This document shows positions 1 through 64,000 of a stretch of DNA of 64,000 bases, piece after piece. The translations under genes and the position numbers were made by a program. This stretch comes from an uncultured Verrucomicrobiae bacterium. Its GTDB lineage: Bacteria; Verrucomicrobiota; Verrucomicrobiia; Chthoniobacterales; UBA10450. The notes beneath the pieces were generated by a model. It was not told where the DNA came from and searched no databases. It was given only the letters and a program-made list of their open reading frames with translations. The stretch spans positions 672,001 to 736,000 of the forward strand of contig CAVSDR010000003.1 in NCBI GenBank assembly GCA_963726745.1, in the 5' to 3' direction. Position 1 is the stretch's first letter. Each line of letters starts with the position of its first letter.

Positions 1-544
1 CCAGCTCGCGGGTTTTGCGCGCGAGCTTTTCCGCAGAATCGCGCGTCGCGCCGAGCGTTGGTTCCCAGTCGGGATAACGCTCCGCTTCCTCGCGCAGGAG
101 CCGCTGCGCGGTCTCCCAATAAGCGATCGGCAACTCGTAGACCCGGCGCTTTCCGAGAGCGCGCGCGGCCTCGAAGAGCTGGAGCGCGCAATCCTCGTAG
201 CCGTAAACCGCCGCTGTGTCCCCGGCGTGCGCCCGCAGCCAGCGCGCGGCCTCCGCGTCCACGCCCTGCCATACGCGATCGATGCTGGCCCAGCCGCGTT
301 CATGCTCGATCAAGCGGCGCGCGCCCGCCCGGGCCGCGAGCAGGCGCACAAGTTCGCGCAACGGCGCCGCGTGAATTTTCTCGCCCGGCAAATCGTAGCC
401 GCGCCGCGGCAAACGGGCCGCGAGCGACGACTCGCCAGACCAGCCCAGGCTGGTGACGAATTTAGCCAGCGCCTTCTCGCGCTCGAGCGCCGCCAGGAGC
501 GCGCGCACGTTCGCGTTGCCGAAGGGATGGGCCAGCAGGATCAT
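1..544 (-). CDS. Glycosyltransferase, probably GT4 (5' part; runs off the left edge)
   Basis: My translation from ATG 544 is open to the edge: MILLAHPFGNANVRALL...AVYGYEDCALQLFEAARALGKRRVYELPIAYW. ATGA overlap with the upstream GT stop; lies in the GT cluster. Confidence 0.7.
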   Translation of the reverse strand, partial: MILLAHPFGNANVRALLAALEREKALAKFVTSLGWSGESSLAARLPRRGYDLPGEKIHAAPLRELVRLLAARAGARRLIEHERGWASIDRVWQGVDAEAARWLRAHAGDTAAVYGYEDCALQLFEAARALGKRRVYELPIAYWETAQRLLREEAERYPDWEPTLGATRDSAEKLARKTREL

Positions 545-1581
545 CGGCCCGCGAGCCGCCGGTAAGCCTGCGGATAAAATTCCAGCGGCTCCAATTCGTC
601 GGCTAATTCCGCGCGCGTCCGGTGCGCGCGGTCGGCATATTCCGCCTCGCTCATCCCCGCCGCCTGTTCGAGCAAACGCGCCAGCGCCGCGGGATCGTTT
701 GGTTCGCAAATGAGCGCCTGCTTGCCGCCCGCCTCCGGCAAGCCGCCATCGCGCGTGATGATGCAGGGCACGCCCAGATGCCGCGCCTCAATCGCGGTCA
801 GGCCAAAATCCTCCCGCGTATTTGGCGGCACCACCATCCAGCGCGCATCGCGAATCCGCGCGGTCTTGGTCGCCTCGTCGACGAACCCGAGCACTTCCAC
901 GCCGGTGATCCCGCGCTTCTGCACCGCATAAGCGATCAACTCGCGCAGCGGCCCATCGCCCATGAGCACGAGCGGCCACTGCGCGTGCTCGATCTGCGCG
1001 AGCGCGTAGGCGTCGATCAAGGTGTCGACCCCTTTGTTCGCGATCCAGCGGCCGATGAAGGCAAAACCCTTGCGCTCGTTAGGCGCGGTCCAGCCTTCAG
1101 GCAATTTCGAGACCGTTGGGACCTTGCGGCTGCCCGGGCGTTTCCGCAGCGGCTCCCAGGTGTCCCAGACAAACTGCGAGTTGTACCAGCGCTCGTCCGC
1201 CAGCGCCGCGGCCGCGCGCCAGAGTAACCGATGCGGCGTGCGCTCGCGCGTCATGTAGTTGTGGATCGTCATCGCCAGCGGCTTCCGGAAAAGTTTCGCG
1301 AGCAAGGTCACGTCCGGCGGCGCGTTTTGCAGATGAACCACATCGGCCCAGCGGATCACCTCGATCAAATCCCGGTCGGCCCCGCGGTCGGCGTAAATCA
1401 CTTCCTCGCCCTTGAGCATCGCCTTCAGTCCCGGCTGCAGCGCGAAGCCGGCGACGCGCTTGAAGCAAAGCCGCACCTCGAGGTCGGGCGCGCGCCGTGC
1501 GGCTTCCAAAACCGCGAGCACAAAGGCCTCGATCCCGCCATACGCGCCCATGCACGGGCTCACGATCACGACCTTGGTCAC
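541..1581 (-). CDS. GT4 family glycosyltransferase
   Basis: Likely start GTG 1581 overlaps the upstream stop. Motifs GGIEAF, FIGRWIANKG and EDFGLTAIEA (EX7E). The ORF-track start at 1980 lies inside the upstream gene. Confidence 0.88.
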   Translation of the reverse strand: MTKVVIVSPCMGAYGGIEAFVLAVLEAARRAPDLEVRLCFKRVAGFALQPGLKAMLKGEEVIYADRGADRDLIEVIRWADVVHLQNAPPDVTLLAKLFRKPLAMTIHNYMTRERTPHRLLWRAAAALADERWYNSQFVWDTWEPLRKRPGSRKVPTVSKLPEGWTAPNERKGFAFIGRWIANKGVDTLIDAYALAQIEHAQWPLVLMGDGPLRELIAYAVQKRGITGVEVLGFVDEATKTARIRDARWMVVPPNTREDFGLTAIEARHLGVPCIITRDGGLPEAGGKQALICEPNDPAALARLLEQAAGMSEAEYADRAHRTRAELADELEPLEFYPQAYRRLAGR

Positions 1582-2579
1582 GCGGCTTCCTCCAGCTTGA
1601 GCGCGCCGGCAAAACGCGCCGCGATCCGCGGCCAGGAAGCGGTCGCCTCCTGCCAGGCGCGCAACTTCTCCGCGCGGGCGCGCTGTTCCTCGTCCGCGAT
1701 TCCGGCGAGCCATTCCTCCGGATGCGTCAGCCAGCAGAGCGGCGCCGGACCCGTGGGCTGCGCGGCGAGAGACAGCACATTGAGGCCGTGCGCGGCGTAA
1801 GCCATGAACGTGCCCGACTTCGTGAGGCTGAGCGCATCCAATCCGAGCACGCCAAAGCTGGCCCCGGCCAGCTCGCGCGAAACCTCCACCTCGGGCAACG
1901 CGCCGCGTTGCGCAAAGCCGTCGGCTAATGGCAGCGCGCGCAAGAGCCGCGTCTCTTCGGGATCCAGGCCCGCGCCACAAGTCGTTAGGCGCGCAAGCCG
2001 TCCGGCGGCCGCAAGCGCGTGCAGGTCCTGGTGCATCGTTCGCAATGCCCGCAGACGCGACCCTTGTAAACCAAAGAGCACCGCCGCGCCCGGCGCGCGC
2101 GACCCTTCCGCGCCGGGGTGCACGCCGATCGTGGTCCCCACGGGGAGAAATTCCGCGCTGCTTCCGAGACGCCGCGCCTGGTCAGTTGTGGTCGTGAAGG
2201 TGGCATCGGCCGCGGCCACCAAGCGCAGGAGCGCGCGCCGGTGCAGCTGTTGCCGGAGGAAGTTTCGGTTCCACGGGGCGCAGAGGCTCCAGATTTCATG
2301 CACCATGACCACCAGGCAGCCGCCGGTGCGCTTCCGCCAATCGAGCAGCTCGCGCAGCAGCCGGCGCGGATAACCGCGGCGGTCGAACCCGTAGGCGCTG
2401 TATTGCACGAGCACGCGTCCGCCGCTTTCCGGCAAAGACAAAGCGCTGTCTCTTTTTGGGACGAGCACGCGCACGGGAAAACGCCCGCCCCATTCCTCGA
2501 GCAGGCGCAGGGTGTAATCGGCCACGCCGCCGGCGCCGCGCTCGATTTCCGGCGTCACGATGATCGTCTCTGCGCTCAT
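1578..2579 (-). CDS. GT-B fold glycosyltransferase-like protein
   Basis: GGVADYT, QYSAYGF, HEIW, KSGTFMAYAAHG and C-terminal SWPRIAARF; translationally coupled within the GT operon. Confidence 0.72.
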   Translation of the reverse strand: MSAETIIVTPEIERGAGGVADYTLRLLEEWGGRFPVRVLVPKRDSALSLPESGGRVLVQYSAYGFDRRGYPRRLLRELLDWRKRTGGCLVVMVHEIWSLCAPWNRNFLRQQLHRRALLRLVAAADATFTTTTDQARRLGSSAEFLPVGTTIGVHPGAEGSRAPGAAVLFGLQGSRLRALRTMHQDLHALAAAGRLARLTTCGAGLDPEETRLLRALPLADGFAQRGALPEVEVSRELAGASFGVLGLDALSLTKSGTFMAYAAHGLNVLSLAAQPTGPAPLCWLTHPEEWLAGIADEEQRARAEKLRAWQEATASWPRIAARFAGALKLEEAA

Positions 2580-3586
2580 AGCGCCGCCAGTTTCTGCGCG
2601 ACCACGGCCCAGGAAGCGTTCGCCTCATACCACGCGCGCAAAGCCTCCGCGCGTGCCTGCGCTTCGGCGGGTGCGATCGTGGCCACCTCCGCCGCCTGAA
2701 CGGTGTGCCGCAGCGGGACGCTCGCGATTACCGGACAAGCGTGCGCCGCCGCGGCCATGAAGGTGGTCGATTTCTGCCAGGTCTCCGCGGTGGCATTCGT
2801 TAGGCAAAACGCGGCATGCCGCAGAAGCCGGGAGACTTCTTCGGGCGGGAGCACCCCATGGCGGATGAGAGTCTCCTTCGGCAAACCGGCAAGCGCGTCG
2901 TCGCCTTCCGGGCCGATGAGATGCAACCGCCGAAGCCGGCCGGCGGCGTGCCAGCGGCGGAGGAAAGGCGCGAAAAGCTCCAGTGTTTGCCTGCGGCCAA
3001 AGGGCAGGCCGAAGAGGACGAAGTCGCCGGCAATTCGCTCCGCGGGTGCGGCGACCGGCTCGATATTCGAACTCACCGGGACAAGCAGCGCATCAATCCC
3101 GGCGAGCGTGTGCAACCGGGCGCGATGATGCTCGGTGTTGGTCACGACCACGTCGGCCATGGCCAGAAGTCGTTTCGTCACGCGGTCGGCCAGCCGGGAG
3201 AGCCAATAGTGTCGCGACGTCCACGGGAAAGCGCCCGGAAGCTCATGCACGAAAAGGAGGAGACGCGCGCCAGGGAAGCGCTGCTTCCATTTCGCGAGCA
3301 TGCGCGGCAGCCAGAAAGGAAAACCGAGCGGGTGATACGCGCGGCCGGCGTAGTGCAGCCAAACATCGGCCGCGCCCAGGCGTGCGAGCGCGCGGGCGAG
3401 CGCTGCGGGATCGCCGCCGAAAGCGGTAACTTTGGACTCGTTAGGCGCGGAGTGCTCGAGCACGAGGAACTCGCTCGGGCGCGCGCTTTCTGGCCAATGT
3501 TGCGCCAGCAACCAGCTGTAGGTGCCGATTCCGCAAACCGCAGGCGGCAGGCGGGTGGTGATCACGGCCAGCGGTTTCGCGTTCAT
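2576..3586 (-). CDS. GT-B fold glycosyltransferase-like protein, paralogue of 1578..2579
   Basis: CGIGTYS, HYAGRAY, HELP, KSTTFMAAAAHA and SWAVVAQKL occur in the same order as in the neighbour. Confidence 0.72.
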   Translation of the reverse strand: MNAKPLAVITTRLPPAVCGIGTYSWLLAQHWPESARPSEFLVLEHSAPNESKVTAFGGDPAALARALARLGAADVWLHYAGRAYHPLGFPFWLPRMLAKWKQRFPGARLLLFVHELPGAFPWTSRHYWLSRLADRVTKRLLAMADVVVTNTEHHRARLHTLAGIDALLVPVSSNIEPVAAPAERIAGDFVLFGLPFGRRQTLELFAPFLRRWHAAGRLRRLHLIGPEGDDALAGLPKETLIRHGVLPPEEVSRLLRHAAFCLTNATAETWQKSTTFMAAAAHACPVIASVPLRHTVQAAEVATIAPAEAQARAEALRAWYEANASWAVVAQKLAAL

Positions 3587-5880
3587 CGGGCTTCGAGCGC
3601 GGCGGCGATTGCGCCGGCAAAACGTTCCACTTGTCGCTCGAGCAAAAACTCGCGCTGCGCCAGCGCGCGGGCGTGCTCGGCGACGGCGCGGCGACGCTCC
3701 GGGGTGGCGGCCAGCGCGGCCGCGATCTCCCCCGCGGCCAACGTGGGCACGAGCAGCGCGGCGTCGTTGCGGCCTAACAAGTCAGCGGCCGCGGAGTCGG
3801 ATGGGCCGTGATAAAGGATGGGCAGGCCGCTGCCGAGGTAGGTGACCATTTTAGTCGACAAACTGTAGCGCCCAAAGTTCGCGTGTTCCGCGCCAAAAGG
3901 GAGCGGGAGGTAAAGCAGATCGGCCTCGGCAAAGTCGCGCTCCACCTCCGCCTCGGGCGCAAACGGGAGCACACGCACGCGCGCGCGACCGGCAAACACC
4001 TGCGGGCGCACATACTCGCAGCGCAGCGTGAGGCTGACACGCGTCTCCGGGTGCGCGCTTTCAAACAGCGCGATGCCCTCGAGGAGGGCGCGCAGGTTTT
4101 CCTCGTAGGGCATATGGAAGAGGCCCATGAAATAAATCCGCAGCACGCCCGGGACGCTCTGCTCGCGTGGCGGGGAAATCTGCGCAAGCCCATCGGTCAC
4201 GACGAGAAATTCGCGCGCGCCATAACGCTGGCAATATTCCCGGCCGAGCTCTTCGGAAATGACGAAGCGCGCGGCGGCGCCGAGCCAGGCGTCGCGCAAG
4301 GCGCGTTCCCGCGCCGCGGGGCGCTCGCGCATGGTGTAGCCAAGGTCATCGTGCAGGCTGACAAAAAAAGGAATCCCGAGGTCGCGCGCGACTGCTTGGG
4401 CCACGGCGAAATCGAGGCCGCTATGCGGAACCGCATGGATCGCCCGTGCGTTGAGCGCACGGCAACGCGCACGCAAACGACGACGGAACCGTCCGGCGAA
4501 CAACGGGCTGGAGAGCTTCGGCCAGGATGCCAGCCGGGAGTGTTCTACCCGCCCCCACGAGGGGCGCGAAGGGAGGTGTTCCTCTTGTGGCCACGGCGGC
4601 GGCGCCTTGGGCGAGGAGGCGATGCTGCGCCAGGCAAAGGGCACTTGCTCGAGCAACGCACGCAGAATGCGCGGACCGCCCCCTGGCGAACCAAGGCCAA
4701 ACGGCTGCACGCAGACGACAGGATTCTCCTTGGCGGAGAGCTCGGCGCGATAGGTCGCAAGCGTGGCCTCGGCGATCTCTTGCCAGGAAAAAGTCTCCGC
4801 CTGGCGAAGACTTGCCTCGGAGAGTTCGCCGTAGGTTTCCTCGCCGGCTCGAAGCAGCCGGATGATCTCGTCGGCAAAAGCGGCAACGTCTCCCAACGGA
4901 ACGAGGCCGTGCGGCAAAATCTCGCGCGGCCCGGGCGTATCGTAGGCGACCACGGGAAGCCCGGCGGCGATTTGCTCGAGGACCGCAAGCCCGAAACCTT
5001 CGACGTAGCTTGGGAAGGCGCCCACGGTGGCATCGGCCAGGAGTCGCGGAAGATCGTCCGGTTGGTAATCGGAGATCAACTCGATCCCTTCGGCCGCAGC
5101 CCCAAGGTCGTGCTCGATCACGGCGGGCGCGACCATGGTGCCGAGAAAACGGAAGCGCACCGCGGGCACAGCCGCGCGGATGCGGGCGATGATCGCAGCC
5201 CAATCGTGCGACCCTTTTCGCGGACTCCACATGCCGACGAAGCACACCCGCGCCTGCACAAGCCGCGTGGCCGGCGGGAGCGCGGCGGCGCGAAACTGCG
5301 CGCGGCGTTCGCTCGTTAGGCCATAGGGCTGGACCATGATCTTGCCGGCTATTTTAAGCTCGTGGCGCAGGCAGACGGCTTCGGTCTCGTTCGGCACGTT
5401 CACCAGGTCGGCGCGCTGCACGCTTTTCTCCGAAGCCTGCTCGAGCCGACGCCGGGTGAAGTTGTAGATCACGCGCCCGGCCAGTTTCCCGCGCGGCGGC
5501 TGGGGCCAGCGCTGCGCGATCGTGCGGTCGAAGCGATCGTAAAGCCGGTAAAGCCCGACCGAGCGCGCGACCAAAAGACCGCGGAACCCGAGCGATTCGG
5601 CGGTTTCGGGAAGCGTGCCGACGAGCGCGTCGATGACATCAAAGCGCTGCGCGTTTTGCCGAACGAACGCCCTGGCTTTGCGCAAAAAAAGGAGCTGACG
5701 CAGCGCGTAAGTGACGCCGGTTGCGGGCCCGCCGGGGAAGGCATCGGAAAAGCTAAATTTCTCGAACGTGTGCCCGCCGGCACGCCACTGCTCGGCCAGC
5801 TCCATCCAAACCCGTGGTGCGCCGAGGCGCTCGTCCCAGGGCGAATTGACGATCGCGAGGATGCGCAGCGGTCGGCTCAT
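3583..5880 (-). CDS. Two-domain glycosyltransferase (GT4 fused to a second GT-B-like unit), about 765 aa
   Basis: Start MSRPLRILAIVN at ATG 5880 overlaps the upstream stop. First unit has FPSYVEGFGLAVLEQ; second starts QPFGLGSPGGGPRIL and has STKMVTYLGSGLPIL. Confidence 0.82.
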   Translation of the reverse strand: MSRPLRILAIVNSPWDERLGAPRVWMELAEQWRAGGHTFEKFSFSDAFPGGPATGVTYALRQLLFLRKARAFVRQNAQRFDVIDALVGTLPETAESLGFRGLLVARSVGLYRLYDRFDRTIAQRWPQPPRGKLAGRVIYNFTRRRLEQASEKSVQRADLVNVPNETEAVCLRHELKIAGKIMVQPYGLTSERRAQFRAAALPPATRLVQARVCFVGMWSPRKGSHDWAAIIARIRAAVPAVRFRFLGTMVAPAVIEHDLGAAAEGIELISDYQPDDLPRLLADATVGAFPSYVEGFGLAVLEQIAAGLPVVAYDTPGPREILPHGLVPLGDVAAFADEIIRLLRAGEETYGELSEASLRQAETFSWQEIAEATLATYRAELSAKENPVVCVQPFGLGSPGGGPRILRALLEQVPFAWRSIASSPKAPPPWPQEEHLPSRPSWGRVEHSRLASWPKLSSPLFAGRFRRRLRARCRALNARAIHAVPHSGLDFAVAQAVARDLGIPFFVSLHDDLGYTMRERPAARERALRDAWLGAAARFVISEELGREYCQRYGAREFLVVTDGLAQISPPREQSVPGVLRIYFMGLFHMPYEENLRALLEGIALFESAHPETRVSLTLRCEYVRPQVFAGRARVRVLPFAPEAEVERDFAEADLLYLPLPFGAEHANFGRYSLSTKMVTYLGSGLPILYHGPSDSAAADLLGRNDAALLVPTLAAGEIAAALAATPERRRAVAEHARALAQREFLLERQVERFAGAIAAALEAR

Positions 5881-6710
5881 CGACGATGACAAAGGGCGTT
5901 CCAAAACTTGTGGCGCACGGGATTGACGTAATGCCGCAAAACAAGCGCCGGGGAGGAGTGCCGATCGGGGAAGACAAATTGGTCGTCGAGTTGGAGAACC
6001 CAGCGCCGCGGGTCGAGCGGCTGCGCGCCGTTCGCGTGCATCACCAAGTGGGTGAGGGTTTGATTCGTAAAGAACGTCGGCTCGCCTTCGAGCGCGAGGA
6101 AACGCTCGATGGCTAACGACCAGTCGAGCGGCGCGCGGAGGAAAAGGACGCCGGTGTTGACCGGTTTTACCTGCTCTCGCTCGCTGCGGAACAGGCGCTG
6201 GTCGGCGGAGAGGCCGCAATCGGCGAGATAAAAGGCGGGCGCGTCCTCCGGCAGGTGGAGCGCGGCCGCGCCAGCGAAGAAGAGGACATCGGCATCGAGA
6301 TACAGCGCCGGGCCGGAAACAGGCAGCGACATCACGAGCGCGAGTTGTTTCCCGGTAGGATGCTCGCGCAGGTAACGCTCCATCGGCGCGGGCACCTCGG
6401 GCACCCAATCGCGCACCTGGTCGACCGCCACCACCGGGTCAATCGCGCGCAGCAGCTCGAGGCTGCGGAGCGAATGCGTCCCGTCGGAGACGACGGTGAA
6501 CCGCCGCGGCCGACCGGCGTGGCGCAGGAAGGAGCGGATCGACGCGACCTGCTCCGGAAGCATGGCTTCGCCGGAATAGGCGTAGACATCAAAAGGCAAT
6601 GTGCGCGATGCCTTCACCGGACGCCGCACGATCCAGCGCAAGGCGGCCTGGTAAATTCGCCGGCAGGCCTGCGCCTCCGCACGCGCGAAGTGGTAGCCAA
6701 AATTCGGCAT
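5877..6710 (-). CDS. Putative GT-A fold (GT8-like) glycosyltransferase
   Basis: DxD motif YLDADVLF, NTGVLF, FTNQT, RHY; located inside the GT operon. Confidence 0.6.
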   Translation of the reverse strand: MPNFGYHFARAEAQACRRIYQAALRWIVRRPVKASRTLPFDVYAYSGEAMLPEQVASIRSFLRHAGRPRRFTVVSDGTHSLRSLELLRAIDPVVAVDQVRDWVPEVPAPMERYLREHPTGKQLALVMSLPVSGPALYLDADVLFFAGAAALHLPEDAPAFYLADCGLSADQRLFRSEREQVKPVNTGVLFLRAPLDWSLAIERFLALEGEPTFFTNQTLTHLVMHANGAQPLDPRRWVLQLDDQFVFPDRHSSPALVLRHYVNPVRHKFWNALCHRR

Positions 6711-6714
6711 GCGC

Positions 6715-8034
6715 TCAGGCAGCCGCGAGGCGCACGCTGCGGAAGCCGCGCAGGCTCAAGACGACGTTGAGGAGGAGATTTGGGAGCGCGGAGATGAGAT
6801 TGAAAAGGAGCACGCCGCGAACGCTGGTGAAATCGGTGAAAGGAATAAGCGCAGCCTGCGTGGCAAGGGTAAGCGGGATGTAAAGCCACGAGCCTTTGAT
6901 CCAGGCCTTGGAGGAATTGAGCGCCCAGAGCGTGCCGACAAAGGCGCTCGCAACCGCCCCTGCGACCATGAGCACGAGCTCGCGCTCGAGATGAAGATAT
7001 TTGCTCCCGAGAACGAGGAGAAAGATGTGCGGCGCGAGCGCAGCGACGAGCAGGATCCCGAGGCTGAACAACGCCACCGCGCCGACGATCCCAGCATATT
7101 GCCAGCGGAGGCGGCGCGGGCTTTGGCAGCGGGCGAAAGCGGGCGCAAAAACATTCGCGAGGAGATTGCTGAGGACGGAGAAGATCATTGCCAAACGCCC
7201 GAGCGCGCCGACCTCGGCCACGGCGCTGACGTGATTACCGAAGAAGCTGATCAGGAAGACGGTGATCTGACCCTGGAGGCAGAAGAAGATGGAATTTGCC
7301 GCCTGGTTGCGGATGAAGCCGCGCATCGCCAGGCGGTCTTCGTCGTTCGGCAAGGCGTGCAGGTCGATCATGCCGGCGACGTAGCGGCGGAGCATCCAGT
7401 ATTGCAGGAAGATGGCGCCGAGGCTGACGACGACCGCGACGCCGGCGTTGAGGAAGACGAACATCAGACCGCCAAGAACGAGCAGGCGTGCGATCGCGCC
7501 GGTGAGATCGATCGTGCGGATGCGGTCGATGTCGGAATGCAGCCGCGGGACCACGCTGAGCACGCCAACCGCGAGCTGGACTAGGAGACCGAGCAGAATG
7601 ACGCCGATGAGCAAGGCGGTGTAAGCCGGCGAGGCGCCGTTCTTGACCAGCATGAAGGCGAGAATGGGCGTGACCACGGCCATCGCGAGCAGGCCGAGTT
7701 TGCGGCGCAGATGCAACGCGGTCACAACCAGCTGGCTAAAACGCGCGCGGTCGCGCCAGACGCGGCCGCCAATGGCGACGAGGGCAATGCTGATGCCGAC
7801 ATCCGCGAGCACGTTGATCGTGCCCTGCATGGTGTTGGCGATGGTGAAAAAGGCGTATTCGCGCTGAGACAATTGCCTAACGAGTAGAATGCCGCTGGCA
7901 AAACCAAGCAACTGCACTGCGGCCTGGGCGAAAGCAAAAGTGCCGACGACGCGGGCGCGCTGCATCGCGCGACGGATCATGGGCGCGCTCGTTTCCGCGA
8001 GCGCAGGCGACGAGATGGAACCGAAAAAGCTCAT
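6715..8034 (-). CDS. Polysaccharide flippase (Wzx/MOP-like), multi-TM
   Basis: Hydrophobic C-terminal ~440 aa of the 1173-aa ORF (AQAAVQLLGFASGILLVRQLSQREYAFFTIA). Has its own ATG at 8034 (alternative 7980). Confidence 0.75.
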   Translation of the reverse strand: MSFFGSISSPALAETSAPMIRRAMQRARVVGTFAFAQAAVQLLGFASGILLVRQLSQREYAFFTIANTMQGTINVLADVGISIALVAIGGRVWRDRARFSQLVVTALHLRRKLGLLAMAVVTPILAFMLVKNGASPAYTALLIGVILLGLLVQLAVGVLSVVPRLHSDIDRIRTIDLTGAIARLLVLGGLMFVFLNAGVAVVVSLGAIFLQYWMLRRYVAGMIDLHALPNDEDRLAMRGFIRNQAANSIFFCLQGQITVFLISFFGNHVSAVAEVGALGRLAMIFSVLSNLLANVFAPAFARCQSPRRLRWQYAGIVGAVALFSLGILLVAALAPHIFLLVLGSKYLHLERELVLMVAGAVASAFVGTLWALNSSKAWIKGSWLYIPLTLATQAALIPFTDFTSVRGVLLFNLISALPNLLLNVVLSLRGFRSVRLAAA

Positions 8035-8092
8035 CGCACGATCGGGCCGGCGGGCGCTTCCGCCGCGGCCGCCGGTTTCGCCATGAATGCGG

Positions 8093-10236
8093 CTAGGAAG
8101 ACTGCGTGCCGTGACCCTGCGCGTGCGCGGGGAGCTTGCGCGGCTCTTCCGCCACCGGCGTGTTGTAGTACTCGGAGTACCTGGTAGTAGTAGGTACTCG
8201 GGCAGCGAGGTATCGACGTAATTCAAGATCACGCCGGGGACATTGACCTGCCGATTGTAGAGCAACTCGAGCGACTTCTTGGTCAGGCGCGCAGAGGTGT
8301 AGGAAAGGCGGACGACGAAGAGGGTGGCGTCAATCTTCGGCGCGAGGCTGGTGGTATCGTCCGCCGCCAAGACCGGCGAGCTGTCGATGATGATGTAATC
8401 GTACTGGTGGTAGATTTCCTGGAGGAAGCGATCGGTCGATTCGCGCAGGAGATGTTCGCTCGGCTGCGAGAGCGTGCTGCCGCGCGGGAGGAGGAAGAGA
8501 TTTTGGTAGGCCGTGGGCACCACCACTTCCTGCCAATTGACCTCGCCCTTGAGGACCTCGGAGAAACCGACCCGCGACGAGATATCGAAGGCTTCGCGCT
8601 GCGCGCCGCGGCGGAGATCGCCATCGATCAGGAGCGTCTTCGCCCCGGAAAGCGCGAAGGTAATCGCGAGGTTGGCAGAGACGGTCGATTTGCCTTCGTT
8701 AGGCACCGCGCTGGTGACGAGAAGCGTCTTTGGGCGCGGCCCTTCGTAAGGCATGAAGAAAATAGACGACCGGATGTTCCGATAGCTCTCGGCGAAGATG
8801 TGGCGGGCGTCGTCCGGCTGGAGCAGGGAGACGCGGCCCTTGGCTTTTTCGCGCGGGATCTGGCCGAGGACGTTCTCGGAGAAGTGGCCCTGGAATTCGC
8901 CAAAGGAAGCCATGCGGTCGTCGATCCGGTCGAGCAGGAGAAGAATCGCGAGACCGGCAAGCGCGCCGCCGCCGAAGCCAATGAGCAAGCCCTTAAGCAG
9001 GCCCGGGCGCACGGAAGTCGGCACGGTGGCCTGCTCCATGATCGAGACCTGATCGCCGCCGTCGACGACTTGGGAAACGCCGACTTCCTTGAGGTTGTTC
9101 GTGAGGCGATCGTAGAGCGTCTTGAGGCGATCGACCTTGCCCTTGAGGCGATTGAAGACCGCGAGGCGCTGGCTAAGGTCGAGCGCCTTGGCTTCCCATT
9201 CCTTCACATTCGACTGGAGGTTTTCCATCTGCTTGCCGATGGAATTGCGACGAGTGGCCAGCTTCTCCACGGCATCGGAACGGAAGAGTTGGATGAGGTT
9301 TTCCTGCTTCGCGATCTCGTCGTTTAATTTCAGGATTTTCGGGTGCTTCGGGCGCAGGTCTTTCGAGAGCGTGTCGCGCTCGGCCTTGAGCAATTGCACC
9401 GCTTGCTTGGCCTTGAGGTAATCGGCCTCCGGACCGACATCGGAGAACGGCATAACCTGCTGCGAGGCCTGATCGGGGGCATCGCTTTCACCCTTATTTC
9501 CCGAGGGCGAACGGTCGAGATTCTGGTCGAGGTCGAGTTTTTCGAGAAGCTCGTACTCCGTCTTCAGCGCAGCGTATTGCTGGTTCAGTTTTACCAGGTA
9601 GGCCGCGGCGCTGTTTCCTTCTTCCTGGATGAAGCCGATGTTGTTCTGCTTCTGGAAGTCGAGCATTTCGTCCTCGCCATTGCGCAGATCTTTCTCCACC
9701 TGGATGAGCTGCTCGGTGATGGCGGTGGTGACGTTATGCCCCTGGTCCTCGCGCATGCCTTTTTTGAAGTCGAGATACTTCTGCATGACCGCATTCAGGT
9801 AGGCCTGGGTGTACTCCGGCGAACTGCCGATGGCCTGGAGGTCGAAGATCGAGGTGCGCGGCTTTTGCACCACGTTGATGTCGACTAAAACCGGCTGGAG
9901 CTCGGGATGCGTCGAGCGCACGAGCGCCTCCGCGCTGCGGCGGACTTCCGCGCTCTGCATGAGTTGAATCTGGGTGCCGTAGAAATTGACGCTGTCCTCA
10001 CTGTAGACGGCGTTTTGGGCGAGGTTGAGCTTGCCCGCGAGCATCATCTTGCTCGTGGAAAGAAACGAGGGCGGCGTCTGGTAAATCAGCCAGGCCTGAA
10101 TGAAAACGCCGAGGCAGATGGTGAGCAGAGGAATCCACCAACGGCGCAGGAGCAGCGCTTTGTAGCGATGCACCCGGGTGATGAAGGAGTTACTCCAGGA
10201 CGAGGCGGAAGAACGATCGGGAACGGGCGCGGCCAT
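8093..10236 (-). CDS. wzc: Polysaccharide co-polymerase/BY-kinase (Wzc/GumC); two apparent +1 errors near 8180-8195
   Basis: Two TM segments flank a coiled coil; TSAVPNEGKS (Walker A), LLIDGDLRR, IIIDSSPV. Removing two duplicated bases restores the Tyr cluster PEYYYYQYSEYYN and a TAG stop at 8093. Confidence 0.88.
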
Positions 10237-10239
10237 ACA

Positions 10240-10924
10240 TTACATGTTGATCAAGCGCTGCGGGACGAAGATCTGGTCGCCGGGATGGACGACCGCATCT
10301 TCCTCGGAGTGACCTTCCTCGATCACGCGCTTGAGATCGACGATTACATCCTGGCCGCCCTTGCGGGTGAGTTTCACTTTGCGCTTGTTCGCGAAATCGC
10401 CGAAGCCGCCGGCGCGGATGACCGCTTTGCTGACGGTGTATTCTTCGTCGGCCGGGATTTCCTGTGGGCCCGGGCCCTTGACCGAACCGATGACGTAGAC
10501 TTTGCCGCGCGACTTTTCGCTGACGTGATCGACCGCAATGATCACGGTGGCGTGATAGTAGTATTCCTTTTCGAGCGCGGCCTTGACCGAGTAAGCCAGC
10601 TCCTTCGAGGTGCGGCCGGCCGCCTGGACGAGGCCCACATAGGGCACTTCGAGCTGGCCGTTATCGTTCACGCGCAGGCGCTGCGATTCGTTATCGCGAT
10701 CCTCGACCACACGGAAGCTAACGAAGTCGTTAGGGCCCAGCCGGGTGCGATCATCGAGCACATTCATCGAGTTCGTGCGCATGACCGTGCTCGTGGTCGG
10801 AGGCTCAGCCGCCGGGGCGGCGCGGGGGATCGACTGCGGCGGCGTGGAGACACTCTCCTGGGCCAGGAGTGAGGTGTTCGCCAGAGGCGGCGAGCACGAG
10901 GAAACGATAAGCCCAGTCTTTCAT
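10240..10924 (-). CDS. Polysaccharide export OPX/Wza-like protein (Poly_export + SLBB); one apparent +1 error in the signal region
   Basis: RLGPNDFVSFRV...LEVPYVGLVQAAGRT, VYVIGSVKGPG, AGGFGDFANKRKV, PGDQIFVPQR. GGAG precedes ATG 10924; length mod 3 = 1. Confidence 0.8.
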
Positions 10925-10942
10925 GCTCCGTTAAGGTCCAGC

Positions 10943-12256
10943 CTAGAAACTGTAGGTGCCGTCGAGGGAAATGCGATTCTGCTGGTAATCGCGGAAGGGC
11001 ACGTCCGAATCCTTGCGCGTGTATTGGTAGCGCGCGCCCAAGGTCACGTGGCGGGTGAGCTGATAGCCGATCGACAGGGCGCCGCCGTAACGGTGGAGAT
11101 GTTCGTCGATGAAGCCGCCGGAATCCTCCGCGTCCTCGTAGAAGAACTCGGTCGAAAGAAGCGTGCGATTGACCAGGTTCCAGGTCGCAGTGTGGCGGAC
11201 GTAGTTGAGCTTGATGTAGTTCGAGTTTACGCCGAGCTGCGCTTCGTGGCCGAGCGCGAGGCGCTGGGTGATCGCGGAGTTCACCCGGTGGGAGAGGAGG
11301 ACGTTAATGTAGTAGTCCGAGAGATCGCGCGAGTCGTTGTAGAGCAGGAAGCTGCCATCGGGGAATGGCCCGAGCGCGACCACGCTGCTGTCGAAGTTAA
11401 TCATCTGGTAGCCGCCGGCGACGCGCAGCTTCATGTAATTGGTTAGCTGCGTCTCGACGAAGCCGCCAACGCTGAAGGTATCGGAATCATTCAGCAGGCT
11501 CTTGTCGTAGTTGTTGAAGACGTAGCTCGACTCCACGCCGACGCCGGTGGTGGTCGTGGCCGCGAAGCTGAGCGAACCGGAGAACTGCTCCGCGTTGCGA
11601 TCGAGGTAATCGAAATCGTCGTTCGTCGCGATGAAGGTGTAATGGTCGTAGCCCAGGGTCAGGACCGCTTTGTTCAAGTCCCACAAGAGCGAGACGCCGG
11701 CGGTGTTTTGGAAGCGGCCGTAATCGGCCACGCCGCTCAAGCCGGGCTCGCCGATCGGATCCTGCTCGAGCGAGAAGCGATCGTGGAAGTTCAGGCGGAA
11801 GTCGCCGACAAAGATGTCGAAGGAAAGCTGCGAGCCAGGCGCCAGGAGGATGCCGTTGGTGTTATACTCCGAATGAGTGGCATAGAAGGCGTAGCCCACT
11901 CCGATATCAAAGCGCAGCGTGTTCAGCTGCGTGATCGGCCAGAGGATGTTGAAGTTTACCTGTGGGCGGAAAATGAAATCATCCTGCGTATCGACATCGG
12001 CGATGTTGATATTGTCGTTATACTCGACCCCCGCGGTGGCGCTCAGGCGGAAACGAGCCGGGCCGATGAGCAGGTTATAAGGGATTTGGTCGAACGACTG
12101 CCGGCGCGCCTCGGCCGAGGCTTCCCCCGCGAGTGAGGGGCGCACGGCGTCCTGGGCACGGGCGGGCGAGACGGCCACAAGAAGCGGCAGGAGGAAGCTT
12201 AAGCCAATCCGCCTGGCGGATAAGCTCGGGCAGCGAAAGATGGAGAGACTGCTCAT
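10943..12256 (-). CDS. Outer-membrane beta-barrel protein, EPS-export associated
   Basis: Signal peptide (ARA-QD), alternating aromatic beta-strands, YNDNI motif, C-terminal DGTYSF; first gene of the wza-wzc operon. Confidence 0.8.
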   Translation of the reverse strand: MSSLSIFRCPSLSARRIGLSFLLPLLVAVSPARAQDAVRPSLAGEASAEARRQSFDQIPYNLLIGPARFRLSATAGVEYNDNINIADVDTQDDFIFRPQVNFNILWPITQLNTLRFDIGVGYAFYATHSEYNTNGILLAPGSQLSFDIFVGDFRLNFHDRFSLEQDPIGEPGLSGVADYGRFQNTAGVSLLWDLNKAVLTLGYDHYTFIATNDDFDYLDRNAEQFSGSLSFAATTTTGVGVESSYVFNNYDKSLLNDSDTFSVGGFVETQLTNYMKLRVAGGYQMINFDSSVVALGPFPDGSFLLYNDSRDLSDYYINVLLSHRVNSAITQRLALGHEAQLGVNSNYIKLNYVRHTATWNLVNRTLLSTEFFYEDAEDSGGFIDEHLHRYGGALSIGYQLTRHVTLGARYQYTRKDSDVPFRDYQQNRISLDGTYSF

Positions 12257-12589
12257 AGGTCAGGCGATTACTGGTGTTCGAAGTTAGCAGGAGCGGTACC
12301 ACGGCCGCCAATATTCCAGATTGTGGCCGTGGTTCGTAACGGGAATTTCCCTTTCCCGGGGATCTCGTTAGACAAAATTTTGTTCTCCAGCTGGGCGTTG
12401 TTTCGGGGAAGTTTTACTGGGGGGCCGCGAGACGGCGCAAGACAAATCGCCCGGGGTAACCGGGTGCTTCTGCCCTCAGGGATGCTTCACTGGATGGCCC
12501 CACGCGCGCTTCCTTTGCTTGAAGAGACCGCCTCCCGCAATGGAAAATTTTTCGCCGTTGGCAAGCTCCAAGCTTTTTAGGAAAGCGAA

Positions 12590-13804
12590 ATGAACCGCTT
12601 CCGTCTCCTTCCCTGCCTTCTCCTGCCGCTCGCGGCGGCCGTCGTCTCCTTCGGCGCCCTCACGCCCAGTCGCGCGGCCGATGTGGTCGACTCCGCCGAA
12701 GAAAGTAACACCGCCAAGAACCTCGCCCGGATGAATTGCGGGGCGCAAATCGAGTGCATCACGCCCGATGGCCGCAGCGTCCAGGTGGCCGACATGCGCG
12801 ACCGCGAACAAGCGCCGGCGGCCTTGATCCTCGACAACACGCTCAGCTGCCCGCTGCAGGAAGGGCGCACCACCTTCATTATTAAATTAGCCAGCGTCTC
12901 GCAGCTCGATCGCTTTAACTTCGTGAACGAAAACGCCGCGGCCGCTGGCCAGCTGAAGATTGCGGTCTCGAATTACCAGCTCCCTGCGGCGAGCAATAAA
13001 TGGGTCGAGGTCGCCGGCGAAGTCTCCTTCGCGCACAAGCGCTTCTTTAATCTCTCGCTCCTCGGCGTGGAAGCGCGTTATGTGAGGCTTTCCTTCGAGG
13101 TGGCGAAACCCGGCCAGATCGCCGCCCTTGGCCTCTACGGCGGCCAGTCGCTCGAGGCTTTCTCGAAAAATAACCGGCATCTTCTGCGCGACGGGAATGG
13201 CGGAAGCCATCTCCTCCAGGTGGGCCACAAAAAAGGAAATCGCCCGCTCGAGGAAGCGATCAATTTCGACTTCGCCAACCTCTACGCGCACGGCCACGTG
13301 GTCTACGTCAGCTCCGGTATGGCCCAGGGCGCCCCGCGCATGATCGACGACGACACCAGCACGAGCTTCCGTTTTGCCGCGACCGATCTGCATCCCACCA
13401 CCGTGGTCGAACTCGAGCAACGCCCGGAAATTCACCGCATCACCGCCGTCTACCAGATGGAGCCCGGCCGTCTCGACGTTTATCTCTTGAACGAACTCCA
13501 GGCCAACCCCGGGGACCTGAGCAAGGCGAAGCGCGTCGCCTCCGTGGAAGATCGCGACGAGCAGGGCAAAGCGTCGGTTAATTTCGACCCGCAAGACGCC
13601 CGCTACGTCGCCCTGCGTTGGACCCCGGCGGGCGAGCGCCATGATGGCAAGGCCTTCGAAATCGCCGAGATCAACGCCTACGGCGAAGTCGCGCTCTCGA
13701 TGTTGAACTTCAGCGCCTTCCCGGAAATCGCGAGCATCGCTCCTTCGCTGGAGCCGCCGGCCGCTTCCATCGGCATCCCCTTTGTGCCGGAAGTCAGTCC
13801 GTAG
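12590..13804 (+). CDS. Secreted protein with two discoidin/F5-8-like beta-sandwich domains
   Basis: Signal peptide; two halves ending EARYVRLSF and DARYVALRW...FEIAEINAYG. Confidence 0.6.
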   Translation: MNRFRLLPCLLLPLAAAVVSFGALTPSRAADVVDSAEESNTAKNLARMNCGAQIECITPDGRSVQVADMRDREQAPAALILDNTLSCPLQEGRTTFIIKLASVSQLDRFNFVNENAAAAGQLKIAVSNYQLPAASNKWVEVAGEVSFAHKRFFNLSLLGVEARYVRLSFEVAKPGQIAALGLYGGQSLEAFSKNNRHLLRDGNGGSHLLQVGHKKGNRPLEEAINFDFANLYAHGHVVYVSSGMAQGAPRMIDDDTSTSFRFAATDLHPTTVVELEQRPEIHRITAVYQMEPGRLDVYLLNELQANPGDLSKAKRVASVEDRDEQGKASVNFDPQDARYVALRWTPAGERHDGKAFEIAEINAYGEVALSMLNFSAFPEIASIAPSLEPPAASIGIPFVPEVSP

Positions 13805-13999
13805 GCGTCGCGGCTTCTGCTTCTGTCATCCGGTTTGAGGCTGGCGCAGGCCAGGAAGCCAACAGCGCGCACCGCCTGCCGCTCGAAAGCGCCACGTGCT
13901 CATGATCATCCACCGGCTCTTGGTTTCTCTCGGCTGCTTCTGTTGCACCGCGCACTCGGCGGTCGCGACTTTACTCTGGATGCTCCTGCGCGTGCGCTC

Positions 14000-15773
14000 A
14001 TGAACGAGGGCAACGCCAGCGTGCGCGACCTGGAGCGCCGGGAATGGTTGCGCCGATGCGGACGGTGGGCCGGCGTGGCCACCGCAGTCGCGCTGCTCGG
14101 TTTCGCCGGCTGGCACGGCTACGGACAGCTCCGGCAGCGTCAGCTTAGCCGGCAAGTTCAGCAATTCGCCGGGCAGAACGATCTCGCCCGTGCGGCCGTG
14201 GCTGCGCGACAGCTGCTCCTGCTCGATCCCGATCACTTCGAGGCTCTCACCGTGATCGCGCAGCTGGCTGACGCAAACGGGCGCGAGGAAGCGCTCGCTG
14301 CCTGGCGCGAGGTGGCCGCGCGACGGCCGGGTGATCCTGCCGGCGCGTTGCCCTACGCCCGCGCGGCGCTCCGCCTCGGGCATGCCGATTTGGCCGAGTC
14401 GATTCTCGCGGCCCTCCCCGCGACCGCACGCGACGCTGGCTATTTTCAAGTGGCCGGAGAGGTGGCCACGGAGAAAAAAGATTTCGCCGCCGCCCTGGTC
14501 CACTTCCGGCACGCACAGTCCCTCGCGCCCGGCGACGAAGCGCTCGCGCTTCGCCTTGCCAATCTTGAGCTCACCATCGGCGACCCCGCCGACGCCGAGG
14601 CCGCGCATGTTCGCCTAACGAGTTTAGCCGATCAGGGTGCAGTTCGCTTTCCGGCCGCCCGGGCCCTCGCGCTGGACGCGCTCAGGCGACGTGACCAACC
14701 AGCGGCGCTCCGCTGGGCCGCTCTCCTGCAGGTCCAACCGCACCCACCGGTGGCCGACGATCTTCTGCTACTCGAAGCCGCCGGCGAGAGCGGTTTTGCA
14801 CTGGACTTCCTCCACCGCCTCGAAAACCGAGTCGCCGCAGAACCTGCAGCAGTCGCCGCGGTCGTGACCTGGCTGAATGACCACAGGCAAGCTGCGCGCG
14901 CGGTGCAATGGCGCGAGTCGCTCTCTGCGGCCACGCTCGCCGTGCACCCGGTGCCGCTCGCATTCGCGGAATCGTTTAGCCTGCTCGAGGATTGGACCGC
15001 GCTGCAGGCGTGGGTCGCGGGGAAAGAACTGGGGCGAATTCGAGAGCTTGCGCCTGGCGGTGCAAAGCCATGCGCTCCGCCGCTTGCATCCCGCCGTCGA
15101 AACGCCCCTCGCCGCGCAGATCGCCTGGCGCGCCGCGCTCAAGGCCGCGCCGCCGGCGCAATTGCTCACGATCGCGCAGCTCGCCGAGGGCTGGGGCTAC
15201 GCCGGCGAAGCCGAGGAAGCCTGGTGGCTCCTGGCCAATCAGACCGGCGAGGCACGCGCCAGCCTCTCGGCCCTGCAGCGGATCTACCAGGCGAAGCGCG
15301 ACACTCGCGGCCTCCTCCGCGTGGCCCGGCGCGCGCTGGAGTTGGACCCGGGCGATCTCGTGGCCGCGAACAACTGTGCCAGCCTCGGCCTGCTGCTCGA
15401 TCCGGGCGACCGCGCCGGCTTCCGTCTCGCGGAAAAGTTGCACGCTGACCATCCTCAGAATCGCGCTTTCACCGCCACTTTTGCCTACGCTTTGCATGCG
15501 CACGGCCGCACCGCCGAGGCCTCGCGCGTGCTCGAAACGCTCGACGAAAAAACGCTCCGCGATCCGGCGATCGCAGCCTACTACGTTTGCCTGCTGGCCG
15601 CAGAGGGACGCATCGAGCGCGCGCGCAATTTTCTCCTGGAAGCGAAACGCGCCGCGCTCCTGCCGGAAGAAGAGAAGCTCCTGGCCGCGGCCAGCCGCAA
15701 GATTTTAGCCGACAACTCGAGGCCGTTCGCCCCGCGGCTTGCGAGCGAGAACACCGCGCTGGCTGCGCCCTAA
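14000..15773 (+). CDS. Membrane-anchored TPR-like alpha-helical repeat protein; one apparent +1 error near 15025
   Basis: ORFs 13835..15448 and 14877..15773 join at WVAGK/NWGEFESLRL. N-terminal TM and Ala/Leu-rich TPR-like helices (ALELDPGDLVAANN). Confidence 0.7.
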
Positions 15774-15961
15774 ACTGCGTCGCATTTTTGCAAAGCGATC
15801 GCCGCGCAGATGCCCGCGGGGCCTATGATTTTTCAGCCGCGTTATGGGTTGCACGCTCCGGCCTCAAGCGATCAACCGGCGCAATTCCCCGCGCCGGAAA
15901 AGCCGCTAGGGGCACGGCACTAGCTAAAGAAGAATGCGGCCTCACCAACCACCAAAACAAC

Positions 15962-17617
15962 ATGCGCCATGCAACGAACCTGCCGGAGTCCGCAACTTTG
16001 AAACGCACTCCAGTGGCGCGCAGAAACGGAAAGAACCCATCTCATGAAAACCCTCGCCCAGAGAGCCCAGGCGGCCCGGATGAAAGCGCGCAATATTTTG
16101 CGCTGGCCGCGCGGGCCACGAATGACGCGCTTCGGCATTGGCATGTAAAAAGCGGCCGCCTCAGCTGGCCCCAGGGACTCACCAGCCTGCTCGGCTACGA
16201 GCCCTCGGCGATCACCGATGAAATCGGATTTTGGCAGCGACATCTGCACACCGAGGATCGCGCCGGGACCGCCGCCAGCATCCGCGACGCGCTGGCGCAC
16301 AGCGACCATTGGAGCGGCGAATACCGTTTCCGCCGCGCCGATGGGCGCTACCTGCTCATCCTCGAGCGGGCCACGATCGAGCGCGACGCCAGCGGGGCCG
16401 CGGTCGGTTTTGTCGGCTCGCTCATGGACATCACCGCGCGCAAGCAACTGCAGGATCAGCTCTGCCGTTCGCAGCGGATGGAAGCCTTCGGCCAGCTCGC
16501 CGGCGGCGTGGCGCACGACTTCAATAACTTCCTCACCACCATCCTCGGCTACAGCGACCTCTTGTTAGGCGACACGCAGGTGAAGGGCGCGGTCGCGAGC
16601 CACGTCACCGAGATCCGCAGCGCGGCCAAGCGCGCCGCCGCCCTGACCGCGCAACTGCTCGCCTTTAGCCGGCGACATCCGCTGGAGCCGCGCGTGCTCG
16701 AGGTGAACACACTTATCACCAATCTGGAGCACTCCTTCCTCCGCCTCCTGGGCGAAAACATCCAGGTGCAATGCGAGCTCCATCGCGCCCGCGAAGGCGC
16801 CCAGATCAAGGTCGACCCCAATCAATTTACCCAGATCATTCTTAACCTGGTGATCAACGCCCGCGACGCCATGCCCAAGGGCGGTCGCCTCCACCTCAGC
16901 ACCGGCACCCTCCGAATCCACGATCACACCCCGGGCGCCCCTGCAAGCGACGACGAACTCGCCCCCGGCGATTATGTTTCCATCACCGTGCGCGACAACG
17001 GCGTCGGCATGACCCCGGCAGTCAAGGCGCGCCTCTTCGAGCCCTTCTTCACCACCAAGGAAGCGCGCGAACGCAGCGGCCTCGGCCTGGCCACGAGCTA
17101 CGGGATCATTCGCCAAAGCGGCGGCCGCATCCGCGTGCAGAGCGAGCCGGATTGCGGCACCACGGTCACGATTTACCTCCCGAAAGCGCCTGCGGCGAGC
17201 AAGCCGACCTACCAGAAACCGCGCGCTGAAAAATGGCCTACGGGGACGGAAACCATCCTCGTGGTTGAAGACGACATCAGCGTGCGCCACATCGCCGTGC
17301 GCGTGCTCCGCAGCCTGGGCTATCAGGTGATCGAGGCGGCCAACGGCGACGACGCGCAGTTGCTCCTGGCCGACGACCAGGCGCGGACGATCGACCTCCT
17401 GCTCACAGATGTCGTCATGCCGCACATGAGCGGGAATCATTTTGCCGACTGGCTGCGGGCCGAACGTCCCGCGACCAGCGTGATCTTCATCTCCGGCTAC
17501 CTCGAGGATTCACTCGAGGAGAGTCTCGGCTGCAGCGCCACGACTTTCCTCCCGAAGCCCTTCGAGCCCGCGCAACTCGCGCTCAAAGTCCGCGAAATGC
17601 TCGATGCGCGGAGTTGA
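15962..17617 (+). CDS. Hybrid sensor histidine kinase (PAS-HisKA-HATPase-REC)
   Basis: PAS (EYRFRRADGRY), H-box GVAHDFNN, N-box NLVINARDA, FEPFFTTK, GLGLA, receiver VVEDD...LLTDVVMP...KPF. Start uncertain. Confidence 0.92.
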   Translation: MRHATNLPESATLKRTPVARRNGKNPSHENPRPESPGGPDESAQYFALAARATNDALRHWHVKSGRLSWPQGLTSLLGYEPSAITDEIGFWQRHLHTEDRAGTAASIRDALAHSDHWSGEYRFRRADGRYLLILERATIERDASGAAVGFVGSLMDITARKQLQDQLCRSQRMEAFGQLAGGVAHDFNNFLTTILGYSDLLLGDTQVKGAVASHVTEIRSAAKRAAALTAQLLAFSRRHPLEPRVLEVNTLITNLEHSFLRLLGENIQVQCELHRAREGAQIKVDPNQFTQIILNLVINARDAMPKGGRLHLSTGTLRIHDHTPGAPASDDELAPGDYVSITVRDNGVGMTPAVKARLFEPFFTTKEARERSGLGLATSYGIIRQSGGRIRVQSEPDCGTTVTIYLPKAPAASKPTYQKPRAEKWPTGTETILVVEDDISVRHIAVRVLRSLGYQVIEAANGDDAQLLLADDQARTIDLLLTDVVMPHMSGNHFADWLRAERPATSVIFISGYLEDSLEESLGCSATTFLPKPFEPAQLALKVREMLDARS

Positions 17618-17641
17618 TGGCTAACGATTGATGGTTGATAG
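17614..17641. repeat. Degenerate heptamer tandem repeat (4 units) spanning the gap between kinase and ilvA
   Basis: TTGATGG CTAACGA TTGATGG TTGATAG. Confidence 0.5.
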
Positions 17642-17648
17642 GAGCAGC

Positions 17649-18891
17649 GTGGCGCACGTTGCTTCCTCCTCGGCCAAGCCGGTCACCTTCGACGACATCA
17701 AGGCCGCGCGCACCCGCATCAAAGGCGCGGTTTATTACTCGCCCTGCCCGGTTTCGATTCCGCTGAGCGAGCTCACGGGCATGCAGATTTACTGCAAACT
17801 CGACAACCTCCAGCGCACCGGAAGTTTCAAGGAACGCGGCGCGCGCAACGCCCTGGCGCAGTTGCCTAACCGAGCAGCAAAAGCGCGGCGTCATCGCCGC
17901 TTCCGCGGGGAATCACGCGCAGGCGCTGGCCTACCAGGGGCGTTTGCTCGGCATCCCCGCGACCGTCGTCATGCCGCAGTTCGCGCCGCTGATTAAGGTG
18001 AGCAATTGCCAGAAGCTCGGCGCGACCGTGGTCATGCACGGGAAGGATTTCGGCGAAGCCAAGGCGCACGCGCATGAGCTGGCGAAGGAACGCGGCCTGG
18101 CCTACATCGACGGCTACGACGATCCCGCGATCATCGCCGGCCAGGGCACGATGGGTTTTGAGATTGTCGATCAGGTGCCGGACCTCGATGCGGTCATTTG
18201 CCCGGTCGGCGGCGGCGGCTTGCTCGCGGGCGTCGCGCTCGCAGTGAAAACCTTGCGCCCGAAAGCGCAGGTCATCGCGGTCGAAGCGGAAAACACCGCC
18301 AGCTTTTCCGCCGCGCTCAAAGCCGGGGGCCCCTGCCGCTTCGACACGCACCCGACATTGGCCGACGGCCTCGCCATTCCCACCGTGGGCACGAACGCCT
18401 ACAACGTGGCGCATGACCTGATCGATCGCTGCCTGACCGTGTCCGAAGAACAAATCGCGGTCGCTATCCTGCGCATCGTCGAATTGGAGAAAGGCGTGGT
18501 CGAAGGCGCCGCCGCCACTCCCCTCGCCGCCTGTTTGTCCGGACAGCTTCCGGAATTAGCTGGCAAAAAAGTCGTCCTCCTGCTCTGCGGCGGGAACATC
18601 GACCCGAACGTCCTCAGCCGCGTGATCGAGCGCGGCCTCGTGGCCGACGGCCGGCTCGGGCGCTTCGTCGCCGTGATCAGCGACCGTCCCGGCGGCCTGG
18701 CCGACCTGACCGCGAAAATCGCCGCCACCGGCGCGAGCATCAAACAAGTGGTGCACGACCGCGCCTTTGCCGGCAGCGATGTCAGCGCGGTCCATGTCCT
18801 CTGCACGATCGAGACGCGCAACCACGAGCACCTCGCCGAAGTGCGCGCCAAGCTCCAGGCCGACGGCGTGCGCACAATCGACGCGCGTTAG
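17649..18891 (+). CDS. ilvA: Threonine ammonia-lyase with C-terminal ACT domain; one apparent +1 error near 17870
   Basis: PLP lysine motif [19 protein letters not shown] in the second frame, PVGGGGL, CGGNID, ACT ([11 protein letters not shown]). TAGGAG precedes GTG 17649. Confidence 0.88.
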
Positions 18892-18949
18892 CAGCCGGGT
18901 GCCGCGGGGGCGGTTCTTGAATCTGCACCCGCCTTTCGTAGCTTCATTG

Positions 18950-21883
18950 ATGCATCAAGCGAACACGGGCGTTCTCGAAAAGAAACCTTCCACACGCGGC
19001 GAAAAATCCGCCGAAATCCCCGTGCTCGAACGCCAGGATGCCTTTGCCCGGCGTCACATTGGGCCGACGCCGGCGGAGATCGCGGCCATGGTGGAAACGA
19101 CCGGCGCCGGGAGCCTTGATGCGCTGATTGACTCGACCGTGCCGAAGGACATCCGGCTGAAAGGCGCGCTCCATTTGCCCGCGGCCAAGAGCGAAGGCGA
19201 AGCGCTCAATGAGCTCCGCGCGATCGCGCAGAAAAACAAAGTGCTGCGTAATTTCATCGGCGCCGGTTACTCCGATACGATCACGCCGCCGGTGATCCAG
19301 CGGAACATCCTCGAGAATCCCGGCTGGTATACCGCCTACACGCCTTACCAGGCGGAGATCGCGCAAGGCCGGCTCGAGGCGCTGGTGAACTTCCAGACGA
19401 TGATCACCGACCTGACCGCGCTCGACATTGCCAATGCCTCGATGCTTGACGAGGCGACGGCGGCCGCGGAAGCGATGGCGCTTTGCCGCGCGGTCGTGAG
19501 CGGGCGCGATGCCTTCTTTGTCTCCGAGCTCTGCCATCCGCAGACGATCGAGGTCGTGCGCACGCGCGCGCAGCCGCTCGGGGTGCAAGTGATCGTGGGC
19601 GATCACACGGCGTTCGATTTTAAGCAGTCGGTCTTCGGCGTGCTCCTGCAATATCCGGCGACCGACGGCGCGATCCACGATTACGAAGCGTTCGTTAGCC
19701 AGGCACACGCGGCTGGCGCGCTCGCGATCGTCGCGGCGGACTTGCTCAGCCTCACGCTCCTGCGCGCGCCCGGCGAGTTCGGCGCCGACGTGGCCGTGGG
19801 AAATAGCCAGCGCTTTGGCGTCCCGCTCGGCTTCGGTGGGCCGCACGCGGCTTACATGGCCACGCGCGATGCCCACAAGCGTTACCTCCCCGGCCGCCTC
19901 GTCGGCGTCTCGCACGATGCCGAAGGCCGGCCCGGTTACCGTCTCGCGCTGCAAACGCGCGAGCAACACATCCGGCGCGACAAAGCCACGAGCAACATCT
20001 GCACGGCGCAGGTGCTCCTCGCGGTCATGGCCTCAATGTATGCGGTCTATCACGGGCCGCGCGGCTTGCGCGCGATCGCCGGGCGAGTGCATGACTATGC
20101 GGCCAGGCTCGCGCAGGGCCTGGAGCAGCTCGGCTTCGAGATCGCACACGAGCACTTCTTCGACACCGTGCGCGTGGAATTAGGCGACGCCATGTCGGCC
20201 GACATCCTGCAACGGGCCGAGCGCGCCGGCTGCAATCTCCGCTCGTTAGGCCAACACGCCGTCGGCATTGCCCTCGACGAAACCACCACCGATGCCGACC
20301 TCGAGCTCCTGATGTCGATCTTCCGCGGCACTTCCGTGCGCGATTATGAGGACGACGCGCTCGACGGCTCCGCCTTTGGCATTCCGGAAAGCGCGCAGCG
20401 CACGAGCGAATACCTGACGCATCCGATCTTCAACACTCACGAGACTGAGACGGAGATGCTGCGTTACCTGCGCCGGCTCGAATCGCGCGACCTCTCGCTC
20501 TGCCACTCGATGATCCCGCTCGGCTCCTGCACGATGAAGCTGAACGCGACCGCGGAGATGTTCCCGGTTTCCTGGCCGGAATTTTCGAAGCTCCACCCGT
20601 TTGCGCCTGAGTCCCAGACCGCCGGCTATCGCGAGATGTGCGAGCAGCTCGGCATCTGGCTGGCGGAGATCACCGGCTTTGCGGCGGTCTCCCTGCAGCC
20701 GAATGCCGGTTCGCAGGGCGAATACGCCGGCCTGCTCGCAATTCGCGGTTACCACCAGGCGCGCGGCGAAGCGCATCGCAACGTTTGCCTCATTCCGCAA
20801 TCGGCCCACGGAACCAATCCCGCGAGCGCGGTCATGGCGGGCTTCAAGGTGGTGCCGGTGGCGACTTCGAAAGATGGCGACATCGACCTCGCCGATCTGC
20901 GCGCGAAAGCCGACCAGCACGCGAACGATCTCGCCGCGCTCATGGTCACCTATCCCTCGACGCACGGCGTTTTCGAGACCGCGATCCGCGAAGTCTGCGA
21001 GATCGTGCACTCGCATGGCGGCCAGGTTTACATGGATGGCGCGAACATGAATGCGCAGGTCGGGCTTTGCCGCCCGGGCGATTTCGGGCCGGACGTTTGC
21101 CATCTGAATCTGCACAAAACTTTCTGCATTCCGCACGGCGGCGGCGGCCCCGGCATGGGACCGATCGGCGTGGCCGGGCATCTCGTGCCCTTCCTTCCGG
21201 CGCATCCAAAAATTAGCCAGCCAGATGGCGCCACCGCCTCGCCTACCGGCCCGGTTTCCGCGGCGCCTTTCGGCAGCGCGAGCATCCTCACGATCTCCTG
21301 GATGTATATCCGCATGATGGGCGCGGACGGCCTGGCCGAAGCGACCAAGGTGGCGATCCTGAACGCGAACTACATCGCCAGGCGGCTCGACCAATATTTC
21401 CCGGTGCTCTACCGCGGCGCGCACGGCACGGTGGCGCACGAGTGCATCGTCGACCTCCGGCAATTCAAAAGCGCGGGCGTCGAGGTGGAAGATGTGGCCA
21501 AGCGGTTGATGGATTACGGCTTTCACGCACCGACGGTTTCGTTCCCGGTCGCGGGCACGATGATGATCGAGCCGACCGAAAGCGAGGCGAAGGAGGAGCT
21601 GGATCGTTTCTGTGAAGCGATGATCCTGATCCACGGCGAGATCCAGGAAGTGGTCGACGGCAAAGCGGACCGGAAAGACAACGTCTTGAAACACGCACCG
21701 CACACCGCCAGCAAAGTCACCGCCGATGAGTGGACCCGGCCCTACTCGCGCCAGCGCGCCGCTTACCCGGCGCCGTGGACGCGCGACTTCAAGTTCTGGC
21801 CCGCGGTCGCGCGGATCGACAACGTCTACGGCGATCGCAATCTCTTCTGCTCCTGCGTGCCGATGGACGGCTTGCCGGAATAG
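18950..21883 (+). CDS. gcvP: Glycine dehydrogenase (decarboxylating), glycine cleavage P protein
   Basis: [34 protein letters not shown] site [19 protein letters not shown]-terminal [13 protein letters not shown]. Confidence 0.97.
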
Positions 21884-21892
21884 CCGACGACT

Positions 21893-23014
21893 TCACGGCT
21901 TCGGCGGCAACGCCGCCTGCGCCAGCTCGTCGGCAAAATCCTTCAGCGACCGATCAACCCGCGATTCGTCGCTGGTGTTGAGCTGCACTGCGACCGCGAC
22001 GCCCGCCTCCGGATACCAGCGCGCCTGCGTGAAGTAGCCCGGGAAAAAACCGCCATGCCCGTGCGCTTCGCCGAGCGGCGTCGGTTCCACTTCCACGCCC
22101 AAAGCTGACTTCGCACCCTCGCCCAACTCGGAGGCGTCGACTGTCTGGAAAACTTCCGGGAGAAGCTTTGCGTCAAAGGCGCGGCCGGTGGAGAACGCCG
22201 CCATCCAGCGCGCGAGGTCGAGCGGATTGGTCACGAAGCCGCCACCGCCCCACTCGAAACGCGGGTCCATTACCAGCACGCCGTCGCGCACCATCTTGTC
22301 GCCGCCGAAAGGATTTTTCGCGCCGGCGTAACCGGGGACGAGTCCCGGGATTTTCGGACGATCGGCCGGGACAATGCCGGTGAGTTTCAACGGCTCGAGC
22401 AGGCGACGACGGATTTCTGCGTAGGCGGTTTGACCGGTCACCTTCTCGATGATGAAAGCGAGCAATTGGTAGTTCACGTCCGAGTAGCTGAACTTCGCGC
22501 CCGCGGGATGAAGCGCTTTCGTGACCGACTGCACCGTCTCCAGCGGCGGGCGTTCCTTGGCGGGATCCTCGACCAGCGCGCGCATGAAGTCGTCGCCAAA
22601 ACCGGGGAGCCCGGTGGTGTGATTGAGCAGCATCCGCACGGTGATGGCGTCGCCGTTAGGCAGCTTCGCGAACCACGGCTCCGCGCCGAGATACTTTGAG
22701 ATCTGGTCGTCTAACTGGAGCTTCCCTTCCGCGACCAACTGCAGCGCGACCGCGGCGAAGAAGGTCTTCCCGATGCTCCCGCCGTGCATCAAATCGGTCG
22801 GCCGCATGGGCGTTTTCGCCTCGCGATCCGAAACGCCCGTGGCGACGGCAAACGAGCGACCATCGCGGTAGAACACGCCAGCGACCGCGCCGGGAAAACC
22901 GCTCGACTCGTGGAAGGCGTCGAGCTTTTTCTGCACGCGCGCCTTGGCGGCCTCATCCGGCGCGGCAATCGCGAGGCGGGTAATGAGAACAAGGCCGACG
23001 AGGAGCATGCGCAT
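21893..23014 (-). CDS. Secreted serine hydrolase (class C beta-lactamase/D-peptidase family)
   Basis: Signal peptide, SxxK (GSIGKTF), LLNHTTG, FSYSDVNY, GHGG. Confidence 0.88.
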   Translation of the reverse strand: MRMLLVGLVLITRLAIAAPDEAAKARVQKKLDAFHESSGFPGAVAGVFYRDGRSFAVATGVSDREAKTPMRPTDLMHGGSIGKTFFAAVALQLVAEGKLQLDDQISKYLGAEPWFAKLPNGDAITVRMLLNHTTGLPGFGDDFMRALVEDPAKERPPLETVQSVTKALHPAGAKFSYSDVNYQLLAFIIEKVTGQTAYAEIRRRLLEPLKLTGIVPADRPKIPGLVPGYAGAKNPFGGDKMVRDGVLVMDPRFEWGGGGFVTNPLDLARWMAAFSTGRAFDAKLLPEVFQTVDASELGEGAKSALGVEVEPTPLGEAHGHGGFFPGYFTQARWYPEAGVAVAVQLNTSDESRVDRSLKDFADELAQAALPPKP

Positions 23015-23045
23015 GCCAGAGCGTAGGCAATGCTCTTCGAGCGAG

Positions 23046-23081
23046 AAACAAAAAAGGCCGCGCATTGCTGCACGGCCTTTT
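23046..23081 (-). terminator. Rho-independent terminator after the FAD oxidoreductase
   Basis: Minus strand reads AAAAGGCCGTGCA-GCAA-TGCGCGGCC-TTTTTTGTTT: GC-rich stem, GNRA loop and U-tract, about 20 nt after the stop at 23102. Confidence 0.8.
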
Positions 23082-23101
23082 CGAAATTAGTCAGCGACTC
23101 G

Positions 23102-24625
23102 CTAGGTATTTTCCGGCGCGAGTTCCGGCGCGCTGGCCACACGCGTAGGCACCAAACGCAGCGCCGTCCCCGTGGTCTGCTCGACCGCGGCTTCGCCACC
23201 TTCGTGATACTCGGCGTCGCCATTCACCGCCCAAAGATCATAAAGCTTGGTGTCGGCGAGAATGTTTTCCGCACAGAGCATCGCAGTCATCATCGCGTGA
23301 TCCTGGTTGTTGTATTTGTGCATCCCGTTGCGGCCAACAAGGTGGAGGTTCGGGTAACGAGTTTCGAGCTCTTCGCGAATCGTGAGGACGTTCTGCGCGT
23401 AGTGATCGTCGTAAACCGGATAGGCTTTCTTCTGCCGGACGACGGTGCCGTCCATCAGGTCGCCTTCCTTCGCGAGGCCGATCTGCATGAGCTCGCGCTT
23501 CGCCAGCTGGATCAACTCTTCGTCGCTCGAATCCCAAAGGCCGTCGTGTTCGAAGCAGAAATATTCCAGGCCGTAGCAAGCGAGCTCGGGATCCGGGACC
23601 ATCTCGGGCGACCAGGAACGGAAGTTCTGGATGCGGCCGACCTTCACCTTCGGGTCGTGGATGTAGATCCAGTTATCGGCGAAAGCGTCGCGGTTTTTCA
23701 GGATCAACATGACCGTGAGGAAGTCGCGATACTTCAAGCCCTCGGCCGCGCGCAGGGTGCGCTCGGTGACCGCGGGGTTGAGGCCGCGGATGAGCTCGCG
23801 CATCGGCGCGGAGGAAATGACATGTTCAGCCTCGAGCGTCTGCACGTCGCCGTTGGCGTCGGTGTATTGCACTGTCCAGGTCGCCGTCTCGCTGTCGTAG
23901 CCGAGGCCAGTGACCTTGCTGCCCATGCGGATCTGGCCGCCGAGCGCGATCGTCTTCTCCGCGCAGGCTTCCCACATCATGCCCGGGCCTTTGCGCGGAT
24001 ATTTGAAGGAATTAATCAGCGTCTTGATGACGTTGTTGGGATCTTTCGACTGCTTCGCCGGCAGAAGCGCGTTCTTGATCGCGCTGCCTAACGAGAGGCC
24101 TTTGATCCGCTGCGCAGCCCAGTCAGCCGAGATTTCCTTGCAGGGAATGCCCCAGACCTTCTCGGTGTAGCTCTTAAAGAAGGTGTTGAAGAGACGCTTG
24201 CCGAATTGATTGCTCACCCAGTCCTCGAAGTTGGTCGGGTTCGGCACCGGGAAGAGGCGCGCTTTTGCGTAGGAAAGGACGCACAGGGTCGAGCGGAAGA
24301 CGCCGAGTTTCATCAGCGCTTCGAAGGCCTTCAACGGATAGGCGAAGAATTTGCCGCCGTAGAAAATGCGCGAGGATCGCGGGCGATCGAGCATGTCGTC
24401 CGGCAGGATTTCCTGCCAAAATTCGTTCACCTCTTTTGACTTCGAGAAGAAGCGATGGCCGCCGATGTCGAAGTGAAAACCTTTATAGCTCGCGGTGCGC
24501 GAAATCCCGCCGACGTAGACCGGATCGGCCTCCAGGACGGTCACCGGGGTGTTGTTTTTGGAAAGGAGGTAGGCCGCGGTCAGCCCCGCCGGTCCGGCAC
24601 CAATGATTGCTACGTTTGTTTTCAT
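23102..24625 (-). CDS. NAD(P)/FAD-dependent oxidoreductase (protoporphyrinogen-oxidase/UDP-Galp-mutase-like)
   Basis: GAGPAGLTAA dinucleotide motif, VGGISRT, DIGGHRFFSK, GRNGMHKYNNQDHAM. Confidence 0.85.
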   Translation of the reverse strand: MKTNVAIIGAGPAGLTAAYLLSKNNTPVTVLEADPVYVGGISRTASYKGFHFDIGGHRFFSKSKEVNEFWQEILPDDMLDRPRSSRIFYGGKFFAYPLKAFEALMKLGVFRSTLCVLSYAKARLFPVPNPTNFEDWVSNQFGKRLFNTFFKSYTEKVWGIPCKEISADWAAQRIKGLSLGSAIKNALLPAKQSKDPNNVIKTLINSFKYPRKGPGMMWEACAEKTIALGGQIRMGSKVTGLGYDSETATWTVQYTDANGDVQTLEAEHVISSAPMRELIRGLNPAVTERTLRAAEGLKYRDFLTVMLILKNRDAFADNWIYIHDPKVKVGRIQNFRSWSPEMVPDPELACYGLEYFCFEHDGLWDSSDEELIQLAKRELMQIGLAKEGDLMDGTVVRQKKAYPVYDDHYAQNVLTIREELETRYPNLHLVGRNGMHKYNNQDHAMMTAMLCAENILADTKLYDLWAVNGDAEYHEGGEAAVEQTTGTALRLVPTRVASAPELAPENT

Positions 24626-24631
24626 GTTTGT

Positions 24632-25849
24632 TTAAGCGACCCAGTTTCCCCGGGTAAAATTCCAGACCCACCAGCCTTGCAGGCCGAGGCCGGCCACACA
24701 GAGCAGTGCGATCGTGGCCATCCCCAAGGCGCGTATCGGGAGCGACGGGCGGGGAAGTTGGGCCAAAAAGTGCGAGAACGCCAGCACGATCAGCGCATAG
24801 GCGCAAAACTGATAGCGCATCATGCTTTCCATCTGCACCGAGGCCACGCCACTGACGGCGATGTAATAAGTGACGAAGGCGAGGAAATAGAGCCCGATAC
24901 GCAAGCGCCAGGCCGTCTGCCGGCGCCACGCCGGGAGCAATTCACAGAGCGCGACCACCAGGAAAAGCGCCGCGCCCGCGGTCATCGTAACCTGGCTCCA
25001 TTGCGTTGGATCTCTCAACGGCGGGAGCATCCAGTGGTAGCTTTCCGGCTTGAAGATGGCGAGGTAATCGGGCCGCACATCCCAGCCGGCCCGCTGCGTG
25101 AGCATGTAAAGATCCCAGCGCCCCCAGCGGAAGAGGCAGTAGACGAAAAAGCTGAGCCCGCCGAGCGTGGCCACGCCCATGAGCACGACCGCGGCGAGAT
25201 ATTCCCGCAGCCAGCCGCCGACCGCGCGGAAGCGCGTCCAGCCGCCGGCGAAAACCCGCTGCACCACCGGGTAGGCCGCGCACGGCAGACCGACGATGCG
25301 CGTGGCCGACATGACGAGACCGTGCAGCGCCGCGAGCACCCAGGCCGCCCGCCCCTCGGCGCCGCTCCAATAGACAAAACCAAGCAGCGCCATCATGAAG
25401 AGCGACTCGGAATAAGCCGCCACGAGGAAGAACGCCGCGGGATGCGCCACGATCGCCAGCGCGCCGAAGAACTGCAGCAGCGGCGAGATTTTCCAGCGCG
25501 CCGCGAGCAGGAAAAAGTAGGTCCAGAATCCGCAGGCGGCCGCCTGTGCAGTGAGCAACAAAGCGTCGCCTGTTTCCAGGCGAGTGAGCTTCTGGAGCGC
25601 CGCCGCGATCATCGGATACGCCGGGAAGAAAGCCACGTTCGAGACTTCCATCAGCTTATGCTGGATCGGCGGCAGGATGGTGTTGTAGCCGCGGTCGATG
25701 ATGTTTTGGAACCAATAGCTATCGTGCTGCACGAGCGTGCGGTAGCGCTCGAGAAGCGGCCCTTCGGGCGCGAGGAAAACCACCGCGACCAGCAGTTGCA
25801 CGAGCAGGACGCCGAGACCGAGGAGGAAAGCGCGCAGGACGGGATTCAT
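24632..25849 (-). CDS. Integral membrane GT-C glycosyltransferase (PIG-V/mannosyltransferase-like)
   Basis: HDSYWFQNIIDRGY, AFFPAYP, AYSESLF and about ten TM segments. Start 25849 or 25972. Confidence 0.7.
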   Translation of the reverse strand: MNPVLRAFLLGLGVLLVQLLVAVVFLAPEGPLLERYRTLVQHDSYWFQNIIDRGYNTILPPIQHKLMEVSNVAFFPAYPMIAAALQKLTRLETGDALLLTAQAAACGFWTYFFLLAARWKISPLLQFFGALAIVAHPAAFFLVAAYSESLFMMALLGFVYWSGAEGRAAWVLAALHGLVMSATRIVGLPCAAYPVVQRVFAGGWTRFRAVGGWLREYLAAVVLMGVATLGGLSFFVYCLFRWGRWDLYMLTQRAGWDVRPDYLAIFKPESYHWMLPPLRDPTQWSQVTMTAGAALFLVVALCELLPAWRRQTAWRLRIGLYFLAFVTYYIAVSGVASVQMESMMRYQFCAYALIVLAFSHFLAQLPRPSLPIRALGMATIALLCVAGLGLQGWWVWNFTRGNWVA

Positions 25850-26042
25850 GGAGTGCGGTTGGGTGGAAGACACCGCAGCCGCGCGCTCGATCGAAGGGGA
25901 AACTCCCGGACGCCGCTCTGCCTGTGCAGAGGCAAATCGCACCCTCGGGGGGCTCTGGACGCCGGATTCCATCGAGCAGTCTTGGACGAGGACACCGGGG
26001 GTTTATTCGCCGCGAAGGGAGCAATTTCCCGCGCGGCCGCGC

Positions 26043-26372
26043 TCAATGCCCGCCGGTGACGGTGTAACCCTCGCGCCGCAGGTCTTCCGCGAGGTCCATT
26101 TCCATCTGCAGAGCGGCGTCGTAGGGCATCGGGTTGAGGTGCTCGTAGAGCTCCGGGAGGAGGCGCACCCCGTATTTTTCCACCACCCACGCGGCTTTGT
26201 AGCCGTGCTTGTGATTCTCGAAGCGATGCTCCGGCGGCAAGCCGCTCATCCCCACGTAGACACACGGCCGCGCCGGGTCGCGCCCGGGATTAGCCGACAA
26301 GATGGAGCGGTGCTTCGCCGCCTGGGAATCGAGCAGGATGACGTAGACGTGGTGGTGAAACTTCGCCGACAC
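26043..26372 (-). CDS. Small GIY-YIG-like protein
   Basis: HVYVIL...VYVGMS...RFENH...E pattern matches the GIY-YIG core. Confidence 0.55.
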   Translation of the reverse strand: MSAKFHHHVYVILLDSQAAKHRSILSANPGRDPARPCVYVGMSGLPPEHRFENHKHGYKAAWVVEKYGVRLLPELYEHLNPMPYDAALQMEMDLAEDLRREGYTVTGGH

Positions 26373-26392
26373 GCGGGCCGAGGGCGCGAGGG

Positions 26393-29300
26393 CTAGGGAA
26401 GCCCGCTGCCGGATTGCGTCCGCGTCACTGAGGTGTCGCCAATGTTCACGACGCCATCGTGGTTGAAATCTGACCGGAAATTAGTGCTGTCGGCTTCCGC
26501 GCCGGAACGGCTCCGCGTTTGCAGGGCATCGCCGCCGTTGACCACGCGGTCGCCGTTGCTGTCGCCCAGGAGGGTGCTCAGGGGAACGTTCACGCAGCCG
26601 ACATTCGCGCCTGTGCTGGCGCCATTGATCGTGACCGTAGTGGTGCTGGCATTGGCCACGCCGGTGAGATCGATCGTCGCTTCCGCGCCGTTGATATTGA
26701 ACGCGGAGACGCCGCCGGCGCCGCTCGTGACGGTGGCATCCGTGGCGCTGAGCGCGCTGGCAAAAGTGACGACCACGCGGTGGTCGCCGGTGGCGCCGCC
26801 CGCGCGCGGTTCCACGCCCGAGGTGCCGCTGAGCGGGAGCGGAACGTCGAAGTCGCCCGCGCTCCCATGCGTCTTGCGCGAGACCGCGCTTACCGGCAGC
26901 GGCGAGCAGGTAAATCCATCCTGGAAGGTGATCGTATCGACGCGCCAGCCCACGGCGGCCACACTCGAATCCGAACCCATGCGGAAACGCAACTTCACGG
27001 TCTGGCCAGCGAGGTTCGGACCCAGGTCCACCACGGTGGTGAGGTAGCCGCCGGAGTTTCCACTCCAGCCTGCCCGGCCGCCGATGGGATTGCTATAGGA
27101 AGCGCTGATGGTCGAGTTGTAGCCGTTGCTGAGGAAAGTTCCGCCGACGGCGACATTGGTCACGTCGGTGAAGGCGCCCGCGTTGATGTTGGGCGCGGAA
27201 ACTTCGAGCACGCCGCCATCAAAGCCGGATTCCAAATCGTAATTCTGGCGGAAGCTCAGGCGCGGCGAGGTCGAGCTGACCGCGAGACCGGGGCTTTCGA
27301 GGCGCTTGTCGCTGATCGCGCTCGGGTCGTCGACAAAGGCGGCATTGGGCGCGCTCGCGGGGGTGGTCGTGGTGGTGACCCAAAGCGGCGTCGCTCCCAC
27401 GGCGTTTGTGGCTGTCCAACCCGCGGGCAATGCCGGCGCGGTCACGCCATCAAAATTTTCCACCGTGACCGTGGGCCGGGCGGATCCAGTGGTGAAGCTG
27501 AAGGTCGCCGGCGGCCGGGCACCGACGGAGTCCTGCAATTGCAAGGTCGCGGTGACGTTGCTGCCACACGCGACCGAAGGCGTAAAGGTGAAGAGCCGGC
27601 AGGTGGCCGCACCGCCGGTCGGGAGCGAGCCGTAGCTCTGCGGGCCGCTGGGATTCGTCACCCCGCCGGTGGCCTGGAGCGTGCCGACGACGTTGTTCGC
27701 GCCGAGATCGCCGGTGTTGTTGACGCAGAGGAAAACCGAGGCCGTCTGGCCGGGGTTTACGTTCGTGGGCGGGAGATTGCTGCAGCTCCCAGCCGCGACT
27801 TGCGCACCGGCGGGGCTGAGGAGTGCGGCCGGCTCCGGCGGCGTGAAGTTGTCGACTATTTTAGCCGACCAGATCTCTTCCTTCGCGCCGCTGCGGCGAT
27901 CGGTCCACGAGGGGAAGAAGGTGGTCGCGTAGCCGGAGAGTCCATTGTAATCGCCGTATTGATTGCCCGAATCCGCGCCGGTGATGGTCTCGTCGGTCGT
28001 GCCGCTGGTCACTTTCAAAGCCGCCGACCAGGTGGCGCCGCCATCGGAGGAGGACTGATACCAGACGTCGGTCTTCTTGCGCGCGCTGTCGCCCACGGTG
28101 TCGTAGTAGGTAATCGCGATCCCGCCGCTGGTTTCGTCGACCGCAAGCCACTGGTTAAACTGGTCGTTCAAGCTCGATTGGTTGTTGATCTTTACCGGGG
28201 TCGACCAGGTGGCACCGCCATCGGTTGAGCGGGCAAACCAAATGCGCGTCTTGCAGGTGGAAGCGGCGTTCGAGCCGGGCTCGTTTGCCGCGGCGGTGCA
28301 GCCGGTTTGGCCGGAGAGATCGGTCCAGGTGGCGTAGACATTATTGACTCCGCCCGCGGTGCGATAAGTCCCGAGGGTGACGTAAATCAGAATGCGCCGG
28401 CCGTTGAACGCCGGCACGCCGATGTCGTAGCTGTCGTAGGTGGTCGCGACCTGGATCGGCGCGCTGTAGCTCGCGCCGCCGTTGGTTGACTTGACCACAA
28501 AAATCTTGCGGCTCGTGGTCGCAGGCCAGGCGCCGAAGACATCGCCCTGGCGGTTCGTCTTCACGTCCGCGCCGATGCAGGTGCCGCTGCTTTCCGCGCC
28601 GCTCACCTGCGTGGGCGTGCCCCAGGTGCCGCCAGCGCCGGCGGTGCGGCGGTTCATAAACGCCGGGTTGCCGTTGTGCCAGATGGCATACATCTGGTTG
28701 AAGAACGGCGAGGTGCTGCTGTGGTCGACCCAGACCATCTGCTTGTCGACGTTCGTCTGCGTGCCCGAGACGGTCGCCTCGTAGGTCCAGGTGAGGCCGT
28801 TATCGGTCGAGAAATAATTCTGCAACTTCAAGACCGTGGCCGCCGCATTGATCCCGAGAGTCGAGGACCAGGCGCGACCATCGGAGGTCCACTCCGCCGT
28901 CGGGTCGGAGTGGAAAGCGTCCCCGGTGACCAGCGGGAGGAGCGATTGGCTCCAACTCGAGCCGCTGTTGATCGAGAAATAAATCCCCTGCTGGCCAGTG
29001 CCGCTGATGTTGTTGGAGGCTGCGAGGATCTTCGAGGGATCGAAGAAGTTCACCCGGATGTCCGATTCGCTCCGCGCGGCCGTTTGCGTCCCGGAGATGC
29101 GGAAGTCGCCGTTGTTCGTGGCGTCGGGGTCACTGCTTTTGGCGCCCACCGACTCGCCCGGCCCCGCCTTGAGGTCCTGGTGCGTCATCATCCATTCGAG
29201 CACTTCCTTGAGCACGTGCGGATAGCCGCCCGTCGGGTCGTTCCCATCGAAGGTGGCGTCTGGCCGCGCCTGACGCCACCAGACGCGCAGCCACGCCGGC

Positions 29301-29569
29301 AAGCCGCGTTTGTCGTTCGCTTCCTCGGCGCGCAGGATCGAGAAATCCTGGTGCTCGCGGATCAACGTCTCGAGCGCGCTCCCGGATTCCACCCGCCGGC
29401 CGTCATACTCCTGCGCGAGTTGCGTCTCGACCGAGGGCCAACGCGCCGCGCCTTTCACCGCGCTCCCATTTTTCGCCGGGGTCTGCGCCAGCGCGGAGAG
29501 AGAAAGGCAAAGGCTCGCGACGGCCGAAATGGAGAGGGAGAACCGACGCGGACAGAGGAGCATATTCAT
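26393..29569 (-). CDS. Large secreted Asp-box (BNR/sialidase-like) beta-propeller protein with C-terminal SRKTHG domain and dockerin-like repeat
   Basis: Signal peptide; Asp-boxes STDNGLTW, STNGGASY, STDGGATW, SSDGGATW; ESGFDGGVLE jelly-roll; SAVSRKTHGSAGDFDVPLPL; GDSNGDRVVNGGD...DFNHDGVVNIGD. Confidence 0.8.
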   Translation of the reverse strand: MNMLLCPRRFSLSISAVASLCLSLSALAQTPAKNGSAVKGAARWPSVETQLAQEYDGRRVESGSALETLIREHQDFSILRAEEANDKRGLPAWLRVWWRQARPDATFDGNDPTGGYPHVLKEVLEWMMTHQDLKAGPGESVGAKSSDPDATNNGDFRISGTQTAARSESDIRVNFFDPSKILAASNNISGTGQQGIYFSINSGSSWSQSLLPLVTGDAFHSDPTAEWTSDGRAWSSTLGINAAATVLKLQNYFSTDNGLTWTYEATVSGTQTNVDKQMVWVDHSSTSPFFNQMYAIWHNGNPAFMNRRTAGAGGTWGTPTQVSGAESSGTCIGADVKTNRQGDVFGAWPATTSRKIFVVKSTNGGASYSAPIQVATTYDSYDIGVPAFNGRRILIYVTLGTYRTAGGVNNVYATWTDLSGQTGCTAAANEPGSNAASTCKTRIWFARSTDGGATWSTPVKINNQSSLNDQFNQWLAVDETSGGIAITYYDTVGDSARKKTDVWYQSSSDGGATWSAALKVTSGTTDETITGADSGNQYGDYNGLSGYATTFFPSWTDRRSGAKEEIWSAKIVDNFTPPEPAALLSPAGAQVAAGSCSNLPPTNVNPGQTASVFLCVNNTGDLGANNVVGTLQATGGVTNPSGPQSYGSLPTGGAATCRLFTFTPSVACGSNVTATLQLQDSVGARPPATFSFTTGSARPTVTVENFDGVTAPALPAGWTATNAVGATPLWVTTTTTPASAPNAAFVDDPSAISDKRLESPGLAVSSTSPRLSFRQNYDLESGFDGGVLEVSAPNINAGAFTDVTNVAVGGTFLSNGYNSTISASYSNPIGGRAGWSGNSGGYLTTVVDLGPNLAGQTVKLRFRMGSDSSVAAVGWRVDTITFQDGFTCSPLPVSAVSRKTHGSAGDFDVPLPLSGTSGVEPRAGGATGDHRVVVTFASALSATDATVTSGAGGVSAFNINGAEATIDLTGVANASTTTVTINGASTGANVGCVNVPLSTLLGDSNGDRVVNGGDALQTRSRSGAEADSTNFRSDFNHDGVVNIGDTSVTRTQSGSGLP

Positions 29570-29727
29570 CGGGAGAGGGCGAAAGGGTCGACATGCTGAG
29601 CCCAGCCACCACCGGTGTCACGCTCCAAAATGCGACCACTTTCCCGGGCAAAGTTGCTGGCTATTTCTCCCGGTAAATCTCATACCCGCGGAAGTTTATT
29701 CAGCTCCGCAAAATGCGGAGAAGGCGC

Positions 29728-32700
29728 TTACCGCAAGTCGTAGACTTCCACCAGCGCCACCCCGGTCGAGCCGTTCTTCCCGCGCACAATCGCGGTGTAC
29801 GCGCCGGGCACGAGCGTGGCCACGATCGCTGCTTCCCGCGCGTCGGAGGGCGGCACTGTCGTGGCGATGATCTCGCTCTCCTGCGTCGCCCGCCAGTCGT
29901 CGTTCGTGATCGCGCTGCCGTTGGAGTTGAAGAGCGAAAGCTCCGGGTCCTCCAGCCGGCCCGCGACCGGCAGCGACGGCCCGACCGCCCGCACCAAAAC
30001 GCTGGCTGGTTGCGGTCCGCCGATGATGAAGCCGCCGATCATCACGTTGTCGCCCGTGAGCACGCGGCCGCGGGTGGAAATATTAGCCAGCAACTCGGGG
30101 TTGGCCGGTTCCAGGTCGTAGATCTCGATCACGGCCACGCCCGTGGCCGAGCCCTGGCCACGCACGATCGCCGTGTGCGCTCCGGGTGAGAGCGTGGCCA
30201 CGATGGCCGACTCGAGGTCGTTCGACGGCGGCACGGTCGAGGCAATGATCTCGGCCTCCTGGGTCGAGCGCCAATTGTCGTTGAAAACACGGGAGCCATC
30301 CGGCTTGAACAACTCCAGCGTGGTGTCGCCGAGGCGATCGGCCAGCGGGAGCGATGGGCCGATCGCGCGGAGGATGACCTTCTTGGGCGCGCTTCCGGTG
30401 ATGATGAAGCCACCGATCAAGACGTTGTCGCCTGTCTCCACGCGCATCCGGCTGGAGATGTTTCGCAAGGTCGGCAGAACAGGATTTGCCCCCGAGACGG
30501 TGAGGCTCGCGCCCGTGCTGCGAAGCGCGACCTGGAGATTGCCGCTGGTGCTGGCAAAGGCGCCGCTGGCCGATCCGTAACTCAGCGGGACCAGGGGCGC
30601 GTGCGGATCCGGCGTGAAGCCAGCGATCGTCCGCAAGCTCAGCTGGCCGTCGAGGGTCGCCACCCCAGCGACTTTCAATTGATCGAATTGTGGCGCGTAA
30701 GCGTTCGTCCCGCCCACTTCGAGCAGGAGCGTTCCGCCCGCCGACTGGGTGAAGTTGCCGGAGACGCTGATCGCGCCCGCGGAATGCCCCGGCGCGAGGT
30801 AGCCGCCGTCGTTCGTCAGGTCGCCGGCAATCTGTCCCTGGCCATTGAGGATGCCGCCCTGCAGCAGCACCGGACCGATCAAGCGGATGCCGCTGAGGTC
30901 GGTGCTCCCGGCAGTTTGCCGGAAAATATTTGACTCGTTAGCCGCAGCGCGTGCCGGCTGGTGGCCCGGGATGAAATTACCGGCGCCCCCAGAAATGATG
31001 TTGCCGCCTCCGCCGGAGACAATGCCCGCGCCGTCCTGGCCGATCAGGGAAGCGCCATCGTTCGAGATGATCGAAGCGCCGTCGTTGGAAATGATGGAGG
31101 CGCCGTCATTTGAGATAATGCCCGCGCCATCCTGGCCGATGAGGGAAGCGCCGTCATTCGCGAGGATCGAGGCGCCGTCATTCGAAATGATGCGCCCCCC
31201 GTTGTTCTCGAAGGTCGCCACGAGCACGTTGCGCGGCGTCTCCGGCACCGGAGTTGATGATGGACGAGCTTCGCGTTTGCCGCCGGTGCGACGTCCCATG
31301 AGGAACTGGCCCGCGTTCCGGAAAAAGGCGGCCACGCCATCGAAGAATCCATTGCGTCCGACCGCCGCTTTCGACGCGACGCCGCCGGTGTTTCGGATGC
31401 CGGTAATGCCAGCGCGCCCGATCAAGTTGGTTGCGCCCTGGTTCTCGATCGTCCCGCTGAAGGCGACGTCTTCTTCATTCACCAGGAGCATCGAACCGCT
31501 GGGCGTGATCGTCAGGTTAGGCAGCGAGATGGTGCCGCGGGAAATCGTGAGGGTGCCCGTGATGGTCAGCGCGCCGGGCCCTTCTAGCGAACCGCCATGC
31601 AAGCCCACCGCGAGCGCCGTGACCTCCGCGGAAAGGGCCACGCGGAAGTCGCCGACAATCGCGAGATCGCCTGGGCCGGGCACGCCGCTGTTTCCCTGCG
31701 CGTCGAGCCAGCGCGCCGGATCGCTCCAGGCGCCATCGGCCAACCGTTGGAAAACCTTCCCGCCAGCCGGCGCGATGCGCACATGCACCGGGATGGCGTC
31801 GCCGGTCACGCCCAGTTCATCGACGGCGCTCGCTTCGACCACATGGTCACCGGGCGCCGGTGGGGTGAAACTCCGGCTGCCGCTCGAGGCGTTGAAACTC
31901 TCGATCGTCTGGCCGTCGTAGAGCAGGCGGAGGGTTTTGATCGCGGGACCGCCGTTGGCCATGGCATTCGCCGAGACCGTGAACGCGCCCGCAGGCAGCG
32001 GCACAGGAAACTCGAAGTCGGTGCCTAAACCAGCGCCGGAAAGGCCAGGCGAATTCACGCTGACCGCCGGCGACGGACTATTAATCAGATTGAATGGCCC
32101 CACGCCGCGCGAAGGGCTGTCGATGTAGCCCGGCGCGCTCGCCACCGCGCGGAAGTAGAGTGCGCCGTTCGCCGGATACTTGTTCGAGTCGAGATAGAAA
32201 TCGCCGGGATTGCGATAGCGCGCCATCCGTCCGCCGTTGCCGTCGGCCAGGTCGGTCCAATTGCTCTCGTCGCCGGGCGAGGTCGCGCTCTGGATGCGCA
32301 TGGAGACGCCGGATGGATGCGCTTCGTCGAAGGCGCGGAAGTTGATCACCGCGCCGGGGCCGTTGCGGGTCGTCGAAAGAATCGTGCGCCCGAGATGCGG
32401 CGTGGAAGAGGTGAGATCGAAAGGGCCGACCACATTCGAGCTGCTGGCAGCATGACCGGGCGCGCTGGAAAGCGCGCGGAAGTGCACTCCCGTCACGCGC
32501 GGATAGGTCGTGGTGTTCAGCACGTAGGTCTCGTTGGTCACGTCGAAAATCATCCGGCCGAAGCTGCCGTTGTTCAGGTCGGTCCAACTCGCTTCGTCCG
32601 CTGGAGTGACCGAGCTTTGCACGCGCACCGCCAGCCGCGCGGCGGTTGAAGGCTGCGTCACCCGCATTCGCAGCACAGAATCCCGCGCGACTGGAACACC

Positions 32701-33981
32701 CGTCGCGCTGTCGTTCACGGTGAAGCCGGTGGCTGCGGGCAGCGGCGGACCGGGATCCGCGATTGGCCGTGGCGCCGAGAAGAGCCGGGCAACTCGGTTG
32801 CGCTGGATGCCCTGGTAGTCGGTAAACAGGCCGCCGATGATGATCTTGCCGTCTACCTGCAAGGCAAGCCCGCGCACATCCGCGCTGGAACCCGGGGTAA
32901 GCCCCGCCGCGAACGACGTGTCGTCGGTTCCGTTCGCATTCAGCCGCGCCAGGGCCGCGCGGTTGGCGACGCCATTCACGGAGTTGAAGGCACCGGCGAG
33001 GAGGATTTTGCCGTCGAACTGCACCGCCACCTGGTAGACGACGCCATCCGGTCCCACGCCCGGATCAAAGGTGGTGTCTAACGAGCCGTTCGCGTTTAAC
33101 CGGGCGATCGCGTTGCGCGCGACGCCGTTGAAGCTGCTGAAAAATCCGCCGAGCAAGATCTTCCCGTCGCTCTGCACGGCCACTCCGAAAATCTGCTGAT
33201 CCGCCCCGGTGCCGGGATCGAAGGTGGCGTCGAGCCGCCCTTCTGCATCGAGCCGCGCCACGCGGTTGCGCGGCGTCCCGCGGACATTTTGAAAACTCCC
33301 CGCGATGATCAATTTGCCATCGCTTTGCAACGCGAGCGCGGAGACCGGACCGTTCGTTCCCGGCGCGATGCCTTCGTTGAAGGTGCGGTCGAGCGTCCCA
33401 TCGGCGTTCAAGCGCGCCACGTTATTTCGGGCAATGCCGTTGTAGCTCTCCAGGTAGCCCGCGATCACGATCCGGCCGTCGCCCTGGACGATGATCTCCT
33501 CCACCGTCCCGTTCGCGCTCAAGCCGACGTTGCCGGCATTGAAGGTCGCATCCAGCGAGCCGTTCGGATTGATCCGGGCCAGGCTCTTGACCGGCGTGCC
33601 GTTGTAGCCGGTGAAGAATCCGCCGATTAAAATTTTTCCGTCCGCCTGTGCGGCCACCGCACGAACGTCCTGCACGTTGTTGGTCGTGCCATCGGGCGCC
33701 AGGACCCCGGTGCCGGGATTAAACGTGGCGTCGACCGAGCCGTCGGGATTCAACTGCGCCACGCGCCGGCGCGGGAGATCGTCATAGGTGGTGAAGAGGC
33801 CGCCGATCACCACTTTGCCATCCGCCTTCACCGCGGCGGCAAAAACCGCATCGTCTGCCCCGCGGTTGCCGCCCTCCGCTCCAAAGGAGGGATCCAGGTC
33901 GCCCTCGGCCGCGCGCGCCAGCGAAAGACTCGAGAGCAAAACGGTCGCTAGGGCGCAGGAGGCGAAGAAGGAATGGGGCAT
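29728..33981 (-). CDS. Giant secreted protein A (1417 aa): delta-60-repeat propeller + shared core + octapeptide repeats + twin NISTR domain
   Basis: Signal peptide; repeated QxDGKI(L/I)IGGxF...ARLNxxGSLDxTF units; IISNDGAS repeats; NISSR and NISTR C-terminal domains. Confidence 0.85.
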   Translation of the reverse strand: MPHSFFASCALATVLLSSLSLARAAEGDLDPSFGAEGGNRGADDAVFAAAVKADGKVVIGGLFTTYDDLPRRRVAQLNPDGSVDATFNPGTGVLAPDGTTNNVQDVRAVAAQADGKILIGGFFTGYNGTPVKSLARINPNGSLDATFNAGNVGLSANGTVEEIIVQGDGRIVIAGYLESYNGIARNNVARLNADGTLDRTFNEGIAPGTNGPVSALALQSDGKLIIAGSFQNVRGTPRNRVARLDAEGRLDATFDPGTGADQQIFGVAVQSDGKILLGGFFSSFNGVARNAIARLNANGSLDTTFDPGVGPDGVVYQVAVQFDGKILLAGAFNSVNGVANRAALARLNANGTDDTSFAAGLTPGSSADVRGLALQVDGKIIIGGLFTDYQGIQRNRVARLFSAPRPIADPGPPLPAATGFTVNDSATGVPVARDSVLRMRVTQPSTAARLAVRVQSSVTPADEASWTDLNNGSFGRMIFDVTNETYVLNTTTYPRVTGVHFRALSSAPGHAASSSNVVGPFDLTSSTPHLGRTILSTTRNGPGAVINFRAFDEAHPSGVSMRIQSATSPGDESNWTDLADGNGGRMARYRNPGDFYLDSNKYPANGALYFRAVASAPGYIDSPSRGVGPFNLINSPSPAVSVNSPGLSGAGLGTDFEFPVPLPAGAFTVSANAMANGGPAIKTLRLLYDGQTIESFNASSGSRSFTPPAPGDHVVEASAVDELGVTGDAIPVHVRIAPAGGKVFQRLADGAWSDPARWLDAQGNSGVPGPGDLAIVGDFRVALSAEVTALAVGLHGGSLEGPGALTITGTLTISRGTISLPNLTITPSGSMLLVNEEDVAFSGTIENQGATNLIGRAGITGIRNTGGVASKAAVGRNGFFDGVAAFFRNAGQFLMGRRTGGKREARPSSTPVPETPRNVLVATFENNGGRIISNDGASILANDGASLIGQDGAGIISNDGASIISNDGASIISNDGASLIGQDGAGIVSGGGGNIISGGAGNFIPGHQPARAAANESNIFRQTAGSTDLSGIRLIGPVLLQGGILNGQGQIAGDLTNDGGYLAPGHSAGAISVSGNFTQSAGGTLLLEVGGTNAYAPQFDQLKVAGVATLDGQLSLRTIAGFTPDPHAPLVPLSYGSASGAFASTSGNLQVALRSTGASLTVSGANPVLPTLRNISSRMRVETGDNVLIGGFIITGSAPKKVILRAIGPSLPLADRLGDTTLELFKPDGSRVFNDNWRSTQEAEIIASTVPPSNDLESAIVATLSPGAHTAIVRGQGSATGVAVIEIYDLEPANPELLANISTRGRVLTGDNVMIGGFIIGGPQPASVLVRAVGPSLPVAGRLEDPELSLFNSNGSAITNDDWRATQESEIIATTVPPSDAREAAIVATLVPGAYTAIVRGKNGSTGVALVEVYDLR
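30976..31191 (-). repeat. 24-bp/octapeptide tandem repeat, 9 units, in protein A
   Basis: IISNDGAS ILANDGAS LIGQDGAG IISNDGAS IISNDGAS IISNDGAS LIGQDGAG IVSGGGGN IISGGAGN. Confidence 0.9.
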
Positions 33982-34027
33982 AATTGGGAGCCTGGTCAGC
34001 CAGGCGCAATCAGCCCAGTGCTATACA

Positions 34028-34065
34028 ACGCCGGGAAAAGCCTTCACTTAGCTCAAAAAACTTTT
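34028..34065 (-). promoter_or_regulatory. Candidate ECF promoter of protein A
   Basis: Minus strand AAAAGTTTTT-TGAGC(34055-34051)-N19-GCGT(34031-34028), 47 nt before ATG 33981. Same motif and spacing as at the three paralogues. Confidence 0.6.
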
Positions 34066-34099
34066 GCGGAGCTGGAAAACTCCGAGGCTCGGCGACCGG

Positions 34100-34984
34100 C
34101 TATTTCACCTTGTAAACCTCAACCAATCCGATGCCAGTCCCGCCGTCCTTGCCGCGGACGATCGCGGTGTAATTGCCGGGGACAAGCGTGGCCACGATTG
34201 CCGGCTCGAGGTCGTTCGCCGGCTGCACGGTCGTCGCGATGATCTCTGTTTCCTGCGTCTCGCGCCAGTTGTCGTTCGTGAAGACGTTGCCATTGGAGTC
34301 GTGCAATTCCAGCTCGGGGTCCTGGAGGACGCCCTGCAAAACTCCGCTCAAAGATGGACCGGTCGCGCGCACCAGAATGCCGGCCGGTTCGCTTCCGGTA
34401 ACGATGAAGCCGCCGATGAGCACGTTGTCGCCGGTGTCGACAAATCCGCGCGTGGAAATATTAGCCAGCCGGATGTCTCTGCTCCCGTCGATGTCGTAGA
34501 TCTCGGTTAACCCGATGCCGCTGCCGCCATCGGCGCCGCGCTCGATCACGGTGTAATTTCCCGGCGCCAGATCGGCGATGATGAGCGATTCGCGCGGATC
34601 GGTCGGCGCGAAGCCGTCCGGGATGCGGTCCTGGTTCGGCGCGGTTTGCCAGTTGTCGTTCGTTAGGCTGGAGCCGTCCGGCTTGAAGAGCTGGAGCACC
34701 GGATCGTTCAAGACGCCGGCTAATCCTGCGGCCGCCAGGCTCGGGCCTTTCCCGCGGATGAGGACCGCCTTGGTCGAGCCGGCCGGACCTTGGACGATGA
34801 AGCCGCCGATGAGGACCTTGTCCCCAGTCAGCACTTTCATGCGCGTGGAAATGTTCGCCGGTTGGCCGTAGCTCGGTCCGGCAATCGCGGGATTCGCGCT
34901 CACCAGCAGGCCGCCGTTGCCTAACGAGACCTGCGCGTTCGCGCTCACGGAAGCGAAGCTGCCGCTGGCCGAGCCGAATGCGAG
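34100..34984. repeat. Near-identical ~0.9 kb 3' block shared with 38589..39473 and, in part, 45854..46620
   Basis: Translations of B and C from LAFGSASGSF to the stop differ at only three residues (I/L, R/K, T/S); the DNA is visibly near-identical. Confidence 0.9.
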
Positions 34985-37900
34985 CGGGTTCACCGTGTCG
35001 GCTGGGTCTGGGGTAAAGCCGTTGATCAGCTTCACGTCCAACTTGCCGCCTAACGAGACCGCGCCGGTCACGAGCAGCTGGTCGAATTGATCCGAAGTCG
35101 CGCCGCCCGCCTCGACCAGAAGGGTGCCGTTCGCGCCCTGACTAAAAGCGCCGGCGACGGTGATCGCGCCCGCGGAATGACCGGGCGAGAGATAGCCGCC
35201 GTTGTTCGTCAGGTCGCCTTGGATAATTCCCGAACCACTCAGGGTGCCGCCATCGAGCGTCACCGGGCCGAAGAGCGTCACCGCGTTCAGGTCGGTCTCG
35301 CCGCTGATTTGGTCATAGCCGTCGGCGCTCGTCGGCGCAGCTGCCGTCCCGGACCGCGCACTCGCGCCGCTCCCCGTGAGGTTGCCCGCGCCGCTAGCGA
35401 CCAGGTTTCCAGCACCCGAGGCAACCAGGCGGCTGCCATCTTTTCCGACCAAACCACCGCCGTCCTGACTGAGCAAACCGCCGCCATCCTGGCTAATAAG
35501 TCCGCCGCCATCCTGGCTGAGCAAGCCGCCGCCGTCCTGGCTAATGAGACTGCCGCCATCCTGGCTGATCAGGCTGCCGCCATCATTGCTGACCACGCCG
35601 GAGCCGGTGCCATTGATCACCCCGTTGCCGCCGAGGGTGACCAACCCGAGATGACTTTGCGCGAGCAGGCTGTTCGGATTCGCGCCGATCAAAATGCCCG
35701 CGCCGAGAACCGAATTCGCCGAGAGCACGCGGCTTTCCGCCGTCGGGTCGCGGCCGGCATCCGGCGGGATGAAGGGCGGAATCTGGAAGTTCGAGGTGCC
35801 GCGATTATTGAAAACCCGAAGCGAGGCGATGCCCTTGCTCCCGTGAAGATTGAAGGCGCCGTAATTATCGACGGACCCGGTGAAGATCGAGCGCAGCTCG
35901 TTGTTCAGCGATTCGAAGGTCGCGCCCGCCGGGATCACGAGGTGGAGGTTGAACAGGTCGCCGCCATGGACCGAGACCGTCATCATCCCGGTGACGGTGA
36001 GATCGGTCGGCGGATTAGGGAAATCCTTCACCGCGAAGATCGCGCCGCCGTTCAGGAGAAGCGAGCGGACGGTGGTGGGCTGGCCGATTTTAATGAAAAG
36101 TCCATTATTGCTTCCCACCTTGGCGAAGTCATTCGGTCCGGGGACGCCGTTGTTGCCCTGGGTATCTCTCCAGGTGGTTGGGTCGGACCAGAGCCCGCCG
36201 GAAGTGACGGCGGTGAAGGTGCGCCCGCTCGAGCTCGCAGCGTTGACCGCGGCGCCGTCCGCGCGGCTGGCCGCCTGAGGACGATCGCCGGTGTCGACTA
36301 CATTGAGGTAAACCAGGCCGGTGCCGCCGCGGCTGGTTCCGCCGAGATCGTCGATCGCGGCCGCCTCGAGCACGTGGGCGCCGGTGACGTTCAAACGGAA
36401 ATCCACGAAAGCCGGCGCGCCCGGAGCGGTCGTGATCGTCTTGCCGTCTAATAGCACCTTCAGCTCGGTGATCTTGCTCGGCGGCCGGCTGGGATCCGGG
36501 GTCGCGTCGGCGGAGAAGCGCAGCTGTCCCGCAAGGACTACGTAAGGATCGTTCTCCGTTCCGCTGCCGCTCAAATGCGCTGGCGGCGTGATCTTCGTCA
36601 CCGGCGGCGTATCCGCGGTGATGGTGTAGGCGCCGACCACATTCGAGAGGCTATCGAGGTAGCCGGACGCCTGGGCCACGGCCCGGAAATAATAGGGGCC
36701 ACCTGGCGGCACCTTATTAGTCAGCAAGATGAAGACGTCGGGAAAATTGCCCACGGCGCTGCGCGCCATCCGGCCGGCGTTGCCGTCGCCCAGGTCGGTC
36801 CAGCTCGATTCCACCGCGGGCGTCTGGCTGGCCTGGATGCGAAGGAGCGTGCCGGCCGGTGCATTCGGCGCGCCGGCGAGGAACGAAAGGTCGGCCAGGG
36901 TGCCGTTGCGCTTGAAGAGCAACAGGACCGGCGGGAGATGGCTGCCGCCGGTCGAGCCGTCGAAAGATCCGACGTAATTCGAGATGCTGTTGGGATAGCC
37001 CGCCGCGGAGGCGATCACGCGGAAGAACAGACCCGGCCGCGCAGGATAGGCAGTCGTGTTCAGGAAAAATTTCCCGGTTTTCTTGTCGAAGGCCATCCGG
37101 CCTTTGGTCGCCGTCGGCAGATCGGTCCAGCTCGTATTGGTGCCGTCGTTTGGCTCCGGAGTGGTCGAGGATTGCACCCGCAAAGCCAGCTTCGCGGGCG
37201 TGCCGCCTTGCAGCGCGACAAAGCTGAGCACGGGCCCGCTGAGCGTGCCGGCGCGATCGGCGCTACCGTTGACCTTCAAAGTCGTCGCGGAGAGTCCGCC
37301 ATGCGGTGGCGGGGTCGGCGCCGTCTCGGGCCCGATCGTGATTTTCAAGTCGGTCCAGGCGCTGTCGCCGCCGGGCCCGCGCGCGAGCACCGAGAGATCA
37401 GCCGTCACTTCGACTTGCGGCGTGCCGCTAATCAAGCCGGTCGCGGCATTGAGCGAGAGTCCTTGCGGCAAACCGCTGATGAAAAATTGCGTGGGGTTAT
37501 TCGTCGCGGTGATTTGGAAACTGAAGGGGACTCCGACCGTGCCACTCGCCGTGCCCGGGCTCGTGATCACCGGCGGTGGCAGCGGCGCCGCACGACTCCA
37601 CTTGGGCGAGTTCGCCTGGGTGGTGTTGTAGACGCGACGATTGGTGCCATCCAGGTTCATCACGCCCAGACGGTTGCTGCCGCCGACGTCTTGATAAGAA
37701 ATCTGAGTTCCATCCGGCGAAAACCAAGGCGCCGAATCGCCGCCAGTGGCTGTCACCGGGGTGACCCGCGTCTCGGCTCCCGTGACGGGGTTCAGAGTGT
37801 AAACCGTGCCCGCTTTTTGGCAGACGATCTTCGTCCCGTCTGGCGACCAGGATGGCTGGCGATAGTTGGCATTGTCGTCCGTGGAGATCCTCACGGGTGC

Positions 37901-38473
37901 GCTCGCCCCATCCGCATTGACGATGTAGATCCGATTCGGCGTCGCGTGCCCGCTCGCATCACGCGCATAAGCATCAAACACGATCTTTGTCCCGTCCGGC
38001 GACAACGCTGGATCGAAGCCCTCCAGCGCGTAGCCGAAGGTCGTGGCCGACCGAAAACCGGTGCCATCCACATTGAAGGTGGCGAGGTACCTCCCAGCCG
38101 GTGCGGAACATAACGCCGCCAGCTTCGTCCCGTCGGCGGACCAGGACGGCAGGCTGCAGCCGTCCGTGTTTGGGATAAGGGCAGCGCCGGTGCCATCCGG
38201 ATTCATCAGAGAAATCCCGTTAGTGCCACTGACTACGAACGCGATCTTGCTGCCGTCCGGCGACAGCTCAGGGTAGAAATCATCCGTCGGGCGGTTCAGC
38301 CGGGTGTTGCCCGTGCCGTCGCCGTTAATGATGGAAATCTGGTAGTGCGTCGGTGCGCCGTTATCCGGGATGTTCGTGTAGTAGACAATCTTCCCGGTGG
38401 ACGCAGCCAGGGCGCCGGTGGCGCTGGCTAAAAGCGCGGTCAAAGCGATGGCAATACTGAAGCGAAATTTCAT
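34100..38473 (-). CDS. Giant secreted protein B (1457 aa): TolB/PD40-like propeller + Ig + shared core + octapeptide repeats + twin NISTR
   Basis: Signal peptide; PxxSPDGxKI repeats; Ig-like (GLPQGLSLNAATGLISGTP); LISQDGGG repeats; two NISTR domains. Confidence 0.85.
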   Translation of the reverse strand: MKFRFSIAIALTALLASATGALAASTGKIVYYTNIPDNGAPTHYQISIINGDGTGNTRLNRPTDDFYPELSPDGSKIAFVVSGTNGISLMNPDGTGAALIPNTDGCSLPSWSADGTKLAALCSAPAGRYLATFNVDGTGFRSATTFGYALEGFDPALSPDGTKIVFDAYARDASGHATPNRIYIVNADGASAPVRISTDDNANYRQPSWSPDGTKIVCQKAGTVYTLNPVTGAETRVTPVTATGGDSAPWFSPDGTQISYQDVGGSNRLGVMNLDGTNRRVYNTTQANSPKWSRAAPLPPPVITSPGTASGTVGVPFSFQITATNNPTQFFISGLPQGLSLNAATGLISGTPQVEVTADLSVLARGPGGDSAWTDLKITIGPETAPTPPPHGGLSATTLKVNGSADRAGTLSGPVLSFVALQGGTPAKLALRVQSSTTPEPNDGTNTSWTDLPTATKGRMAFDKKTGKFFLNTTAYPARPGLFFRVIASAAGYPNSISNYVGSFDGSTGGSHLPPVLLLFKRNGTLADLSFLAGAPNAPAGTLLRIQASQTPAVESSWTDLGDGNAGRMARSAVGNFPDVFILLTNKVPPGGPYYFRAVAQASGYLDSLSNVVGAYTITADTPPVTKITPPAHLSGSGTENDPYVVLAGQLRFSADATPDPSRPPSKITELKVLLDGKTITTAPGAPAFVDFRLNVTGAHVLEAAAIDDLGGTSRGGTGLVYLNVVDTGDRPQAASRADGAAVNAASSSGRTFTAVTSGGLWSDPTTWRDTQGNNGVPGPNDFAKVGSNNGLFIKIGQPTTVRSLLLNGGAIFAVKDFPNPPTDLTVTGMMTVSVHGGDLFNLHLVIPAGATFESLNNELRSIFTGSVDNYGAFNLHGSKGIASLRVFNNRGTSNFQIPPFIPPDAGRDPTAESRVLSANSVLGAGILIGANPNSLLAQSHLGLVTLGGNGVINGTGSGVVSNDGGSLISQDGGSLISQDGGGLLSQDGGGLISQDGGGLLSQDGGGLVGKDGSRLVASGAGNLVASGAGNLTGSGASARSGTAAAPTSADGYDQISGETDLNAVTLFGPVTLDGGTLSGSGIIQGDLTNNGGYLSPGHSAGAITVAGAFSQGANGTLLVEAGGATSDQFDQLLVTGAVSLGGKLDVKLINGFTPDPADTVNPLAFGSASGSFASVSANAQVSLGNGGLLVSANPAIAGPSYGQPANISTRMKVLTGDKVLIGGFIVQGPAGSTKAVLIRGKGPSLAAAGLAGVLNDPVLQLFKPDGSSLTNDNWQTAPNQDRIPDGFAPTDPRESLIIADLAPGNYTVIERGADGGSGIGLTEIYDIDGSRDIRLANISTRGFVDTGDNVLIGGFIVTGSEPAGILVRATGPSLSGVLQGVLQDPELELHDSNGNVFTNDNWRETQETEIIATTVQPANDLEPAIVATLVPGNYTAIVRGKDGGTGIGLVEVYKVK
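35381..35644 (-). repeat. 24-bp/octapeptide tandem repeat, 11 units, in protein B
   Basis: LVTLGGNG VINGTGSG VVSNDGGS LISQDGGS LISQDGGG LLSQDGGG LISQDGGG LLSQDGGG LVGKDGSR LVASGAGN LVASGAGN. Confidence 0.9.
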
Positions 38474-38520
38474 GGCGAGAGGTCGGGTTGAGCGAAGGCA
38501 GCAACCGCCTTCTTTCCCTC

Positions 38521-38558
38521 TCGCAACAAAATCCGCCCGATCTGTTCACGAAATTTTC
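38521..38558 (-). promoter_or_regulatory. Candidate ECF promoter of protein B
   Basis: Minus strand GAAAATTTCG-TGAAC(38548-38544)-N19-GCGA(38524-38521), 48 nt before ATG 38473. Confidence 0.68.
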
Positions 38559-38588
38559 GGCGCCCGCGAAAACGCGCCCAGGCGTCGG

Positions 38589-41500
38589 CTATTTCACCTT
38601 GTAAACCTCAACCAAGCCGATGCCAGTCCCGCCGTCCTTGCCGCGCACGATCGCCGTGTAATTTCCGGGAACGAGCGTGGCCACAATTGCCGGCTCGAGG
38701 TCGTTCGCCGGCTGCACGGTCGTCGCGATGATCTCGCTCTCTTGTGTCTCGCGCCAGTTATCGTTCGTGAAGACGTTGCCATTGGAGTCATGCAGTTCCA
38801 GCTCGGGGTCCTGGAGGACGCCCTGCAAAACTCCGCTCAAAGAAGGACCGGTCGCGCGCACCAGAATGCCGGCCGGTTCGCTTCCGGTAACGATGAAGCC
38901 GCCGATGAGCACGTTGTCGCCGGTGTCGACAAAGCCGCGCGTGGAAATATTAGCCAGCCGGATGTCTTTGCTCCCGTCGATGTCGTAGATCTCGGTCAAC
39001 CCGATGCCGCTCCCGCCATCGGCGCCGCGCTCGATCACGGTGTAATTTCCCGGCGCCAAATCGGCGATGAGGAGCGATTCGCGCGGATCGGTCGGCGCGA
39101 AGCCGTCCGGGATGCGGTCCTGGTTCGGCGCGGTTTGCCAGTTGTCGTTCGTTAGGCTGGAGCCGTCGGGCTTAAAGAGCTGGAGCACCGGGTCGTTCAA
39201 GACGCCGGCTAATCCCGCGGCCGCCAGGCTCGGGCCTTTCCCGCGGATGAGGACCGCCTTGGTCGAGCCGGCCGGACCTTGGACGATGAAGCCGCCGATC
39301 AAGACCTTGTCGCCAGTCAGCACTTTCATGCGCGTGGAGATGTTCGCCGGCTGCCCGTAGCTCGGTCCGGCAATCGCGGGATTCGCGCTCACCAGCAGGC
39401 CGCCGTTGCCTAACGAGACCTGCGCGTTCGCGCTCACGGAAGCGAAGCTCCCGCTGGCCGAGCCGAATGCGAGTGGGCTGAAAGTATCCGCGACGTCGGG
39501 CGCGTAGCCATTGATCAACTTGAGCTTCAAGTTGCCGCCTAAATTCGCCGCGCCGCCGACGAGCAATTGATCAAACTGATGCGCGAGCGCGCCGCCTTCC
39601 TCGAGCACGAGCGTGCCATTGGCGTTTTGGGAAAAGTCTCCGGTCACAGCGATCAGGCCGGCAGTTTGCCCCGGCGAGATGTAGCCGGCGTGGTTGGTCA
39701 GATCACCCGCGATCACGCCCGTGCCCGAAAGGACGCCGCCGTCGAGCGTGACCGCGCCGAGGATCGTGACTGCGCTTAAATTGGTCTCGCCGCTGGTTTG
39801 GCTAAAGCCGCTCGCCGCAGCTTGCACGCTCCGGTTTGCGGCGCTCGCGTGGAAATTTCCCGCGCCCGCCGCGATCAAGTTCCCGGCTCCAGCGGCCACT
39901 AGATTCCCTGCGCCCGCGGCGATCAAGCCGCCGCCGTCGTGGCTCACGATGCCCGCGCCATCCTGCGAAATCAGGCCCGCGCCATCCTGGCTGATCAAGC
40001 CGCCGCCATCGTGGCTGACGATATTCCCCGCGCCCGCGGCCACGAGATTGCCGCGCATCGCTGCGACCAGCCCACCGCCGTCATGACTGACGATCCCGGC
40101 GCCGTCCTGACTGATGAGCGGCGCGAGATTGAACCCGAGAATGTTCCCGGTGTTGGCGATCGATCCGGCGTCGAGGATTTTCAGCCCGGCCAAAGGATCG
40201 AGCCCGGCAGCCGGCGGAATCGTGAGCGGCGTCTGGAAGTTCGTCAGTCCGTGGTTCGTGAAGACATCGGTGCGCAAGCCGCCGCTGCCATGGAGAAAGA
40301 GGCGCCCGTTGTTCACGATCTCGGTGCCCCCGCCAAAGATCAGGTCGACGGAATTGAGGAGCTCGCAGGTGGCGCCGGCCTGGATCACGAGGCTGATGTT
40401 CGTCGTGCGCCCGGAGGTCACGGTGAGTTGTTTATCGATCAGCAGTTTGCCCGGCCCGATGATATTGCCGCCTTGGAGAATCACGGAAGCGACCTCGGCG
40501 TTGGCCGAAGGCATCAGACGCACGCGCATCGCTCCGATGACCACGAGATCGTTCGGGCCGGGGACGCCATTTACGCCGCGCGCATTTCTCCAGGTCGCTG
40601 GGTCGTTCCAAAGGCCGTTATCGGTCACAAGCGTGTAGGTGCTGCCGGTCGCGCTCGTCGCGCTCGCGGCGCTGTTGCGCGATGCCGCTGCCGAACGATC
40701 TCCAGACGGCACGACCTGGAGGTAGAACGCGCCGGTCCCCGCGCGGCTGGTCGCACCGAGGTCGTCGACCGCGGTCGCTTCAAGCACATGGAGGCCGAGC
40801 ACATTCGTGGTGTAATCCAAGCCCGCGCTGCCACTCTCGGAAGTCTTCAAAGTGGTGCCGTCGATCTGCAGCTTCAGGCTCGCGATGCGGCTGCCATTGC
40901 GCGCCGCGTCCGCGATCGCATCAGCCGAGAAATGGAAACTGCCCGCCGCGATCAGCAACGGGTCCTCCGGCGTGCCGCGGCCGCTCAAGCCGACCGGCGG
41001 ATGAAGCGTGACTACCGGCGGCGCATCGGCCCGCAGCGTGTAGGGCCCGAGCACATTCGAGAGGCTATCGAGTGATCCGGAAAGCTTCGCGACCGCGCGG
41101 AAATAAACCCCGGCACGCGCTGGCAAATTGTTCGTCAGCAGGAGGAAGAAGTTCGGGTAAGTCGCGTTCGTGCTCGGGTTCATTGCGCCCACCTCCGACC
41201 AGCTCGCTTCCACTTCCGGCGTGGTCGAAGACTGCACGCTCAAGGCGACGCCGGCGGGTGGATTCGCCTCGACCGCGGTAAAGGAGAGGTCCGCCAGCCA
41301 GCCGTTCCGCTTTAGCCAAAGTCCGACCGGCCCGAGGTGATTTCCCATCGTCGAAAGATCGAATGGCCCAACCACGTTTGAGTTGGACGGGGCGTAGCCG
41401 GCGGCCGTCGCCACCGCGCGGAAGTAAAGGCCCGCCTGCGCGGGATAGCCGGTGCTGTTCAGGATAGAAAGTCGTCTTTGCCGCGTCCGGAGTCATGTGC

Positions 41501-42633
41501 CCGGCGGTGCCATTCGGCAGGTCGGTCCAGGTCGCACCCGGATTGCTGGAAGTGCTCGTCTGAATCCGCACCGCCAGGTTCGCCGGATGGCCTCCCTGCC
41601 GCGCGACGAAACTAAGGACCGGGTTCGCAGGAATTCCGCTCGCGCTCGCGCTCCCATTGACGGTCAACGTTGTCGCTGACAAACCGCCGTGCGGCGGTGC
41701 GGTCGGCGCGGGCGGAGGCGTGGGCGCGGCGGCCGGACTCCACTTCGGAAGATTGGCGCGCACCGTGGGAAAGACATGCCGGTTGCTCCCGTCGACGTTC
41801 ATCACTCCCAGTCCACCACCATCCGCGTTATCGACAAAAGCGAGCATCGTCCCGTCCGGCGACCAGGTCGGCGCGGCATCGACAAAGTTGGGGTCCACCG
41901 TGGTGGGCGTGATTCGCGTCGCGGCGCCGGTCGCGACGTCGAGTGCGTAGATCGCGGCGCCTCGGCGGCACGCGATCTTGGTCCCATCAGGCGACCAGGA
42001 GGGATCGTTATAAAGCGCACCGTCTTCCTTCGAGAGCTGCACCGGCGCGCTCGTCCCATTTGCCTTGACCACGAAAATTTCGTCGGTCTGCGAGCTGAAA
42101 GTATAGCCTTGGAACGCAATCTCCGTCCCGTCGGGCGACCATGCAGGCTTGGTGGCGACGGGATTGTTCGGGCTGGTGATTTCCGTCAAACCAGAACCGT
42201 CCGGTCGGAAGGTGACAATGCGCGCGCCGCCGGCGGCGGTTTTCTGCGCGGCCAGTTTGCTCCCGTCGAAGGACCACGCGGGGAAGGCGCAGCCCTCGGT
42301 GTTGGGAATGAGGGCCGCGCCCGTGCCATCCGCGTTCATCAGGTAGATGCCGCTGATCGCGCTGTTAAAATAGGCGATCTTCGTTCCATCAGGTGAAAGC
42401 GCTGGGTAAAGATCACTCTCGCCCGGCCGCTCGATCTGGCGATAGCCAGTGCCGTCCCCATTGATCAGGAAGATCTGATAGCTCCCCCCGACGTTGCTGT
42501 AGAAAACGATCCTGCCGGTCGCATTCTGTGCGTCGGCTGCAGGCGCCACCCAGAGCGCTGTGCCAGCAAGCACCAGCGCGGGGAAGAGCGCACGCCAGCG
42601 ACGAGGTGAGACGGAGCGGACTTTTGATTTCAT
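38589..42633 (-). CDS. Giant secreted protein C (~1347 aa): TolB/PD40-like propeller + shared core + octapeptide repeats + twin NISTR; one apparent +1 error near 41465
   Basis: ORFs 41065..42963 and 38589..41414 join at KTTF/ILNSTGYPAQAGLYFRA, collinear with protein B. Start MKSKVRSV at ATG 42633 with a signal peptide. Confidence 0.82.
39855..40118 (-). repeat. 24-bp/octapeptide tandem repeat, 11 units, in protein C
   Basis: LISQDGAG IVSHDGGG LVAAMRGN LVAAGAGN IVSHDGGG LISQDGAG LISQDGAG IVSHDGGG LIAAGAGN LVAAGAGN LIAAGAGN. Confidence 0.9.
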
Positions 42634-42684
42634 AGGATGCGGCAGGCGAACTGAGCGAAAGTCTGGACCGGGCCTTCCATTTAC

Positions 42685-42722
42685 TCGCAACAGAACCGGC
42701 CAGTTCTGTTCATGGAATCTTC
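42685..42722 (-). promoter_or_regulatory. Candidate ECF promoter of protein C
   Basis: Minus strand GAAGATTCCA-TGAAC(42712-42708)-N19-GCGA(42688-42685), 52 nt before ATG 42633, in the divergent gap with ECF sigma 1. Confidence 0.68.
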
Positions 42723-42770
42723 GGAATAATCGTAGGCACTCGATTTTCCCGCATCTAAGGTGAAAGCTGT

Positions 42771-43367
42771 ATGAGCGAGGGGATGGCGCGGCAAACAGAG
42801 GAAAACCAAGCCGCCCTGGTCGCTTTTCTCGAGGGTGAGGTCCCCGCCGGGGCGAACGCGCAGCTGAACGCCCTGCTGCCCGAGGTCTACGCCGATCTCC
42901 GCGAGATGGCCGCCTCCTACCTGCGCAATGAGCGGCCCAACCACACCCTCCAGCCGACCGCACTGGTGCACGAATCCTACCTTCGTCTCGTTAGCCAGCA
43001 CACCGTCGACTGGAACGACCGCTTGCAATTCCTCTCCATCGCCGCGCGCATGATGCGGCGCATCCTGTCGAATCACGCGATCGCGCGGCAGCGGGTCAAA
43101 CGCGACAGCGGCGAACCCTTGCTCGAGCTGGATGCGGCGCTGGAATTCCACGACCGCACCCAGCTGAGCCTGGTGAAACTCGAGGAAGCGCTCCGCGGCT
43201 TGGAAGCACTCGATGCTCGTCAGGCGCGCGTGGTCGAGCTGCGTTTCTTCGGCGGGCTCACGCTTGAGGAAACCGCCGAAGTCCTCGGCATTTCCGCGAT
43301 GACCGTGCGGCGCGATTGGGTGACCGCGCGGCAATGGCTCCAGCGCGAGATCAGCGACCAGGCATGA
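42771..43367 (+). CDS. ECF sigma factor 1 (TIGR02999/ECF43-like, kinase-associated)
   Basis: HTLQPTALVHESYLRL, AARMMRRIL, VVELRFFGGLTLEETAEVLGIS...TVRRDW; ATGA-coupled to a kinase. Confidence 0.92.
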   Translation: MSEGMARQTEENQAALVAFLEGEVPAGANAQLNALLPEVYADLREMAASYLRNERPNHTLQPTALVHESYLRLVSQHTVDWNDRLQFLSIAARMMRRILSNHAIARQRVKRDSGEPLLELDAALEFHDRTQLSLVKLEEALRGLEALDARQARVVELRFFGGLTLEETAEVLGISAMTVRRDWVTARQWLQREISDQA

Positions 43368-45848
43368 CCCCGGCCCGTTGGCAGCAGGTCAAAGAAACCC
43401 TCGCCGCCACCTTGGATTGCGAGACTGCGGAGGCGCGCGCGCGTTACCTCGACGGAGCCTGCGTCGACGACACCGCGCTCCGGCGTGAGGTCGAATCACT
43501 CGTTAGCCAGCAAGCCGAGGCGTTCGATTCCTGGGCTGATGGCGGCGGCTTCGTCGGCGCTGATCCGTCGCTGCGGCAAAACGAAGGGCGGCGCATCGGC
43601 GCCTACCGCCTGCTTCGCGAGCTCGGCCGCGGCGGGATGGGCGCGGTCTGGCTGGCCACGCGCGCGGACGCGGAATTTCGCAAGACGGTTGCGATCAAAC
43701 TGCTCAAGCGCGGGACCGATACCGATGAAGTCCTGCGCCGTTTCCGCGCGGAGCGCGAAATCCTCGCGCGCCTGGAGCACCCGTACATCGCGCGATTGCT
43801 CGACGGCGGCACGACCGACGATGGCTTGCCCTACCTCGTGATGGAATACGTCGACGGCATCCCGCTGACTGATTTCGGCGAGGCGCACAACCTCTCGTTA
43901 GGCCAGCGGCTCGAGCTCTTCCTCAAGATCTGCGGCGCGGTCCAGTTCGCCCATCAAAACCTGATCGTGCACCGCGACCTGAAGCCGGCCAACATCCTCG
44001 TGACCGCCGAGGGCGAGCCGAAGCTGCTCGACTTCGGGATCGCCAAGCTCCTCGACCCGGCGGAAGCCTGGGAGCAAACCCTCCCCGGGCGCGATCGTTA
44101 CACGCCGGCCTACGCCTCGCCCGAGCAAGTGAGCGGACAGCCGGTCACAACGGTGAGCGAGGTCTACTCGTTAGGCACGCTCCTCTACGAGCTGGCCACG
44201 GGGACCCGCGCGCACCGTTTCGCCACCGCCCACCCGATCACCGCCGAAGTGCAGCGGGTGGTGCGCGAGAGCGAGCCGATGCGGCCGAGCCTGGCGGCGC
44301 CGCCGGAGCGACGCGCAGCTTTGCGGGGCGATCTCGACACGATCATCCTGCGCGCGCTGGCGAAGGAGCCGGCGCGCCGTTACCCGAGCGCGGGAAATTT
44401 AGCCGACGATTTGCGGCGGCATTTGCAAGGCCGGGTCGTGCAAGCGCGGCCGGATACATTCCGCTATCGCGCCGGCAAATTTTTTGCCCGGAATAAGGTC
44501 GCGACCAGCGCCGCGGCTTTGCTTCTCCTCAGCTTGCTCGTCGGCTTCGTTGCCACCGCGCTTGCAGGCACGCATTGCCAACCGCGAACGCGTGCACGCG
44601 GAACGGCGCTTCGGGCAACTGCGCGCCGTCGCCAGCAGCTTTCTCTTCGAATTGGACGACGCGATCGCGCAACATCCGACGCAGGCGCGCAAGATTCTGG
44701 TCGAGAAAGCGCGCGACTATCTCGACAGCCTCCACCGCGACGCGGCGGGCGATCAACCGCTCGAAGCGGATCTGGCCGCGGCTTACCAAAAGCTCGGCGA
44801 TGTCGAATCGCAGCTGAACCAGGCGAACCTTGGCGACAGCGCCGGTGCGCTCGCGAGCTACCGGAAGTCGCTCGCCTTGCGCGAGACGCTGCTGACTCGC
44901 GCCCCGGCGGCTGAGCGGAGCCTGCGCCAACGGGAACTCGCGATGAGCTTCCGCCGCTTGGGCGACATTCTTGGCAAAACCGGCCACACCGCCGAAGCGC
45001 TCGCCAGCTACGAGAAAACTTTGCCGCTATTGCAGACCGCGGCTGCGCAGGGCGATGCGGAAGCGCGCCTGGCCCTGGCCTCGAACGAGGAAATCGTCGG
45101 CCGGATGTCGCTCATGACCGGCGAGACCGCGAGCGCCGAGGGGCATTACCAGCATGCCCTCGCGCTCACCGAGGGCCTTTTGCACACCAGCCCAGGGGAT
45201 CGCGCGGCGCAACTCGAGCGCGCCAAAGCACTCGTTAGTCTGGGCTATCTGCGCGGCCTGGCCGGAGCGCGAACTGAGGCCATCGCGCTTTACCGGGAAG
45301 GCCTCGCGCTGGTGCAAGCCTTGGCCGAGGCCGATCCGGCGGATCGCACCTTGCAACGACGCTTGATGGACAGCCGCGCCTGGCTTGGAATTGGGCTGAG
45401 CGAAGCGCAGGATTACGCGGCGGCGCGGGAACAATTTGCGCTCGCGCAAAAGCTTTGCGCCCTCGCGCTGGAGAGCGATCCGGCCAATGTGCAGACGCAC
45501 AACGACCTGGCCGATGTGCTGCATAACACGGCGGAAAGCTGGCTGCGCCAGGGCCAGGGAGCAGAGGCGCTCGGATATGCGCGCGAGGCCCACGCGCAAT
45601 ATGCGTTGGTCGCCGCAGCTGATCCGCTCAACGTGCATGCCGCCCGGCAGGTTGCGGTGGCCGAGGAAGATCTCGCGCGAGCACTCGCGCTGACCGGTTC
45701 GGCCGCTGAAAGCCTCGTGCAAATGCGGGCGGCGTTGGGCGATTTCGAGGCGCTTGCAGCGAAGGATTCCTCGAACGTTCAATTCCGCAAAGATGTGGAG
45801 CGTTGCCACGCCGAGCTAAGCAAAATCGCGCCGGAACCGCGTAGCTAG
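43364..45848 (+). CDS. Hanks-type Ser/Thr kinase 1 with TM and C-terminal TPR-like region; one apparent +1 error near 44562
   Basis: GRGGMGAV, VAIK, HRDLKPAN, DFG, YASPEQ; TM (SAAALLLLSLLVGFVATA); TPR-like helices continue in ORF 44484..45848. Confidence 0.9.
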
Positions 45849-45853
45849 AGGGC

Positions 45854-48800
45854 CTATTTCACCTTGTAGACTTCAACCAAGCCGATGCCAGTCCCGCCGT
45901 CCTTGCCGCGCACAATCGCTGTGTAATTTCCGGGAACGAGCGTGGCCACGATCGCCGGTTCCTTGTCGTTTGCTGGCTGCACGGTCGTGGCGATGATTTC
46001 GGTTTCCTGGGTCTCGCGCCAGTTGTCGTTCGTGAAGACGTTGCCGTTGGAATCGTGCAGCTCGAGCACCGGATCGGCCAGGACGCCGTTGAGCACGCCG
46101 GCTAAAGAAGGACCGGTCGCGCGCACCAGAATGCCGGCCGGTTCGCTCCCGGTGACGATGAAGCCGCCGATGAGCACGTTGTCGCCGGTGTCGACAAATC
46201 CGCGCGTGGAAATATTAGCCAGCCGGATGTCATGGCTCCCGTCGATGTCGTAGATCTCGGTCAACCCGATCCCGCTCCCGCCATCGGCGCCGCGCTCGAT
46301 CACGGTGTAATTTCCCGGCGCCAAATCGGCGATGAGGAGCGATTCGCGCGGATCGGTCGGCGCGAAGCCATCCGGGATGCGGTCCTGGTTCGGCGCGGTT
46401 TGCCAGTTGTCGTTCGTTAGGCTGGAGCCGTCCGGCTTGAAGAGCTGGAGCACCGGATCGTTCAAGACGCCGGCTAATCCCGCCGCCGCCAGGCTCGGGC
46501 CTTTGCCGCGGATCAAGCACCGCTTTGGTCGAACCCGCCGGGCCTTGGACAATGAAGCCACCGATCAAGACCTTGTCGCCCGTGAGCACTTTCATGCGCG
46601 TGGAGATGTTCGCCGGCTGGCCGATCGGCGGCTGCGGGGCGCCGGGTATAATCGAAGCGAGCAGGCCGTTTGCATTCGCAGCCAGTTGCACGTTGCCGCC
46701 ATTGGTGGCGAAGGCGCCGCTGGCGCTCGCGAAGCTGAGCGGACTGAAGGTGTCGGCCGCATCCGGCGCGTAGCCGTTGATCGTTTTGACGTGCAGGTTG
46801 CCGCCTAAAGTCGCCGCGCCATTCACTTGCAGCAGGTCGGACTGGCCGAGATCGCGGCCGCCATTTTCCACGATCAAGGTGCCGTTAGCGCCCTGCGCAA
46901 AGTCCCCTGTGACCGCAATCGTGCCTGCGGAATGGCCCGGCGAAATGTAGCCGCCATGGTTCGTTAGACTGCCGACGATCACGCCGGTGCCGCTGAGGGT
47001 GCCGCCATCGAGCGAAACCGAGCTGACGATTTGCAGCCCGCTCAAGTCCGTCTCGCCGCCGGTCTGGACGAAGCCAGCCGCGCCGGCGGGCGCTTCATTG
47101 CCAAACGGCGCGATGCTACCGCCATCATTCGTGATCAGGCTGGCGCCATCCTGTCCGATCAAGCTCGCTCCATCGTTGCTGATGATGCTGCCGCCATCCT
47201 GGCTGATCAGGCTGGCGCCGTCCTGGCTAATGAGGGTGCCGCCGTTGGGCGCGATGAGGCCGAGGCCGCCTTCGCTCAAGAGCGACCCGCCGTTTGGTCC
47301 GATGAGCTTTCCGGAATTCTCAAATTTCGTGGCCGCGACTCCGTGGGGCAACGGCCGCGGCGGCGGCGTGCCCGCGGGCGCGGGGGCCGGCTTAAGATTC
47401 GGCCGGTGGAAGATGAACTCGCCCACATTCTTGAAGAACGCGGCCACGCCGTCGAAGAAACCGTTCGGGTCGGCGCTTTGATCGGCGCCGGGTTTCGCCG
47501 CGGTGGTTTTCACTGGGACGATGCCGCCGCGGCCGGTCACGCGGATTTTGCCGGCATTATTGACCGTGCCGCTCATGGGCACGTCGTCGTCGCTCGTGAG
47601 CACCATCGCGCCGCCGGGATTGATCGCGAGATTGATGTTCTTCAACGCGCCGCTGGCGACCGAGAGAATGCCCGAGACGTTGAAGGCGCCGCCGGTGCCA
47701 TTGAGCGTGCCGCCGATGAGCGAGGTGGCAAAGGCGGTCACGCTCGTATTCACGTTCGCGCTTTTGCCGGCGATGATCGCGAGATCGAGTGCGCCGGGGA
47801 CGCCGTTTTGCCCGAGCTCATTCAGCCAGTTGGCCGGGTTCGACCAGTCGCCGGAATTTTGCATGGTGAAGATGCGGCCGCCCGGCGGTTTCACGCGGAT
47901 GTAGACCGGCGGCGCAAAACCGCGAATGCCGAGCTCGTCGATCGCGACCGCCTTGATCACGTGATCGCCGGGGACGCTGGTGGTGTAATCGCTGGTCACG
48001 CTGGTGGCGCCGTTTTCTGCGACCGCGATCTGCGCGCCATCGTAGTAGAGGCTGATCTTTTTGATCTGGCGCGTGAAGGTGATCGTGGGATCAAGGCGCG
48101 CGTTGAAGCGAATGGTGCCGAAGTTGTAGACCAACGGGGTCGCCGCGCTCGTCCCGTCATTCCCGCTGGCTGGTGTCGTTAGGGGAGTGAGCTCGACATC
48201 CGGGCGATTGCCCTGAACGAGATTCTTCACGCCGACGATGTTCGAGTAGCTGTCGACAAAGCCGACGGCCTTGGCGACCGCACGGAAGTAAACCTGTGCG
48301 CCGGCGGGATACTTGTCCGAGTCGAGGTAGAAATGGAGCCGGTCGGCGTAGCTGAACATTTGCCCGGCGCGGCCGTCGTCGAGACCGGTCCAGCTGGCGT
48401 CGTCATCGGGCGTGAGCGTGCTCTGGAGGTAGAGCGTGGTCCCGGCCTGATCGACCGCGATGCTGGAGCGGAATTTGATTTCCGCCGCGGGCCCGTTGGT
48501 CGCGAGGGTGAGCACGGTCGCGCCGAGATGGTTTTTCGAAGGAGCGAGGTTGAAGGGCCCGACGATGTTCGATTTGCTCTCGGGGTAACCGGACGCGGTC
48601 GAGAGCGCGCGGAAGTAGAGGCCGTTGGCCAGCGGGTAATTGGTCGAAGTGAGGACGAACTGGCCGGTCGTTTTATCCAGCGTCATGTAACCCCCGCTGC
48701 CGTTGGGGAGGTCGACCCAATCATTCGCGTCGTTATTCGCCACCGTGTTGATCTGCACGCGCACTTTGAGCGCATTCGGCGTCCCGCTCTGCTGCGCGCT

Positions 48801-51003
48801 AAAGTGCAGCGGCGTGTCGGCTAAATTAGCCGACGCATTCTGGCTGCCGTTGACCCGGAAGACGGTCGCGGAAAGCCCGCCATGGGGCGGCGCCGGCGGC
48901 GCGGGAGGAACGCCGCTGCCGATAACGCTTAAATTGCCGTCTTCGTTATTCGGGACAAAGAGCTCGCTCGTGACGGGGTTGAAGGCGAGGCCCATCGGAT
49001 AGCGCCCGACGTCGATTTGCTGCTGAAAGCTGTTGTTCGCGCCGTTGAAGACCGTGATCCGGCCGTTCGCGTCGTAGCCATTCGAATTATCGGCCACATA
49101 AACTTTGTTCGTCGCCGGATCGACCGCCACATCACTCACGGCATCGCCGTTGTTCGCGTGCGTGTTGGAAAAGGTGGTTTCCGTCTGGTCGGTCGCGCCA
49201 TCGATCACGGTCACGCTGTTGTCGACCGAGCCCGCGCCGGTGTTGGCCACGTAGATCTTGTTGGTCTGCGTATTGACCGCCATCGGCCCGGGAACCGCCC
49301 CGGCGCCGACCATGCCTAACGAGTTAAAACTGGCATCCAAAATCTGGACCATTCCGCCGCTCGGGCGGCCGGAGATGTAAATCTTGCCGGTCACGGGATT
49401 AACCGCCAACCCGATGAGACTGTTCATGATTGGGATGCTGGTGCTGACGGTGTTGTTCTCGGCGTTGATCACGTAGAGCCGGGGCTCGTTCGTGCCCGGA
49501 TCGACGCTCGTGAGGTAAACCCGGTGCCGGGTGTCATCGACCGCGAGCAAGAGCGAACCCACGAGGTAGCCGGTGCTGATCGGAATGGAAGTTACGAGCT
49601 GATTGTTTGCGCCATCGATTACATCGAGGTAGGCGATCTTGGTTCCGTCGTCGGCGCTCTGCTCAACGCGCGGGAGGTAGATGCGATTGAGCGCGGAACT
49701 GACTGCGACCAGACGCGCGAGCAGGAACTTCGCATTGTACGAGCCCGTGTTTGCACCGATGACCGGGACGCGCGCCAGGATGCTGTGATCGGCGCCGTTA
49801 ATCACAACCAGCTCGGCGGCCTGCTCGTCGATCACATAGACACGGTTCGTCTGCGTGTTGACCGCCGCTTTGTAGGGGCGGTAGCCCAGCACCACTTTGC
49901 TCAACGTGCCGTTGGCCACGTTGAGAATACCGACTGCGTTCCGAAGCTCGGCGAAGGTTTCGCCAAAATTGTAGTCGAGAATGAAGAGCCGCCCGGAATC
50001 GAAGCTAACCGCCCCCGCTCCATGGGCGAAGCCGGGCCGGTCGCTCAAGTCGGCGGCGTTCAAGGCGAGAATCCTGCCAGGATCGGTCCCGATGATCGGC
50101 GTCGCCAAGTAGAGCGTGTTTGTCGCCGGATCGATCGTCATGCCGCGGAAATCGGCGGGGTTGAGGCCGGCAGTGCGGGAGGCGACGATCCCTCCGCTGC
50201 TATCGAAAACATAAAGGCGGCTTACGCCGTTGCTCGTGTTTTCCGCCCCGAAGACATACGTGCGGCCGTCCGCGGGATCGTAAACGCCGGACGAGGCGTT
50301 GAACGCCGACGGCACGGTGAACGGAGTGGCCGTGTCGGAAGCACCATCGATGACCGCGCCGTTCCCGTTACGGGCGAAAAGAAGGAGCTTGTTGGCCGCC
50401 GGATTGGCAATGAGGACATGCGGTCCGAGGCCCGCACCGCTGTCGAAAGTGCCGAGGATGGCGTGAGTCGGCCCGTGGACCACAGTCACAACGCCGTATT
50501 GGTTCACGAAGTAAACTTTGTGCGTGACGCTGTTCACCGCGAAAGCCTGGTAGCCATAAGGCTGGCCCTGCACCGGCACATCGGCGTTTGCCACGACCGC
50601 ATCGTTTTGCAGCGTGCGGATGTAATACTGCAGACCTTTTTGACCGAGGAGGTAAACGCGATTCCCGTCCGCCCCGGTGCTTTCATCAGCGGCGATGCTG
50701 TAGGGACTGAAGCGATTTGTGACGTTTCCGACGACCTCACGCCCGAGATCGATATCGGCGACACGCGCACCCGTCGTCGTGTCGATCACCTTGACGGCGA
50801 GATTCTGGAAGCCGGACGCCGCCAAGCCCGCGACATAGAGGCGATGGGTGGCGTGATTCAGCGCCATAACCTGCGGGTTGTAAGCGTCCGGTCCGGGCAG
50901 GAGTTCGATCGTGTCGACAAGGGAAGTGCCCGCGGAGGCTTTGCCTACGGTTAACGCCAGCAGCGCAGACGAGGGCGAGAACGAGTGGTTTTGAGAAACT
51001 CAT
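45854..51003 (-). CDS. Giant secreted protein D (~1715 aa): YncE/YVTN-type propellers + shared core + octapeptide repeats + twin NISTR; apparent +1 errors near 46515 and 50960-51000
   Basis: AVNxxTNKIYVAN...VTVIDGAT repeats; same core as A-C. ORFs 50737..51003, 46230..50867 and 45854..46561 join; total length mod 3 = 2. Confidence 0.82.
47115..47306 (-). repeat. 24-bp/octapeptide tandem repeat, 8 units, in protein D
   Basis: LIGPNGGS LLSEGGLG LIAPNGGT LISQDGAS LISQDGGS IISNDGAS LIGQDGAS LITNDGGS. Confidence 0.9.
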
Positions 51004-51034
51004 AAATGGGGCGCAATGGTGCTTCTTTTCTTTC

Positions 51035-51072
51035 TCGCGGAGAATTCAGGTGAATCGGCTCACGAAATTTTC
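51035..51072 (-). promoter_or_regulatory. Candidate ECF promoter of protein D
   Basis: Minus strand GAAAATTTCG-TGAGC(51062-51058)-N19-GCGA(51038-51035), 32 nt before ATG 51003, in the divergent gap with ECF sigma 2. Confidence 0.68.
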
Positions 51073-51078
51073 TATAAT
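51050..51078 (+). promoter_or_regulatory. Possible sigma70 promoter for the ECF2-kinase operon
   Basis: Perfect TATAAT at 51073-51078 with a weak GTGAAT 17 nt upstream; 12 nt before ATG 51091. Confidence 0.35.
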
Positions 51079-51090
51079 TTTCGGCACGCC

Positions 51091-51696
51091 ATGAAGTTGC
51101 CCGAATCCGCGCCCGCACCCGGCGCCCCGGACTCCGCGGATTCGCTGCCGGAATTCCTCGCCAGCCTCGTGCCGGAGACGGCTTCACCGCGGGAGATGGA
51201 TGCCGCTTTGCCGGCGCTCTACGAGGAACTACGCGAGCTCGCCGCCGGCTATCTCCGGCGCGAACGGCCCGACCACACGCTCCAGCCGACCGCCCTGGTC
51301 CACGAGTCCTACCTACGCCTGCGCCAGCAGCACACGGTCGATTGGGGCAATCGCCTGCAATTCCTCTCCATCGCCGCGCGGATGATGCGGCGGATTCTCT
51401 CCGACTACGCCACCGCGCGCGCGGCGGAAAAACGCGGGGGCGACGCGACCCGGCTGCAATTAGACAGCGCCTTGGAATTTTGCGATGAACGCGCGGTCGA
51501 TCTCGCCGCGGTCGACCAGGCGCTGCGCGATCTCGAGTTGCTGGATAAACGCCAGGCGCAGGTGGTGGAGCTGCGCTTCTTTGGCGGGCTCACCATCCCC
51601 GAGACCGCGGAGTTGATGGCGCTCAGCGAAGCGACCGTGAAGCGCGAGTGGGTCACCGCGCGCCGCTGGCTCCAGCGCGAGATCGGCGGCCACTAA
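51091..51696 (+). CDS. ECF sigma factor 2 (TIGR02999/ECF43-like)
   Basis: HTLQPTALVHESYLRL, AARMMRRIL, VVELRFFGGLTIPETAELM...TVKREW; close paralogue of sigma 1. Confidence 0.92.
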   Translation: MKLPESAPAPGAPDSADSLPEFLASLVPETASPREMDAALPALYEELRELAAGYLRRERPDHTLQPTALVHESYLRLRQQHTVDWGNRLQFLSIAARMMRRILSDYATARAAEKRGGDATRLQLDSALEFCDERAVDLAAVDQALRDLELLDKRQAQVVELRFFGGLTIPETAELMALSEATVKREWVTARRWLQREIGGH

Positions 51697-51699
51697 GCC

Positions 51700-54109
<2,410 letters not shown>

Positions 54110-54124
54110 CCGGCACTTTCGCGC

Positions 54125-54562
54125 TCAGCGACGCGCCTGGCCTAACAAGTCCTGCGCGAGAGACGATCCGGGATTTTCCGCGGCGAAAGCGGCGAACTCC
54201 CGCTCGGCTTCCTCGCGCGACCCGGCCCGCGCGGCCACGACTGCACGCACGAGATGCGAATCGCCCGCGAGCCGCTGCCACTCCGCGAGTTCCGCCGGCG
54301 GCTCACCGAACCGCACCTGGCCGGTGCGGAGGGTTTCGCGGAGAGCGTCGCGCAACGGCGGTGGCAATTTCGCAAAAGCCGGGGTGCGGTTGCCCGGCTC
54401 GAGAATGATCTCCCGCGGGCCATCGCGCAGGGCCGTGAACGGCGCCGAGATTTGCCGGATGGTGATGACCCACCAAAGCCCGCCGACAGCCAGCGAGATC
54501 CCGATCGCCAGGGGCAAAGCCCAGCCAAAGAATCGCGCCGACTCGTCGCGCGGCGTGCTCAC
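54125..54562 (-). CDS. Small single-TM hypothetical protein with C-terminal TPR-like helices
   Basis: GTG start overlaps the glgA stop; TM FFGWALPLAIGISLAVGGLWWVI. Confidence 0.6.
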   Translation of the reverse strand: MSTPRDESARFFGWALPLAIGISLAVGGLWWVITIRQISAPFTALRDGPREIILEPGNRTPAFAKLPPPLRDALRETLRTGQVRFGEPPAELAEWQRLAGDSHLVRAVVAARAGSREEAEREFAAFAAENPGSSLAQDLLGQARR

Positions 54563-56010
54563 GCGGCGCGCGCCTGGCCACTCGCGAGGCGGGCGTAGAT
54601 TTCCTCGTAACGCTCGGCCGCCTGCTGCCAGGAGAAGCTTTGCGTCATCGCGCGGCGCACGAGGGATTGCCAGGTTTCCGCCTCAGTGCGGTAGATCACG
54701 GTCGCGCGCTTGATCGCATCCCAGAGCGCTTCCGCGGAGGGATCGTAATAGAGGAAGCCGTGGCCGGTGTCGCTCGTCGGATCATAATCCTCGATGATTT
54801 CCTGGATGCCTCCGGTCGCGCGGGCCACCGGAAGCGCGCCGTATTTCAAGCTATACATCGCGCTCAAGCCGCTCGGCTCGATCCGCGACGGGATGAGCGA
54901 AATGTCGGAGCCGGCCTCGATCAAGTGCGCCAGGGTTTCATCGTAGACTCGGCGGTAGGCGAACTTCGCGCGGTATTTCTTGGCCGCGATCGCGAGCGCG
55001 CGTTCATAGGCCGCGTCGCCTTCGCCGAGAATGATCAGGCGCACATCGTCGGAGAGCAGGCGATCGAGCACCGGCATGAGCGCATCGAAACCTTTCTCCG
55101 GCACCAGGCGCGTGACCATGCCGAAGACCGGACCGTCCGGCGACGGCGTGAGGTTTAGGCCATCGAGCAAAAGCTCGCGGCAGGTGCGTTTCCCGCGCAG
55201 GTCGAGCGGCTCAAAAGTCTGCGGCAGGAGCGGATCGCTCGCGGGATTCCAGCGCGCGTCATCCGCGCCGTTGAGAATGCCGGCTATTTTCGCCTGCTGC
55301 TCGCGCAGGACGACGTCGAGCCCGCAGCCGCCTTCGGGCGTGAGCATCTCGCGGCGAAAACGCTCGCTCACGGTCGTGACCTGGTCGGCGTAAAGCAGGC
55401 CGGCTTTGAGCAAATTCATCCGGCCGAAAAATTCCACCCCGGTCGGGCGGAAGTAGCGCTCGGGAAGATTCGTTAGGCCAAAGTCCAGGCCCCAAAAACT
55501 CCCCTGCTCCGCGAGATGATGAATCGTAAGCACGGTGCGAAATGGCAGGCGCCATTCGCGCACGAAGACCGGCACCAGCGCCGCGGCCCAATCGTGCACA
55601 TGGAGCACTTCCGGCGTGGGCGTGAGCCGGCGGGCCAGCTCGAGCGCGGCTTTGCTGAAGAAGATGAAGCGCGCGGCGTTATCCTCGTAGGCCACGCCGT
55701 GCTCGCCGTAGATCCCGGCGCGATCGAAAAACTCATCGCAGCGGACAAAGAAAAGCTGCACCCCGCCAGCGGTCCGCCCCGCGAGAAACTCGGCCACATA
55801 GGTCTTCGAGCCGAGGCGCACATCCGCGGTCACGCCGGTGTCTTTCCGTTGGACCTCCGGGTTCTCGCGAATCTCGCGATAGAACGGAAGCACGATCCCG
55901 ATCTCGTGCCCCTGCGCGCGCAGCTCCCGCGGGAGCGCCTCGAGCACGTCGACCAAAGCGGTGGCGCGGGCCAACGGCGGGCCCTCCGGCGAGATCATCA
56001 GGATGCGCAT
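54559..56010 (-). CDS. glgA: Glycogen synthase (GT5)
   Basis: HVHDW, TIHHLAEQG, GILNGAD, RLVPEKG, PSRIEPSGL, ATGG. The N-terminal KTGGL motif reads RATAL. Confidence 0.85.
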   Translation of the reverse strand: MRILMISPEGPPLARATALVDVLEALPRELRAQGHEIGIVLPFYREIRENPEVQRKDTGVTADVRLGSKTYVAEFLAGRTAGGVQLFFVRCDEFFDRAGIYGEHGVAYEDNAARFIFFSKAALELARRLTPTPEVLHVHDWAAALVPVFVREWRLPFRTVLTIHHLAEQGSFWGLDFGLTNLPERYFRPTGVEFFGRMNLLKAGLLYADQVTTVSERFRREMLTPEGGCGLDVVLREQQAKIAGILNGADDARWNPASDPLLPQTFEPLDLRGKRTCRELLLDGLNLTPSPDGPVFGMVTRLVPEKGFDALMPVLDRLLSDDVRLIILGEGDAAYERALAIAAKKYRAKFAYRRVYDETLAHLIEAGSDISLIPSRIEPSGLSAMYSLKYGALPVARATGGIQEIIEDYDPTSDTGHGFLYYDPSAEALWDAIKRATVIYRTEAETWQSLVRRAMTQSFSWQQAAERYEEIYARLASGQARAA

Positions 56011-56015
56011 AGAAG

Positions 56016-56057
56016 CCGAAGGTCGAACGCCGAACGCTGAACGTCCAACGTCGAATT
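56016..56057. repeat. Degenerate heptamer tandem repeat (6 units) filling the cca-glgA gap
   Basis: CCGAAGG TCGAACG CCGAACG CTGAACG TCCAACG TCGAATT. Confidence 0.7.
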
Positions 56058-57423
56058 AAGACTCCCCGGTTCGACGCTCGGCCTTTCCGAAACTCCCGGC
56101 CTCGATCTCCGTCTTCACCCACGCGAGCGCCTCCTCCCGGTCGGCAAACTCCCCTTCCAGCTGCCGCGTCTCGATCGTTTCCAGGATGGCCCCAAAGTGC
56201 GGACCGGGCCGCAGCCCCAGCGCGATCAAATCATCGCCGCGCACCAGCGGTGGCGGGATGATCGGCTCGGCGGCAAACTCCGCGCCTTTCGCAAGCAGGA
56301 ACTCGTAGTTATCCAGCATCCCGTGGCTGCTCGCGCAGTCGACCCGATGCAGCTCCAATTCGTCGGCAAAAGTCGGCCGGGCCATGAAACGCTTCAGCTT
56401 TGCCACCCGCATTTTCGGGACGTCTTTGAAGACCATGTGCTGCCGCACCGCCTCGACCGTGGCCTCGATCTCCGCGCGCGAAAAGCGCAGCCGCTGCATC
56501 ACCGCCTCGGTCATCTCCGCGCCTACGCGATCGTGGCCGTTGAACCGGATGCGGCCGTTCTCGTCCACCGCCGAGGTGGGCGGCTTGCCGATATCATGAA
56601 AGAGCACGCTGAAAACCAGCGGGAGCGAGCAGTCGTTAGGCAGCAACTTCAGCATCAAGCGCGTGTGCACGAAGACGTCGCCTTCCGGGTGAAACTGCGG
56701 CGGTTGCGCGCAGCCCTTCATCGCCGCCACTTCCGGCAACACCTCCGCCAGAAGTCCGCTCGCATCGAGCAAATCCCAGCCGCGCACCCGGCCAGGCGCG
56801 AGAAAAATTTTCACCAGCTCCTCGCGGATGCGCTCCGCGCTGATCTGCCCAATCGCGCCGGCTTCCCTAACGAGTGCCTCCCAGGTTCGCGGCTCGATCT
56901 CGTAGTCTAAAGTGGTCGCGAAACGGACCGCGCGCAGCAGCCGCAGCCGGTCCTCCGCAAAGCGCTGTGCGGGATCGCCAATCGCGCGGATGAGCTTGCC
57001 GGCTAAATCCGTCCGCCCGCCGACATAGTCGATTACCTCCTCGGCCCCGGGATCGTAGAACATCCCGTTGATCGTGAAATCGCGCCGTTGCGCGTCTTCC
57101 TCGGCAGTCGAAAAATGCACTTCCTTTGGCCGGCGACCATCGATGTAGGCACCGTCGGAGCGGAAGGTCGCGACCTCGAATTGCCGCCCTTCCTCCAGGA
57201 CCACGATGACGCCAAAATGCGCCCCGACCGCGTAGGTGCGGCTGAAGATTTTTTGCACCTGCTCGGGCCGGGCATCGGTCGCGATGTCGAAGTCCTTCGG
57301 GGTGACGCCGCGGAGAAGATCGCGCACGCAACCGCCGGCGAAATAGGCGACGTGCCCGTGCTCGCGCAGTTGCGCCACGATTCGGCGCGCGCTCGTTTCC
57401 TCGTTCGCCTCGCTGCTTGTCAT
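56056..57423 (-). CDS. cca: CCA tRNA nucleotidyltransferase with HD domain
   Basis: AGGCVRD...KDFDIAT, RRDFTIN, EDRLR, HPEGDV, HDIGKP. Lacks the GRRF-type poly(A) polymerase signature (has VGAHFG). Confidence 0.85.
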   Translation of the reverse strand: MTSSEANEETSARRIVAQLREHGHVAYFAGGCVRDLLRGVTPKDFDIATDARPEQVQKIFSRTYAVGAHFGVIVVLEEGRQFEVATFRSDGAYIDGRRPKEVHFSTAEEDAQRRDFTINGMFYDPGAEEVIDYVGGRTDLAGKLIRAIGDPAQRFAEDRLRLLRAVRFATTLDYEIEPRTWEALVREAGAIGQISAERIREELVKIFLAPGRVRGWDLLDASGLLAEVLPEVAAMKGCAQPPQFHPEGDVFVHTRLMLKLLPNDCSLPLVFSVLFHDIGKPPTSAVDENGRIRFNGHDRVGAEMTEAVMQRLRFSRAEIEATVEAVRQHMVFKDVPKMRVAKLKRFMARPTFADELELHRVDCASSHGMLDNYEFLLAKGAEFAAEPIIPPPLVRGDDLIALGLRPGPHFGAILETIETRQLEGEFADREEALAWVKTEIEAGSFGKAERRTGES

Positions 57424-57523
57424 CCCGGCGCCATCTTCGCGGCGGGCGCGCGGGCTGTCGAGTGAAGCGCCCATCGCCGGCACGATTGAAGAATCCAGCT
57501 CGCTGGCTAGCCTTCGCCACTCC

Positions 57524-59374
57524 ATGAAGCATCTCTTCGCCGCCGGCCTGCTCCTCGGCACCGTCCTCGCCGCCGAGGCTGTGCCTTTCACTTTCACGAA
57601 CACCGGGAGCATGCAGGAGGCGCGGCTCTGGCACTCGGCCACGTTGCTCCGGAACGGCAAGGTGCTGGTCGCCGGCGGAGGAGTCGCGGGCGAAATCGGC
57701 AGCGCGGAAATCTACGACCCGACGAGCGGCGCCTGGACGACCACGGGGAGCTTGCTCAAGCCGCGGGCCTTTCACAGCGCCACCTTGTTGCCCAATGGAA
57801 AAGTGCTCGTCGCCGCCGGCTTGGCGAATAGCGGCGGCACGCAGACGAGCGCGGAACTTTACGACCCGGCCACGGGCGTTTGGAGCGCCACCGGGAGCCT
57901 GCGGAGCGGGCGCGAATACCACACCGCCAGCTTGCTGCCTAACGGGAAGGTGCTGGTCGCGGGCGGTTCTTATCTCGCGAGCGCGGAGCTCTACGATCCC
58001 GCGACGGCCACGTGGACTTTTACCGGCAGCATGAGCAACGGTCGCGAAGCGCACAGCGCCACGCTCCTGCTCGATGGCCGGGTGCTCGTGGTCGGCGGCC
58101 GGCGCGTGGGCAGCATTGCCTCGGCCGAAATCTACGACCCGGCGACGGGCGTCTGGTCGGCTGCGGGGACTCTCGCGGCGGCGCGCGCAAACCATTCCGC
58201 CACGCTCCTGCCGAGCGGCAAAGTGCTGGTCGCCGGCGGCTTTGATTACGGCACGGGCAAGGCGCTCGCGAGCGCGGAAATTTACGATCCGGCAAGCAAT
58301 TCCTGGAGCACGACCAGTGCGCTCGCGACTGCCCGTTCGCTCCACACCGGCACGCTCCTGCCAGACGGCCGCGTGCTCGTGGGCGGCGGGATCGCGAGCA
58401 ACAGCCTGCCGCTGGCCAGCGCGCAGATCTACACTCCGGCGACGGGCACCTGGAGCGCCACCGGCAGTCTCAAGGCCGCGCGAACGACCCACACGGCCAC
58501 GCTCCTGCCGGACAGCAATGTCCTTTTCGCCGGAGGCGACGACACCAGCGCGCGCGCCCTGGCCAGCGCGGAACTTTTCCTGACCGACGGACCGGCAACC
58601 ACGCTGCGGAATATCTCCAGCCGCCTCCAGGTGCTGACCGGCGATAAAATCCTCATTGGCGGTTTCATCATCACCGGAACGGCTCCGAAAAAAGTGATCG
58701 TGCGCGCCCTGGGCCCGTCGCTCGGCGCGCGTGGGGTCGCCGGCGCGTTGGCCGATCCGGTCCTGGAATTGATCCGGCCAGATGGCAGCTCGGTCCTGAA
58801 CGATAACTGGACGAGCAACCGCGCCGAGGTGGCAGCGACCACGCTCGCGCCGGAACGCGACGAAGAAGCGGCCATCGTCGAAACGCTCGCGCCCGGCGCC
58901 TACACTGCGCTGGTGACCGGCCACGGAAACACCACCGGCGTGGGCCTGGTGGAGGTCTACGATCTTGATCCGGCAGCGGGTTCCGTGCTGGCGAATATTT
59001 CCACGCGCGGGCTGGTGCAGAGCGGCGAGAACGTGCTCATCGGCGGCTTTATTCTCCGCGGAAGCAGCAATCTCACGCGCGTGGTCCTGCGCGGCATCGG
59101 GCCTTCGTTAGCCGAGACTACCAGCCTGACCGACGTGCTGGCCGATCCGGTGCTCGACTTGCGCGACGCGAATGGCGCGCGCCTGCTCTTGAACGACGAC
59201 TGGCAATCGGATGCGGATGCAGCCGCGGAACTGGTGCGCGCCGGCCTGGCACCGCGGCGCGCGGAGGAAGCGGCGCTCTTTACCGCCCTGCCGGCGGGGA
59301 ATTTCACCGTCATCTTGTCGGGTAAAAATGGCGGCAGCGGCATTGCCGTGGTCGAGGCCTACAACGTGCGCTAA
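57524..59374 (+). CDS. Secreted kelch-repeat beta-propeller protein with twin NISTR C-terminal domain
   Basis: Signal peptide; seven HSATLLxxGKVLVAGG...SAEIYDP-type repeats; NISSR and NISTR domains. Confidence 0.88.
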   Translation: MKHLFAAGLLLGTVLAAEAVPFTFTNTGSMQEARLWHSATLLRNGKVLVAGGGVAGEIGSAEIYDPTSGAWTTTGSLLKPRAFHSATLLPNGKVLVAAGLANSGGTQTSAELYDPATGVWSATGSLRSGREYHTASLLPNGKVLVAGGSYLASAELYDPATATWTFTGSMSNGREAHSATLLLDGRVLVVGGRRVGSIASAEIYDPATGVWSAAGTLAAARANHSATLLPSGKVLVAGGFDYGTGKALASAEIYDPASNSWSTTSALATARSLHTGTLLPDGRVLVGGGIASNSLPLASAQIYTPATGTWSATGSLKAARTTHTATLLPDSNVLFAGGDDTSARALASAELFLTDGPATTLRNISSRLQVLTGDKILIGGFIITGTAPKKVIVRALGPSLGARGVAGALADPVLELIRPDGSSVLNDNWTSNRAEVAATTLAPERDEEAAIVETLAPGAYTALVTGHGNTTGVGLVEVYDLDPAAGSVLANISTRGLVQSGENVLIGGFILRGSSNLTRVVLRGIGPSLAETTSLTDVLADPVLDLRDANGARLLLNDDWQSDADAAAELVRAGLAPRRAEEAALFTALPAGNFTVILSGKNGGSGIAVVEAYNVR

Positions 59375-59433
59375 GGCGGCCGCGCTTTACTGGCCGCGGC
59401 TAAGCGGGGCGCCTCAGGCCGCGACTGCACTCG

Positions 59434-62400
59434 CTAGGGAGTGCAGGCGCCCGCGGTATCGCCGTGGTCCAAGTGACGCCGCAACTCCAAGCTGCTGCAC
59501 TGGAAGAGGAGCGTGGTCGTGCGCTTGTGGCAGACCTCGCAGTTCACCGGCGGGGTTGGTGAAGGAGTCGGAGTCGGAGTCGGAGTCGGAGTCGGAGTCG
59601 GAGTCGGAGTCGGAGTCGGAGTCGGAGTCGGAGTCGGAGTCGGAGTGGCGGAGTCGGAGTCGGAGTCGGAGTCGGCGTCGGCGTCGGAGTCGGAGTTGGC
59701 GTCGGCGTCGGCGTCGGCGTTGGCGTTGGCGTTGGCGTTGGCGTTGGCGTTGGCGTTGGCGTTGGCGTTGGCGTTGGCGTTGGCGTTGGCGTTGGCGTTG
59801 GCGTTGGCGTTGGCGTTGGCGTTGGCGTTGGCGTGGCAGTGACGGTGTGGGGCTCTGTGCCGAAGCTGCCGTTGAAGGTCGCGCTGCCGCCGTAGGTTGC
59901 GGTGAGGGTTCGTGCCCCGGCCGTGTTCAGGGCGAGCGAACATTGCCCGGCGGCGACGGACCCGTTGCAACTGTCCACTCCATCCGAAACCGTCACCGTG
60001 CCGGTGGGCGTGCCTGCGCCCGGAGCGGTCGCGGCCACGGAATAAAAGACGGTAAAGACTTCGCCCTGGACCGTCGGATCGGCGGACTCGGCGGTAATCA
60101 CTGTGGTGGTCGCGGCCTTGTCGACTTGATGCGGGGCCGTGCCGGAACTGCTGTTGAAATTCGTGTCGCCGGGATAGGTCGCGGTAAGGGTGCGCGCGCC
60201 CACGGTGGTGAGGGCAACACTACAGGTCCCGGCGGCCACCGAGGCCATGCAGCTATTCACGCCATCACTGACCGTAACGGTGCCGGTGGGCGTGCCGCCG
60301 AACTGTGGTGTGACCGTGAAGTTGACCGTGACCGACTGCCCGCTGACCGACGGATCGGGTGCATCGGACGTGATCGCGGTGGTGGTGCCGGCTTTGGTGA
60401 TCGTGACACTGGCGGTGGCAGTGCCGTTGTCGACCTTGGCATCGGCGGAGCCGGCGCCGGCCGCGGTGGCGTCGAAACTGGCCGTTGCGGTGCCGCTGGC
60501 TTGGATGGTCGCCTGCGCGCCGGAGATCGTGCCGCGCACCGCATTGCTGAAGGTGATCGGACGACCGATCAAGACGTCGAGGTTACTCGCCGCGATCGCG
60601 CTCCCGGCGGAGTTGGTGAGGAAACTCGCGGTCAAGGTGGAGGCCTGTCCCACACTGATCGTGCCCGGACTCGCGGAATGGGTAAAACGGAGCCACGGAT
60701 CGAAATCAACTGAACCGGCAGTGGCGCCGGCCGTGTCGCATGGAGCGACGGACGGCCCGGTATTGCAGCCCCACCAATTATTCTCGACATTTGCCGTCCC
60801 GCCACGCGTGACCAATCCGGTAAATCCGCCACCGGTGTTTCCGACGATGCGCGAGAAACTCACATTCAAAACGTTGCCGTTTGCCCCGGTCTGAGAGCCG
60901 ACGTCAATCGCTCCGCCGCTGGTTCCCGCTGAGTTGCCCGTCATTGTCGCCTTGCTCAGGTTGACCGAGGACATGAACACGTTCATCGAAAGTCCACCGC
61001 CATTGATTCCGGTGGAATTATTACTGATCGTCGTCGGGGCGGTAAAAGTGAGTCCGCGCTCAGTGAAAACACCGCCGCCTCGGTCTTGCGTGGTATTATT
61101 GGAGATCGTCACGCTCGAGAGATTCGAGTTACCGCTGGCCCCTCCGGCAATGGCAAAGATAAACAGTCCGCCACCATTGTTATTGATGCCGGTGGTTTGA
61201 TTGCCATTGATGCTGCCGGTTGCGAAAGAGAAAGGCGTGCCGAAACCGACAAAGATACCGCCGCCGGCAGTTCCATTACTGGACACCGTTCTGGACGCTG
61301 TATTCCCCGTCACGTTCGTATTCGTCAGGGTGACTCCGCCGCTGGCGCCGGTGGTAAAGACGAGGCCGCCGCCACGCCCGTCGAGGGCCGTGTTTTGGTC
61401 AACATTCACGTTCGATAGACTGATCGTTCCGTTGCTGACCCCGTCCCAATCCAAACCTCCGCCATATCCGTCGCCACTGAAGGCCGAAGGATTGCGCCCG
61501 TAGCGCATCGTGAGTCCGGAAAGGCTGGTGGCAAAGGCCGAGTTGAAGAGCGGGTTGATGGAAAAAACCTTGTCGATGCCGTTGGTCGCATTGCTTCCGG
61601 CCTGAATGATGGTGTTGCCGGTCCCGTTGCCCACGATCGTCAGGGCCTGCGTCACATCCAGATCGCCCGTGGCCGACGCGTTTTCGCCAGCGCCTGGAAT
61701 GGTGAGTTGAAACGTTCCGTTGACGTTGAACGTGATCATGTCCGCCCCGGCGGCATTGTTCGCTGCCACCACCGCCTCGCGCAGCGAGCAATCTGCATTG
61801 CAGGCGCCATCGTTCGTGTCCGCCGTTTTCGTGACCGCAAAAGTCGCCGCCGGCGTGATCAACATCGGGTTCGGCTCCAGGCCTCCATCCACAAAAAAGA
61901 CAAAGCTCTGCTGCCCCATGACGTTCAGTCGCATCGGCAGAACCGCCGTCGGCGGCGCACTGAAACTCATCTCCTGCGAACGGGTCTCGCCGGTAAAGGC
62001 GGCGCGCTTCGTTCCGGACGCCGGCTCCTTGAAAAGGATGCGCACGCGCTGCTGTTGCGCATCAGTCACGAGCAGATCGTCGGTTTCGCCGCCGGTGAGA
62101 TAAGCCTTTTGCAGGCGCCCGGCGGGCATGTTCGCCGGGTAGGCTTCGGCCACGGTCCACGGGTCAAGCGCGGCCCGCGCTGCGCTCGCGGGCGTGGGAT
62201 TGCCGCGGCCGCCGTTTTGCTGCCAGGTCGCGAGCACTTCCTCGGTCGTAAACGGCCGCCGATCGAGCCGGCCGCGCGTCAGGTAGAGGACGGTCCCATC
62301 CGCCGCGAGCACCGCGATCTCCGCGCGCCCTGCCCGGTCGCGAATGAATTCGCCCACCGCCAGATCGACTGCGGAGACAGGCAGCGAGATGCACTCAACG

Positions 62401-63293
62401 GCGCCGGCGGCCTGCCCGATCTGCCGCACTTGGAAAACCACGCCGTCGACCACGCCGAACAAGTCCTTGCCCGAAGCGTCGCCGCCCGGGGAGGCGAGCA
62501 CGAGCACATTCGCCGTGCCTGCCAGCGGCAACTGGCGCGGAGTCGACCCCAATAACTCCGCGGCGCCATCGAAGATCGAGAGCATCGAAGAATCGCCGGC
62601 GCGCGTGGCCACGACCAGGCCCGCATAGCTCTTGGAAGCATCGAGCGTCTCGGCCGCGAGCGCGGTGATCTCACCCTCGAGCGCAATTTCCTGCGGCGCG
62701 GCGAAGCCGCCCTGCCCATCGGACGCCATCAGGTAAACCGCACCTCCGCCCCGCGCGGCGAAGACCAAATCGACCGCGGAATCCCGGGTGAACTTGCCGG
62801 CAAAAAGGAAGTCCGGCGCGACCGGCACCGCCATCACCGCCGCCTCGCGCTCGAACGGCGCAGGGAAAACGCCCGCGCGCAAACCGGCGAGGATCGCTGG
62901 GTCGGTCGGCTCAAAAGCTTGCCGGCTGGCCCGGTGCAGGACGAGCAAACCGCTGCCATCCGCATTCCGGAATCCGCTGACTAAATCCGCGTAGCCATCG
63001 GCGTTGATGTCGGCGGCGACCTGCCCGCCTGGCGTGGTTCCCGCGCTGGTGAGCGTGGCGCGCGCGCCGTTGCTCGCGCGAAATTTCGTCGCCACGGGAC
63101 TGCCCGCCTGAAGGTTGAGCCAAACCGACGCGCGTTCGCCGAGTTGGACGGAGGGCGCGTCGGTCAGGCTACTCGCCCGGGTTTCCGACCAAAGATCGGG
63201 CACGAGCGCCTGGACAAAAAGGAAACAGCCGACCGCGCCGAAGACGCCCGCCATGGGGATTCGGTAACGTAAGAGAGTTTGGGGGAAACGCAT
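59434..63293 (-). CDS. Large surface protein/adhesin: FG-GAP-like N-terminus, CSLREA domain, beta-helix, Ig-like repeats, (TP)n linker, Cys/His C-terminal domain; frameshift in the linker near 59647
   Basis: [28 protein letters not shown]; Asn/Gly-rich GGG repeats; VENNWWGCN; two TLTATYxG-type Ig repeats. The C-terminus VNCEVCHK...[13 protein letters not shown] lies in ORF 59434..59970. Confidence 0.8.
59558..59835. repeat. Hexanucleotide tandem repeat (GGAGTC/GGCGTC/GGCGTT)n encoding a long Thr-Pro linker on the minus strand
   Basis: Directly visible, about 45 units; phase slips at CGGAGTGGCGGAGTC near 59647. Confidence 0.95.
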
Positions 63294-63413
63294 GTCACAG
63301 CCTAGAAAACAACCTTGCAAGGAGTCGACGCCTTTTTGCCGGAGTGGCCTTGAGCTGAAACTGCTCGGCTGCGGCTTTACTCGACCCGCCATCCGTTTCA
63401 CTGTCGCCTCGCC

Positions 63414-64000
63414 ATGCGCTTCAAACCTTCCCTCGACTGGCTCCTGGTCTTCGTCCCGATCGCGATCGCGCTCCGCTTCTGGCCGGGGTCGAATCCGGTG
63501 GCGCTGTTTGTTTGCGCGGCGATCGCGATCGTCCCGGTGGCCGGCTGGATCGGGCATTCGACCGAGGCGCTGGCGGCGCGCGTGGGCGCTGGGCTGGGCG
63601 GTTTGTTGAACGCCACTTTCGGCAACGCCGCGGAGCTGATCATCGCTGGGATCGCGCTGCACAAGGGGCTGCCCGGCGTGGTCAAGGCCTCGATCACCGG
63701 CTCGATCATCGGCAACATCCTGCTGGTTCTGGGCCTCTCGATTCTCGTGGGCGGAACCCGCTACCAGGAGCAGCGCTTTAACCGCACCGGCGCGCGCACG
63801 ACCACGATCTCGCTCTCGCTGGCCGGCATCGCGCTGATTATTCCCACCGTTTTCCATCTCGCGGCCGCGGGCACGCCCACCGGGTGGACGCCGCAAATGG
63901 AGCAAAATCTCTCTCTCGCGATCGCGGTGATTTTGTTTGTGACTTATTTCTGCGTGCTGTGGTTTTCGCTTAAGACGCACAAGCATTTCTACCAAAGCAG
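63414..64000 (+). CDS. cax: Calcium/proton exchanger (CAX/ChaA family), 5' part
   Basis: My translation from ATG 63414 gives [17 protein letters not shown]...[16 protein letters not shown]...[19 protein letters not shown]; open to the right edge. Confidence 0.9.

Follow-up and report, generated by a model that had tools for sequence, protein, structure and literature searches.

A family-restricted nine-base word in Chthoniobacterales genomes: a possible new signal akin to DNA uptake sequences

Copies of M1 in the window and across the source genome

What makes a single nine-base word recur 24 times, on both strands, within 64 kb of a bacterial chromosome? The stretch analyzed, here called the window, comprises 64,000 nt (CAVSDR010000003.1, positions 672,001–736,000, forward strand; assembly GCA_963726745.1) of an uncultured Verrucomicrobiae bacterium of the Chthoniobacterales, UBA10450, whose genome is designated G000. 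A sequence-only reading had reported 24 copies of the non-palindromic 9-mer TCGTTAGGC (M1), with less than one expected per window. A word match over the window reproduced every position and strand, and 100 dinucleotide shuffles gave a mean of 0.29 copies and a maximum of 2. The estimate of ~19 independent copies was likewise borne out, because 5 of the 24 lie in paralogous contexts (34660/39149/46414, 34919/39408, 43895/52231 and 44168/52508). That reading had overlooked a second word in the same window (M2, 23 copies), a third in relatives (M3), and a match to integron attC ends. An Rfam search of the window gave 0 matches. The copies of the two words are located as follows.

1076..1084, plus strand: M1 copy, P-N-E frame, minus-strand glycosyltransferase gene
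1982..1990, plus strand: M1 copy, L-T frame
2797..2805, plus strand: M1 copy, L-T frame
3438..3446, plus strand: M1 copy, P-N-E frame
5313..5321, plus strand: M1 copy, L-T frame
7875..7883, minus strand: M1 copy, wzc-like gene; V-R in this assembly, but uncertain, as single bases at 8181 and 8193 are absent from public contigs
8696..8704, plus strand: M1 copy, P-N-E frame, P-loop of Wzc-like protein; public-run contig identical
14613..14621, minus strand: M1 copy, between predicted genes
20243..20251, plus strand: M1 copy, S-L-G frame, glycine dehydrogenase (GcvP)
24086..24094, minus strand: M1 copy, S-L-G frame, flavin amine oxidoreductase
34660..34668, plus strand: M1 copy, L-T frame; context as at 39149 and 46414
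34919..34927, minus strand: M1 copy, S-L-G frame; context as at 39408
35048..35056, minus strand: M1 copy, S-L-G frame
39149..39157, plus strand: M1 copy, L-T frame; paralogous context
39408..39416, minus strand: M1 copy, S-L-G frame; paralogous context
43895..43903, plus strand: M1 copy, within protein-kinase ORF 43316–44914; context as at 52231
44168..44176, plus strand: M1 copy, within protein-kinase ORF 43316–44914; context similar to 52508
46414..46422, plus strand: M1 copy, paralogous context; frame unlike its paralogs as assembled
49314..49322, minus strand: M1 copy, S-L-G frame
52231..52239, plus strand: M1 copy, within protein-kinase ORF 51700–53001
52508..52516, plus strand: M1 copy, S-L-G frame
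53477..53485, plus strand: M1 copy, S-L-G frame, TPR region
55470..55478, plus strand: M1 copy, L-T frame, glycogen/starch synthase
56633..56641, plus strand: M1 copy, P-N-D frame, CCA-adding/poly(A) polymerase family gene
461..57007, either strand: 23 M2 copies, starting at 461, 598, 1920, 7731, 12886, 15704, 16664, 21212, 26289, 27860, 30082, 34460, 34715, 38423, 38949, 39204, 44398, 46097, 46214, 46469, 48816, 52741 and 56998

The whole G000 genome contains 1,312 copies of M1 (385 per Mb), 76% of them wholly within predicted genes. Genes were called with a custom script rather than a standard annotator, and the 2,763 predicted genes hold 960 copies, compared with 10–16 (~12) in 10 synonymous-codon shuffles and 48–69 in 10 shuffles within amino-acid pairs. 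The enrichment thus survives a codon- or dicodon-preserving null, and the proposal that a force acts on the DNA rather than on the protein is upheld. The word is read in at least four frames, as had been suggested (S-L-G 445, L-T 231, P-N-E/D 213 and V-R 71 genome-wide). The plus-strand copy at 8696 does read VPNEG in a Wzc-like protein, although the argument drawn from its Walker A position is weak; PNEGKS/T is an ordinary form of that loop. Tripeptides encoded by M1 are raised 1.6 to 2.6-fold in G000, with PNE and SLG ranking third and fourth among all tripeptides. The rare codon TTA is used in 449 of 497 TCG-Leu-GGC triples and TTG in none (0/497), while TTA occurs in 0 of 397 control GCG-Leu-GGC triples. 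The inner core of the word is strict and its edges are soft, the last two bases being GC in 1,312 cases, CC in 240, GG in 134, TC in 123, AC in 80, GT in 52 and AT in 7.

Base-calling errors, codon bias and repeated elements are refuted as the origin of M1, and we give them virtually no weight. Frameshift-like errors do occur in the assembly, but M1 stands ~78-fold above the protein-preserving null, is restricted to one family and enriched in hundreds of separate assemblies, and has flanks that are unrelated beyond a few bases; attC ends account for only 8 of the 1,312 copies. A check at the read level used three DNA runs from one study, in which G000 is a small share and 9 kb were covered in pieces; of the seven copies in these 9 kb, it confirmed letter by letter only that at 8696, where a public-run contig spans window positions 8532–8734 with 0 differences. 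No RNA run containing this genome was found among the sequencing runs listed.

Strand, spacing and origin of the copies

The sequence-only reading had likened M1 to DUS, USS and HIP1 as well as to Chi and KOPS. The former likeness stands, M1 being lineage-specific and behaving like DUS/USS or HIP1, whereas the latter fails. Chi and KOPS are likewise short, non-palindromic and repeated, and length and non-palindromic form are all that speaks for a polar signal to RecBCD/AddAB or FtsK. However, M1 shows no strand preference relative to the replichore in G000 (506 vs 458, p = 0.13), whereas the KOPS-like word GGGNAGGG is polar in the same test (187 vs 52). Throughout the family, one- and two-contig genomes included, M1 is about equally frequent in forward and reverse orientation, and it uses rare rather than common codons. 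Such a signal is therefore refuted for replichore-polar action and altogether highly improbable. A Chi acting solely on incoming double-stranded DNA lies outside this refutation. A dif-like pattern was searched for in G000 and not found.

Pairs of M1 copies 10–200 bp apart are depleted in G000 (33 observed vs 95 expected), a deficit that two control words do not show and that is absent in the denser genome G097 (240 kb examined). M1 and M2 show no mutual avoidance in G000, no fixed distance between them of the kind seen in an attI layout was found, and pair-distance tables showed no periodicity of M1. The low-GC and low-GC3 classes are poor in M1 (0–1.8 per 10 kb below 60% GC vs ~7 above 64% GC in G000), low GC serving as a proxy for recent gain. 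M1-free gaps of 20–35 kb occur, one of 35 kb on contig C7. Density is raised between convergent genes (19 copies in 20 kb, 945 per Mb); inverted terminator pairs are nearly absent, with one convergent pair at ≤60 bp among the 1,312 G000 copies, and 240 kb of G097 hold six convergent pairs among 348 copies. An orientation-dependent spacing at 200–400 bp (27 divergent vs 54 convergent pairs in G000, p = 0.004 in a post hoc bin) was rejected, as the corresponding counts in five further genomes were 319 and 331.

M1 copies originate by substitution and persist across genera. Sites arise in place, only 2 of 77 aligned sites being gapped, and unshared sites sit at poorly conserved residues (46–50% identity vs 69%); in G097, 231 of 252 unshared sites carry an amino-acid difference. 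Between genera, S-L-G motif triples are identical in 18 of 41 cases, compared with 4 of 219 for other TTA/CTA triples.

Family range, dialects and the integron attC end

The lineage specificity that had been proposed is evident from a family sample of at least 36 genera, in which 298 of 301 genomes exceed the highest M1 count outside the family (27). Copy numbers range from 13 to 4,633 per genome, with a maximum density of ~1,350 per Mb in G097. Motif densities differ 300-fold across the family, and the words replace each other or add up by clade. M2 (WTTAGCCRRC, with a graded extended pattern of 18 bp) is patchy and has 958 copies in G000; M3 (ARGATCGACAW) reaches as many as 4,600 copies in one sub-clade. 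The sharpest contrasts set G000, G011 and G015 against the rest of their genus for M2 and lie within g24, g27 and g50 for M3; g22, g31, g44 and g36 are motif-poor genera. All three words share TYGYYR and behave as clade-wise dialects; the uptake sequences of Pasteurellaceae and Neisseriaceae are likewise said to vary in dialect by clade (PMC3630211). Candidates for two more dialects, from G072 and G088, turned out to be tandem repeats. We take the family to be probably the one that contains Candidatus Udaeobacter, a dominant soil bacterium. No viral contig was M1-dense outside short tandem repeats (113 loci, four paired-motif scans), a result that carries no weight either way. Literature searches by exact word and by topic, covering the main text of mostly open-access papers, gave no description of M1, nor a title on a bacterial genome motif among the matches listed. 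M1 may be a family tag without prior description in the literature searched and, with slightly less than even confidence, a new signal akin to uptake sequences.

In 146 of 155 family attC sites, drawn from 20 integron loci, the conserved crossover end is CTCGTTAG, the core of M1; just one other 8-mer is retained in 90% of these sites. The probable attI end, TTCTCGTTAG, occurs in 10 of 18 listed intI upstream regions, and IntI scores above its threshold in 155 of the 301 genomes of the family. This overlap could mean that the att crossover core was spread through the chromosome, or is bound within it, by the integron integrase or by a host factor active at att sites, with no part for uptake. 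We consider that unlikely. At family attC sites the last two bases are AT (65), GT (34), AC (25) or GC (22), whereas the genome prefers GC, and two places upstream the genome word mostly has A where attC mostly has T; the genome word is therefore not a template copy of attC. GTTAGGC fits the crossover core GTTRRRY, but the enriched variants ending in CC, GG and TC do not. R''/R' and L boxes forming a cassette-end hairpin are present at genuine attC sites of the family, with compensatory change in 16 of 26 pairs, but are found at only 8 of the 1,312 G000 copies; M1 copies are otherwise isolated, lacking R'' or L boxes, hairpin and cassette. Density does not go with IntI: G097 and G024 have no IntI match but are motif-rich, G072 and G226 have one but are motif-poor, and the genera g24 and g41 are alike in IntI rate yet ~tenfold apart in density. 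A profile search of G000 with family IntI proteins returned XerC, XerD and a fragment of intI and nothing else, and an IntI-derived protein was rejected. The same attC ends also occur in G028, a genome from outside the family with 19 M1 copies in all; no att counterpart exists for M3, and the M3-rich genomes G090 and G102 keep the attC ends unchanged.

An explanation that unites the attC match with uptake is improbable, though less so: a family receptor tuned to the integron-cassette end might fish for cassette-bearing DNA, its bias might have driven the word chromosome-wide, and copies of the receptor might have drifted to M2 and M3. If true, this would be the third independent uptake-sequence system and the first whose origin can be traced, and it would belong to an abundant uncultured lineage; were the attC match causal, it would give an uptake sequence an origin and tie transformation to cassette capture.

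Uptake, methylation or an intracellular binding protein

From genome sequence we tentatively propose, at a little under an even chance, that M1 is a putative DUS/USS-type self-signal in DNA transfer, independently evolved in one Chthoniobacterales family, with M2 and M3 as dialects and spread by biased transformation. A sequence-specific protein in uptake or early processing would favor fragments bearing TCGTTAGGC, and word-creating point mutations would therefore be recombined into the chromosome more often than word-destroying ones. By this molecular drive the word would eventually occupy every position that proteins tolerate; related proteins with shifted specificity could yield M2 and M3, two of them possibly in one genome. 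The proposal presumes that the binder exists, that it would act during uptake and that the cells would be transformable. In PMC2817400, the USS of Pasteurellaceae and DUS of Neisseriaceae are 9–11 bp non-palindromic words at 0.4–1.5 per kb in rich genomes, on both strands and evenly spaced, that originate by substitution, raise tripeptide frequencies, sit at poorly conserved residues and are absent from recent acquisitions. M1 fits this description point by point except in spacing, where G000 and G097 differ; it shares with USS/DUS the type of word, the density range, both strands, substitution origin, raised tripeptides, tolerant residues and, with low GC as the proxy, scarcity in recently gained DNA. 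It differs in sequence and phylum, in being 76% genic with almost no terminator pairs in G000, in the presence of two dissimilar words in one genome, and in that no ComP-/ComN-like receptor was found among the pilins examined.

This is our best reading. Part of the competence machinery is present: ComEC occurs in 217 of 231 family genomes, and G000 has DprA, type IV pilins and secretins. There is also evidence against the reading. ComEC extends to motif-poor genomes (25 of 26 in g22). The ComEA-type HhH domain was found in 67 of 121 genomes, among them 7 of 8 in the motif-poor g22, and went undetected in most M3-rich genera as well as in G068, a 100% complete genome with 852 M1 copies; the comEA of G000 is split or truncated, yet M1 shows no decay. 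ComEA does not follow the motifs. No pilin family tracks a motif in the partial pilin sets of nine genomes, and no ComP-like receptor was identified in these sets or among DUF7305 proteins across 121 genomes. Two receptor candidates were rejected: a FimT-like operon, which in G000 is closest to that of G072, a genome without motifs, and a PilX-like DUF7305 protein, which occurs in 66 of 121 genomes, is not found in the M1-rich G013, G024 and G049, and has no solved-structure match by sequence. The lack of avoidance between M1 and M2 also counts against uptake, because two words going through a single uptake step should avoid each other. So do the rarity of inverted terminator pairs, a typical feature of DUS/USS, and the absence of short-range avoidance from the denser G097.

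Most of the positive evidence fits a HIP1-like process or intracellular binding equally well. Sequence-specific proteins for nucleoid organization or repair/recombination loading might be served by one site per 0.5–3 kb, kept by weak selection in huge populations, with paralogs accounting for M1, M2 and M3. This is a possibility of some substance, if a doubtful one. It agrees with every distributional result and does better than uptake on the two words kept side by side, on ComEA and pilins being untied to the motifs, and on the rarity of terminator pairs. However, no such protein was identified in our analysis, and the tolerated gaps together with the range of copy numbers across members imply that the sites are dispensable; frequent amino-acid change would also be easier to obtain by drive than by a small benefit per site.

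HIP1 (GCGATCGC) and the alternate HIPs are likewise hyper-abundant, coding, multi-frame, spread by substitution and conserved, and GATCGA is contained in M3. According to PMC13756078 and PMC4390886, HIP1 is replaced by other words in some lineages and its function is unsettled; PMC4390886 contains a ratchet model in which methylation within the word steers mismatch repair, fixing newly formed sites and shielding existing ones up to the point of saturated spacing. Such a ratchet predicts the substitution origin, the loss of one-step neighbors (as for TTG) and the self-avoidance, and an orphan beta-class methyltransferase is present in 10 of 10 family genomes tested. We nevertheless judge it an outside chance. 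M1, M2 and M3 are not palindromic, unlike HIP1, and M1 has no palindromic 4-mer within it. The orphan enzyme was rejected as the cause: 12 of 100 genomes outside the family carry its gene, five of them with 0–27 M1 copies, and it is identical in kind in M1-rich and M3-rich members. A regex screen, which may miss some enzymes, identified no methyltransferase matching or tracking the word (one candidate was followed), the others seen being two type I subunits and one C5 enzyme in motif-poor stretches. The strict core and the graded 18-bp M2, which is unlike a methyltransferase site, suit a binding protein better.

Few lineages are known to have hyper-abundant words that reshape the proteome: two proteobacterial families with their uptake sequences, and the cyanobacteria with HIP1. 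Here one large family has three. Since density varies 300-fold and words are swapped, two old questions, which protein makes words accumulate and whether by drive or selection, become testable by gene-content profiling alone. Should the words be uptake signals, adding them should let DNA enter these uncultured, unmanipulated cells; as binning markers for the family they are usable at once. In HS287 (CGTTAGSC) and HS286 (TTGTTAGVC), two primers for attC sites in general (PMC2927473, PMC10963911), the 3' ends are matched by M1 and its commonest variants.

Abundance, form and placement of the 9-mer M1

The 24 positions that the sequence-only reading had given for the over-represented 9-mer M1 in the window were all found as stated, compared to a mean of 0.29 copies in dinucleotide shuffles. 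The source genome (G000; 3.41 Mb, 7 contigs, 64% GC), whose family is presumably the one including Candidatus Udaeobacter, carries 1,312 copies in total, 631 and 681 on the two strands, at 324-531 per Mb on each contig. According to our in-house gene predictions, 996 copies lie fully inside genes, 139 extend across gene ends and 177 lie outside. The over-representation persisted under a codon-preserving null: 960 copies lie in the 2,763 genes with a length of 300 nt or more, while 10-16 were obtained in ten synonymous-codon shuffles and 48-69 in ten runs of shuffling within amino-acid pairs.

Positions 1 and 3-7 of M1 (T-GTTAG) are strict, with single variants at or below the shuffle level, while positions 2, 8 and 9 are soft, the variants TTGTTAGGC, TCGTTAGCC, TCGTTAGGG and TCGTTAGTC each being enriched approximately 10 to 20-fold. 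The upstream bases show a mild bias to C, then A, with A/T five bases out. In G000, TTA is used in 449 of 497 in-frame TCG-Leu-GGC triples (TTG and CTA in none) and in 0 of 397 control GCG-Leu-GGC triples, and 776 of the 2,858 TTA codons are held by the M1 core. Of all tripeptides, P-N-E has the third and S-L-G the fourth largest excess over a dipeptide model.

G000 was compared with 400 kb of G097, an M1-dense relative of another genus (69% amino-acid identity), using protein-guided alignments. Of 77 aligned G000 copies, 26 were exactly conserved and 2 gapped; random 9-mers were identical in 9% of cases. In a stricter control, S-L-G motif triples were kept in 18 of 41 cases versus 4 of 219 for other TTA/CTA-centred triples. 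Residues under unshared copies were only 46-50% identical, and at least one amino-acid difference was present at 231 of 252 unshared G097 copies. The few gaps, the conservation and the amino-acid differences show that M1 arises through substitution, alters proteins and is afterwards retained.

M1 avoids itself in G000, with 33 pairs at 10-200 bp versus 95 expected; two control words showed no comparable short-range deficit, and inverted M1 pairs are rare. No such deficit was seen in 240 kb of G097, which is four times denser. Copies are sparse in low-GC stretches, a 35-kb gap on contig C7 covers a polysaccharide cluster, and density peaks in the intergenic space of convergent gene pairs, with 19 copies in 20 kb. 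M1 showed an orientation effect in G000 that five other genomes did not reproduce.

Range of M1 and two further words

M1 was found in all 301 family genomes searched (13 to 4,633 copies), a draw from a larger group that covers 36 genera and includes 11 genomes marked unpublished. Tallied from the table, about 70 exceed 1,000 copies and 298 exceed 27. Outside the family, 1-19 copies were counted in 16 genomes of the same order, 0-18 in 249 of the same phylum (a few also among the 16) and 0-27 in five additional genomes, which bears out the proposal of a lineage-specific motif. The M1 signal is real and family-wide.

The word M2 (core WTTAGCCRRC; longer form about RAAWTTAGCCRRCRMnWTS) has 958 copies in G000, 394 in G011, 254 in G015 and 190 in G055, the last figure alone resting on an unpublished genome, and at most 90 in every other genome of the sets of 34 and 171 searched. 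One-step neighbours of the M2 core, and likewise of the M1 core, are rare in G000, and both words are therefore currently maintained there; no mutual avoidance of M1 and M2 was found in this genome. M3 (ARGATCGACAW), found from samples of M1-poor relatives, reaches at least 500 copies in 40 of 171 family genomes (our own tally; one unpublished), with a maximum of 4,600 in G075, a genome with 1,803 copies of M1 as well, and 0-34 in 96 genomes of other families. Genera g30, g38 and g50 are high in M3 and low in M1, g41 is the reverse, g42 is rich in both and g22 poor in both. TYGYYR, read directly from the patterns, is common to the three words on one strand. Literature searches found no description of M1, M2 or M3, and the words are apparently undescribed to date.

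Match with integron recombination sites

Chromosomal integrons are common in the family; their attC sites are homogeneous, at about 123 bp, and the likely attI is conserved. IntI was above cut-off in 155 of 301 genomes. Among 155 attC sites selected heuristically from 20 family integron loci, 146 terminate in CTCGTTAG, the 8-base core of M1, plus RY. Only two 8-mers are conserved in 90% of these sites, CTCGTTAG among them, and the same word is the second most enriched 8-mer in G000 genes. An alignment of 20 attC sequences folds as expected, with compensatory change in 16 of 26 pairs. In G028, a genome outside the family, 9 of 13 M1 copies in the loci analysed are attC ends. TTCTCGTTAG is located at the likely attI in 10 of the 18 intI upstream regions inspected. 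An ATTAGAC box upstream of the likely attI (L079-L098) resembles the left part of M2.

General attC primers terminate in CGTTAGSC and TTGTTAGVC (PMC2927473, PMC10963911), and these ends equal M1 plus its two commonest variant types. The last two bases are GC in 1,312 and AT in 7 cases of the genome word versus AT in 65 and GC in 22 of the family attC ends; the genome word is not copied from the latter. G000 itself has 23 attC matches, eight of them M1-terminated, and intI as a fragment only. About 17 attC sites are clustered without an integrase, a few solitary ones occur elsewhere, and the intI fragment adjoins an attC (loci C6:736-745 kb; C2:58.6-59.1 kb). We judge the odds of a non-accidental match to be roughly even: agreement over 8 bases right at the crossover is rare, yet many known motifs were available for comparison. 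In Vibrio, chromosomal integrons receive cassettes through transformation (PMC12614218), and IntI puts cassettes into genomic attG sites (10.1101/2022.09.11.507474); genome-wide enrichment of an att core is not described in the available parts of these two sources.

Candidate processes and other genes

To account for the facts shown, the process would have to be sequence-specific and very strongly biased at each site, without chromosomal direction or an essential role, and with a benefit that saturates across a few hundred bases in G000. Biased transformation is one known mechanism that would cover the distribution facts and the clade-wise dialects, and we favor it tentatively, at slightly less than an even chance, as the cause of the words. 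Intact ComEC is present in 217 of 231 family genomes, including motif-poor members, and G000 has DprA, 16 prepilin-type matches and three secretin matches. The HhH domain of ComEA, found in 67 of 121 genomes, did not track the words, nor did any pilin family in partial sets from nine genomes. An intracellular DNA binder with weak selection per site accounts for the same facts as biased transformation and also for competence genes not tracking the words; we consider it possible but rather unlikely. Across the family, M1 density did not track IntI presence. An integron-driven process appears improbable, and a methylation ratchet equally so.

Chi/KOPS, one of the analogues first suggested, can be practically dismissed: M1 showed no replichore polarity in windows with clear GC skew (506 vs. 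458, p = 0.13), whereas this test did detect polarity for GGGNAGGG (187 vs. 52). An artefact is just as hard to uphold. The suggested DUS and HIP1 analogues stand insofar as M1 works alike, but it cannot be assigned to either class: terminator pairs are expected of DUS/USS and do not characterize M1, whose uptake role is putative, and HIP1 is palindromic while M1 is not. The USS receptor is still treated as predicted in a 2025 preprint (10.1101/2025.06.16.659825), and HIP1 function as open in a 2026 paper (PMC13756078).

Family ComEA is a fusion of a nuclease-fold (thermonuclease-like) domain with HhH (L391-L394). G000 carries these domains at separate sites, C4:17.2-17.9 kb and C2:230.1-230.3 kb, and its HhH part is shortened. 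Two of three minor-pilin operons (L151, L152, L153) terminate in paralogous PilX-like DUF7305 proteins, which occur in 0-5 variable copies per family genome; one such operon end lies near dprA and ssb. The orphan methyltransferase P0001 was rejected as determinant, being common in the family but present in motif-poor outsiders too. GTAC is strongly avoided (observed/expected 0.16 in the whole G000 genome, 0.29-0.58 in samples of the relatives G097, G015, G102 and G087, 0.9 in an outside genome), and this avoidance may be related to the conserved P0001.

Further genes of the window are the following:
6715-10236, long Wzc-like ORF
21893-23065, serine hydrolase gene, Pfam Beta-lactamase (PF00144) family
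26393-50867, minus strand, run of large paralogous genes for secreted beta-propeller and Ig-domain proteins (DUF5122, PD40, He_PIG) with common C-terminal parts
43316-45848 and 51016-54109, two paralogous ECF sigma / Ser-Thr kinase / TPR units, in both of which the kinase-TPR gene is divided between two frames as assembled

One base is missing at each of window positions 8181 and 8193 in contigs of two public runs, and the Wzc-like ORF is therefore probably frameshifted through assembly error. Several genes of contig C1 have near-identical counterparts at C6:1.03 Mb, the end of C6, suggesting an overlapping or duplicated assembly.
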